Positions 1 to 64,000 of a stretch of 64,000 bases of DNA are shown piece after piece. This stretch comes from Stegostoma tigrinum (Eukaryota). A program made the position numbers and the translations under genes. Below the pieces are notes generated by a model, which had not been told where the DNA came from, did not search any database, and saw only the letters and a program-made list of their open reading frames with translations. The stretch spans positions 28,550,392 to 28,614,391 of the forward strand of contig NC_081386.1 of NCBI RefSeq assembly GCF_030684315.1, in the 5' to 3' direction. How positions within the stretch are numbered: the stretch's first letter is position 1; the number at the start of each line of letters is the position of its first letter.

Positions 1-3000
1 TTGTAGATATCATGCTTTCAGCCTGTTATCACATTTCCACAAGGGGATATTTTACACAAATAAAATCACCAGGCACTGATTATTCTGAAGTGTCCTCCAT
101 CCATGTGCAGCATCTTTTCTTGCTTACAGACTCTTGACATTGGAATTGCCTCTTAATTTTTCTCCCAAGAAATGAGAGTGCAGTTTGTGTTGCTGATTCT
201 AATTCCAATTGTCCTGGAGATAAATGCAGCTCTAAGCAAGATACGGAGCTGTGAGAGTAGTTTATCTTTTTAATCCCCAGTCTTTTGGAGTTTGCTAATC
301 TCAATAAGTAAAGCACCATGTACTTCAGAGAGATGTGGCTGGTGATGAGGCATGAGAACTTCCCAGCTCTGTTAAAGCACAGATCACATATTGTTAAATG
401 ATTTTTCTGAACCAAATTACATCGCATTAAGGAACCATATGGAATGAATAATTTACACCAACATCTATAATGCACAAGAGAGCTTCAACAGATTGCAGAC
501 AGAATACTTGGAGCAAACTAGTTTCTAGGACTTGTAGACGCCATCTCAGAACCAGCAGACACAGAGGGACGGCAATAAAGAGCAGGCTCTTCAAAGCAAT
601 TAGATGTGGAAGATAGCATTACCACCAAACTGACCTGTCAGAATATAGATACCATGCAGGCAAGTAATTGGAGTTGCTGTGCCCATTAGTTGCAGTTGCT
701 CTCACTGCATGGCCATAAGCGACATAATAACTAGTAGGATTTCTTCTCTCACTCTAGCTTGAAGCATAGAAGCAATAGTTATATCATAATTGCATCCACT
801 TCTGCCCAATCAATCATTGCACTTTTGACATAAAATTCCCCAGATACAGATAAAAGAAAATAACTATAACGTGGCTCCAGATTAAACAGTGGGGGGGGGG
901 GCGCTGAAAACTGGCATGGGCTTGTGAAACCTAATTTTGGTCAGTGTTTTGCTTTGCTCAACATGGGTCTGTGCTCATTCTAGGAATTCTAGGACTAAAA
1001 CTAGAAAAGGAACTGTAAAATTCTTCCTAGTCTTTCAGGGGTCAGCAGTCTGCAGTTTCGGAGCCACTTACAGTTCATGAAATTCTCACCTGCTGCCCCT
1101 AGCCTTTTCCAGTTTGATTGCATTAACATGAAACAAAGCCTAAAGATAAATTAAGTCATGAAAAGTTGTCGTTTTCTTCATTGTGGGGACTACAGGCTAA
1201 TAATTGATGATAAACATGATTGTGCTGTAAGTAAATCTGTTTGAGTTATGTAGTCATTATGACTATTGATAATGCCTTAGGTTTGTGGAATAGATTTTAT
1301 GGTTGTGACCATTACTGCTGTTAATTTAACTCATAATAAATTATTCAGGAAGTGCTACGAAATGCCAACTTTTTATCACAAGCTATATAAATTAATTTGA
1401 GATACTTAGATCAAAGTCAATATTTAAAATGCAAACAGAATATTGCAAATGCTGGATATCGGAAATAAGAATGCAAAGTGCTGGAAAACCTAGCAGCATT
1501 TGGGGTGAGAGAAACACTAAACATTTTTAGTCAGAATTAAAGTGGCATATTTTGTTTCAATTACCACAGATGCTTCCAGACTTGCTGAGTATTTACAGCA
1601 AGCACTAAGTTCTTATTTTTAAGTTAATTTGGTTTAGGCATTAAATGAAAAAATTTCATAGTTAGAAAAGTCAAACAATTCAGGGTTAGGTCTATTTCAT
1701 TTTTGAATTTCCTTTCAATTTGATAATAAATAAAATACATGTACTGAAATTTTGTATGTACATTATACACTCTATCAGATACGCTTGACAGTTTACCAAG
1801 TATCTGGGATTTAGAACAACTAAATATTCTTTCTGAGGCTCCTAATAGTTTTTATTTTAGGAATTTTTCAGATATGCTTAAATGTGGCTGGGAGGCGGGT
1901 GGAGATCATCAAACCCTGTCCTAATCAATGTACACTTTTGTTTTCACTTGCCTGAAGTGGAGCTAATTGGCAAAATACTACTGCAGGCAGCTGTCACTCT
2001 ACAGTTACCCCTTTCGTAGGTTAAATGCAAATGAGGCCTATGCAGACTGAGAAGTCTAACTTTTAATGCAGAGATTTCAAAACAGAACCAGACACTGGAT
2101 CACTGGGTAACTATGTTGCTAGATTTGGGCAATTATAAAACTGCAAAGCATTTAAAATCAATGATTGGATACCTGATAATATCATGAATTCTGTAGTTTC
2201 TCGTCATATCACTCAAACATCTCGAAACACTTCACCTACAATGAAATGCATCGAGTGTAGGCAAGCATGATACCTATTTTGTTTAAAAAGAGAAGGCAAG
2301 ATTTCACAAGCAGCAGTGTGATCAATGATCAATTATGTTAGTGAAGGGAAGAGCATTGGACTAACTCCTTGCTCTTCTCCAACCTATGCTTTGGGATCTT
2401 TTAACATCCCTTGGAAGAGGCAGAGTAATCATGTTGTCCAACAGACATTTGAACTTTTTCACTTCTGCATTTGCTTGATTTTTGAAGCTGGACTTGAACT
2501 TGACAACTGTCTTGACTTTAAGGCAAATGTGCTCCTTAAGGAAGGTGCAGGTACCACAGAGTTGGGAAAATTTGGAAGTTTGTAGGTATCAGTACACGGC
2601 ATAACTGAGAAGATCAGAGGAGTGTCCACTTGTCGTGGAGATGTGAGTTCACGCTAAAGAGATTGAGTTTACTTATACATGTTATCGTGCTAGTTTTTCC
2701 ACACTGTGCATCTGGAATCTATTCTCCCAAATTGCATGCTTGTTACCAGTATTGGTTTGTGCTTAGTAAATATATTATGGGTCTCAATGCTTGTTTATGG
2801 GTGTTAAGTACCCAGTCAGTCCAGAAAAATCCCAGAAGTCCAGCATAGCATGATAAAGATGATCATGGATCACTATTAGACTTTGTTTAGATATTGTCAT
2901 TCAGTGGTCAAATCAGAGCCTTCCCTGCTGTGTGTTGGTTTTATATCTGAACTTCCTGCAGCACGACAGGTTTTCTTAGTAGGTAAATGGCACAATGCAG

Positions 3001-6000
3001 AGGTGAAGAGCATGAAGTCTTCATCTAGATAGCAGATCGCTGTAGGCAAAAGCAGGGAAAGGAGGAATTCATGTTCCATTTCCTAACATTCCTCACCTCG
3101 AAGTGCACAATTCATGAAAGGTTTTGTTTTCAGAAGTTTTAATTCATAGAAATCAAAACATGGAAACCAGTTATTTGGTCAATTTAAATCCATGGTCAGC
3201 ATTTACTGTCTAAACAAATCGCTCCAATTGCCTCTACCAACTTTATATTTCTACATATCCCATCCAGTCTTCAGTGTTAACGTGCGTCAGCCACTAATGC
3301 TGGAAATGAAGTCCACACACTCAGGAATTTTATTTGTAAAACATTTTTGCTCGCTGCCTTTTCTGCATCTTTTAACATTTAATTTTAGCTCTTGTTCTTG
3401 ACATCTCAACTATCAACTGTCTCTACCTACCTGTCCCATTCTTTCAAATTTTTAAACTCTTCTTGGCTTTATAGTTGTTTGAATAAAAAACCCTTTAGGA
3501 AACAAAAACACTCTGAGAACCTGAGTAGCTCTGACCTGGTTGTTTCAAAATATTATACAGATAATTGAATGTTTTGTCAACCCTCCTTTTTAGCAAGCAC
3601 GCATCAAGCACACAGAGCTTCAGCTTGATTCAGTTCATTACAACACATTCACTTTGACTAATCACCGATGGCCTTGCAAGGAGGATGGCTGTGTTTTAAT
3701 ATAATAATCAAGGAATAAAATATCCTCAAGGTCAGAATCCCATAGCATTGCACCAGCCCTGAACGTCAGTCACTGAAAGAAATGGTCTGAGGTTATCGAT
3801 GCACTTAACATAAGTAAAATATCCAGCAGGTTCGAGCTCTCATTGGAAATAACCTACATCATTAAGCACTGGAACAAAGCTTCTTTGTTTTTGCAACCTT
3901 TTTTTTTGATAACAATACCAGAGTGTTGCACAGGAAATATACCTCCTATACCTGCCTCCAATGTAGTCTTGATAGTCAAGTAATGCGAGATACTTGCTGC
4001 AGGGAAATGTCCCCATCTGATATTTCAAATTTCTCTTCCCCATGACTCGGCTATATCCTGCACTACAGCTGTAAATCTCCAAGACATTTCGCAGAGCAAA
4101 ATCAAACTGATTTGGATAGTGAGCCACATAAAATGATATTAATGCAAAATACTGTTCAAAGAAATAGGTCTTAAAAGAGCTGTTTAGGGAGAAAATTTCA
4201 GTGCTTAGGAGTTAGGCAACTGTAAATATGGTGGGGCAATTAAAATTGAGGAGATACAACAGGCCCGAATTGAGTAGCAATGTCCAGGGCATAAAGTGTA
4301 TGTTCAATCTCTGGATCAACTAATTTCAGCTGGCACAATACTTGGAGTGAGATAATTGAACTTGTACTGTACAAAAGACAGACTGGCACAGACAGAGTCG
4401 TTTAGGATTCCTACTGATTGATATTAGGTGTTTGTTTCCTGAATTAGATGCTTGTTGACATTTACCTTCTGAGTGATGCTGATGAGATATAGCCTTTTGG
4501 ACTTGACGCCAAAATTAGATCCCAGTGTGGGGGTCAGAAGAAAGACTGAGAATTCAGGACAGTTTTTGTTTATAAAGTCCTGCTAAACCCACTTATGTAT
4601 TGCTGTATAATCCCACAAAATATTGAAGTAGAACTTCACTTCAGATTTCTGCCTAGTTTGCCCCACTAATTTAAAAGTGTACACAGGTTCACCATACGGG
4701 AAACTGACTGCATCAACAGAATCAACCTTTCCAGCCAAAAATGCCAATCATTTATCATGTCAAAATTAACTCGCACTGATACTTCTGAGCTCCTGGTTTA
4801 CTCAGGTGGGTAAGAGTTAACTTTGCAAAACAAGTATCCTAATTGGCTGGCTGTCCCATCACGGGAAAGTTTAGTCCACGACAGAATGGCAGCATGTTTC
4901 AGATACCAACACTTCAATCCTCCTCGGCTCTCAACCTCATCTCACCTTTTTCTGTGCAATAATGCAGGCTCCAAAGTGCCCCACCTTACTGACACCCTTA
5001 GCAAAAGTCAGAGATTGGGTAGGGAAGAGATGCAATGGCATAAAAATAGGAGCTCTGCGTGACTGTTATACAGTGACTTGCACTTTCAAAGGATTAAGTT
5101 GAGCAACTTAGGCCCAATGGACTTGGCCAAGGGATATGTAATGAGACACTGTTTCTCTCATCTCATAGGATAGTTTTGCCAACTTGTAGCAGGTGACTTG
5201 TTTTTAATTTCAGGCACAGAGGTCTCATTTGCTTTTTAAATTAAGCCAAGTGTTCACATTAAAGTGATATTGTGGAAACATACTCACAGTAATAGCCCAA
5301 GCACACCGATCTGCCTGTGCTGATCTTCACATTGGGTCATAACTAGGTTGCTTATCCAACTTGGTTTTAAAATTACTTCTGAAATCATCTTCCATCACCT
5401 TTACAATTAGTGTTCTGGTTCCCAAGAAAATTAATGAAAATATATTCCTTTCTTTCCCCTATAAAATTTTGACAATGATTTTGTATCCATTTTATCACTT
5501 CACAAAGAGAATAGATTTATAAACATACATACAGATGAATTAGGAGCAGAGGTAGATCATTTAGCCACTCAAGCATCTTCCAATCAATAAGATGGTGGCT
5601 CATCATTTTGTACTTTGAATTCTACATTTTGTCTACCTCCAATAAATTTTGATTCCCTTGCCTAACAGAATCTGCCTTAACTGTAGTCTCCACTGTCAAG
5701 TCAGAGTTCTGAATTCCCAATAGCCTCCAACAGAAAAAATTCTTAGCTGTCCTAAAAAGGTGACCCGTAATTTATTAGGACCCTTAAATCAGCAGTCTCA
5801 CTTCTGGACTCACCCGCAAGGAAAAAAAAACATTTTTCACATCCTTTCTTCTCAAAACCATTCAGGATATTCTTTGTCTATTTCACCAAAACCTCTCACT
5901 CATCTTGCAAACTCTAGTAGATCATCTCATCTCTTTCTGTCATCCAAGGAGAACACTGTAACTTTGTCATTATCGAAGACCCACCCTGATGTGCAACCAG

Positions 6001-6369
6001 CCAATCTTGTATGTTTGTGATGGGGATATCCCACTGAACCAAGAAAAAAATAGACTGTTGGCATCCAAGCTCTTCCTTCTACATCTGGCACCATGGCATA
6101 CAAGTCAACTAGTCATCGAAAACCCTTCCGAGCTGGGTCCACTTTGTGAAGGCAAAGAGGTGTCTACTGTCAAGAGGACCATAAAAAGAACCATAGGACT
6201 TGGTGGGTGATCAGTGTCATATGTGTACACAATCTGACATTATTCAAATTCAAACTCTCCCCTCCTGCCTGTTCTAAATATTCTATGAGTTGAACATTAT
6301 CTATCCTGAGAGACAGACTGCATTCGTAACCTGCTCCTCTGTTGGCAACTTCTGTCCAACTACACTTAC

Positions 6370-7120
6370 CTCAAAAGATTCCAGGCATGATAGGATTGTC
6401 CAATGAGAAGTCTGGGCCTGTATGGTCTATAGTTGAAGACTGAGCAGTAATCTTACTGAAAGAGAAAATATTCTTACACTGCACCAATCCTGTTGAGCCA
6501 AGCAGGATTTTTATCCTAGTTGAAAGATTCTAGAACCAGGGACGCAGTCTCAGCAAACCACTAATAGCTTCTTCAACAGACCCTTCCAAACCTGTAGCCT
6601 CTACCATTTAGGTGGATAAGAGTAGCACGTGCACGTGAATACCACTGCCTGCAAGATCAGTTCCAAGTCACAAAACATCTTAAGTTGGAACTATATCGCT
6701 CTCCCTACATGTTTGTTGAGTCAAAATCCTGGAAATCCTTTTTTAACAACACTGTGGGTTTTCCTAAACCCCAGGACTGCAACAGTCCAAAGGCGGTAGC
6801 TCACTGTCGCTTTCACAAAGGCAATTAGAGATGGGCAGTAAACGTTGCTCCAGCCAGTATCACCTAAATCCCAATGAATAAAAGAAAATTGTAGGCCATT
6901 TAGGACTTAGATGAAGAGAAATTTCTTCATTCGGAGGATATGAAATCTTTGGAATTCTTTTCTCCAAAGGATTATGCAAGTTCAATCATTGATGTCTGTC
7001 TTGAACATAATCAAAGGATATTGTGGGAAATGAAGGAAAATGACACTGAGGTAGAAAATCATCCACCATCTACCTGGGGTGGTGGAGCAGGTTCAATGGG
7101 CAAGTGACCTACTCCTTCTA
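6370..7120 (+). mobile_element. Decayed CR1-type LINE 3' fragment interrupted by another repeat tail (~6560-6885)
   Basis: Degenerate matches to the CR1 ORF2 C-terminal/3' UTR seen in better copies at 26900-27730 (e.g. gatgaagagaaatttcttc, tctttggaattct); boundaries approximate. Confidence 0.55.
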
Positions 7121-9574
7121 TCTTGAATGTTTTCATGGTTTCCATTTCCCCATTCTGTTAGTTGAGACATTTAGGGTGATTTTGGGGGAAAAAATGGCAG
7201 GTTTGATACAGACTATTTCCTCTTGTGGGATATTTCCAATACAAGAGGACATACAGTTGTTTTGGGTGATGTAAGAAATACTTCTTCACACAAAAGATAG
7301 TGAAAGTCTGGGGCTCCCTCCTTAAATAGCTATCCAGGCTAGTTAGATTTAAAGTTTCGAAACAGATTGGTAGATTTTTGTTCGGCAAGGGCACCATGAG
7401 ATCTAGAACTGAGGCTCTAGATTGAATTAGGATACAAATTAGTTCTGATCCAGCTGAATGGCAGAAGAACATATAATGAATGAATGACCTTCTCCTTTTC
7501 CTATACACAATTAGTATCTCAACATTCAGTCATCATATCCCGTAAACTCTGTCATCTCCCCAACTTCAAAATTCTATGAAGTCCAGTTATTTAATTTTGC
7601 TTTTGGCCATTTTCCCTCACAGTACTTGTTCACTTTTCAAATTCTTCCCACCAAGAATTTCTTTGCTACATTAGTAGTTGACTGTGTTATTTGCTGATTG
7701 TGGTTTTTGTTAAATATGATCCTGATCAAAAAATGCATCTGCCTCTGCACTCCCTCAAAATGCACACAATCTTTAGGGCAGTATTTCAGCAACGGACACG
7801 CTGGGAACTAACAAAATTAGCAAACTCCTGATTTTGAACTTTCTGTGGACTTGCCAGGAGTTGAAGGGTAAAATCAAGACCATCTTTTGTTAAACCTATA
7901 AGCATCCAAGGTGGTCCCTCCAGAGGGTAAAAACTATTATCTACAGAAAGATTAGATTTAACTTGCAAAGTGAATTACAATTCAATCAACATCTTAAGAT
8001 AATGATGAGGGCCCTTTGTAATATTTCAAACAATGTTATTGGTTACAATAAGCTTAGCCTGTTATTCATCCAAGATTACCATCAGGAACAAAGTGCAAAT
8101 TTGAACTAATATCAATGGAATGATCTGCACCCACATTATCACAATCTTTGAAAAGTACTTGGATGAGCATTGTAAATATAACTTTCAAAGCTGTGGGCAT
8201 AATGCTGAAAATTAGGTCAAGTGTAGCTTTTGCATTAATGTATGTAAATATAGTCTTGTATCTGTAAGAGGTCTTTGGTTTTTGACTAGAGTCAAACTCC
8301 AGTATTTGTTTCCTTCCTTGACATGTTACTGCACAGAACCGAACCACATTTATGACTGTATATATGCACAAAGTTTTTTTTATGAATAAAGAATATATTT
8401 GAAATTAAAAAAATTAAAGACCACATGGGCCAAAAGGCCTTTTCTATTCTGTATGATTTCATGAATCTCACCGCTCTTAATTTATTAAACTTAAGTGATT
8501 GATTAATTAAAATACTGCTGATTTAAACATTATCAAGTGCAATCCTGAGCCAACATACCAGCTACAGTTAGCAGATGTACCAAGTCAACCCAATTCAATA
8601 ATGGTAAACATGCTACTATTGTAACTTTGATTATCCTCAATTTACTGAGAAACACAAAATGTAAGCCACGGTTTTCATTCCATACATAGGAAACTTGCTG
8701 GAATGTGTGCTATGCAGAGATCAGGCAGTGCCAGAATTAGTCTTGGTCTTGCTTTTAAACTGCACACTCCTGACTGCTGAAACCCAGTATCTCCCCTCCC
8801 CATCTCTTCCAGCCTCAAGACTCTGGGGTGTCAGCACTCACTTAATTCTGGCTTTGTGCAAATTCCAAATTTTAAATCACTCCACCAGTGGGGGTTGCAA
8901 CTTAAGTTGCTTAAATCCCATGCTCAAGAATTCCCTTATTTTACTTCTCCATCTCTCTACCTTCCTTCTTTAAGGCCATTCTTAAGAATTTGACCAAGCT
9001 TTCAGCCATCTGACCTACTATTCCCTTAAGGTTCCTAATTCTGTTGTTTGAATATTCGTTCATGGGATGTGGGCATCACCAGCTGGGACAAAATTTATTG
9101 CCCAAAAGATAGTTAATAGTCAAACAGCCCATCTCTTTAATTCAGAATTTACCGAATTCAAATTTCACCGCCTATTATGAAATGGGAGCTGGTGGCACCA
9201 GAACATTGGCCTGGTGTTCTGGATTGCCAGTCCAGCGATTTCAACCATGTGACTGCTTCCCCTTACTTCATAATGCTATGTTTTATTAGTGTTGCTTTGT
9301 TTTATAATTGACCTGTGAAGAGCCTTGGGATGTCTCATTTCATCAAAGGCACTGTATAAATTGTTTTTGCAGATGCCAATATGACCAGATAATGTGTTCA
9401 CACTCACTGTCCTGGATTCCAAATAAAATAAAGCGTGACAATCTACGTGAAACGTCAGAGGCCAGAAAGTGCCAGTGGAGCCAGATGGAGAGGGAACATT
9501 TGCCAAAGAAAAAACATTGTCAAAGAGCAAAAGCAATATATTCACTTTTTAGAGATAGTAGTTGCTGCACATTC

Positions 9575-9683
9575 TGGAGATACTGAGATAAGAAGGTGTG
9601 GAGCTGGATGAACACAGCATGCCAAGCAGCATTCAGAGGTGCAGGACGGCTGACGTTTCAGGCCTAGACCTTTCTTCATAAAA
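9575..9683 (-). mobile_element. Penelope pLTR-derived short repeat with degenerate hammerhead motif
   Basis: Reverse complement matches 63811-63936 and the pLTR ends at 30666-30790 and 34048-34165; core reads ATGAAGA-AAGGTCTAGGCCT-GAAACGTC. Confidence 0.75.
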
Positions 9684-11340
9684 TCTTCATTTTCTGAAAC
9701 CCACAATTTCCGGCCATACATTCCAGCTGCTGCAAAGTGGGATTAAGCTTTCCTCTGGAGCACACAGTGGGCAGAGTGGCCTCTCTGTAGATTTGTCTAA
9801 ATATCTATGGAATGAAAACGTGAATGGATATAGGAAGGAAAATCAAGTTAACTGCACATTCGCAGAACCAGCAGGGGGCACTAAAGGTCAAATCTGCGTT
9901 CTGATTCTATTCCACGGAACGTCAGCCTATCGTTGACTCAACCAGTGAACAGTCGGACTGTGAAGAGTTCTCGACATACTTTTTAAAAAGTACAGAAAAT
10001 TAGCTGATCCCCTGGAACTCACTAACCTGCTTAATTGAAAAATAATAAATAAATCCTCAATCTACTCGGGCTATATTAGAGATTAACTAATATCCCCAAG
10101 GATTGGACGACGGAGATGAAACCCTTTTCAAGGAGTTCTGAAAGTTTTTTTCTGGTGAAGCCACAACATTCGGTGGGTGTCTACTGTTCTCCTATCCTGG
10201 AGATACTGATGGCACTGCAGTAGGTTTTCAGTTAGTGACAACCCTTCCACAACCACAGCCTGGTTTCTCACTCTTCACACAGGAGTCGAAAAATCTGATT
10301 TTCAACATGCTATTCAACCATGACTGGCATTCCCATCCTCAACGATTCGTACGCACATACGTATAAAATAAGAAAAGGCGAAGGCTATTCAGCTCCTCTA
10401 GCCTGCTCGACCATCGGTAAAGATCACGGCAGGTCCGGTTGCGGTCGCAACTTTCCCGTTCTGTTTGCCCCTATCAAAAATCTAACTCTGCTTTGAATAA
10501 CTTCAGTAACAATGGTTTTACTGCTTCATGGGGAAGAGAATTTCAAGACTAATGAGGGGGCAGAATACCTCAACTTCATGTTAAATGGGAGGGTTTTTAA
10601 AAAAACACTATCTCCCCGGTTCTGGTCTCTCCCACCGGGGGTAACATCTTTTCTGCATCCACCCTGGGGTCGTGTGTGTAAAAGATACATGCAATGTCCA
10701 CCGGAGTTCACACCATAGGTATTATGAACGAAATTTCAGTAACTATTTCGGCTCCGACCTCCTGACCAAGCAGTCGGAGATAAGTAAATCGTCACTGAAG
10801 CAATAATGATAGGCCCCCGGCGGAATGACACCTTCCCCGTCGTTTATATCGTACATTTCTCAAACACACCCATTTTGGCGGTTACATAGCTGTTTTGCAA
10901 AAATGGGAATATTTATTTTCGATTGCCATAATCCTAGCTCTTCCAAAACAGCAGTAACTTCACTTTTCCCCAGTAACCAAGACCACATCAATATTAAATC
11001 ATATGGACAAGACTTGAATGATCAAAAGGCAGTATCGGGGTAAGAAACGTCAAATGATTTAAAAATAAACAAAGAAAATCACCGTGTTCAATCCCTGCAC
11101 ATTCCGTCCCTACACTCTAAATAAACCCATAAATCTAATTTTAGTTGCTGGTGCCATAAGATTAAATAATAAATCTGAAACCACAGCCTCAGGGTCAAAA
11201 ATCTCCGGTCGCCCATCCGAGTACAGCGAGGTAACTGACGGGGATTGGTTCCACCCCTCCACAAAAAATCTTGATTCGCCTTGATTTAAAATAAAATGCA
11301 CAGGTTTTAAATACTCTTCTTGTTTTCTGTTAAAACTGCT

Positions 11341-11700
11341 ACTTACGGCTGGGGCTGAGTATTCAGTGCAGGAGTCCCATCGAAATGTATCTTTCTAAAA
11401 GCGAACGGGTACAATTGAGGGGAAAGACTGAAACTGACTGTTGGGCTGGGCCTCGCCTGTCAACAAAGGCAGGGCGGAGCAGAGAAACATTGATCGACGG
11501 TGAATCTGACCAATCCTCAAAGCTAGAGTGTGATTGACAGTTGGGAAATTACCCATTGCGGGCTCGAGAAGGCGGGCACTCGACAAGTTTCAAGTGATCA
11601 AGACAACAAGATGTGAGGCTGGATGATTATCTCTGATACTAAGTTTCAAGTGAATCTAGGAAGTGGTTGTGGAAACGGGGAGGCCAATCACCTTACAAGG
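11341..11700 (-). promoter_or_regulatory. Candidate promoter and non-coding first exon of a gene transcribed away from AEN
   Basis: Local CpG enrichment, GC box GGGCGG (~11472), CCAAT boxes (~11510, ~11684), consensus donor CC|GTAAGT on - (acttac at 11341-11346); no coding exon recognised downstream in the window. Confidence 0.45.
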
Positions 11701-13539
11701 CTGCTTGGCTGCACAAGTCGTCCACGATTGATCCATACCTGGCTTTCTATTTAATCCATGTACCTCAATAATTTTACTTCTTAAAAAATTCCATCTTTCA
11801 GTATTCAGTTTGATCTTTAACATTCACATCCTGAGGATGGGACTGTTTTAGATTTTAACTAACTTTGCATGAAAAAAGTTATTTCATGGGCTGTCTGGTC
11901 TATTCTGTTTCTCTACTTAAAACACAACAATCAAGAGAAGTAGGCCATTCAGCTGCTTAAGTCCACTCCACCATTCAATATTCATGGCTGATCAGCTTCA
12001 ACACTTTCCTGCACAAAATGCACTGCCATTATTTTTCTCCAAAAATCCACACATCTTGTCTCGAACATACTTGATAGCTGATCCTCCACAATTCCAGTGG
12101 CAACTCATTTCAAAGATTGACCTCTGAGTAAAAGAATTCCCTTTCAACTCCGTCCAAAATGTCATGTCCCTTTTTCTGAGACTGTGACCCTTGATTCTAG
12201 ACTTAACAGTCAGAGGAAAAATACTGCATTTACGTTGTTGAGCCCATTGTATAGGGTCTGATAAAAGGGTTAAATCAGAGAGGTGATATAAGCCCACCTA
12301 CTAATGTGATGCCAAATGGACTTGTGGGAAGAACAGCTTAAGATCTTCGTACAACTTTGTAGTCTCTGTAACAACGTCTGTCATATCAATGTAACTCGTT
12401 ATTAGTTGCTTATTATGCTCTAAGCTAGTTCTTGTTCAATGCAAGAGCCTCTTCTAGGTGGATTGGGAAACGTTTTTCTCCATCAAATTAAGAATAAGTA
12501 TCTACTCAGTCTAAAAGAAGATGGTGGAGAATTTACCACGTGGTGAGATGCAGACTCAGCTTCACTCCAAGTATGAAATCGTGAGCACTGGTGCAGATTT
12601 AAATTAACTTCAAATATAACAGAATCCTGTAATAACTTTGAATGAAGATCACTTTTCATCCTTCTAAACGTAACAGAATAAAGGGCCTGTCAATTTAATC
12701 TTTCCTCATAGCATACTCTCACCATCCCCTCAATTAATTTATTCCTGAATGGCCACATTCTTATTTTAAGATTATGTCTCTTTGTTCCCTAGATTCTGCC
12801 ACCAGATATATCACTTGAAGTGAGTCCCATATCTGCTGGGCATCATGATTTGTGTGTGCTCAGGTGACTTGGCAGGTCCAACATGGAATCACAGATTCTT
12901 GGAGGTTCACGAATAAGGAGTTTCTCAGAGTAGGGTATGAAGTGTAGTCAGCATTGCTATGTGTTTAACAAGTCAATATCCATATGTTGATACAGGTGAA
13001 GCAAAAGGGCTTGATTGTAAATGCAAAGCTTAGTACAAATACAACTTTCCCTACTTTACCTGTCCAGAAGCCAAGACCCCAGTGGGGAAGAATTCAGCAT
13101 TTTTTTCCCCACCACCAAATCATCCATGGTACTTTTCCTCTATTATCCACCATCAATATATCACCTATTTCTAACCAATCAAATTACACGCAAAGCCCAA
13201 CATGCGCAATGAAGATTTCAACTCTTTTTCTTTCTTTATATATCCAGAAGCACTCTCATATACAAGTGAACTTTTTCTTGCCTATCACTGAATCGCTCGC
13301 TATATTTTCCCATGTGTTAACCCACCAGCAGTAAATCACTTGTGTTTTCCAACTGATTAATTTACATGCAAAGCCTGTTTAGGGCAATGTAGACCATCAA
13401 AGGAGAAAGACAGAAGCAGCTAAATCAAAATAAAGTTGGAAGTGGAGATTTCAACTCTTAAATAAAAGTCCAATGAGCATTGCCTGCTCTCAACCAACTT
13501 TGGAGCGTTTTTTTGTTAAAGGGGCCTTATTTTCGAAGA

Positions 13540-13830
13540 CTGACATCATGCAGAAATTGCAAAAACCAATTTACAATTACAAATTCACACAGAAAACTCA
13601 TACAAACAGTAACATGTTAACATCCAGATAAGATTTTTCTGTGATACTGACTGAGGAATAAGTATTGGCAGGACACTGGGGAGCACACCCTGTTTTCTTC
13701 CAAAATAGTGACACGGGATCTTTCACATTCATGTGCACTAGGAGCTAAGGCCTCAGCAATGTTTCATCCAAAGAATGGTCCTCAAACACAATGCAGCACT
13801 CCCTCAATACTGCACTGAAATGTCAGTCTG
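13540..13830 (-). mobile_element. SINE fragment, DeuSINE/SacSINE1-like (tentative)
   Basis: Reverse complement contains cagtgcagtattgagggagtgctgcattg and a core shared with other copies in the window; family name from memory only. Confidence 0.45.
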
Positions 13831-16800
13831 GGTTTCTCATTGTAAACATTTTCCATTTGGTGCACAAGAGTTAGATTTTTAGATTTTAAAGACATTAAGG
13901 TGAATGGGCAGAGTTTAGGAATATAGCAATTGAATGAAGGATCAGCCATGATCAAATTGAATGGCTTTCTCTTGCTTCTAGTTTCCATGTTACAATCCGC
14001 CATCTCCCACTTTTTCTTTTGTGTTCCTGAAGGGACTGATGTATGTTGGGATTTTGGTTTGTTTACAGTTACACAGCATACTTCCTGTTCCTTTGTGACT
14101 ACTGTGTCTATATTGTGGAATTCCCCAACTCTCAGATTTGCAGAAGTATCTTCAGGACATAGACAGCAGTGGTTCAATAACATGGTTTATGTTCACATTT
14201 TCATCAGCAACTTAGGATGGGCTATAAATGGCGTGCGTGTTGAAAAATCCCACTTTCCAAGAAAGTCAGTTAACACTTCAGGTGGGTTAGTTTTCATCAC
14301 TGATGTGAAATATTAACCCTGTTTCTCTCTCCATCCTACTGCCTGTCCCAGAGTATTTTTGGCATTTTCAATTCAGATTTCCAATGTTTGGAATATTTTA
14401 CATTAGTTCATCAGCTGTGAGTTTGGGGTACCAGTTACTTTTGCCTTGAGTCAAAAGAATGCTTCAAGATGTGTCCCAGATACCTGGGCACAAATGTCTA
14501 GGCTGACATGCTGGTGCAGTAGGGACTGTGCAGGCTCTGTTCTTCAAAATTACATTGAATTAGTAAACTGGAGTGATCAAATCTGAATGGAAATTAAAGG
14601 CTTCAAGAATACAGGTAGATAGCATGTGTCTGTTCAATGCTGGATCTGAGGGTCTAATCTTAAGGCTCTGCACCAGAAACCGAGCCCTCTGGCAGAGTCC
14701 AAATCAGTAATTTATACTTTGTTTTAAGTAATTCTTTTTAATTTCTCTTCGCTGACATCCATGCTGTTTTGGAACTTTGAATGCTAGACTGAATTATACT
14801 TTCATAAAGAAAGGTATCAATTTTAAAACTGTATGAAATGTTTATGGTTAATATGCAAAAAGGATGGTTTGATCATTTCATATGTTCAATTTCCACTCAT
14901 AAAAAGGAAGATGGTGTGGTCTTGCTTCAATTGTAAATTGGGATAACTACTACGCCTGAACCCCAGGGACCCTCTGACTGCATAGAATCATATTTTAAAT
15001 TTACGAGTCACTGAAATTTCATTTCTATCTGTTCTGAATCCCAAATGACAGTAATTATACACTATTTCAACTGTGTTGAAAGCAATCTACAATTAGACCC
15101 GTGGTGATGTCTCATATAAAGGGACCCAACCCTATTACTCACAAAGCAAAGGAAAACTCATTACAGGTGTTAAAAGGTGTTGCGTGCCTTTTATAAAATA
15201 TCATAGGTTGCAAAAGGTTAAATTAAGAAGTCAACGTCCAGGGAATTTATAGAGGGTGTGAGAAAAATAAGTTAGACTTTTAATCAGTGTTGAGTGTAGA
15301 CCAAAACATATTTGTATCTGTACTGATGAAAGGGATACCTCTGATGTTGGAATTCTACAGGGGGAGGGAAAAGAAACAAGCTCAGGCTAACAAAAGCAGT
15401 GAGTATCTGAGCCATCTCAAACAAAAAGACCACCAAGTCTGTGCTAAATTTGTCACTTTCAATTGGCAATTCAACATCAGTCCACTGAAACAAGTTTAAA
15501 AACTTTCATTGATGTGGTGCCACTCACAAGGAGGGCTCTCATGACACAGTGAAATGTCCTTACCCCTGTATCAGAATACCTGGGTTTAAGCCCCACCTGT
15601 TCCAGAGGTGTATACTAAAAGCATCTCCACAGATTGATTAGGAAATATTTAGATGGTGCTTTTCATCACAGAATCACTGAGTTATTACAATGCAGAAGAT
15701 ACCATTTAGCCTATCATGCATGCAAAGAGAAAAAAACTGAGGGACTCGAACACAAAACCTGGAACAGCTCAGTGGGTCAGACAGCATCTGCAGAGGGAAA
15801 GAGAGTTAACATCTCACATCTGGGACCATCTCAGGCTTCAAACATTAACTCTTCTTTTCCTCAGCAGATTTCCTTGACCTGTTGTATTTTTCAGGTTTTA
15901 ATTGTTTGTTTGGTGAATAGAGGGACTGAATCTCACACCTGAGAAAGGATCAAATCACTAATCAGGGAATGGATTTTGCAGCAAGAGCTGAAAACAATGC
16001 TTCAGATTTTGCAATATTTAATCGGGGGAATTTTCAGTTGTCTTGAGGTGCCTGCATTCCTCCAGTTTTGACCCTCTTGCACATCTCTGATTTCCATCCA
16101 TTCATGATTGGTGAGAATGTCTTAGGCCCTAATCATTGGGTTCCCTCCCTCAACCTTTCCACAAACCCACATCTTTCTTTGCTTTTCAAACACCCTTTGA
16201 AACCCGCCTCTTTAACAAAACTATTGCTCCCTATCCTAACATGTGACACAACGTCGAATGCCATTTGATAGCACACCTGAGAAGCGGTTTGACACATTTT
16301 GCTGTACAGCATTAAATGTGTTATTTCAATGCAAGTTAATGCACTTTTTAAAAAAAAGTGTTGGCAGACCAATGCATCAAATGTAGCCAGGCAGGGGCAG
16401 AAACAGAAAACATGGCTTCCCAGTCTGAGCACAGCCAGCCCTGTAGAAGAGAAAACTAGTAAAATTTGCAAATGATATATGGTGGTCTGACTCACCTTGC
16501 ACACATTAAAATGGAGCTCCAAAGTGATCAGTACATTCATTTCCAAGTATTACTTCTTTCTCTAACTGTTTTTAATCCCCTCTAGCTGTTTATTGGACCC
16601 GATGTACACCCCATCTTAAACCATGTAGCCAGGCAATTGTCAAAAATTGTAACGTCAAGACCGCAAGGGGAAATGAAAAATATTAAGAACTGTATGTTTT
16701 TATGTGTGTGTGTGTGTGTTGCAGAATGTGTGAATAGAAAGGGTAGAATGTGAAAAACTGAAAAATCTACAGTACCAGCTGTACAATGGTGACATCTACT

Positions 16801-17029
16801 GTCCAAAATCTTTAGCGTCCCACTGCTTCATATGAACTGGTTTTAAGCAATAGGCACACAGACGTTTGAGAAGTAAATAAAAATGTACCTGGATTGTTGC
16901 AGTAAGAGATGTGAATCAAATTGCAGTAAATTAGGTTGACACACAGGTCAACACAAATCCAACTGCATAGCAGAGCGTGTTCAGAGGCTGAATGGACTAC
17001 TTCCGTTGTTGTGGGAAATAAAGGGAATT

Positions 17030-17800
17030 TTATGGAGTCATACAGTACAGAAACAGACCCTTTGGTCTGACTTGTCCACGTCGACTACATTTCCCAAACT
17101 AAACTTGTACTATTTACCTGCATTTGGCCCATATCCCTCTAAACCTTTCCCATTCATGTTCCTGTCTAAATGTCTTTTAAATGCTGTAACTGCACCTGCA
17201 TCTATCTCTTCATGACAGTTCGGGATTTGAACCACACTGTGTGAAAAAGTTGCCCCTCAAGTCCCTTTTAAATCTTTCTCCTCTCACCTTAAAATTATGC
17301 CGTCTACTTTTGAACTCCTCTTCCCTGGAGTAAAGACCTTTGCTCTTCACCATGATTTTATAACCACTATAAGGTCACCTCTCAACCTCCTATGATCCAG
17401 GAAAATAAAACTCCTATTCTATCCATCCGCTCCTTCTCAAAACTCAAAACCTCCAGTCCCAGTAACATCCTGTTTTTGTAAATCTTTTTGACAGGGTAAA
17501 TGTTGAGAGGATGTTTCCACTTATAGCAGAGTCTAAGATAAATGGGCATAGTCTCAAAATTAATAGATGCCAATTTATTACCGATATGACGAAGAATTTC
17601 TTCACTTAAGAGGGTTGAGGGTCTTTGGAACACCTTGCTGAAGACAGCTATCAACTATTAAGCCGACAGATCAGTAGGATTATGAGGAAAGGGCAGGAAA
17701 ATGGACATGAGGAGTGTTGGATGAGCCACGGTTCAACTGAATGGTGGACCAGGCTTGATAGGCTTAACAGCTTAGTCCTATTCCTATTTCTTATGGTCTT
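17030..17800. mobile_element. Two CR1-type LINE 3' ends in opposite orientation (- 17030-17490; + 17490-17800)
   Basis: Minus copy resembles the reverse complement of 41090-41609; plus copy ends in the tail cctatttcttatggtctta, as at 27730 and 36302. Confidence 0.7.
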
Positions 17801-18649
17801 ATAAATTCAAACTTTTTTTGGAGCAGAAATCAATGTTAACAGAGTTTCAATCAGCAATTCAGGTACAAAAGACTGCAGTCTGCTTGATGTTTTTGTCAGT
17901 GAATCACAAACTTGTTACAGTGCCAGGTCTCTAAATGAGCATCTCTACAAAATAAAAGCAAAATACTTTAGCTGTTGTAAATCTGCAATAAAAATGGAAA
18001 ATCCTGGAGAAACTCGGCAGATCTAGGGCATTATCTGTTGAGACAGAAACAAGATTTACTATTTGGAGTCTGACATGACCCTTCTTCTGAACTAAACAAT
18101 GGCAGCTCCATGGAACTCTCTCACTCCAGTGGGAGAAGCATTCAAGAAAGTGTTTAAGATCTTGAATGTTTCCGACAAGCCCAAACGGTGGAGGAAGCAT
18201 GTTAAAATCCAAGCATCCTGCCAGCTTCTTCAACACTCAGATGACCCTGCCATGGTAAGGTATGCAGATCCAGCACTGGGCTGTGAATCACCTCATGACC
18301 TGCAACTCTGGAGTGGATCTCTCAACCTCAGAGGGACTGACGAAGACTTTACAGTCAGTGTCCCTGGCCTGACCCTCAAGGCTACTCTCAGCACCTACCT
18401 GACACTGAAGCTGCCATTGGTCCGACCCCCAAACTTGCCCTCACCTCCATGTGACCCCCAAAGCCCGTCCCCACCCCATTTGGCCTCCAGCCGCTGGCGG
18501 CGCTGTGCGCAACTCAGGTGCCTCTCGGATTTCCCTCTTGCCCCTTTGTACACTTAAAAAAAAATTCCCCCAAAAGAGATATTAAAGCATATTGGCCAAA
18601 GGCAGCTATACCGAGACCGGTCATGGAGCAGCCACGATGCTAATGACCT

Positions 18650-18985
18650 TGTGGTCTTATCGCTAGAGTGTTAATCCAGACATCAAGGTAATGCTCTGGA
18701 GTCCTGGGTTCGAATCCCATCACGTCTGATGTTGAATGAAATAAAAGGGGATCCGGAATTCAGAATTTAATGATGACTGTGAAACCACCGTCAAGTAAAT
18801 CCCACTTGGTTCACTAATGCGCTTTAGGGAAGGAAATCGGCCACCCTTACCTGCTCTGGCCAATACTTGACTCCAGACCCACACCAATGTGACTGACTAT
18901 TGAGCAGTGAGAGATGGCCTTTCCGCCCTCTCCCTGACAACAGGGACCAGAAAAAAAATCCACGCCTGACGTAACGAACCTGATG
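18650..18985 (+). mobile_element. tRNA-headed SINE directly upstream of the AEN promoter
   Basis: B box GGTTCGAATCC (~18707); body ggttcactaatg...gggaaggaaatc...gactccagacccac is the reverse complement of copies at 22770, 39530, 43105, 56140 and 63475. Confidence 0.75.
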
Positions 18986-19002
18986 ACGACGGTGAACAAT
19001 AG

Positions 19003-19415
19003 CCAATGGGAATCCAGGAGATTCAGCTCAGCCAATCAGAAGGCATTGAGCGTGACGGCTCCTCACTAGTCGTGCACGGAGCTGAGATGCATTTACCAAT
19101 CAACTGTGTGGGACACGGCGTCCAATCAGAGAGCGGCATCGGGTGCTACCCAATCAGTGCGCAGTAGCCGCGGCACGGAGACCAATCGGAGCGCGAAATT
19201 GAGGGCTAACCAACCAGCATGCAGCTGCGGCGGCACAGCGGGTAAGTAAGAAGACCAGTCAGCATTCAGTAACCTTGGCACGGCGTCCAATCGGAAGGCG
19301 GGGTTGAGGGATAACCAATCATCGTGCAGTGACTGTGGCACCGCGGCCAATCGGCGTTCGATTTGTCGGAGGAGGCCAATCGGCGAGTGGAGACCTTAAA
19401 CCAATGAGCGGGCGG
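19003..19415 (+). promoter_or_regulatory. AEN CpG-rich promoter with a tandem CCAAT (NF-Y) array and GC box
   Basis: 11 perfect CCAAT (19003, 19032, 19096, 19122, 19150, 19182, 19287, 19315, 19347, 19376, 19401), GGGCGG at 19410, high CpG density. Confidence 0.8.
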
Positions 19416-19429
19416 AGCCTGGAAAGCAT

Positions 19430-19591
19430 GTGGCAGAAGCCGGAGCCGGTGGAGCGGCGTTTGAGGGAGTGTGGGGCTTTGCGTTGACACCGGATGTTTG
19501 GTCGGGGGGAGCTCCCGGCTACCAGCGGGGCCTGCTGTACGCCACCGAGTCTTCAAGGCTCGCGGTTCGTAATCCTCGTCCCGGAGGCACG
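19430..19591 (+). other. AEN: Probable non-coding exon 1 of AEN (start approximate)
   Basis: GC-rich segment after the CCAAT array ending in donor ACG|GTAAGG (GT at 19592); next acceptor ttttgcag at 20895 precedes the ATG. Confidence 0.6.
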
Positions 19592-20925
19592 GTAAGGCTC
19601 AAGGGTTAATTTAGGAGCAGAGGCCTGTCTCTCTCCTGAATTTACAAGGTTAGAGGATGATCTGATCAAGATCAGGAAATGACAGCGTGGATTAAGAAAA
19701 AAAATAAATCAGTTACTAACAGAAATGACAGGGTACGTAGAAATAAATTATCTTCGAGAGGGAGTTGAAAACAAGTTGCTGGAAATGCTCAGCAGGTCTG
19801 GCAGCATCTGTGAAGAGACGTCAGAGTTAACGTTTCAGGTCCAGTGACCCTTCCTTTTCGAGAGGGCATATCCTGACAGCAGGGGCCAGACCCTTGAGGA
19901 GAGATTTCGTGAAGTATTTCCACACCCTGAGGGTGGTAGAGGTTCGCAACTCTCTGCCACAAACGGCATTGGATGCTGCATCAGGTTTTAATTTTATGTC
20001 TGTGATAGATTTTGTTCCCCCCCCCCCCCCCCAAACGTACTGAAGGATGTGGGCCAATGGATATAGGTCACAGATCAACCAGCATCTTAGTAAATAATGG
20101 CAGTGTCCCAAGGGGCCGAATGGCTTTCTGCTGATCAGTGTAGGAGTGCCGCACTGTCAGGGTGTCAGCGCCGAGAACGTCGGCACTGTCGTCAGTTTCT
20201 GAAAAAGATGGTGTGTAAATGCCAGCCCCTCGGCTGTGATTCACATTTTAAATGTTGTCAAACAGAGCTGAGTCAAAACCCTAAGTCCTCCTTCGTAAGC
20301 AGCATTTTGGATGCATCTGCTCAGCTATGACTTGCACACATCTGGATAGTGCCTTTCCACTATCTTCTGGAGGAATGTTTGGGTTGGGCAGCCAGATACT
20401 GGTCTAGCCAATGACACCCACACCTCATGAACGAGTACAAAAAAGTTGCATAATAATCACTGGGGGAAATGACCAGTTAATGTTTTGGATTGTATTGTTT
20501 GAGAGATAATAAGTAGTGTGTATATTCCTGTCCCCTGCCCTTAAATAATGCCACATGATTCTTTTGTCTGAACAGGCGGTTGGGGGGATGGGCTGAAGAA
20601 GGTATTTCAGACGATTTATCACTCGGTACTTCACTGATGTGTCAGTGTGGACTATGTACTAAAATCCACAAATGAAACCTAAGCTTCTTGCCTGGTAATA
20701 ATGTGAAAGTTCTGGCAACAAATTAGTGAAGTCTAAATCACTATCTGGCAGAGCCTGATGATGAAAAATATTAAACTTACCTGTGCTGAGATTCATTAAT
20801 ATGCATTGACTGTTTCCTTCTAAACTCAGGGGACTGATAACTTGTTATTACTAGGAGTCTCCACTTAATTTAAGGGACTTGTGTTGATTTTGCAGATTCC
20901 AAGAAGTCTCCATTTGGACTAAAGA

Positions 20926-21699
20926 ATGCCAAGTGTAGTTAGCATGCGTGTAGACCCTGCTGTACCCTCTTCTGAAGTCACAGACTTCAGGCTGCTCCCT
21001 GCATCTTCCAGGTTAAACCAGTTCCTCTGCTGCTCACCTGTGGCTGCAAGCCCCGATGGCCAGACCAAGCGCAAGAAGATACCAAGCCGGAGGCATGTGC
21101 GTTTCCTGGAGAGGAAGGCTTTCCTGGAGAAGGAAGGGATTCTCAAGCAGGGTCACATGAAAAGGAAGCAGCGACCTTTGAACCAAACAAGCTGTCCGAG
21201 CATCAGTAACCCAAACTATACACTACAGTCTGGAGATGCCACGCGATCAGGTGGTTCTGATGTGAATGGAGATCAGTCCCATCTGATTGGTGCTTCCAGT
21301 CCATGGCCTGAAGCTGAATGGAGAGATGTTCACTCTACTTGCTCTTCGAAGTTCATGGACCAGAGTGATAAAACTTGTCCTTTAGAAAGGAGAAATCTGC
21401 TGAATCCTGAGGACCTTTATGGGCTGCCACAAGCTGCACTCCTGTGCCAGACAAGTCTGTCACCCATCTGCTGTAATCCTGCCAAGTATGTGGCAATTGA
21501 CTGTGAGATGGTTGGAACAGGCCCCTGTGGGCGTGTTAATGAAATGGCCAGGTGTAGCATCGTGAACTATCAGGGCCTAGTCATCTATGACAAGTATGTG
21601 AAGCCTAAACAACCCATCACGGATTATCGGACCCGCTGGAGTGGCATTCGAAAATGGCATATGGTGAACGCAATTGAGTTCAATGTTGCTCGGAGGGAG
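20926..21699 (+). CDS. AEN: Apoptosis-enhancing nuclease, first coding exon (basic NLS/NoLS region + ExoI motif)
   Basis: [26 protein letters not shown] resembles the AEN N-terminal basic motif; [12 protein letters not shown]...ARCSIVNY...YDKYVKP...[11 protein letters not shown]; donor GAG|GTGGGT, phase 0; acceptor at 20895. Confidence 0.93.
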
Positions 21700-22767
21700 G
21701 TGGGTGTATTAAACATGTTGAATGTTGCATTCACTTAATACCCATTATCCCTTAGTCTGGAATTAATGAATTCATCACTCACTCCCTCTGGCCTAACATC
21801 CCTTATGCAGTGCTGAAAGACAACCTGTCTTTCAAGTAAGACATTACACCGAGATCCCGATTAAGTTTTGTGGTGCGGGGTTGTATGCAGAGAATCCCAG
21901 AACACTACTTTGCAGAGGACGAGGTGTATCTTAACTATTTTTTTGACCAACTTGACCCCAGTGTCTTGACCAATTTTTATCCCTTGATTAGCATTACTGT
22001 GCAAGAGTATCTACTCATTGTCACATTGTTTGTAAGCTCTGTAAATTGCTGGGTCTACAGACCTGCAGTTCCCTGGGGCATGTTATCAAAGCTGAAGCAG
22101 TGAGCGGTGATCACAGAAATGCTGCTGCTCACCCTGTTACTTCCCTAATGTATTTCATGTAATCACTGTTCCAGCCATGATGGGTAGGTCCTGCAGTATG
22201 AAGTAGACACATCCAGTTCACTGATATCTGACAGTAAGGATTTGAATCAGAAGCATTATTAAAACGATCTGTATGTGCTCTATTTTCGTATCTTTATGAT
22301 GCTCACGATTTGTACTTTAGATGTTATAGGGTAGGGGGATTGAAATTGATGTTTGAAAAGGGGGTTCCTTTAACTGGAGAACATTTGAGAATTGCAGGTT
22401 CCCACGGATTCTGAGAGTTGATTCAATTCCAGAAAACTGCCAGAAATAATGTTTGGTTCAACCATATCTGATGATGTAATAGAACTTGTTATCAAAATAT
22501 GAAATAAAAACAAAAAAGTTGCAAAAATTCACCAGCTCAAGCATCATCTACGAGCAGAGAGCAAAAAAACAGATTTAATGTACCTATTCTAGTCAAACCA
22601 ATAAACCTACTCCAATGTGACTAACAGGCAACCGACAAACTGCAGACACACCACTCCCATAAAACAATTAAACCTTGTATCTTATTAAGAAAAATTATAT
22701 TTGGTGTCAGTACTACCATAACACTTTGCAAGTTTCGAGGGGTTTTGTATTTTGAGTAATTTTCTTT

Positions 22768-23100
22768 TATTCATTAATGGGATGAGCATGTCCCTGGCTC
22801 GGCAGCATTTATTGCCCATCCCAACTTCAGAGTCAACCACATTACTGTGAGTCTGGAGTCACATGTAGGCCAGACTGGGTAAGTATGGCAGTTGCCTTCC
22901 CTAAAGTATGTTATGAACCAGATTGGTTTTTCCTGACAATCAACAATGGATTCCTGGTCATCATTAGATTTTTAACTCCAATTATTTTACTGAATTCAAA
23001 TTTCATCATCTGCCATGGTGGGATTCGAACCTGGGTCCCCAGAACATTATCTGGGTCTCAAGGTTAACAGTACAGCGATAATACCACCAAGCCATCACCT
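22768..23100 (-). mobile_element. tRNA-headed SINE (same family as 18650-18985)
   Basis: ggattcgaacc (B box on -) and family body gagtcacatgtaggccagac. Confidence 0.8.
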
Positions 23101-23512
23101 CTCATTTATAGTGACTTCCCTTGTATGTGAGGTAGAATTGGAGTACAGCTGTGGTGAAGGAAGAGGACGTGATTATGGCTGGGCATTTTCAGCCTGCAGG
23201 GGTTTTGCCCAGGTCTGATGACACATCTGCGTGGATACAATTTAAAAGCACATTCATTCTGGGGGATGTCACTCTCAATATCTATTTATTCCCCCTCTCT
23301 TAGGAAGATCAGCCTCTGTCTTGAACTGTTGTCTGCGTGGTGAAAGGACACCTATAGTGTTATTAGATAGAGAATTCCAGGATTTTTCACCTAGTGACAA
23401 TGCAGGAATAGCCATCGTGTGCCCAAACTTCTTAGGGGAACTTGACGTAGTAGATGTGGAGATGTCGTTCCTGCTTTTGGGACAATCCAAGACAAAAGTG
23501 TGTAATCGCTGA

Positions 23513-23667
23513 AATCCAAAGTTACACCACACCAGGTTATAGTCCAACAAGTTTATTTGAAATCACAGCTTTTGGAGCACTGCTCCTTCTTCAGCGCTGA
23601 GACTATAACCTGGTGTTGTATGATTCTGCCTTTGTCCACCCCAGTCCAACATGGCACCTCCACATGA
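23513..23667. mobile_element. Short Penelope-type insertion with internal inverted repeat, inside a CR1 fragment
   Basis: 10-bp direct flanks TAATCGCTGA (23503-23512, 23668-23677); inverted caccaggttatagtc/gactataacctggtg; hammerhead-like CTGAAGA-A-GGAGC-agt-GCTCC-AAAA on -. Confidence 0.7.
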
Positions 23668-23956
23668 TAATCGCTGAGTAAGGGATCACCCATTTAAGAC
23701 CAATGAGGATGAATTTCTTCTCTGAGGGAGTGAATCAGAGGGTACTGGGGTGAAAGGCAGGAAAGTAGAGTTGAGGATTATCAAATCAGCCATATTGTTA
23801 TCTAATGGTGGAACAGACTCAATGGATTTGAGTGGCCTACTTTTGGTCTTGGGTCTTCGTGAGCTCAGTTAGAATAGTGCATGACAGGGGTGGGGTGCAA
23901 GCAGGGTTAGTAAATCTGAAAGGTAATAAACATGTTAAATCTGTGCTTTCATTTAG

Positions 23957-24157
23957 ATTTTGAAGATACTGAAGGGTAAAATTGTTGTGGGCCACGCATT
24001 GCACAATGACTTTAAAGCACTGAAGTATTTTCATCCGACATCTCTGGTAAGGGACACGAGTAAGATCCCATTGTTGAAGCGGAAGGCTGGCTTTCCTGAA
24101 AGAGAATCCGTATCCCTGAAGAATCTGGCGAAGCAACTTTTGGGTAAAAGCATCCAG
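23957..24157 (+). CDS. AEN: AEN coding exon 2 (ExoII motif)
   Basis: tttag|ATT...CAG|gtgagt, 201 bp, [27 protein letters not shown]...RDTS...[15 protein letters not shown]. Confidence 0.95.
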
Positions 24158-27100
24158 GTGAGTATATGAACTGACTATACGTTTACTCTGGGAGTTCTGT
24201 TCCACAATGTGGGACTGAGGGTGCATCAGAGCTGGAACACACACAACATCCATGTGGCAGTAAACCTTGGGTTCTGCCTTAGCTATACTCCCCCAGCATG
24301 TGCATTGATTGCACAATTCAACAGGAATATTGGAAATGGGAATAGGCTATTTGGCCCCTCAGTCATGGCTGATTTTCCAACTTGGCATCATTTTCCTGCC
24401 GTAACCCCACATTCCTTGAAGACTTTAAAGTTTAGAAGTTCATTATTTATCTTGGTGGGATTCAGTGAGTCTACTGAATTACTTCACTGGCTTTTGAGGA
24501 TAGAAAATTCTAAAGGTTCACCACCTCTGAGTGGAGAAATTCTTCTTCTCTTTATCCTGAATTGCCTACCTCTTCTGAAATAGTGTCCCCTTGTTCTAGA
24601 TCCCTCCAGCCTGGGGAACATGCTTCCAGCATCTAGCCTATTAAATCATGTAAGAATTTTGTATACTTCAGTTAGATCACTTCTCATTCTTCTAAATTCT
24701 AGAGAATACAGGACAGGCCTTCTCGATCTCTCCTCATAGGACACTCCCAAGGATGAGTTTCATTGCACACTTACTATGATAAGTATATCTTTCCTTAATT
24801 AAGGAGCCCAAGATTTTGGGTATGGTCTTGTCAAGACTTTACCAAAACCTTGCATTTACGTTGTGCTTGCAAAATCTTAGTTTGGTCTTTTCACGGCAGG
24901 TTACTGTTGAAGTGCATTTGGGTAAATGTAATTGCCAGATAGTACATCCACCACAACAACTAGACAAAGTTTCTTCTAACTTCTCAACTCTCTTCCTCGC
25001 TCCCAAACCCACTGATAAAATTCCATCACCTCCGACATGGATTATCTCTGCTACTGCACTGAAATGTGGGCCTTGATTTTGTATTTCGCTCCTAGGGTGG
25101 CTCGAACACATTACAAGCTCAGAGACGAGTGTTATCGACAGAATGCACGGGGAACTTACTGGCCTTACGTAACATGCAAGATTCCCTCTAATCTGCGCAG
25201 TTGCACACACAGGCGCAGCAGTTCTAAAGTTCCACGATAGGCATCCAGCACTCCAATCGCAGTTGTAGCTTCTGGTTATGGAGGTTGCTGCCAAGCGCAG
25301 ACTTCAGAGGCCTTTACAGCCAGAAAGAAAATTAGAGAGCATGTTGATAATCTATCTGCATTTTTGCTCCATTGGGAAATCGGATCCGTTCAGCCATGAA
25401 TTCTGCAGGATGTTTCCCCGACTCCCTTCCTGATCAAGTTAAAACCTGGGCCTGTCAGCCAAGGGGGCTTCCATTCCTGCTGCTTGTATCTGTAGAGTTG
25501 CGTATGTCTGGTGAGAACAGTGTAAGATTTTACATGGTGCCCCTCATAGTTGAAGTGCCTGCTGCCACTTCTCAAAACTTATGTATGTGAATTGAGCCCT
25601 TGGATAAGGTAATGTATATGGTGGGTTTTGTTTGCAGTTGTGGATCTGTGCTCTGTCAGTTGGGACTTCGGGGACAGAGGTGGGTGATTTTATTAGGAAT
25701 GGTGTCAGGGAAATGATTTTCTCCTTGGTTTGCTGTCATTAAGGAGACTCAGAGTGCAGAGTTGAGCATAGTAGGCATTACAAAAGAGAAAGTGCTAGAA
25801 AAGCTGGAAGGTCTAAAAATTGATAAATTTCCAGGCCCTGATGGGCTACATCCTAGAGTTCTGAGGGAGGTGGCTGAGGAAATAGCAGAGGCTTTGGTTG
25901 TAATCTTTCAAAAGTCACTGGAGTCTGGGAAAGTCCCAGATGATTGGAAAATTGCTGTTGTAACCCCCTTGTTTAAGAAAGGATCAAGACAAAAGTTGGA
26001 AAATTATAGGCCAATTAGCCTAACCTCAGTTGTTGGTAAAATTCTAGAATTCATTGTTGAGGATGAGATTTCTAAATTCTTGGAAGTGCAGCGTCAGGTT
26101 AGTAAGGGAGGATCGTGCCTGACAAACCTGTTAGAATTCTTTGAAGAGGTAACAAGTAGGTTAGACCAGGGAAACCCAGTAGATGTCATCTATCTAGACT
26201 TCCAAAAGGCCTTTGATAAGGTGCCTCACGGGAGGCTGCTGAGTTAGGTGAGGGTCCATGGTGTTCGATGTGAGCTACTAGCTTGGATTGAGGATTGGCT
26301 GTCTGACAGAAGCAGAGAGTTGGGATAAAAGGCTATTTTTCGGAATGGCAACCAGTGACAAGTGGTGTCCCGCAGGGTTCAGTGTTGGGGCTACAGCTGT
26401 TCGCTATATATGTTAATGATCTGGATGAAGGGACTGGGGCATTCTGGCGAAGTTTGCCGATGATACGAAGATAGGTGGACAGGCAGGTAGTACTGAGGAG
26501 GTGGGGAAGCTGCAGAAAGATTTAGACAGTTTAGGAGAGTAGTCCAGGAAATGGCTGATGAAATTCAACGTGAGCAACTGTGAGGTTTTGCACTTTGGAA
26601 GAAAGAATACAGGCATGGACTATTTTCTAAACAGTGAGAAAATTCATAAGGCAAAAGTACAAAGGGATCTGGGAGTGTTGGTCCAGGATTCTGTAAAGGT
26701 CCATTTGCAGGTAGAGTCAGTGATTAAGAAAGCAAATGAAATGTTGTTGTTTATCTCAAGAGGGTTGGAATATAAAAGCAGTGATGTGCTTCTGAGACTT
26801 TATAAGGCTGTAGTTAGGCCTCATTTAGAATATTGTGACCAATTTTGGGCCCCACACCTCAGGAAGGACATACTGGCGCTAGAGCGTGTCCAGCGGAGAT
26901 TCTCACGGATGATCCCTGGAATGGTAGGTTTAACATACGATGAATGGCTAAGGATCCTGGGATTGTATTCATTAGAGTTTAGAAGGTTGAGGGGAGATCT
27001 AATAGAAACTTACAAGATCATGTATGGCTTAGAAAGGGTGGATGCTGGGAAGTTGTTTCCATTAGGTGGGGAGACTAGGACTCATGGGCAGATCCTTAGA

Positions 27101-27246
27101 ATTAGAGGGGGTAAATTTTTTAAAACGGAAATGAGGAGACATTTCTTCAGCCTGACAGTGGTGGGCTTGTGGAATTCATTGCCACAGAGTGTAGTGAAGG
27201 CCGGGACGTTAGATGCCTTCAAGGCAGAGATCAACAAATTCTTGAT

Positions 27247-27594
27247 AGCGAGTTTTGAGAAGATTTGTAGCTCAGGTTGAGGTTCTGGATGTGAGTTTGC
27301 TCGCTGAGCTGGAAGGTTAGTTTTCAGATGTTTCGTCACCATTCTAGGTGACATCATCAGTGAGCCTCCGACGAAGCGTTGGTGTTATGTCCCGCTTTCT
27401 ATTTATCTGGTTAGGTTTCCTTGGGTTGGTGATGCCACAGGAAATGACATCACCAACCCAAGGAAACCTAACCAGATAAATAGAAAGCGGGACATAACAC
27501 CAACGCTTCGTCGGAGGCTCACAGATGATGTCACCTAGAATGGTGACAAAACATTTGAAAACTAACCTTCCAGCTCAGCGAGCAAACTCACATC
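27247..27594. mobile_element. Palindromic Penelope-type insertion nested in the CR1 3' end
   Basis: 12-bp target duplication CAAATTCTTGAT (27235-27246, 27595-27606); the empty site is visible in the CR1 copy at ~36156; inverted arms 27286-27434 and 27448-27596. Confidence 0.85.
27324..27365 (-). ncRNA. Minimal type I hammerhead ribozyme-like motif
   Basis: Minus strand reads gctca-CTGATGA-t-GTCACC-tagaat-GGTGAC-GAAA-c-ATC-tga: conserved core boxes, 6-bp stem II, short stem I; activity untested. Confidence 0.6.
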
Positions 27595-27747
27595 CAAATT
27601 CTTGATCTCAGAAGGAATCTAGGGTTGCAGGGAAGTGGAGTTGAAATGCCCATCAGTCTTGATTAAATGGCGGAGTGGACTCAATGGGCCAAATGGCCTT
27701 ACTTCCTCTCCTATGTCTTATGGTCTTATTTGTTCTTGTTGTGGCAG

Positions 27748-27951
27748 ATTGGTAGAGATGGGCACTGTTCTGTTGAGGATGCCTGCACCTCGATGGAGTT
27801 GTATCAACGAGTGGAGAGCCAGTGGGAACAAAAACTGTGCGATCAGTTGTCGATGGCAAATGAAGAAGTGGCTTCTGAAACAAACTCTGAAATCAGTCGA
27901 TATATGGATGACCAATACTGGCCCACTGATCTTCAGAAGGACAGTAAATGA
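27748..27951 (+). CDS. AEN: AEN last coding exon (ExoIII motif and AEN-type C-terminus)
   Basis: gtggcag|ATT; IGRDGHCSVEDACTSMELYQRVESQWEQ...RYMDDQYWPTDL matches the AEN C-terminal YMxDQYWPxDL motif; spliced ORF is 392 aa. Confidence 0.95.
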   Translation: MGRDGHCSVEDACTSMELYQRVESQWEQKLCDQLSMANEEVASETNSEISRYMDDQYWPTDLQKDSK

Positions 27952-28259
27952 TGTGAGCATGTATTCTTCAGCTATAGAAATCACCAGCAAAGATGAAGCT
28001 TTGCGGCAGTTTAAACACTTGAGGTCATGAATGCATTCCCTTGGTTTCTTTGTTCTCAAGTCTTTGTAGCTGCTAACTAATGCCACACATGGTTAGTTCT
28101 CCCACACCGCTGTGATCTTTACCAATGCAATGGCTAATGGTCACAGACTGAGATTCGCTAATTCAGCTTATGTCTGGAGTTCTTCATCGGAACTTCCTGT
28201 AATTTGTGGCTCAGTGCTATGCAAAACGGTGTTGTCCGCCACCTAGGGTGTGTGAACAT

Positions 28260-28265
28260 AATAAA
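28260..28265 (+). terminator. Candidate AEN polyadenylation signal
   Basis: First AATAAA noticed after the stop codon; usage not shown. Confidence 0.3.
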
Positions 28266-30231
28266 GGAGAATGGATGTCACATTGTGTCCTAGTCTTACG
28301 TCCCTGAGACCTAGATAAAAATTCAGACCTAGTACAGTCCCAATGCTGTGCATGGTGGGCAACTATAAAATTGCTCAAAGAAAGGAGGCTGTTGTACGGG
28401 GAAGGGAGAAATATTTTTCTCTGTCCTGTGGTAATTCCTGAGGTAAATAGTTGGGCGCAGTTGAGGAATCTTGCATTTTGTAGCCACACTTTCCCCTCAT
28501 CCAACCAGGCCAATGCTGCCAATTATTTTACACTTGTCTTGTTGTTTAAATTTTTAAATAAGTTTAAGCCCTGTATGTTTGCCCAAAATGATACCTTATT
28601 TTCTACTTTTAATGTGTGTCTTCTAAATTCGTCCTTCCCTTTTGACCTCTGTGGTGCTGAGAGTGTATCAATGCAAAACAGAAACACGGCGTCATCATTC
28701 TCCACTCTGCAATTCCTTTCAATATAAGCAGTTTGAATGGAGGCAGATTGTTTGCTCCTCCCCCTGTGACATCATTGGGGCAGTGGTTTGTGGGTATTAT
28801 TCCCCTTTGATGATCTCATATGAGAGGAGTTCTATACAAAATGTCTACTTCGAGGCTGTCTTAACAGTATAATTCAGACTAAAAGCATGATGCAGAAAGC
28901 AGTAAGTGTACTGGTCCAGTTGCTTCAGTAAATGTTAAACTAACACAATGGATGAGGATCTGCTGGTTTTGGAGGGTGTGGAAATTGGCTTTGTTTGATA
29001 CTTTTTTAACTGCACTTTAATGCCACTGTGTTGTGGATTAACAATGGGCATTTCAGTCAACTGGAAACTGCTTGGCTTCGTTATTAGCTCATCATTAGAG
29101 TTTGATAATCCCAGTTTCTTCATTTCCTTCTTTAAACTACTTTGCCTTGAATTCAACTTATATTTTCTCTTAACTGTCTACAGGTTCATAGACATGTATA
29201 TTCTATGTTTTAGTTTCACTGTCTTGTTTATTGGCTGCAAAGGGTTTCAAAATACGTGAAAACTAACAGATATAATATCACTGCTACCCTACTTAAGTAA
29301 TTTTTCAGCTTAAAAACTTGTCTGAAAGCTGTGTGTGTGTGTGTGCTTGCTCACCCCTTTTGCTCGGGAGGGGGAGAAATGCAACTGTGTGAAGGCGTGC
29401 TCTCTCACTTAGTTTGAGTTTGTAATGTAAATAAGACCCAAACCATCTGGCCAGAAACAATCTCTCTTTGTCCCTTCCCATGTCCCAAAAATCTTCATAT
29501 TTTCTGAAGGGACAGACTCATGCTGAGAACCTGTCACACAGGAACAGAGATTCCTCTTCTGGTCACTCTAACCACTCTTGTGCCATCCCATTTATTGCGA
29601 CACCCCTTTATTGAGAAAGTCACGTGCTCAGAGGCACCTCTTTTTAGTTGGAGCCTGTCTGCCTCAGAAGAATGTTAAAGATCCTGTTGCAGTATTTGAA
29701 AAAGAACAGGGGTGGGGGTAAGAAGGGACGGAGGGAGGAGTTTTCATCCAGTATCTTGGCTAAATTTTGTGTTCTGGAAAAAAACATGCTGAGGAACGGG
29801 AGAAGAGAGGAAAAGCAAATTAATTAACTGGCAATTTGTCATATAGCTTCTTCTTGTGCACACAGTGGCTGCCATTACTTGTCAGAACACAGCAATTGAT
29901 TATCAAAATAACTCACTGAATGTAAAGAGTTTTAAAGTAGTGCAGAGAGAAGTGAAAATGCAAAGCTTCCTTTGGGATGTCTATGGTACATCGGGCAGTA
30001 GTATTCTTAACTGCCCACATTCAGGTGACAGACATAGTCCTGCTCCAGAGATTTCAAGGTCCTATGGCGCTATATTTTTGGTGCCCTGTCTAATACTGTG
30101 TGTTACACATTGCTGCTTGCTATTCAGAAACTAGTTGGTGCACTTCCTCATTACAACACTTCAGAAGTGCTTCAGTGACCATGAGGCAGTTTGGGACCTG
30201 CTAAGTTTATGAAAGCATCTATGAAATACTA

Positions 30232-33200
30232 TTCTGGCATTCCCACAATGATGCCACCTGAAAGCTGCAGGAACAGCATCTCATATTTCGCTTTGATACC
30301 CTTGGGCTGCAGGATTCCTATGTGGACTTCACAAGCTTCAAAATCTCCCCTCCCCGACCACATCCAAACACCAACCCAGCTAGTCCCTGCCTCCCTAACC
30401 ATTCCTCCCACCTCAGGCCTCACCCCCATCTCCTACCCACTAACTTCATCCTGACTCCGTGACCTGTCCATCCTCCCTGAACCAACCTATCCCTTCCCTA
30501 ACTCCCCACCTACATTCACCTTTACTGGCTCTAAACCCCCTACCCGCCCCCCCCCCCCCCCTTGACTTGTCTGTCTCCTCTCCACCTACCTTCTCCTTTA
30601 TCCATTTCTATCCGCCTCCCCTTCTCTTCGTATTTATTTCAGAATCCCCTTCCCCTCCCCCATTTCTGAAGAAGGGCCTCGACCCAAAATGGTGACTTCC
30701 CTGCTCCTCTGATGCTGCTTGACCTGCTGTGTTCATCCAGCTCCACACCTTGTTATCTGAGATTCTCCAGCATCGGCAGTTCCTACTGTCTCTGTAACAA
30801 TTTTAACCCCACTGCGAAGCCTCTTCTAAGGATGCCCATCTTAAAGTTACCCTCCTCCCTCCAGAAAGACCTCTGGATCTCTCTCCCGCTGCAACCCTCT
30901 TTGTAATGTCTTTGGCCCTGAAACTGCGGGACCACTCCCTGAAAACAAAACAGGTACTACAGCCACATTGCCTTTCTGAGTACCTGCCTATGGAACCGGA
31001 TCATCCCCAACGGACTACAGTCTACATTTAAGCCTTCCCAATTTGGCCCCAACTGCGACGAGCATTGATATCCTTCAAAAGCATTTCTCCCTGCGACTCC
31101 CGAAACATACACTTGCTGCAATGTGCTGGCATCTCCAGATACTACAATTAAACCTGCCCCAGCTCAGAGCCTCCCTCTCCCAGACCTGCAAATGACCTCT
31201 TCTGTTTTTTTTATTCTTCGTAAGATCCACAACCTGAACTCTCAATTCTACTCTGCTTTATTGGACACGAAAAACCGAAAGTACTTTAAACTTACCGGTG
31301 CCTACCCAGGACCTTCCCCCACCATGTGCTTGCTGCCATTCGGAGCACCAATGGTTCCCATGGATGGCGTCACATCTGCCGGCGCCCGGTATGCCCCTCC
31401 CGGTACAGCCTGCGCCGTCGTCGCTGCTGCCGAAGCCGCCGTCTCCGTTTCCGAGGCCGACAACACAGACATTGAGGACGCCGCTGCCACCAACGTCAAA
31501 GATTTACCGGCCTATGTCGCTCTGCCCACCGCTGACGTCGCTCCGCCCACCACCTCCACAGCCAGCAGCTCCAGAGGAGACTATGTAGAACCCAGCCCTG
31601 CTGAGTCTTCACCGTCCGCAACCTCCCCCCCCCCCCCCGACCACCCCCTCACTGAGGATAAATGGTCAGTCCTCAGTAAAGGGCTAACCTCTGTCCCTCC
31701 CTACCCAAACATCGAATACCGCTCACGTTTGGACATTAAACAGTTTTTCCTCTGCCGCTGCGCTTACTTCTTTAACCGTGAGCCTAACCCTCCCCCTACT
31801 GACCCCTTCTCCCACCAACACAACCCCTCCTCTTGGACACCACCCCAAGGCCTCCTACCCTCCCTCTACCTCCATCTCTAATTGCCATTGAGACATCAAT
31901 CGCCTCAACTTCTTCCCCCACAGAACGTGCAGCACTCCACTCCCTCTGCTTCAATCCCAACCTCACCATAAAACCCACGGACAAGGGAGGCGCAGTTGTA
32001 GTATGGCGCACTAACCTCTACATCGCCGAGCCTAGATGCCAGCTCTCTGACACCTGCTCCTACCGCCCCCTTGATCATGATCCCACCCCCCAGCACCAAA
32101 TCATCATCTCCCAAACTATCCACAACCTCATCACCTCAGGTGATCTCCCACCCACAACCTCTAACCTCATCATTCCCCAACTCCACACCGCCTGTTTGTA
32201 TCTCCTTCCCAAAATCCACAAACCTGACTGCCCTGGCAAACGCATTGTCTCTACCTGCTCCTGCCCCACCGAACTTATCTCCACCTATCTCGACTCCATT
32301 TTCTCCCCCTTGGTCCAAGAACTCCCTACCTACATCTGTGACACGACCCACGCCCTCCACCACCTTCAAAACTTCCAATTCCCTGGTCCCCAACACTCCA
32401 TCTTTATCATGGACACCCAGTCCCTATACACTTGCATTCCCCACACAAATGGCCTAAAGGCCCTCCACTACTTCCTGTTCAGCAGGCCTGACCAGTCCTC
32501 CTCCACTAACACCCTCATCCGCCTTGCCAAACTCATCCTCACCCTCAACAACTTCTCTTTCAATTCCTCCCATTTTCTACAGACAAAGCGGGGTGACCGT
32601 GGGTACCCACATGGGCCCAAGCTATGCCTGCCTCTGTAGGATACGTGGAACAATTCCTCTTCCATACCTATACTGACCCTATCCCCTACCTCTTCATCTG
32701 TTACATTGATGACTGTTTCGGCAGCGCCGCCTGATGCTTCCATGAGGAGCTCAGCCAGTTCATTCACTTCACCAACACCTTTCACCCCAACCTTAAGTTC
32801 ATCTGGGCCATCTCTGATACCCCTCTCTCCTCGCTGGACCTCTCTGTCTCCATCTCTGGCATACACCTGGAAACTGATCCATTTCAAGCCTACCAACTCC
32901 CACAGCTACCTAGAATATACCTCCTCTCACTCACCTTCCTGCAAAAAGGCCATCCCCTATTCCCAATTCCTTTGCCTCCGCTGCATCAGCTTCCGAGATG
33001 AGGCATTCCACTCCCGGACATCCCAGATGTCCTAGTTTTTCAAGGACCGCAACTTCCCCTCCACAGTGGTCAAAAATGCCCTCGAACATGTCTCTCACAT
33101 TTCCTGCAACTCATCCCTCACACCCCTATCCACAATAACAACCAAAACAGAATCCCCCTCGTCCTCACGTACCACCCCTCCAAACTCCGAATCCAACCCA

Positions 33201-34165
33201 TCATCCTCCCACACTTCTGCCTTCTGCAATCTGACCCCACTACCAAAGACAGTTTTCCCTCCCCACCCTTTTATCTGCTTTCCGGAGCGACTACTCTTTC
33301 CATGACTCCCTTGTCCGCTCCACACTCCCCTCTGGCTCCACCACCCCCGGCACTTTTCCCTGCAACCGCAGGAAGTGCTAGACCTGCCCCTACACCTCGT
33401 CCCTCACCCCCATCCCAGGCCCCAAGAAGACCTTCCACATCAAACAGATGTTCACCTGCACATCTGCTACTGTAGTATACTGTATCCACTGTTCTCGTTG
33501 TGGCCTCCTCTATATTGGGGAAACCAAGCGGAAGCTTTGGGACCACTTTGTGGAACACCTACGCTCTGTTTGCAACAAACAACTACACCTCAGAGTTGCA
33601 AACCACTTCAACTCCCCCTCTTTTGGGCAACATGTCCTCCTGGGCCTCCAGCATTGCTATACTAATGCCACCTGAAAGCTGCAGGAACAGCTTCTCACAT
33701 TTCACTTGGGAACCCTGCAGCCCAATGGTATCAATGTGGACTTCACAAGCTTCAAAATCTCCCCTCCCCAGACCGTATCCCAAAACCAGCCCACCTAATC
33801 CCTACCTCCCTAACCATTCCTCCCATCTCCTACCCACTAAACTCCTCCCACCTCCTTGATCTATCCATCCTCCCTGGACTGTCCTATCTCCTCCCTAACT
33901 CCCCAGCTACATTCACCTTCACTGGCTGTGACGCCAGCTCTTTGACTTGTCTGTCTCCTCTTCACCTATCTTCTCCTTTTACCCATCTTCTATCTGCCTC
34001 CCCCACTCTTCGTATTTATTTCAGAATCCCCTTCCCTTCCCCCACTTCTGAAGAAGGGTCTGGGCCCAAAACGTCAGCTTTCCTGCTGCTTGGCCTGCTG
34101 TGTAAATCCAGCTTCAGACAACGTTATCTCAGATTCTCCAGCATCGGCAGTTCCTGCTATCATTA
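30232..34165 (+). mobile_element. Near-full-length, disrupted Penelope-like retroelement (Neptune-like) with tandem pLTRs
   Basis: RT motifs IKPTDKGGAVVVW, LYLLPKIHK, MDTQSLYTCIPH, YIDD (~32700); Cys linker CNRRKC*TC (33361); GIY-YIG VVYCIHCSRCGLLYIGETKR (33448-33675); direct repeats ~30232-30790 and ~33645-34165; candidate 8-bp flank duplication AAATACTA (30224, 34166). Confidence 0.92.
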
Positions 34166-35327
34166 AAATACTAATTTTTTTTTAAAAAAGCATTCAAACT
34201 TAATTGTAGCATAGACTACTCTGTTTTCTTTAGGTTATTACTTTAAGTTGAAGACATGCAAAACCAGTTTAGAACTTATTCCAACCAATGTAAGTATAAC
34301 CACATTATCCAGGTGGATGAAACTAACACCATGCCTGGCTACACTTACGTGGTTTGGTTTCTAAGAATTGCTAGCACTCATCTGTTGTGGTTTGCATGTT
34401 TTATTGTTTGTTCTGATAGGTACATAAATTCCAGCGTGTTTTGCGCAACTTAATGCGTCATGGTGCAAGGTTTTATTTTGTGTGTGTTCTGTTGGTTTCA
34501 TTGGCAGTCTCTTTGCATCAAATCTTGACGTGGCAATGCTATATTAGGTAGAGCATAGAAATCACCCTTTTTTGTTAACATTCCTTTTTCGTGCTCCTTT
34601 GACAATTCCACATCTCAACCCTGCCTTGCCTTACCCACTGCACCCCCCACGAAACAATGGGGAGGGTTTTCCACTGTTGAATACCTTGGTGATAACTTCC
34701 ACACTTATGCTGGAGTCCTACAATTTCACATCCTGTACTGGAATGAGTTGGTGACTAAGAGCAGAGGCATCATCTCAATCTCATTTGGAAGTGTTTGCAG
34801 TTGCCTTTCATGAATAATTGGACATAAAGAAGGCCACTGGCTTTTCCAGAATAGAGCAGGCTGTATCCATTATTACATTCCACAGGATTTCTTTTCATGT
34901 GTTTAATATTCTGTTTATTCTTCATAGCAGTTCATTACAAACTTGATCACTCTGCGGCCCGTGAATTCCTGACACATTCAAATCTGTGTGGTTCATTGTT
35001 TTCAACATGTTCACCCTGTGATTATAAAGCTGAAATATTTGGTTTATTTTGGAAGAAGTTGTCATGCACCTGTTGGATAATAAATTATTTTCAAACAGTT
35101 GGTCCTTGTCTTTCTTATCCTGTCAGATGTTTGGTGTTTAATTGCATATTTTCTTATTTACACCTGCCTAATCTCTGGGTCTCCATTAGAGCCTCATATG
35201 CAAGGACTGTACTCACGGGCATGGCAATCTGCCACTGAAGGTAGCATTGGACTTGCAGCTTCAGTCCAATTGGTGTCTAGTGCCAGGCTATATTACGTGG
35301 TAAAACAGTAAGAAAAGTGTAAGAGAG

Positions 35328-35445
35328 GTAATGGGAACTGCAGATGCTGGAGAATCCAAGATAACAAAGTGTGGAGCTGGATGAACACAGCAGGCCAAGC
35401 AACATCTCGGGAGCACAAAAGCTGACGTTTCGGGCCTAGACCCTT
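35328..35445 (-). mobile_element. Penelope pLTR-derived short repeat, truncated inside the hammerhead motif
   Basis: Near-identical reverse complement of 63817-63936; lacks the CTGATG box. Confidence 0.85.
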
Positions 35446-36017
35446 GAGTGACTTAGTTATTTTTGTCTGCATAGGTCTTGAGTATCAGTGTGTACTGTTT
35501 ACTCTTGATTTGGAGACTGTAGCATTTCCTGCTACAGGCTCCAATGAAAGTCTACCTTAGATTGGGACTAATTGATTTTGCCAAGGAGTTGGAGACGTGT
35601 GGGATGTGCAGATATTAACCAGATAGAACAGGCAGTGGCAAACTGCTTGATGTTGATCTGAACTGTGAGACTTGTTTGATTTGTTGTTGGGGTGGGTAGA
35701 ACTGGGCTGGTGTGAGTTTTGACTCATTCAACCCTAGAAGCAAAGGATCTGAAGCAGGATCTCCTGTCAACTTCATGACAAATCAAACCAGCCACTTCAG
35801 AAAGTTATGTTCATTTTAGAAGTTAAGAACTCCTTTGAAACTGGAAGAGTTTGATGGGTAGAGTTGATGCTTGTAGAATCAACAGAGCTCTTTGCCTTTC
35901 TCTAGGGATCTATCTGAAAAACATGTTTCCTTCAGTGATACCAAAGTCAGTCATTTTGCTTTACTAATGCTGGAAAACATCATTTTCTAATTGAGCATCA
36001 GATACCACACAATCAAA

Positions 36018-36302
36018 TTTGAGGCTTAGAGGGGTTAAATTTAAAACTGAAATGAGACAACATTTCTTCAGCCAGAGAGTAGTGGACTTGTGGAATTCAT
36101 TGCCATGGAGTGCAGTGGAGGCCGGGATGTTGGATGCCTTCAAGGCAGAGATCGACAAATTCTTGATCTCAGAAGGAATCAAGAGCTATGGGGAGAGTGC
36201 AGGGAAGTGGAGTTGAAATGCCCATCAGTCATGATTTAAATGGCGGAGTGGGTTTGATGGGCCGAATGGCCTTATTTCCACTCCTATGTCTTATGGTCTT
36301 AA
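36018..36302 (+). mobile_element. CR1 LINE 3' end
   Basis: RGVKFKTEMRQHFFSQRVVDLWNSLP; same subfamily and tail as 25741-27730. Confidence 0.9.
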
Positions 36303-39143
36303 GTGCTGCATAGTTATACTTTCTTTAATGGACATAGCAGGCAAGGCTAAAATTGTTTGCCTGTCCCTAATTGCCTTTGAACTGAGAGACATGCTTGGCC
36401 ATTTTAAATGGGAGGTTAAGAGTCCATCACATAGCTGTGGTTCTGGAATCAGATGTAGACCATGCTGGGTTAGGACAGCAGATTTCCCTCCCCAGGGGGG
36501 GTTAGACAGCTGGAAGGGTTTCAATGGCAATCAATGGTAGTTTCAGAAATAGTGACATGACATTCATTTTCAGAATTTAAATTCCACCAACTGCCATGGG
36601 GATTTCAATTTATATCCCAGAGGATTTACCTCATCCTCTGGATTGCTACAGCACTGATATTACACTAGATTGCTATCTGTATGAGTCAGTGCTTTATGTA
36701 CTTTTTCTCTCCGTGACCCCATTTTTGAGGATTGAAAAGTTCAGTGACCCAGTGGTGAGTGAAGAGGGAAGGGAAGAAGACCGATTAGGGCAGGCAGAAG
36801 GCAGCCATCGTTGCCTTGGGGATCCTCTAAAAGTTCAGCTTGCTAACCTCACTTTGGGAAACCCTGGTGGAGGTCTTTACCAGTTAGTAACTGGATTAAA
36901 ACTCACCACGGCCATAAATGTCACCACCATATACACTGAACAAGTGAAAAGGAGACCTTTGAGGCAAGTGAGTGCAGGTTAGACTTATTTTAAATCCCAG
37001 AAGTGAAATTCAGCTCCAGAACAAAGGAATGCAAGTAGCTGTTAAGACCCTTGAACCTGATCCACCACCATTCGGTAAATTACAGCCAATCCATGATCAC
37101 TTGATATTCTTATCCAATATAATTCTATTGATGTCATTTTTGAAAGTCATTTTGATAGCTTTGGGAAAGTTTCATACTGTGAAAGCGTTTCCTGATTCCT
37201 AAAGGGTCCTGGATATAATTTTAAGATCGTGTTGCCTTGTTCAGGGTTCTCACACTCAATCATATGCATTTCTCTTGATCTAGTACCACCCTACGCAAAT
37301 CTGTTTATCTAATTTAAATACAATGAAATCTGCAGCCACCTCTGCCCTGACCCTCAAATGCTGATGAGTTTTTGATAATTTCTCATGCTCCAGTGCTAAG
37401 AGTGGGGAGACAAACAAATGTGGTTGAATGTTCAGGTTCCATCATGGGAAGTTGTGAAGCTAGAATTTATAGTTTGTGGGCACCACAGAAAGAGTGATTG
37501 TGGAGACCATTTGATTGTTTGTTGCAAATGGTTGGTGATTAGTATTAAACCAAAGCTCGAGGAGGAATCTTCATTCTGGGAGATATCAGATCACATTCAA
37601 TATTGCCTGGTACAAAAGGGTACATGGTAGTATCAGCATTCTGTTTTGGACAGCCTACTTTACAGTCAGTACTGATAGTTTCAGTTGAATGTTTAAACTT
37701 GGCACCTTGGAGTCCCATGAAAAGCTGGTATAATTCTGCTAAATGTTAGCCATTCAATCTATTGAGGACAATTTGTACAGATAATAAATGGAGATAAGTT
37801 GTAACCTTTTCATATTTGCTTAGCTCAAAGATGAAGATCCTTAATATTTGGCTCCACTCTCAACTCGATGTCACCCTGCCACCCCCATATGATCTTCTCA
37901 TTCATCTCCAACTCCACCTCTCCTTCAGCATCAAAACTATGATCCATTTATCCACCTGCAAAATACTTAAAGCGATAGACAGGGCAGATGCAGGTAAGAT
38001 ATTTATTATGCTTTGGGAAGTCCAGAACTAGAGGCCACAATTTCAAAATAAGGGAAAATCACTTAGGACCAGGATGAGGAGAATTCTTTTTCCTTGGAGG
38101 GTGGTGAATCCTGACTTCTCTACCCAAGAAGGCAGTGGAAGCTTAGTTTTTAATTATGTTTCAAATAGAAATTAATAGATTTCTAAATACTAATGGTGTA
38201 AAAAGATAGTGTGGGAGAGAAAATATTAAAGTGCATGATGAGCCATTATCGTATTGAGTGGTTGAACAGGATGGATAGGCAAATTACCTACTGCTTCTAT
38301 ATTACCATGAATGATTAAGCTCTGGTATGCACTGTCTGACGGTGTGGTGGAGGAGGGTTCGAATGATCCATTCAAAAGGAAGTTAGTCTGTTACCTGAAA
38401 GGGATGAATGTGGAGGGTAACGGAGAGAAGGTGGGGGCATGGCATAAAGTGATTGCACGTTTGGAGAGCTGATGTACACAAGATGGGCCAAATGGCCTCC
38501 TGCACATAATAATTCCGTGACCACACCATAACCTGAGCCTCTGTCTCTCCTGCTGTTTCATTATTTTGTCACTCTTTGTTTACATTCCTAGTAGTCAATA
38601 TTTTCCCATTTGTACATCTCTACAGCATCATAAGTAACTCATAGCAAACATATACATTCTAATAAAATTGCAATTCAAAATATTAATCATCCAAAGATTG
38701 CTGCAGAATAGAGAATTGCATGTATGCAGAGTTAAGCGAGAGGCTGTAACATAGAATAAATATTTTAGATAGGTAACAACAGATAATTCAGAGGCCAAAA
38801 TTGAAAGAATGAATCACGTGTAGAACAGCAATTGTGGACAAAAGTATTCTTTCTTCACACAGTTTATTTTTAAATCAAATTTGCATGCCCATAACCTCAT
38901 ATAGCTCTGAGAAGCAGCTACTTGATCCATAGATTAGAATCAGAATTATGTGCCATATTATGTTTGACCTCCTCGCCTGTTTGTAGTTTGGTCAAAACTA
39001 TATATCCAGTTTATACTGTAATCTCTCTACCTTGGCCTTACAGTAGCTCCTGTGAGAACTGTTGAGTTACTTGGACAAGAAACAGCCAACTCAGTAATAC
39101 ATCAAATATGCTTCTTTAAATGAGATGTTATATTTGGAGTGAT

Positions 39144-42100
39144 TGTAATGTGGTCAGCCAAGTGGATCTCATAAAATTTAAGTTCCCCGATTGAGGTTGT
39201 TAATCTGATCCCTGGCTGACAGATGTAAACAGGAGTGTCACATGTTCTGTGTGCTCTGAAGAAGCCAGACCTGTGTTAAGTATGCTGCATGTGTATCTAA
39301 AGGGTGACTTGGTTACATTGGTACCAGTCTCTGTGCAGATAATTAAGTGGCAACGAGAAGAAGATATACTCCTGAAGTAATTTGCTTGCAACAGTCATCT
39401 TTGAGTTGGAGTAAACATTTCTGGCATCATGCTATGATATGGGAAGCTTGATTCAATTGATCCTGCTGTCAAAGACTGGGTCCAGATTGTGGAAAATATG
39501 CTTTACTTTTTTTCGGCAAATTTTCTTTTTCCTTTATTCAATCATGTGACGAGGGTGTCATTGGCTTCGCCACATTCATTGCCCATCTCCAACTGCCCTG
39601 AATCAGCTACATTACTGTGGGTCTGAGGTCACATGTAGGCCAGAGCAGGTAAGGATGGCAGTTACCTTCCCTAAAGGGAATTAGTGAACCAGATGGGTTT
39701 TTCCCTGGCAATTGACAATGAATTTATGGTCATCATTAGATTCTTATTTCCAGATATTTATTGAATTGAAATGCCATCATCTGCTGTGGCGGGATTCGAA
39801 CCCAGGTCCACAGAACATTATCTGCATATCTGGATTAAGTGATAATACCACTAGGCCATCATCTCCCCATGACAAGTGACAATGGAGCAGATGAAAAGCA
39901 ATGAGTAATTCTCCTGACAGCTTGCGGACCTGAAGCATTTTTGGTTATTAGGAGCCTAATGTTTTTTGATACACAAAGTACTAAAATCTTTCAAGACTGG
40001 AGGGTTTAGTGAAGGAATATTATGACCCCATGCCTCCTATAATTCTGAAACACTATTGGTTTTACTCAGCAGTTCAAGAACCAAGGGAATCTGTGTCAGG
40101 ATTTTTGACCAGGTTAAGACCAGGCAGAGGCTTGTGATTTTGGTTTAACCCTTAATGAGATGCTGAGAGACTTTTTGGTATGTGGGGTTATTGATGTAAC
40201 CATTCAAAAGCATCTGAGAGCTGAAGCCCAAATGGTCTTCGGGACACTTTTTGAGTGAAATCAATTGCATGGCCTCACTCAGACCATATCCTGAACAGAG
40301 GAATTCTAGATCAGCCCACAGCAAAATCCCAAAACAACGCCAAGTCTTGGCCAAATGGTTAACATTTTCTTCAGGATCCGGGCCGGCAAGCCATTGTAGT
40401 TGCTGCTGGAACGTGAATGCAGGACAGCGAAAGAATTCCACTAGGCCTGAATTGAGTAGGAGAACTCTCCTGGTATCCAGGAGGGTGCACACCCTGGAAA
40501 GTCCACTTACATCTGGTTTTGAACAGCTAATTGCTTAGTGACATCCAAATGAGAACCAATCAAAATATACATCTGGTTAAATGTCACCCAGTTCTAATGG
40601 TGAGTGATATCACTGCAGCTGCATAAATAATTGCAGAACCAGTCTTTAATAAAATTTGCTTTGTACTTGAACTCTGAAGTTTACATAAGATCTCGGCTAT
40701 ACTGAGAACCTATATCAGTGAACCTTCACAGATTAAGGATACAAATTTAGTTCTGGTCTCATGAAAAGCTGCCACTGACTGTAGGACAAGGCTGCGGCCC
40801 AAGCCTGAAGGGTCAAAATTGATTGAGAGAGATTCACCTTGATTGGCTCAACTTTTTTCAAGTAGGAAATGGCTGCCTGAGTGAAATCCTAATTAAATAC
40901 CAAGATGTTTTTCAGGAAGGTCTAGGGACCATCTAAAGAGCTAAGGTCACCTTGTATGTTGACCAGGAAAGCAATTCCATGATTCTGCAAGGCCCTCCCA
41001 GTGCCATTTGGCTAACATGCAAAAGTAGATGTAGAAATCAGGAGGCTGGAAAGTGAAGGAATCATCAAACCAGTACAGTTTGCAGCATGAACATTGGTCA
41101 GGCCACTATTGGAATACTGCATGCAATTCTGGTCTGGAAAGCGTTCAGAAAGATTTACAAGGATGTTGCCGGGTTGGAGGGTTTGAGCTACAGGCAGAGG
41201 CTAAATACGCTGTGGCTATTTTCCCTGGAGTGTTGGAGGTTGAGGGGTGACCTGAGCAGTTTGTAAAATCATTTGCGACATGGATAGGGTAAATAGACAA
41301 ATTATTTTCCTTGGGGTGGGAGACTCCAAAGCTAGAGGGCATAGGTTTAAGGTGTTAGGGGAAAGATATAAAAGGGACCTACAGGCCAATTTTTTCATGC
41401 AGAGGGTGGTGCATGTATGGAATGAGCTGCCAGAGGAAGTGGTAGAGGCTGGTACAGTTACAGCATTTAAAAGGCATCTAGACATGTATATGAGTGGGAA
41501 GCGTTTGCCAAATGCTGGAAAATGGGACTAAATTTATTTAGGAAATCTGGGCAGCATGGACAAGTTGGACTGAAGGGTCTGTTTCCATGCCGTATATCTC
41601 TATGACTCTTTGATAATGGGTAGCAGTGGGCATGCCTATTATGAAGCTTGATGGGTCGGTTCATCTTTGTGGAGATTTTAAACAAACAGTGAAGCATTTC
41701 TCGCAGTTAGATAAATACCCAATCCTTTACATAGAGGACTCACACACAAAGCTGGTGGGGTGGCTGTCCTTCATGAAGCGAGACATAGCAATGCGTACCT
41801 GCAGTTGAGGTTTGAGACCCCAGACAGAGAAGGCAAGTTTGATCATCTGTGGTGTGCAAATACAGGGATATCTCCAGCAGAGTTGCTGTTAGGGAAACGA
41901 CTCCACACTAGGTTAAATCTGACCTTCCCGGACCTGAAGGGGTGGGGATGAAACAGCAACAAGAATGCCAGTGCTGGACACAAGACTTCTCCAAGTAAGA
42001 GAGGCGGTTTACTTCAGGGATGAAGTTTAGTGTTTGAAACCACAGGAATGGCCCTGCGTGGGTAAGTGGCATGGTCACCATGAGGTCAGATCCCATTACG

Positions 42101-42694
42101 TACAAAGTTCGGGTAGCTGAGGCAATCTTGAACAGCATGTGGACCACATGAAAGCTGAAAACTCACAAATAGGGCAGGAGCAAAACATATCTGGCCCCTC
42201 AGAACAGTCCAAAAGGGCATCGGAAATGGCACGGCCTCCCCCTACAATTAGCATCGAAGAAACCTTGGAGCCCTTGGATCTCGTTGACTCATGCCTTTAC
42301 TGCTTGAAGAAGAGGCTGAATTTCTTCCAAGGCACTCTGGTGCAAGACACAGGGTATGGTCTGGTATCCAAGGCTGAATTGGAGGAACTGGACCCGGTGC
42401 AAAAAAAATGCAGGAGAAGGCCCAAGAGGAAGAACAGGCCTAGATCCCAGACTTAGAGGGGAAGGGATGTAACGAGATCAGCCAGGTGGAACTCATGGAA
42501 TAGAAACTCTCTGATTGGACCAGGTTAACAATTCCAATCAGGGAGCCTTGGCTGACAGATATCAACAGAAATGTCGGTGTTTCTGTTCGCTCAAAGAGCT
42601 GTCTCTGATCAAGCCAAACCTGTGTCCAGTACTATGCATGTGTAAATAAAAGGGGACTTGCTGAGGGGATACCGGCCTCCGTGGAATTATTTCA
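39144..42694 (+). mobile_element. Decayed, internally deleted Ty3/Gypsy LTR retrotransposon with nested SINE (~39525-39870) and CR1 (~41090-41609)
   Basis: Related LTRs 39144-39346 and 42468-42694; PBS-like TGGCAACGAG (39348); PPT agaggggaaggga; gag-like GKLDSIDPAVKDW; RT-like EIRRLESEGIIKPV and KLDGSVHLCGDFKQTV; integrase tail TGISPAELLLGKRLHTRL. Confidence 0.85.
41090..41609 (+). mobile_element. CR1 LINE 3' fragment inserted in the Gypsy RT
   Basis: RGHRFKVLGERYKRDLQANFFMQRVVHVWNELP; tail ctctatgactct; splits contiguous Gypsy RT motifs. Confidence 0.88.
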
Positions 42695-43104
42695 ATTCCC
42701 TGTCACATGGCACTCACATGAGTCATGCCAACCAGGCGAATGTAAAAGATTCCAATGGTGCCATATGGTTAAGTAATGGCGGGTGTTGACCCCATTCAGT
42801 TTTCTTTTAAAATTTTCACATAGTGGTCTCCTTTTCCTACCTTATCTTGTGTTGATTAATAAAAATGCCAGGATAATTTACTTCACTCACTACCAGTCAT
42901 GAATTCAAATTATTAGAAGTAGTGGATATTCTTCATAAACTCCAAAGTATCATGTTTCTTTGTTTGAGAACATTTATTTTCCAGAGGTACAGCTTCAAAA
43001 TAGATTTTCCAACTGCACGATTTATCTTCTATTCTTACGGTAATAAGTGTGATAGATGTGAAGAGGACTGTTCAGACAATGCCCTTGATCACTTTTTTAA
43101 AAAT

Positions 43105-43450
43105 ATATTCATTCACATAATGAGGGCATCGCTGACCAGGCCAGCATTTATCGCCCATCCCTAATTGCCCAGAGGGCAGTTAAGAGTCAATCACATTGCT
43201 GCGGATCTGGAGCCACATGTAGACCAGACCAGTAAGGATGGCAGTTTCCCTCCCTAAATGACATTAGTGAACCAGATGGGTTTTTTTCCCTGACAATTAG
43301 CAATTGATTTATGGTCATCATTAGACCCTTAATTCCCACTATTTATTTAATTAAAATTCCACCATCTGCCGTGGCAGGATTTGGACTCAGGTCCCCAAAA
43401 CATTACCTGGGCCTCTGGATTAACAATCCAGCAATAATACCATTGCTTCC
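43105..43450 (-). mobile_element. tRNA-headed SINE
   Basis: Same family as 22768-23100 and 39530-39870. Confidence 0.8.
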
Positions 43451-43729
43451 CTGTGTTTCAGATGTACTCCTATGTTTGTAGAAGATGAGACAAAGCTTTA
43501 ACTATCTGGTATGTTAAAACTGTATCCCCATTCTACCACACAAACCCATTGAATTACAGTCTCTACTCCTGAAACTGTATGGGACTGGGTGATTTCTCAG
43601 ACAAAGGCTGGAAGCAATATATACCGGTTGGTCAAACAAGGCAATGTGATCAGGGCATCCTAATATGTACAGATTTTGTCCAGTACCATAGACAAATAAA
43701 TAAATAATATTGTTGAAGAAGACATTTTT

Positions 43730-43920
43730 TTCCAAAGCTTTTGGTCTTGCTCTCATCAGGACATTTTGCAAAAAAATAACAATGCAAAGGAGAACAATAT
43801 TTTCAGACTATATTAAAAACATTGCTGATTGATTGACAAGAGATCTCTGATTGGTAAAGATGTTACCATGGAGAATGTGCCAATTAGATGATGACTGAGT
43901 GTTAACCACCAAGTTTTACT
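43730..43920 (-). mobile_element. Short repeat with hammerhead-like motif (second copy at 59360-59620)
   Basis: Shared sequence aagcttttnntcttgc...atcaggaca...ctgattggta; minus strand tgtc-CTGATGA-gagcaagac-CAAA-agctt. Confidence 0.6.
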
Positions 43921-45262
43921 TACATTTACCTTGTCTCGTCATAGTCAGGCTGCCTGATGACCCTATAGTTCATAAAGGATCACCTGTAAAGCATACATAG
44001 AAAGATTGTATAAATTGATAAACTGTTTATATATATAGTTTTGACCAAACTGCAACAAGCAACAAGGTCAAACATAATAAGCCTTGTAATTCTGTCCAGA
44101 ATTCTAATCTAAGGATCAGACAGCTGCTTCTAAGAACTACTGGAGAGACTGGAATGACAAACGAATAATGGGTAAGAGTGAAGGAGATTGGGACCAGGAC
44201 ACATTCAAGTTAGTTGTGCTGATGTGCTCATTTATGAAGGAAGAAATGTTTAATTTTTTGAATGCCAACAGAGGAATGGCTGGGGACAGATGAAGAGGAA
44301 GCTCAACCATTAAGCTTGCAAGTCCCCTCTCACGCAAATGATTTGCAACATTAAACCCAAATTCCTCAGTATTAGCTGAGATGAGCTACTTCATAGGAGC
44401 ATGGATGTTAGGAACTTGTGGATAGGAAGAGGCCATTCAATCCATTAAGCCCTTTCTAACACTCAACTATATTTTGGCTCTGATCTTTCTTGTTACTGCA
44501 TCTTCCTAGTTTGTTCTGTAATCCTTAAATCCTTTGCCTCAGAAAAAAAAATCCATCATAGCTTTTAAATTTCCAATTGATACCCAACCACAACAGTTTC
44601 ATGGAGCAGTGAGATCCAGGTATCCAACACTGAATGGTTCAGTTCTGTTTCCTGTTGCCATGGTTTCCCTCAGCCACCAGAACTCGGCACAGACTCCGGA
44701 CAGAATTCCTCAATCTGACTTGTTCCCTTTGGTTGGCACGATGCAGCAGCAGTACCATGTGGTCCATTTGACTCGTGAGATGTCAAGGGAGCAGAACGTC
44801 AACTATGTATAATCACAAAAAACCAACACAAGCTGCAAAGAAAACTTGAGGCACAGGTTTGATCAGAGAAGGAAACATGGACTGAAATAAAAATTGACAA
44901 TGCTGTAATGCAGAGTAGGCCCACCGGTACTTACAACTGGAAAGATAGACTTTCCTATCAGGGTATTGGGGTCCCTTGTCAAAACCCGGTTGTGCTAAGG
45001 AAAATTATGCCTAAATATATCTTCTTTTGAATGTCTGTTGTGTTCCCTGTGAGTGCGTCACTAATTGGGCATTTGTGTGGCAACTTCCAGGACAAAGACT
45101 CCATCGTTGCCCATGGCTATTATGCGTTAAAACAAAACAAAATAATTTGCTGTAGGGTACCAATCATGCCATTAAAACCTTCATAACAATGAACAAATAA
45201 ACCAAGGGTGTAACCATGAGCGCTGTGAAGGTATAAGTGTACTTCAGCTCTGTTGCTGATTC

Positions 45263-45434
45263 AGTTTCACTTTGTCATTTCACATCATTTACAATTCCTC
45301 TGAAATTGTGTTTTTGTTTGTTTTTATTTTGGCTACAGCCCGGTTTGCAGTACAAAGGTGGCGTCCTCAAGCTTGACTAGTTGGGTGAGGAGCTGTATAA
45401 AAGAGGAAGGAAATTTACTGTTTTGTTTTCAGTC
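45263..45434 (+). promoter_or_regulatory. Candidate ISG20 promoter: ISRE-like site, TATA box, Inr-like motif
   Basis: AGTTTCACTTTG (45263-45274, one mismatch to AGTTTCNNTTTC), TATAAAAG (45396-45403), TCAGTC (45429); the same AG could instead be a splice acceptor. Confidence 0.45.
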
Positions 45435-45478
45435 GGACACGGTTTGCAGAAGAGAGTTGTTTCTCAAGGGATTGAAAA

Positions 45479-45709
45479 ATGATCGATCCTTCAAAGTACG
45501 TTGCCATTGATTGCGAGATGGTGGGGCTTGGACCCAATGGCTTTGAGAGTGGCCTGGCACGGTGCAGCATTGTGGACTACAGTGGGACTGTAATCTATGA
45601 CAAATTTATTAAACCAGATGGGAAGATAACTGATTTCAGGACCCCTGTGAGTGGGATTCGTCCATTAGATATGGATACAGCTTTGCCTTATCCTATCGCC
45701 AGGGAGGAG
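45479..45709 (+). CDS. ISG20: Interferon-stimulated exonuclease ISG20, coding exon 1
   Basis: In-frame TGA just upstream of the ATG; [20 protein letters not shown]...YDKFIKPDGKITDFRTPVSGI is ISG20-like; donor GAG|GTAGGC. Confidence 0.9.
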
Positions 45710-45862
45710 GTAGGCTTTGCATTTTTATCCATTTAAACAACATGCTTGTGATGTTATGATTCACTTCAATGGCCTTTCCAATGCTTGTAGCTCCCTTTCT
45801 GACAGTGAAATCACTCTACACAAAAGAGTAACTAGGACCCATTTAATTGAGAGACGAAGTGA

Positions 45863-46186
45863 GGGTAGCACAGTGGCTCAGTGTTCAACACTGCTGCGTC
45901 ACAGCACCAGGGACTGTCGGTGTGTGCAGTTTGCACATTCTGTCCTTGTCTGAGTGGGTTTCCCACAGATGCTCCGGTTTCATCCCCTAGTCCAAAGATG
46001 TGTGAATTCGGTGGATTGGCCATGCTAAATTGCTCAGAGTCCAGGGACATATTGGTTAAGTGGATTAGCCATAGGAAATGCGAGGTTACAGTAATAGGGT
46101 AGGGGGTGAGAGTTTGGGTGGGATGCTCTTTGATGCACGTAATGGACCAAATGGCCTGATTCCGCACTTTGAGGATTCGATGATTT
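45863..46186 (+). mobile_element. HE1/V-SINE-like tRNA-derived SINE
   Basis: A box cagtggctcagtg; central gtttgcacattc...tgggtttcc...gctccggttt...tccaaagatg...gattggccatgctaaattgc; CR1-like tail. Confidence 0.8.
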
Positions 46187-46371
46187 TAAAGTGAAATCTC
46201 AATTGTAAAATGTTCACTGACACTGTAGATGCAAAAAGAGTTAAGTGGCAACAGGTTTGGGTTTTAAAAGCCATTAGAGTTGAAAATGATGGAAATTGGT
46301 CTCTAAATTGGAAGAGAAGCTGAGATTTTTAAAAAGTTTGCTGATGATACAAAGCATGTAAGTGCAGTGAT

Positions 46372-46491
46372 TGTAACAAGGTCAGTCAGATGGACTTCCT
46401 GACACTCTGAGAGCTGGTTCTGAGGAAGATGGATCAGTGTAAATAAAGGGGAACTGGGTGACGGGATACAGATCTCTGTGGAGTTATTTCA
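46372..46491 (+). mobile_element. Internally deleted solo LTR related to the Gypsy LTRs at 39144 and 42468
   Basis: TGTAAC...gtcag...tgtaaataaaggg...gggatac...gtggagttatttCA. Confidence 0.65.
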
Positions 46492-47289
46492 GTTAGAACT
46501 TGAACCTAGGGATGAGAGATTTTTATTCAGCTCATCACCAAGGCTAAATAGATTGGAGACAAACTAAATCAAAAAAGATTAAGGGTGACAAGTGTTGGTG
46601 AACAAGCTTGTAAGAAGGAGATGGAGGGAGGGACAGGAGAAGTTCTACATTTCTGAGATCAGTGGAAAATATGAGTCAGATTGGGGTACTCATGCACTGT
46701 TTCTTGGTTTCCATGGACAAAGTTGGCAAACTAAATAGAAAACTCGAAGTTGGAATGTAATGTTTTGACCAAAATATGTACAGGAATAAGATGTGGCCAT
46801 ACATGATGTTTCTGTTGGAGATATACAGAGGGCCATTTGGTCACACTCTGAATCCGTATTATATAAACAAAGGCACATAGAACACTAGGCAAGAGGTATA
46901 AACAAATTTAATTGCATGAACATTAAGGTAATGCCTTTTTGGCTTAAGTGCTTGGAATTATTTTCACTAGAAATGAAAGGGCAATCACGCTGAGGTCATT
47001 AAGCCTATTAAAGAATTTGGCAGGGTAAATGTGGGGAAGATGTTTCTACCCGTGCACAAAACCAGAAATGGGGGCATCATAAATATAGGACAATAGTAAA
47101 TCCAACTGGGAATTCAGAGGAGACTTCTTTTAACCAGAGAGTGGTGAGAATGTGGAACTCGGTCCTCAGGAAATTGCTTGCATAGATTCCTTTTAGAGGA
47201 AGCTAGGTAAATACTGACAAAGAGGAAATAGAAAAATATATTGCAGTGTTGAATGAAAATAATTCAGAGGTACCACACCAGCTATTACC

Positions 47290-47885
47290 TCATAGAGTAC
47301 AAGAGGAGGGAAGTGATTGTGTAAGACACTATTCAACTTCAGCTGGAGTATTATGTACAGTTCTGAGCGCTACATCATAGGAAGGACGTGAATGTATTGG
47401 AGAGAGTGCAGAAATGATTTATAAGAATGGTTTCAAGACTGAGGAACTTCAGTCATGAGGATAGATTGAAAAAGTTGGGTCTTTTGTCCTTTGAGAGAAG
47501 AAGACTCAAAGGAAATCTGATAGAGAATGTCAAAATCATGAGTGGGCTGAAAACAGTGCATAGGGAAAAACTGTTCCCACTGGTAAAAGGAACATGGATG
47601 AGAGGGCATAGATTTAAAGTGATTTACAGAAGAAGTAAGGGTAACGTGGGGAAAAGCTTTGTCACTCAGTTAACAGTTAGGTAATGGAACGCACTGCCTG
47701 GAATTGTGGTGGAGGTAGGTTCAATTGACGCATTCACTGGATGAGTATTTGGATAGAAATAGTGTTCAATGGCATGGGACAAAATCAGGAGATTGGTACT
47801 TGGTAATGATGACCATTCAAAGAGCCAGTATGGATACAATAAGCTGAATGACCCCCCCCTCTGCATCTTAACACTCAGTAATTCT
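47290..47885 (+). mobile_element. CR1 LINE 3' fragment
   Basis: EDRLKKLGLLSFERRRLKGNLIE...RGHRFKV. Confidence 0.85.
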
Positions 47886-47958
47886 GGTTGTGAAGCTAAC
47901 ATGAATTATGTAAGTGCCTGTTCTTTCTGCTAATGAAGAGTTCATCAATTTTATTCAG

Positions 47959-48159
47959 ATTTTGAAGATTATACAAGGGAAAATTATTGTGGGCCACGAT
48001 CCTAGATCTGACTTCCGGGTCCTGAAAACGGACATCTCAGATTATGCCATACGGGACACGTCTTCGTGCAAGTTACTGATCATGAAAGCAAGACTGAAAA
48101 CCGACAGACGGGCCTCGTTAAAAAGCCTCTGCCAGAACTTACTGGGGAAAAGGATACAG
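47959..48159 (+). CDS. ISG20: ISG20 coding exon 2
   Basis: ttcag|ATT...CAG|gtaaat, 201 bp; ILKIIQGKIIVGHDPRSDFRVLKTDISDYAIRDTS...RRASLKSLCQNLLGKRIQ. Confidence 0.92.
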
Positions 48160-48439
48160 GTAAATGTGCATTATGTAATGGGCACTCAGATATACTTGGC
48201 AACTTTCTTTCCTAACTTTTACTCTGTTTGCTTCAAGTGCTGTAAATCACTACACTGTTTAATCCTCGTGCATTCGCTCCTCAAATCATAAGACGCAAGA
48301 ACATTAGGAAAAGGAGCAGGAGGACACTAGTCAGCTCTTGGAGCCCACCGTGACATTTAATGAAGCCACGGCTGTTCTTTTGTTTGGACACCATTTTCCT
48401 GCACGATCCCCATATCCTTTTGTCTTGACTATGTAGAAA

Positions 48440-48980
48440 CCTATTATATGGCCCAACTAGTCTTTGCTGAGCATAATCCCAAACTAAACTAGTCCCAACT
48501 GCCTGTACTTGGCCCATATCGTTCCAAACCTTTCCTATTTATGTAATTATCCAAATCTCTTTTAAATGTTGTAATTGCACCCACATTCCACCATTTCCTC
48601 AGGAAGTTCATTCCACACACGAACGACCTTCAGTGTAAAGACAAAATTCCTCCTCATGTGTTTCTTAAATCCCTTTCCTCTCACCTTAACAATGTGTCCC
48701 CTAGCCTTGAGACTCCCCCATCCTTGGAGGTAAAAAAACCAATCATTTACCGTATCTGTAGCCCTTATGATTTTATAAGCTTCATCAAGGTCACCTCTCA
48801 ACGGCCTGAGCTCCAGTGAAAAATGTTCCGGCCTATCCAGCCTTTCTGTATAACTCAAACCTTCCATACTCGGTAACATCCTGGTAGATTTCTTCTGATT
48901 CCTTGCCAGCTTGATAATATCCTTCCAGTAACAGACTGAACACAGTACTCCAGAAGAGGCCTCACCAACATCCTGTACAG
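48440..48980 (-). mobile_element. CR1 LINE 3' fragment
   Basis: MEGLSYTERLDR...LRGDLDEAYKI...VVRVWNELPEE. Confidence 0.85.
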
Positions 48981-49419
48981 ATTGTTGACTTGCTTGCCGA
49001 GCTGGCTTATTTTCAATCAGTTATTTCAACACCATGCTAGCTGACATCATCAGTGACTTCTGGCCAAACTTGGCCTCAATTTACGTCAATAGATCATTAA
49101 CTTTTGATTTTCTTCTCAATCTTGTATTTTACATTTGGGCTCCCTAGGCTCCTCACTAATTAAAACAGAGTTAATTTGTCTCTTTCCTTTTCCCAAGGAT
49201 GATTCTGAGCTTTATCCCTGCTTGAATCCTCTTGTTTGTCCTCTCTTACTCTCTCCCCTCTTATTCTTCCTGTCCACTCACTGTCTCTGCGAATACAGCT
49301 TTAAACTGAATCGTTGAGGGGGGAGGTGGGAATGGTTCGGATGCATGGAAAAATCTGGAAAAAGTTGGGGTAGGGCTAGGACAGAGGAAAAGGCAAGCCT
49401 CGGGCCACCGAGCAGTGGC

Positions 49420-51962
49420 CAGGAGAAGAAAATAAATGAGGTCGAGGAAGTATGTAAGAAAGGCAGTATTACAATAATGATCTGGGGCCTTTGATACACC
49501 TTTGGACTGGGAAAAGCAGGTCAGCAGTGAACCTCAAGCAAGGGATTTTGTGGATGTCAATGGGATGGCTTTTTGGAGCAGCTTATAGTAGATCCCACTA
49601 GGGATCAGGCAGTTCTGGATTTGCTGATATCTAATGAGATTTGACTTGATTAAAGTGATGGAAGCCTGTAGTGGGCAGTGACCATAATTTGATAGAATTC
49701 ACCCTTTCAATCTGAGAGGGAGGAGCTGGCCAGAGTTGAATGAAAGGAAAACCTAGCAGGGAAGACAGTGGAGCAGCAATGGCAGGAGTTTCTGGAGGTA
49801 ATTCAGGAGGCACAGCAAAAATTCATCCCAAGGAAGAAGAAGCATACTCTAAGGGGAGGATGAGGCATCCACAGCTGACAGGGGGAGTCAATAACAGAAC
49901 AAAAGATAAAGCATACAATGTGGTGAAGATTAATGGGAAGCCAGAAGATAAAAATCAGCAGATGGATAACTAAAAAAGCAATGAGCGGGAAGAAGATGAA
50001 ATATGAGTGTGGTTGTAGCTAGCTAGTTATGTAAAGGAAGACTGCAAGAGTATTTTACATATATAAAAGGGAAGGGAGGGGCAAGAGTGAACATTGACAG
50101 CTGGAAAATGATGCTGGAGAAGTGATAATGGAGAACAAAGAAATGGTGGAGGAACTGAATGGATGTTTTGTATCAGTTTTCACGGTGGAAGACACCAGCA
50201 GCATACCAGCACATCAATGGAAGGGAAGCGTAGCAGGGAAGACAGTGGAACAGCAATGGCAGGAGTTTCTGCCACTTCTTTGACTACTCTCCTAGCCAAG
50301 AGAGTTTGGCCGGGGTGCGGGCGGGGGGTGGTTGCTGGTGGGGGTGGGGGTGGTGTGGTGTAGAGGTGAGTATACAGGCCATCACTAAAGACAAGGTCCT
50401 GGGGAAGCTGAAAGTCTGAAGGTGGGTAAATCACCCAGACTGGATGGACCACGCCCCAGAGTTCTGAAGGTCATAGCTGAGGGGATAGTAGAGGCATTGA
50501 TAGTGATCTTTCAGGAGTCAGGGAGGGTCTCAGAGGACTGGAAAATGACTAATGTAATACCCTGTTTAAGAATGGAGGGAGGCAGAAGACAGGAACCTAT
50601 GGGTGAATTAGCCTGACCTTGGTCACTGGTGAGGTTTTAGAATCCATTTTTAAGGATAAGATTGCAGGGTACTCGGAAATGTATGGTGAAATAACGCTGA
50701 GTCAGTATGGCTTCATCAAGGGGCAGTCATGCCTGACAAGTCTATTAGAATTCTTTGAGGAGGCAACGAGCAAATTAGACAGAGGAGAGCCAGTGGATGT
50801 GATCTGTTTGGATTTCCAGAAGTTCTTTGATAAAGTGTTGCACATGAGGCTGAGAAATAAGATAAGAGCATAAGAGGTGTTATCACCAAGGCACTGGCAT
50901 GGATAGGGGTGTGGCTGACTGTCAGAAGGCAGAGATTATGGATAAAGAGCTTTTTTTCAGGATGACAGCTGCTAACTAGTGAAGTTCCACAGGGGTCAGT
51001 GTTGGGACCACAACTGTTCATGTTATACATCCATGATCTGGACAAAAGAACTAAGGAAATCGTTACGAAGTTTGCAGATGACACAAAGATAGTTGGAGGA
51101 ACAGGTAGCGTTTAGAAAATGGGGAGGTTGCCGAAGGACTTGGTCAGGCCAGGAGAGTAGTCGTAGAAGTGGCAGATGGAATACAATGTGGGAAAGTGTG
51201 AGGTTATGCACTTTGGTCGGAAGAATAGAGGCGTATGCTATTTTCTAAATGAAGAAAGGCTTTGGAAATCTGAACCACATAAGAATTAGGAGTCCTAGTT
51301 CAGGATTCTCTTAAGGTTAATATGCAGGTTCAGTTGGCAGTTAGAAAGGCAAATGTGATGTCAGCATTAATTTCGAAAGGGTTGGAATACAAGACTAGGG
51401 ATGTACTGCTGAGGCTGTATAAGGCTCTGGTAAGACCGCATTTGGAATATAGTGAGCAGTTTTGGGCCTCATTGCTAAGGAAGGATAGGCTGGCATTGAA
51501 GGGGGTCCAGATGAGGTTTGCAAGAATGATCACTGGGTGAAGGGATTGTCATATGAGGAGCCTTTGAGGACTCTGAGTTTAGAAGGATGACGGAGGATCT
51601 GATTGAAACTTACAGAAACCTGAGAGGCCTGGGTAGAGTGGACGTGGAGAAGATATTTCCACTCATTGGAGAGATTAGGACACAAGGGCACAGCCTTGGA
51701 CTGAAGGGATGACCCTTAAGAACTGAGATTTAGAGGAATTTTCTCAGGTGGTGAATCTGTGGAGCTTATTACTGCTGAAGGCTAAGGAGGCCAAGTCATT
51801 GAGAACCTTTAAGACTATAGATAATTTCTTAATTAGTAAGGGACTCAATGGTTACAAGGAGGTGGGGGTGAGAATTGGGTTGAGAAATACATCAGCTAAG
51901 ACTGAATGATAGAACAGACTCAGCGGGCCAAATGGCCTACTTCTGCTTCTATACCTGACGGT
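49420..51962 (+). mobile_element. Long decayed CR1 LINE (endonuclease end + RT) in ISG20 intron 2
   Basis: Degenerate EN motifs (gatcccactaggg..ctggatttg, gtgaccataat), [49 protein letters not shown]. Confidence 0.92.
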
Positions 51963-52606
51963 CTCTCCTGCCTTGTTTTCTCTTTCACTCCCTCTTATTT
52001 ATCTTCTTGTTGTCTTTCTGTCTCCCTATTTTCTCTTGTTCTTACTCTTTCTCCTTCATCTCTACTTTGTTCTTTCTCACACATTCTCTCTTTCTATATG
52101 CATGTTTGCTGCTGCAAAGGGATGTATGTGAATTAGCGGAGCTTAGGCACTCAGGTTACATTTATGCCGTTATTCTCGCTGGAGATTTTATGGGTGACAT
52201 GGAGCCTTTTGTATTGTATCTTATGGAAGTGCTTAAAAATATTTTGCTTTTTAGATTTTAAAAAGAAATATTTTGAAATAGGATCAGAAAATGATGAATG
52301 TCTAATGGGTCAGTTGGCATCTGAAAACAAATGCGAGGTTAACCGTTCTGCTGGAACTTTTACCAGACATTGCATTTATTTTATCACAGGCTGTGGGTAG
52401 CACTGACTAGACCAGCAGTTCTTACCCCGAACATAATTACTCTCAAGGAAATGATGGTGAACCTCCATCTTAAACTCATGCTGGTGTAGATACATCCACA
52501 GTGCTGTTGAGGGTGAGTGTGAGAGTTCTGGGGAGTGTGATATCTTGTCCTTTGAAAGACAAATGCCAGCATTTCCTGAGTGTTCAAGAAAAGAGCCATG
52601 TCCAAC

Positions 52607-52828
52607 TGAACTAACTGCGCAGAGGCTGGTATCCCTTCATCAAGTCACCCTTTATTTACATGTGCACAGTACATGGGCTCTGACCAGCCAGTCCCTAGAA
52701 TGAAGAGACTCTCCAAATCTCCTGTTATATCTGTCAGCCATGGTTTCCTGAATTGCCCAGGTTAACAAACCCAGTCAAGGATCTCATAGTCAATGGATCC
52801 ACTTGGACCTGGTTCCAATCACTATGCA
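52607..52828 (-). mobile_element. Solo LTR of the Gypsy family
   Basis: Reverse complement matches 42468-42694 (caagtcaccctttatttaca, atatctgtcagcca). Confidence 0.75.
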
Positions 52829-53556
52829 AACTCAAAATGTTAACTCTTTTTCTCTTGCTACAGATGTTGCCAGATCTGCTGAGTTTCTCCAGCATTTGTT
52901 GGCCTTGCCCTGTTCCTTTCAACTGTTCCAACTCTGTGTTGAGAGAACTTTGCCTTTCTGCATTGGAATCTTTGAACTCCCTTCTAAACAGCACTATGGT
53001 TGACCCTACACCACATTGTATACAGTGGTTCAAGAAGGCAGCTCACCTTTACCTTGTCACAGACAACTAGGGATGGATAATAAATGTTGACCCAGCCAGT
53101 AATGCTCACGTCCCATAATTGAATTTAAAAACTATGATAAGGCAGATCAGCATTCAAGAAAGTAATATGTTAGTTAGCTAGTATCAGCCTAAAAATCTTG
53201 AATGAAAGCAAAATACAAAGTATGAGTCATACTACGCTTAAAATGTTAATTCACTCTGCTCCTCTCTCCATAGATACTGCCAGAATTTCTCCAGCTTTTC
53301 CTGTGTTAGCTTTGGTTTAAAGTACTTTCAGATCAACTTCAGTACAGATTAAATACAGAGTAAATCTCTCTCCCTATCTTGTTCCAGCAAGTACTCCCAA
53401 GTAAGATAAAGTTTCAGTCAGGTGCTCAGTAGAACTCTGCACTGCCCCAACAACATGACTGAATCTTGGTTTCAACTGAAGGTGCACTTGACAGAACTAA
53501 AGTGCAGTTTCTACTCTGAGACCTCCACTGACTGTTGTAGTCTTTCCCTTTAACAG

Positions 53557-53706
53557 GACAGCTACAGAGGACACTCCTCTGTCGAAGATGCGAGTGCGGC
53601 TATGGAACTTTTTAAACTCGTGGATATAGTGTGGGAACTGCACCTCCGTGAGGGACGCAGAGTGGAAATAGTGAACCGATTTGAGAATCGAAACAGATAT
53701 CAGTGA
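53557..53706 (+). CDS. ISG20: ISG20 last coding exon (not in the ORF track)
   Basis: ccctttaacag|GAC; DSYRGHSSVEDASAAMELFKLVDIVWELHLREGRRVEIVNRFENRNRYQ*; ExoIII HSSVED; spliced ORF is 193 aa. Confidence 0.92.
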   Translation, partial: DSYRGHSSVEDASAAMELFKLVDIVWELHLREGRRVEIVNRFENRNRYQ

Positions 53707-55016
53707 ATAAAACAGCATTGCCAGATTACGGAAAGGAACTCTGATTTTCGTGTATCACAACGAATGTGGAATGGTGTCTGCTGTTAACTCAAGATCAACA
53801 AGCTGCATTGCATTGTTTCATTTTTCTCTGCTTACATTTTCTGTTGCTTCCTTCCTGAATCGCAGTCTTAGTCTCCACATTCAAATGGCTTGCTGTGTTT
53901 GACCCCAGACTATTAGCCTGCTGACAGGCAGGGCTGGAAGGGTGGGGACTGCTTCACAGTTGATCCCAACATCTCTACCCCTTTAGAATCCTGCATTCTC
54001 TTCAGGAGCCACTGGGAGGCGATCAGGAACTTGAACCCTGACTGATTATTGATCCAGGCCCTCAGCCCTCCTGTCTTTAGCTCAGGGATTTGGGGCAATT
54101 GTAATGACTTTACTTGTGTCCTCGTTACTGTGGATTAAACATGGACCAGGGTGGTGTTGGGGAGGAGGGTGGGCGAAAGGTGAAGAGAGAGAGAAGGATG
54201 GTGGACTTTTGTTCTGTCCAACACAATACATCACATTCGGTAGTTCATTCACTCACTGAGGCATGGAGGATGTTTTAATGCAGCTGCTCCTGAATAGATT
54301 ACAAGAGCTCTTATTAGATCTGTTCTTAAAGACTTGTATGTGTGTGTGTGAATTTTGTGCTTCATGGGATGAGGGGAAATGTCATGCTGGTAAAGGATAC
54401 ATTTATCCATCTGAAGCACCTTTATCAGAAACAAGCACTTCCTAGGCCAAGGTTATGTCAATTTAACATCGACTTGTTTTGAAGCAACTCCACTCTGTCA
54501 CGCTGGATTGTTTACGCACTCATTGTTGGACAATATTTATTAATTCGACAAAAGTCTTTTGCCATCGTATATAAAATTACATCGGATAAACAGCACAGAA
54601 ACAAGGAATTCATTCCATCCTATCTGTGCTGCACCCCACACTGAGCCATTTGTCCACATCAGAAGCTGCCTTTGCAACCCTCTTGTTCCCTGGCCCCTCA
54701 TTATTTGATTGTTTCACCTTAAATTTACTGATAGCGTACCCCACAACCTCTCCTGGTGGTAGTGAGTCCCACTTTCTCGCCACTCTTGGGTAAAGAAGTT
54801 TCTTTCTTCTGAGCACCCCCCACCCCCAGACCCTCTGGATTTCTTGGTGACCATCCTGCATTGGTCGACTCTAGCTATGCTGAACCCCATTGTTTGTTGC
54901 AATTTTATTCACTCGTTAAAAGCCTTTTGTAATTTTGACGATCTCTATTAGGTCACCGTTTAGCCCTCTTCAAAAGAAGAAACCCAGCTTGTCAATCTTT
55001 TCCCTTTGTGTGAACT

Positions 55017-55204
55017 CAGCTGGTCCCGTACTCAGCTGGTCCCGTACTCAGCTGGTCCCGTACTCAGCTGGTCCCGTACACAGCTGGTCCCGTACACAGC
55101 TGGTCCCGTACACAGCTGGTCCCGTACTCAGCTGGTCCCGTACACAGCTGGTCCCATACTCAGCTGGTCCCATACTCAGCTGGTCCCATACACAGCTGGT
55201 CCCA
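55017..55204. repeat. 16-bp minisatellite (CAGCTGGTCCCRTACW) x ~11.75
   Basis: Units counted at 55017, 55033, ... 55193; no spacers. Confidence 0.97.
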
Positions 55205-55480
55205 CTGCAGTGTTGCCATTATGCAAACTTGTTTACTGTCTAACAATGCTCCACCTGCTGGGAGGTACAAGTATTGCACCTGTACGACTTGACACTTCAA
55301 TAAAACAGCCAAAGGGTCCACTGCCTAGAATTAGGGCAGATTCATAAAAATTCCCCTTCAAATTTCGCCAGTGGGGCAGAAGCTGCGAAGGAGCAGGTTA
55401 ATTTGAAATGCTGCAGATGAGAGGGAAAAATGGTGAGATCAGACCATGTCAAGGTACATAAATAGGAAAGGATTGGAGGG

Positions 55481-55682
55481 ACAAAAACAAAGTTGCTGGA
55501 AAAGCTCAGCAGGTCTGGCAGCATCTGTGAAGGAGAATCAGAGTTAACGTTTCGGGTCCGGTGACCCTTAGAAGGGTAAGTTCGGAGGAAGGGTCACCGG
55601 ACCCGAAACGTTAACTCTGTTTTCTCCAGTAACTTTGTTTTTATTCCTGACTTACAGCATCCGAAGTTCTTTTGGTTTTTAT
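55481..55682. mobile_element. Head-to-head palindromic Penelope-type repeat with hammerhead-like motif
   Basis: Perfect 31-bp inverted repeat 55539-55569/55589-55619, outer arms 55483-55500/55625-55642; CGGAGGA-A-GGGTC-accg-GACCC-GAAA-CGTTA. Confidence 0.8.
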
Positions 55683-56756
55683 AAGGTTTGGAGGGACACG
55701 AGCAGGCAGGTGGGAAAAATTCCGTTTGGGATTGTGTTCGGCATGGACTGGTTGGACCGAAGAGTTTGTTTCCGTGCTGTATGACTCTGTGAGAGCGAGA
55801 GTCTCATTTAATGAAAAGACAGTCCACGCAGGACGGAGTAGCAAAGCCAGAACCTACGTGGGTTGTTCAGAGTAATGTTGGAAGCTGCATGTGCAGTTAG
55901 AGAACAAGTGCAATGGACTTGCAGAAGCTGAATAGTCACTTCTCACCTTGTGTCATCTTATTTTCTTTTTGAAAAAGTGAGACAATGAATAATGTATCAT
56001 GAAGATTGCTGTCAATGCATGTTGGTACTGTACTCTGACTGCTTTGCCAGCTTAAGCAAAGTTTGAAAACCTGAGGATTCCTCCTTTCCACTACGTTTTG
56101 CTGTGTACAAATCAGCGATGTCAAAATAGCAATGACTGCATTCTTTTTTTAATGCGACATTGGCCAAGGCCAGCATTTCTAATTGCCCTTGATCTGTGCG
56201 GCTCCCTAGGGCTGTATCAGACGATAGTTGAAAATCACTACATTGTTGGGGTCTAGAGTCACATTTAAGTCAGACCAGGTAAGGAAGGCAGATTTCCTTC
56301 CTTAAAGGATGTTAGTGAACCGGATGGATTTTACTCCAATCACAACGATAGCATCATGGTCACCGATTGGCTTCATATTTCCAGATTTAAGAACAGAATT
56401 TAAATTCTGCTGGATGTTATTTGAATGTCATGTATCCCAAAACATTCACCTTGGCTTCTGGTTGAATAATTCAATAACAATTACCAATTACCATCAATCT
56501 CTCCCCAAAACTATTTCCAATGTAACTTGCGGGAAACAGCCCAGGCATATGAGAAGCACAATATAAAAGAATGATGATATTTTCTTTCCTAAGCAATGGA
56601 TGGAATTTGAACAAGTGAGGCTAAAGCCTGCCCCACTGCCCAAGGAGCTGTGCTTGAGGAACCTCGACCAGTCTCAGGCTGGTGTGACACTTCCTCCATG
56701 TAGAAGAGCCCACATTTTTCCTTTAACCAACACCATCAAAAATAGGTCATTTATTC

Positions 56757-57051
56757 CAGCAGCACAGTGGTTAGCACTGATGTCTCACAGCACTAGGGAC
56801 TTGGGTTCAATTCCAGCCTTGGGAGATTGTCTGTGTGGGTTTGCTCCAGTTTCCTCCTACAATCCAAAGACGTGTGGGTTAGGTGATTCAGCTATTCTAA
56901 ATTGCTCTGTGATGTGCAGTTCGGGTGGATTCGCCATGGGAAATGCAGGGATAGGGCAGGTTTGTGGGTCTGGGTCAGATGTTCTTTAGAGGGCTGGTGC
57001 AGATGTGATGGGTTGAATGGCCTCTATCTGCACTGTAGGGATGCTATTCTA
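56757..57051 (+). mobile_element. HE1/V-SINE-like SINE
   Basis: cagtggttagcact...cacagc...gggttcaattcc (A/B boxes); same body as 45863-46186. Confidence 0.78.
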
Positions 57052-60000
57052 AACTGCAATATGTGGGACCTTAAATGATTACTGTGTTTGTCAATGGAAC
57101 AATGATTACATTCCAAAGAAAAAGAAGAATGATTGCGTGCAAAGATGTTTTGGGTTGTCCCAAAGATGACAAGGCTCTATTTAAATGCAAGTTCTTTAAA
57201 ATGGTGATGACACTTTTTTTTACTTTGGGACATAGAAGGTACATCACAGTTGAGTCTGTAATTGTTCCCAAGTTGAAACCAGCTAACAGCACATGTTGGT
57301 TATCAAAAACTAGTCCTGGCTTTAAGCTACTAGCTGTATTCCACCTGAATCATGTACTCAATTGTACCATCAGGGAGGCAATGAACAAAACACCTTTGTC
57401 CTATTTAGCCACAGTGTCGGCAAAACGCTATCTAATTCCCTCTGTTCTAAGTTGCTTTCTCCCTGCAATAATTCTAACAGCACTTCAGCATCTAAACGAA
57501 AACTAAACTGGAACTAGAAACAATTAATCATCAAATTTACTTTTATTCAGTGAGATGGGTGAGTGAAAATTGAAATGATCTAAACATATAGTGATTGATA
57601 GAATCAAATTTCTGATTGAAATCACACAAACACATCTTCAAATGTGTACAGCCATTGAATAAATTCAGGCATTACAAGCATTATGAGAGAATTGTACATC
57701 TCCTCAATATACAGGACTTATGTCCCTGATTTAATCATCAACACACTATTCCTATTGCATAATATTTCATATACTCCATGAGAGGGTAACTCAGATTGAG
57801 ATTCATGAGGTCCCATTGACAGGGGATATGCTACCATCTGGGATCATTCTGTCTAGACACCAACTACTGAATCCATAGCCAACTTTGGCCCTGTTTAATA
57901 TGTGACACCAGAGCAAAATGTGCTGATTTCTGTACCAGCTATGTTCTTCTGTGTCGGTAAGGTCCATGTGCCCTGTGAGGCACTGTGACCCAGGGCAACA
58001 TGTCAGCCTCTCTGAATAGTATGAAATGTATAAAAAAAAGGAAGAGATCAGTGTAACTCTAGTGACATTGCCATTACGCTGGCCAAAGGCATCGTTAACT
58101 ATTTATCTCTTAGCCCTAGCTCTTGGAGCAGACCGGAGTTGGGCTGCAGATTGGCAGGGAGGGGTTGATACCATTCCTGGGGATAAATCAGCTTGAATGA
58201 CTTAGATCTGATCATCAACTCCTTCTAACCATGTAGTTTCAACTCTCTCTCCATGAGGTGCTGGCCACTACATTGCTGGAAGTGCCAACTCATTCTGTGG
58301 CATGACTTTGCCTTGTTCTTCAGCCAATACCGACTTAAACACTATTTTTTCAGGAACTAACACAGATGGAGAACGGGACAGGTGGAGACGGTCTTTTTTC
58401 TGGTGGCATGCTCCAGTCCAACATGTTATCAGGTGGCATGCAAGCAATCTGTGAATGTTCAACAAAATTGTGGGTCTCGTCCTGTACTCCTGCCAACTGT
58501 TTATCCCTCAGACACCTCAGTTATCCCTCAGTCAAACACAGATGATCAGGTCAAAAATCACAATGCTATATGCAAGAGTTTGCAGTGAGAACATTGGCTG
58601 CTGTGTTTTACATATAACAACACCTCTAAAACATGTAATTGGCTGAGACACATTTAGCACATACAGAGATCATGAACGGCACTATATAAATGCAAGTTGT
58701 ATGTTCCCCGGGTGAAAATTAGTGAGTTAACAGGAGGCATAACCTAGTGTATCAGGAAAAATGAGATTTTCAGTAGCAAAGAGCAATTGAATTGCACTGA
58801 GACTACTCTGAACCTATTATATAATCAACTGATCCCATTTAGTGGCACTCAGGACCTCATTTAACAGGATTCATTAAAGAGTGGGGGTTTATATAGCCTC
58901 ATTTATTCTCTATCTGAACTATTCTTTTCCTGCATTCTGTTCAGTTGAGAGCCTGCAGCCAGCAGTCTTTACACCGCACATGTTTAAACACTATCTGTGA
59001 TGTGATAATTACTCTTAGAATAAACCTGGTGCTCATATCAAGACAAGAGGTAACTGGGAATCAGTGCCCAAGCAACTAGCTACTTGCAAGGTTTTGCTAA
59101 GAAAATTCATTCTGGGATGTGGGTATTGCTGGCTAGGCTAGCATTTATTACTCATCCCTGCTACTGAGTGAGATATCTGTACTCCAGTCCAGCTGCATCA
59201 GTCACGTGTGATGATTATTTTCTCACTGGGGTAGAATAGAATTGTACATTTTCTGTCAATTCACTAGCACAGAATGGAGGCATATCACTCAACTCATCAC
59301 ATCCAATCCCCTAGTCTATTTGATAGTGCAAAAGTTAAGTATTGCTTTTAAAAAAAGACACATCTTGTTGAAGCTTTTCGTCTTGCATTTATCAGGACAA
59401 TTTGCAAAAAACTGAATGAAAGGGAAAACAACATTGATATCATATGAGAGGAGAGTACTGATTGGTTGGCAAGTGGATTCTGATTGGTAGAGGCATTGCT
59501 AGGAGAATGTGATGAATGATGATGACTGACAGTTAATTGCCAAATTTTGTTTAAATTTTAAAGCAGTCAAGTTGACTCTGATTGGCAAAGGTATTGTCCT
59601 GAGACATGAGCCAGTGAATAGCTGTTAGCTATTTTGTTGTACAGAAACAGGTGCACACATGTACATGTTCTTTCTACCTGCAAAGACATTGTCCTGTGCA
59701 TTAATATACAGTATATATTCCACATTGATGTACCACACTGTAAAGCTGATGCACAATCACACCAAATGTTGGACACTGTATTGTGATATGTGCAAGTGCG
59801 GGCTGTTTGGCTACAATCAATACCCTGCTTGTTTTAAACAGCTGAAGAGATGTGTTGCTTGATGAGATCTACCAGACACACAGCCTACACACCTAATATC
59901 ATAGCATCACACATGTTCTGCCTATCACACGAATGAACAATGTGGTATATTGAATTTCACCACCTCTCGTACAGCATAAATGTTATTCTGTCTTTACAGT

Positions 60001-60719
60001 GGTATTCTTGTGAATTATCCGATCAGTGTAAGACAAAAAGCTTTGACAAAATGTGATGGAAAAGGTGAAAATTGTTGATGTTACTAAAGCACTCGTGAAG
60101 TAATCAGAGCAGTCTTGTAATGTCATTATTACCGAGTTTAATGATGCTACACCAGGGACTCCACACAAAACAAGTTTTTTTTTAACCTGTCTTATATCCT
60201 CTCCTTTTGGACAACAGTATGCTGGCATGAATCCGTATGATGGGCAAGGTTATGCCAGATCAAATGGCATCCCTTCATAACAACGGGCACTTGACATGAT
60301 CCAACTGAATAGATCTGAGACCTAAACAGCCTACTCTTGTTCACTTGTTCCTAACCCACATTGAAGGGCTGAAGCCCAAAGTACGGGCTGCCCCTAATCT
60401 GAAAGAATGAGTTGCGGAGGCGTGGGTAAAACAGAAAATAAGGACTTGTTGACAGCAAGCTCTGGTTTGGTTGATTGTTGGGGGAAGTGAGGCTTGATTT
60501 ATCATGATTCTGGGATCCATATGAGGAAGACAAGGTCTGAAGCATCCACTTCAAACAAAGGTGAGGATAAAGTGAAGAGGATCAGTGTAAGACATAGCTT
60601 TGAAGGAGCAAGAAAGGAGATTGCTGAGGAAACCTGATGTTAATTATTTTCATTAAATTGGCAAAATCAAATGGGGATGACAATATGCAGTATGGAGAGG
60701 GCTTGGTAGATGGAACCTA

Positions 60720-60965
60720 AAGATATTATTTGGCTTTGCCAATCAGACGATTTGGTCTTTCCTCATTTCCCCACCCAGGGGAGCAGGAGGCATTGGATAT
60801 CAGAGTCCCATTCACATGAGCTTGGATTTCATAAGCAGTGAGGGGCAACTGGTCAAAGAGGAAATTATACATTGTGATGACAGGCTTAGAGATTGAGGAG
60901 ACGAGGCCACTCAACTTGAGATCATTGGAGATAGTGAAGCCGAGAACCTCAAAATGTGTAGATTC
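60720..60965 (-). mobile_element. Old LINE RT C-terminal remnant
   Basis: Minus strand EVLGFTISNDLKLSGLVSSISK resembles the LGVxIxxDLxW motif. Confidence 0.4.
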
Positions 60966-61094
60966 ATTAAAGTGTGGAACTATTAGAGATGTCTAGTTGC
61001 CCATTTCAAAGTATTATGGGTCTTGGTCACCTGACACCAATGATATAGTCTGTGGTGAAGTCCATTGTGTGTGAACCATGATTTCTCTCTTTTC

Positions 61095-61495
61095 TAACAC
61101 CACATACACCCTTAACCAATGCCGCTAACTCCCTTAACCGACATTACAGACACCCTCAACTAACAATATAAGTTCTCCTAACAAACCTTACGAACACCCT
61201 TAACCATAATTGCAGACAGCCAGAACCAACTCTATAAATTTAAAAAATGCCACAAGCTCCCTTAACAAAACTACAAACACCCTTCACCTTGAACACCTTA
61301 AACCAGAAACAAATTTCCCTTTACAAACACACTTCATCGACAATTCAAATTCCTTTAAGCAACACAACAAACACTCCTAACCAAGATTATGAACATGCTT
61401 AACCAGCACTAAAAATCCCCTTATCAAACACTACAAACACCCTTTACCAATATCTACAAATACCCTTAACCAATCCTACTAATTTCCTTTAACCC
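61095..61495. repeat. Degenerate A/C-rich ~20-bp tandem repeat
   Basis: Recurrent acaaacacccttaacc-like motif at ~20-bp spacing. Confidence 0.7.
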
Positions 61496-61900
61496 TGTCT
61501 ACAAGTGCGGTTTATCTGGTCAGGCATCCATTTGGCATTTTGTGGAAGCTGGCCGAATGCAAATTGATTACAATGTTCTGCATGTAAACATTGATGGCAC
61601 TTCAGCCAGTCAAGTGATTGGGGACATCCTGATGTCATGACAGGCACTATATAAATGCAATTTTTAAAATGGTTGTCAGGTTGCCCTATGGCTGAAGATG
61701 TTTTCTCCATCTTGAGAAATGGTAACTGTTAGCCACAGGTACAAACATCTCTCCCTCTCACTTTGCAACTTGTAGTTAACTAGGGGCTAGTTTCACTGAC
61801 TATAATTTTCTCTTTGACCACCGCATGTTGATTGTCACATGATATCTATGCTACAGTAATGCTTCACATTTATGTCGAGTGGCCCATAGCTGTTAGGTGG

Positions 61901-62137
61901 TTACGTGGTGGCCACACTTGTGTTGGCCCTTTTGTCGGTGAAGAATCTCTTCAGGATAATCACCTGGCCCACAGTGACCAGGAAGAGGATGATGGTCTCA
62001 CTGGATGCCCAGTAGATGATATGGGTGTTCATGTCTTCTGCATGCAGGCGATCGATCAATGCTTGTATCCGCTGTTGTGCCTGCATGCTCATCACACTCC
62101 TGAGTGCAGTATGGATGGAGAGGCAGGAGGCTTCCAG
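61901..62137 (-). CDS. Last coding exon of a p24/TMED gamma-family protein (TMED3/TMED7-like); upstream exons not found in the window
   Basis: ccctcctcag|CTG; LEASCLSIHTAL...AEDMNTHIIYWASSET-TM helix-GQVIILKRFFTDKR parallels the TMED3/7 C-terminus (coiled coil, TM, FF motif); 78 aa + TAA. Confidence 0.85.
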   Translation of the reverse strand: MEASCLSIHTALRSVMSMQAQQRIQALIDRLHAEDMNTHIIYWASSETIILFLVTVGQVIILKRFFTDKRANTSVATT

Positions 62138-62204
62138 CTGAGGAGGGAACCAAAAAGAATTACACTGCAGTCTAACTTCCTGGGCCATTAACAATCAAAA
62201 GGGA

Positions 62205-62491
62205 ACTTAAAGACCAAGGAACACATTTTTAAGGTGAGAAGAGAGAGATTTAAAAGCAAAAGACATGGGGGGCAAATTTTTTTTATACAGTGGATGGTTT
62301 GCGCGTGGAATGAACTTCCTGAGGAAGTGGTGGATGCAGGCATAATTACAACATTTAAAAGGCATTTGGATAGTTACATGTGTAGGAAAGCTTTGGAGGG
62401 ATAGGGACCGGGAGGAGGCAGGTGGGTTTGGGATTATGTTCGACACGGACCAGTTAGGCCAAAGGGTCTGTTTCCGTGCTGTATGACTCTA
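62205..62491 (+). mobile_element. CR1 LINE 3' end in the TMED intron
   Basis: tggaatgaacttcctgaggaagtggtgg...tail gtgctgtatgactct. Confidence 0.85.
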
Positions 62492-63474
62492 AACAACAAT
62501 AGCGATGCTTCATAAAACTTTTCCTTAAATGAGATATGAGTGTTACTGGCCAAACCAGCATTTATTGTCCATCCTTAGCTGCCCTGGAACTGAGTGCTGC
62601 ACTAGGGCCATTTCAAAGGGGCAGTTAAGAGACACTGCTCAGAGTTCCACCAACACCTCAGAGGACAATAATGGCAGGTTTTTTTTCCTAAAGGACATGA
62701 ATTGAAGTGAATTGAATTGAATTGGTTTAGCTTTATTGTCACCATTTCAAATGAGTACAGTGAAAAGTTAATAAGTTGCCACTTACAACACCATTTTAGG
62801 TACAAAGGTACCTAGGTACAGCTTCTTCAGTTACTTGGCTACTTCCAGTGTAACAATGTCACCAACGCATTAGTGAAACCAATGGGCTTTGACATATTTG
62901 TTGATTGTTCCATGGTCACCAATACTGAGACTAGGTTAATACTCCAGACTGATTAATTAATAGAATGATCACCAGTTGCTGTGGCGAGATTTGAGCCCAT
63001 GCTCCCCAGAACATCAGTCCTGGCCCTAATGACTACTAGTCCGGTGACATTAATTGTACGTCGTGCTCTTCTGGTCACCCTATTCATTAGCACTGTCATT
63101 TTTCAAAATTATCTCTTTTGGACTCAGGATAATTGTTGAAATTTTGACCCAAACATCGGACATGCACCGGAATATAATCTCTCTGCGGCTCAGCCAAACT
63201 GCCCTGTGTGATTTATCCACAAAGCCACAACTGGGAGATGAGGAGAACTTGTTTTTAAATGCAGAGACTTGTCAATATGTGAAATGGGCTACTACAAAAT
63301 TATGTGGAAGCAGGTTCAATTATAACTTTCGAAGAGAAGTTGGACAAATATTTCAGCAAGAACAATTTAGCCAGTATATGCAAGGGAGTGACAAGGGGAA
63401 GGCAAGGTAAAAATAAAGGTAAGGGGGTGACACTCAAGGAGAGTTACTTCAAAGAGCCAACATTGGCATTTTTA

Positions 63475-63715
63475 TTTTCATTCTTTCATGGGATGTGGAC
63501 ATGACTGGCAAGGCCAGCATTCGTGTCTAGCTATAATTGCCCTTGAGTGGTTTAGCAGGTCGTATCATTGGATAGTTAGAAATTAACCATATTATTGAGT
63601 CTGAAGTCCTATGTAGACCAGACTGGGTAAGGGTGGCAGATTCTGTTTGCTAAAGGGCATGAGTGAACCAGTTGGATTTTTACAACCATTGACGATAGTC
63701 GTATGGTCACCTGCA
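63475..63715 (-). mobile_element. tRNA-headed SINE, partial
   Basis: gggatgtggac...ggccagcatt...atgtagaccagactgggtaagg family body. Confidence 0.7.
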
Positions 63716-63792
63716 TTTCCTCTAAATTTTACTGTCGCTGCACAGGCTTTCAACACAGTGACTTCTGGGACCGGAAGTCAACGTATCTACAC

Positions 63793-63938
63793 TACAACGT
63801 ATCTAGCTCTCTGATGAAGGGTCTAGGCCCGAAACGTCAGCTTTTGTGCTCCTGAGATGCTGCTTGGCCTGCTGTGTTCATCCAGCCCCACATTTTATTA
63901 TCTTGGAATCTCCAGCATCTGCAGTTCCCATTATCTCT
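63793..63938 (+). mobile_element. Young Penelope pLTR-derived insertion with target duplication
   Basis: Flanks GTATCTACAC at 63783-63792 and 63939-63948; homologous to the pLTR ends of 30232-34165. Confidence 0.85.
63805..63843 (+). ncRNA. Minimal hammerhead ribozyme-like motif with intact core
   Basis: CTGATGA (63811)-A-GGGTC-ta-GGCCC-GAAA (63831)-C-GTC; palindromic ACGT in place of stem III; stem I weak. Confidence 0.6.
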
Positions 63939-64000
63939 GTATCTACACACTGATGAGCTTTGCAGAGCTTCCTTACAGCAGCACAGCTTTGAGGGAGTAT

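What the first reader, a model, noticed from the sequence alone, without database searches (positions are those of the whole stretch)
9575..63843. At least four hammerhead-carrying Penelope-type repeat families, with an apparent antisense bias in introns
Seen: CTGANGA-stem II-GAAA-palindrome motifs with different stems: GGGTCTAGGCCC type (9660, 30666, 34048, 35430, 63811), GGGTCACCGGACCC (19840, 55550-55610), GTCACC/GGTGAC (27340, 27530, 49030), GGAGC/GCTCC (23580) and G(T/A)GCAAGAC (43750, 59385). Known: PLEs carry minimal type I hammerheads in their pLTRs that are proposed to cleave as dimers via a palindromic stem III. Intronic copies with both core boxes (27324-27365 -, ~49020-49055 -, 63811 +) are all antisense to their host gene. 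Sense copies noticed (27520, 52830, 53240) are mutated or lack the core. Inference: a large, under-annotated population of non-autonomous ribozyme retroelements shaped by host selection.
Basis: partly seen in the sequence, partly recalled or inferred. Interest (0 to 1): 0.7.

Follow-up and report, generated by a model that had tools for sequence, protein, structure and literature searches.

The report
Shark Penelope stubs carrying minimal hammerheads
These motifs are mostly broken minimal "hammerhead" RNA motifs left by five related kinds of Penelope-like jumping gene in a carpet-shark genome, a known arrangement whose lone copies are likely inert, and the proposed avoidance of the gene's reading direction in introns is not supported by the few copies here.

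Summary
The repeats are real and Penelope-like (PLE). The window (carpet shark; AEN+, ISG20-like+, TMED−) holds one decayed full-length RT–GIY-YIG PLE with two pLTRs (30232–34165) and 18 short remnants of five sequence types (A–E). They show PLE hallmarks: 5' truncation, head-to-head inverted arms, a ~40-nt tail and 8–12-bp target duplications. The family motif is the published minimal type I hammerhead, but only two sites in the window (63811, 27360) have a complete core, and both lack another element.

The antisense bias is unsupported: 5 antisense versus 3 sense arms in mapped introns (P=0.73), and both core boxes in 3 of 5 versus 0 of 3 (P=0.20). The 27340/27530 'copies' are two arms of one insertion. 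One oddity remains: those arms differ at only 3 of 149 bases, all in the core of the sense arm (about 1e-4, post hoc, one locus), although the RNA is predicted to fold shut.

The stubs are best read as dead 5'-truncated copies, not retrozymes. This scan reported the same elements in other shark DNA; one unchecked note found no strand bias in 34 genes. Known biology, new shark members.

The parts
30232..34165 (+). Decayed near full-length EN+ PLE (family A): pLTR 30237-30794, frameshifted ORF about 30830-33750 (N-terminal part, DKG motif, RT, C-x4-C-x2-C linker, GIY-YIG), pLTR 33651-34161; 8-bp duplication at 30224/34166; lies between AEN and ISG20-like
30666..30693 (+). Family A hammerhead remnant in the 5' pLTR (CUGAAGA intact; G12A, stem III decayed)
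34048..34075 (+). Family A hammerhead in the 3' pLTR (G12A; stem II 4 bp plus closing C-G, ACGU palindrome, stem I 2 bp)
63793..63938 (+). Family A solo stub, core 63811-63838 complete, stem I only 2 bp; 10-bp duplication at 63783/63939; antisense in the last TMED intron
35324..35446 (-). Family A solo stub starting at A9 (no CUGANGA box); 94% identical to the 63811 copy; between genes
9551..9684 (-). Family A solo stub, C3 missing; gene context unknown
19763..19856 (-). Family B stub cut off at A6; 10-bp duplication at 19753/19857; antisense in predicted AEN intron 1
55484..55687 (.). Family B head-to-head inverted pair in an 11-bp duplication: minus arm starts at A9, plus arm (core 55583-55612) has U4G, 4-bp stem I, an internal deletion and the longer 3' end; downstream of two ISG20-like poly(A) hexamers
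17988..18097 (-). Family B old stub, core decayed (U4A and others); context unknown
15744..15900 (.). Family B old inverted pair joined within the stem II remnant
1465..1603 (.). Family B old inverted pair
14261..14356 (.). Family B very old, weak possible inverted pair (E 0.008 and 1.7)
11601..11679 (-). Family A 3' fragment, weak (E 0.035)
52822..52908 (+). Family B old stub, sense in the last ISG20-like intron, CUGANGA box absent
53208..53309 (+). Family B very old stub, sense in the last ISG20-like intron, core unrecognisable
27247..27434 (-). Family C antisense arm in AEN intron 3: complete core 27360-27327, stem II 6 bp, stem I 3 bp, ACAT instead of ACGT; ATG at A9 opens a PLE-ORF-like frame; carries the ~40-nt tail
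27435..27596 (+). Family C sense arm of the same insertion (12-bp duplication 27235/27595, inside a CR1-like LINE): U4A 27523, G12A 27548, C17U 27555
48966..49094 (-). Family C old stub, both boxes present, stems broken; antisense in the last ISG20-like intron
23510..23619 (-). Family D stub (CUGAAGA at 23594, GGAGC/GCUCC stem II, G12A, AGCU palindrome) with a ~20-nt inverted copy of its 3' end at the 5' side; antisense in AEN intron 2
43700..43822 (-). Family E stub (CUGAUGA at 43759, G12C, 2-bp stem II type, AAGCUU palindrome); upstream of the first ISG20-like coding exon
59337..59459 (-). Family E stub (G8A)
59960..60074 (+). Family E stub, decayed
20926..27951 (+). Context: AEN coding exons 20926-21702, 23957-24160, 27748-27951; predicted non-coding exon 1 ending at 19591
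45485..53706 (+). Context: ISG20-like exonuclease coding exons 45485-45712, 47959-48162, about 53557-53706
61901..62140 (-). Context: last coding exon of a TMED/p24 gene (PF01105); its last intron runs off the window

Best explanation
The sites are one decayed full-length Penelope-like element and about 18 short remnants of five sequence types whose ends carry a minimal hammerhead motif, and the short ones are likely dead, 5'-truncated copies whose lone ribozymes would not cut the host RNA. Shown: RT + GIY-YIG ORF between two pLTRs for family A; truncation, inverted arms, one-sided tail and target duplications; core damage in all but two copies. Inferred from the PLE literature: the element's endonuclease nicks AT-rich DNA. 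The RT then starts inside the element RNA, about 70-110 nt 3' of the hammerhead, copies back through the uncleaved ribozyme and usually stops early. A second priming or fold-back gives the inverted arm, and two start sites give the tail. The hammerhead matters, if at all, in tandem element transcripts, as a dimer or with protein help. After insertion the copies decay, mainly at CpGs (G12, G16.2, C11.1). The strand pattern in introns is read as small-number noise.
For: ORF homology over 30928-33747 to RT-GIY-YIG proteins, 72% to a bamboo-shark protein. Linker C-x4-C-x2-C and DKG present. Target duplications of 8-12 bp at 5 of 11 insertions tested, with one further weak 7-bp match. Family C arms end 67-69 and 108 nt after the ATG at A9; in anole PAc the ORF starts at stem II and RT starts at +111-118. 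The C frame matches a protein that continues into a PLE N-terminal domain (37-35 bits in 1.8 billion proteins; 29.6 bits to a profile of 120 PLE proteins). G-C closing of stem II is seen in at least one copy of each of A-D and is inferred for E from its three decayed copies. Palindromic stem III occurs in all five types, for C in the read consensus. Stem II pairs in 98% of cells over 10 A/B rows and exceeds all slid controls. All 20 arms aligned extend 5' of the cut site. Published: single min-HHR showed no detectable cleavage; PAc HHR needs protein, and uncleaved RNA is the main template. Orientation tests are non-significant. LINE remnants in the same introns lie on both strands.
Against: The three differences between the family C arms all hit the core of the sense arm. 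Two of them are rare in the family (under 1% of summed depth). If the CUGANGA box alone is scored and four copies in unverified contexts are added, intact boxes are 5/6 antisense vs 0/6 sense (P=0.015, post hoc). Families B, D and E are not tied to an ORF here (B only by DNA similarity to A, E 2e-5). A and B short arms begin within about -7 to +6 of C3, tighter than random truncation suggests. Covariation does not exceed the shuffle control (78 of 500 shuffles reach the score). No cleavage or expression data.
Confidence: 0.82

Rival explanations
1. Solo minimal hammerheads cut pre-mRNA often enough (in trans-dimers or with the element's protein) that the host selects against intact sense-strand copies in introns.
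For: 3 of 3 arm differences in the 12 core positions of the sense arm at 27523/27548/27555; simulated chance about 3e-5 to 9e-5 for either arm, with CpG weights 1-20. Both-box copies 3/5 antisense vs 0/3 sense. The plus arm at 55583 also has a U4 change.
Against: One locus, noticed post hoc. The sense arm is transcribed after its complement and is predicted to sit in a hairpin of -296 kcal/mol. Both arms lack the ACGU palindrome needed for dimers. One mutation should suffice, so three are not expected from selection. All tests on mapped introns are non-significant (P 0.14-0.73). Monomers were inactive in vitro.
Confidence: 0.12
2. The short A/B units are non-autonomous SINE- or retrozyme-like elements with their own fixed 5' end just upstream of stem I, mobilised in trans by PLE proteins.
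For: 5' ends of young A/B arms cluster at the ribozyme's 5' edge. 1,401 contigs of run X6 run on past 19855 with only about 10 nt of shared consensus. Solo copies 63811 and 35446 form a 94% subfamily only 79-86% like the full element's pLTRs.
Against: No tandem hammerhead units among 11 tandem arrays. The motif is minimal, not canonical. 5' ends vary over about 13 nt and often remove the catalytic box, as expected of truncation. C and E arms extend 60-90 nt further upstream. Stalling or fold-back at stem II explains the clustering (old pairs are joined in stem II).
Confidence: 0.15
3. A genome-wide antisense excess exists but is caused by ordinary signals (cryptic splice sites, poly(A) signals, promoter) and not by the ribozyme, as for other intronic retroelements.
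For: Antisense bias of intronic retroelements is documented in human (abstracts). A family-C-like segment forms the N-terminus of a predicted RP9 isoform in Hemiscyllium, i.e. possible exonisation.
Against: No significant excess in this window; LINE remnants in the same introns show none.
Confidence: 0.2

Closest known systems
Minimal type I hammerheads (min-HHR) in pLTRs of metazoan PLEs (Cervera & de la Pena 2014, PMC4209133; parts 1-2 of 4 read: abstract, results, discussion, start of methods)
   Same: CUGANGA and GAAA boxes, extra base after A9, G10.1-C11.1, palindromic 15.2-16.2, short helix I, mostly single dispersed motifs from truncated PLEs, some opposite-strand pairs, several families per genome
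   Different: Sharks are not named in the parts read (supplement not seen). Family A has only 2 bp of stem I in the three copies with upstream sequence. Family E has a 2-bp stem II and AAGCUU stem III, closer to the small variants of Lunse et al. (paper not held; title seen only in a reference list, content recalled).
Neptune/Nematis-type EN+ PLEs (Craig et al. 2021, PMC8557442; passages)
   Same: RT then Zn-finger-like linker then C-terminal GIY-YIG; DKG motif; pLTRs; 5' truncation; inverted 5' copy; 30-40-bp tail
   Different: No tree was built, so Neptune versus Nematis is not resolved. The window copy is frameshifted and dead.
Poseidon PAc of Anolis (Frangieh et al. 2024, PMC11167929; parts 1-2 of 4 read, supplement searched without hits, GenBank file unreadable)
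   Same: Family C: ATG just before stem II with C3 and G8 upstream, cut site 28 nt (PAc 26) after the start, longer arm ends at +108 (PAc RT start +111-118), AT-rich target
   Different: No direct sequence comparison with PAc was possible, and no family C RT lies in the window.
Pen2a_Av-type inverted-pLTR insertions of Adineta (PMC3846280; passages)
   Same: Head-to-head inverted pLTRs, tail on one arm, 8-10-bp TSD, pLTR containing the first codons of the ORF
   Different: Here most inverted insertions are only 150-350 bp and have no ORF body.
Metazoan non-LTR retrozymes (PMC7229834, passages; Li et al. 2026 bioRxiv 10.64898/2026.07.22.740005, part 1 of 5 and passages)
   Same: Non-coding, hammerhead-bearing, related to PLE pLTRs; reported in one chondrichthyan; depleted in Xenopus introns
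   Different: Retrozymes are tandem arrays, mostly with canonical hammerheads; none is in this window. 'Orientation' does not occur in the preprint's main text.

Membership tests
EN+ Penelope-like element (family A) | RT followed by C-terminal GIY-YIG in one ORF | tested here: met
   tblastn of RT+GIY-YIG proteins covers 30928-33747 in order, with frameshifts
EN+ Penelope-like element (family A) | Direct pLTRs flanking the ORF, each with the hammerhead motif | tested here: met
   30237-30794 and 33651-34161 align end to end; cores at 30666 and 34048
Neptune/Nematis-type PLE (family A) | CX2-5CxxC linker between RT and EN | tested here: met
   C-x4-C-x2-C just before the GIY-YIG region in the window translation; feature
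Neptune/Nematis-type PLE (family A) | Phylogenetic placement of the RT in the clade | not tested
   No named reference PLE proteins were obtained
EN+ PLE (family C, Poseidon-like) | ORF start at the hammerhead, homologous to a PLE ORF N-terminus | tested here: met
   indirect, through unnamed protein P0244
EN+ PLE (families B, C, D) | Inverted 5' copy, one-sided tail, target-site duplication | tested here: met
   C and B pairs show all three; D shows a short inverted stub but no duplication
EN+ PLE (families B, D, E) | Physical link to an RT-EN ORF | not testable with these tools
   No genome held; no PLE protein hits outside 30500-34000
min-HHR | CUGANGA and GAAA boxes with NUH site | tested here: met
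   Complete at 63811 and 27360; family C read consensus complete. Not met in the other copies.
min-HHR | Stem II closed by G10.1-C11.1 | tested here: met
   98% of cells paired in A/B; 6 bp in C, 5 bp in D; 2 bp inferred in E
min-HHR | Palindromic stem III | tested here: met
   ACGU (A, B; C consensus G at 66-75%), AGCU (D), AAGCUU (E); lost in both C arms here
min-HHR | Helix I of 4-5 bp | tested here: inconclusive
   4 bp in B 55583, 3 bp in C, 5 bp inferred for E, 2 bp in A; 50% of cells paired in A/B, partly because of truncation
min-HHR | Compensatory changes within families | tested here: inconclusive
   1 two-sided change in stem II among 10 rows; 78 of 500 shuffles reach the covariation score
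min-HHR | Self-cleavage as a dimer | not testable with these tools
   needs a bench assay
Non-LTR retrozyme | Tandem units each with a hammerhead | tested here: not met
   none of 11 tandem arrays overlaps a hammerhead
Non-LTR retrozyme | Abundant circular RNA | not testable with these tools
   only contigs were available

The most novel reading that the evidence does not exclude
Inverted PLE insertions are built-in controlled experiments: two arms of equal age, one on the transcribed strand. At 27247-27596 every change fell in the catalytic core of the sense arm. If this holds across hundreds of intronic pairs, lone minimal hammerheads do cut shark pre-mRNA in vivo (or the transcribed core is selectively mutated), and hosts disarm them base by base. 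That would be fossil evidence of in vivo activity for a ribozyme class that barely cleaves in vitro.
Probability: 0.12. Interest if true: 0.65.

Novelty: new member of a known kind. Interest (0 to 1): 0.2.

Why it matters
As it stands it adds shark families to a known catalogue and shows their density: 19 catalogued pieces, about 10% of the window including the full element. Rfam does not flag them, so they are easy to overlook. The useful by-product is a test design. Whether PLE minimal hammerheads ever cleave in vivo is open. Comparing the two arms of intronic inverted insertions removes the age and family confounds that spoil simple strand counts.

Tried and rejected
Whole genome: none held, so no genome-wide count. 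Rfam at E<=5: 5 unrelated matches, no hammerhead. Family A pattern in viral contigs: 0; in metagenome contigs: 1 locus, L001, too few for covariation. Sequencing runs: no RNA holder listed. Laying contigs on 1-20000 to find introns failed because repeats swamped the joint table. The gene context of 1-18 kb therefore stays unknown: 13 open frames from this region gave no convincing Pfam match, and a synteny paper search gave 0. A divergent minus-strand gene there (DET1 by recalled human synteny) is only a guess. One search used a mis-registered structure and is discarded; one search is the valid one. Monomer folding: none of 7 hammerhead regions has the hammerhead fold as its minimum-energy structure; uninformative for dimers. 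Pile-up of copy starts at the cut site, reported by earlier notes on other DNA: none of 20 aligned arms starts there, two weak fragments are unplaceable, and the cut loose-end table lists none; inconclusive. Rejected: counting 27340/27530 or 55550/55610 as independent insertions; 54005- as a family member; a retrozyme array. Literature searches for a published strand bias of intronic PLE hammerheads or for shark min-HHRs listed nothing on it by title or abstract. Subscription papers, including Lunse et al., and most supplements were not seen.

Full report
Setting. The window is from a carpet shark: the exon at 20923-21735 is 89% identical to whale-shark AEN and 77-79% to bamboo and epaulette shark proteins. 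Protein mapping gives AEN on + (coding exons 20926-21702, 23957-24160, 27748-27951) and an ISG20-like paralogue on + (45485-45712, 47959-48162, about 53557-53706). The last exon of a TMED/p24 gene lies on - (61901-62140, PF01105). Splice sites are canonical. A CCAAT-rich CpG island and a donor site at 19591 predict a non-coding first AEN exon (inference). The name ISG20-like rests on homology to AEN and recalled synteny. No genome is held, and the context of 1-18 kb is unknown.

Observation. Every cited site is a copy of one of five repeat types: A (GGGUCUAGGCCC), B (GGGUCACCGGACCC), C (GUCACC/GGUGAC), D (GGAGC/GCUCC) and E (GUGCAAGAC type). A and B are related (nhmmer E 2e-5). Profile searches give 19 insertions covering 6,355 bp; one weaker hit at 22519-22562 (E 0.12) was left out. 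A descriptor (CUGANGA, G-C-closed stem II, GAAA, NUH, stem I) finds 2 perfect sites, 63811+ and 27360-, against 0 in each of 6 shuffles, and 5 with one mismatch. So the motif is real, but most copies are broken. G12A occurs at 30666, 34048, 23594 and 27548; G12C at 43759; G8A near 59395; U4 changes at 27523, 55584 and 18090. The first box is lost by truncation at 19855, 35446 and 55569. Even the two best lack something: 63811 has 2 bp of stem I, and 27360 has ACAT in place of the palindrome.

What they are. The 30666 and 34048 sites are the two pLTRs of one element, 30232-34165, inside an 8-bp duplication. Its frameshifted ORF matches 161 longer proteins at E<=1e-20, best 72% to a Chiloscyllium protein. 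Full-length relatives carry RVT_1 and GIY-YIG and align along 30928-33747. DKG and a C-x4-C-x2-C linker mark it as Neptune/Nematis-type by the criteria in PMC8557442 (passages). The solo A copies end where the pLTR ends. Family C at 27247-27596 is one insertion in a CR1-like LINE. It has two head-to-head arms, a 12-bp duplication and about 40 extra bases on one arm. An ATG at hammerhead position A9 opens a frame. A 36-residue query from it finds 3 proteins among 1.84 billion at E<=0.001. One of these, P0244, continues into a region that scores 29.6 bits against a profile of 120 PLE proteins; the other two do not score. This is the layout described for anole Poseidon PAc, where the ORF begins at stem II and RT starts at +111-118 (PMC11167929); the long arm here ends at +108. 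The B pair at 55484-55687 has the same build in an 11-bp duplication. Three older B pairs and the D stub are also inverted. Duplications of 8-12 bp flank 5 of 11 insertions tested. These features match PMC3846280 and PMC8557442 (passages). E has only the motif and interspersion to support PLE origin.

Population data. Contigs of DNA-like runs laid on the C sense arm give the family consensus. It has U4 (99%), C17 (99%), G12 (57-75%), G16.2 (66-75%) and a U-G/C-G swap in stem II (95% U). The G12 and G16.2 shares are probably lowered by the reference carrying A there. So the consensus has the ACGU palindrome, and decay is mainly at CpGs. In a run of a related organism the core letters are kept while the loop and upstream letters differ. 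Summed depth of 1-4 million against about 20 for unique contigs says 'very abundant'; the tool warns it is no copy number. PLE expansion in whale-shark introns is published (10.1101/443036, passages).

Structure. Over 10 A/B-type rows (9 window, 1 from L001) stem II pairs in 98% of cells and beats all slid controls. Stem I pairs in 50%. Covariation is not above the shuffle control: 78 of 500 shuffles reach it. The better argument is that five different sequences share the features listed in PMC4209133: extra base after A9 (A-D), G-C closing pair, palindromic stem III.

Strand bias. In the six mapped introns (16.6 kb) there are 5 antisense arms (19855, 23594, 27360, 49053, 63811) and 3 sense arms (27522, 52830, 53240): P=0.73. 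Single-orientation insertions are 4 vs 2, P=0.69. Both boxes present: 3/5 vs 0/3, P=0.20. First box only: 4/5 vs 0/3, P=0.14. Full descriptor: 2/5 vs 0/3, P=0.46. Adding four copies in unverified contexts gives 5/6 vs 0/6, P=0.015, but the definition was chosen afterwards and the gene assignments are guesses. The two plain sense copies are decayed throughout. LINE remnants in the same introns lie on both strands. About 70-80 copies are needed to detect 2:1. Many insertions are inverted pairs and have no single orientation.

The oddity. The C arms differ at 3 of 149 positions, U4A, G12A and C17U, all in the sense arm. U4A and C17U are under 1% in the family, G12A is a common CpG change. Simulated chance is about 3e-5 to 9e-5 for either arm, before allowing for post hoc choice. 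Against selection on cleavage: the pre-mRNA meets the complementary arm first and is predicted to fold into a -296 kcal/mol hairpin. Both arms lack the palindrome (self-duplex -0.5 kcal/mol against -3.7 to -6.2 for A, B, E). One hit should have been enough. I cannot explain it beyond chance and keep it as the novel case.

Mechanism. Shown: anatomy, decay, insertion signatures. Inferred: target-primed reverse transcription starting inside the RNA 3' of the ribozyme and running through it uncleaved. All 20 aligned arms span the cut site, in line with unprocessed RNA being the main template for PAc. Also inferred: early termination or fold-back near stem II, and inert solo copies, since single min-HHRs did not cleave in vitro and dimers cleaved weakly.

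Earlier notes of this scan (AI notes, unchecked) describe the same elements in other shark DNA. One reports equal strands in 34 genes, two report intact sense cores in fold-back insertions, and several report insertion starts at the cut site. I formed my reading before seeing them and could test only the last, inconclusively.

Verdict. Real, known kind, new shark members. Bias unproven. Interest 0.2; novel case 0.12 probable, 0.65 if true. Supplements of PMC4209133 and of the bioRxiv preprints were not seen and may list shark motifs.

Noticed in passing
protein P0241 (Hemiscyllium ocellatum RP9 isoform X2): Its first 36 residues match the family C frame (69% over the 42-aa query): a PLE stub used, or mis-predicted, as the first coding exon of RP9.
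   Followed up: partly
window 19855-, 35446-, 55569-, 55579+, 9682-, 18097-, 63811+: 5' ends of short A/B arms cluster within about -7 to +6 of C3, and contigs past 19855 share only about 10 nt: stalling, fold-back or a fixed start at the ribozyme's 5' edge.
   Followed up: partly
window 15818-15830 and 1532-1534: Old family B inverted pairs appear to be joined inside the stem II remnant, suggesting template switching at the hairpin.
   Followed up: no
window 27447-27596 and 27285-27434: Both C arms share letters that are rare in the family (27503 A, consensus G 99%; 27532 C, consensus T 95%): a variant template or arm-to-arm conversion.
   Followed up: partly
window 25717-27735 + and 50358-51968 +: Two 1.5-2 kb CR1-like LINE remnants in sense orientation in AEN and ISG20-like introns; the first is split by the family C insertion.
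   Followed up: partly
window 18960-19600: CpG island with about a dozen CCAAT boxes in 60-105-nt repeated blocks and two donor-like sites (19242, 19592); a possible divergent minus-strand exon near 18450-18540.
   Followed up: no
window 55014-55203: Young 16-bp minisatellite, 11.9 copies, 96% matches, downstream of the ISG20-like gene.
   Followed up: no
window 3164-8137: RNA-guess contigs of a related organism tile this stretch almost continuously at low depth; unspliced RNA or DNA carry-over.
   Followed up: no
window 63763-63810: The 5' junction of the 63811 stub contains a partial repeat of the target sequence, so its apparent stem I strand may not be native.
   Followed up: partly
L001:118-145 (-): A related minimal hammerhead with intact core in metagenome contig SMVA01140775.1, probably animal DNA.
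   Followed up: partly
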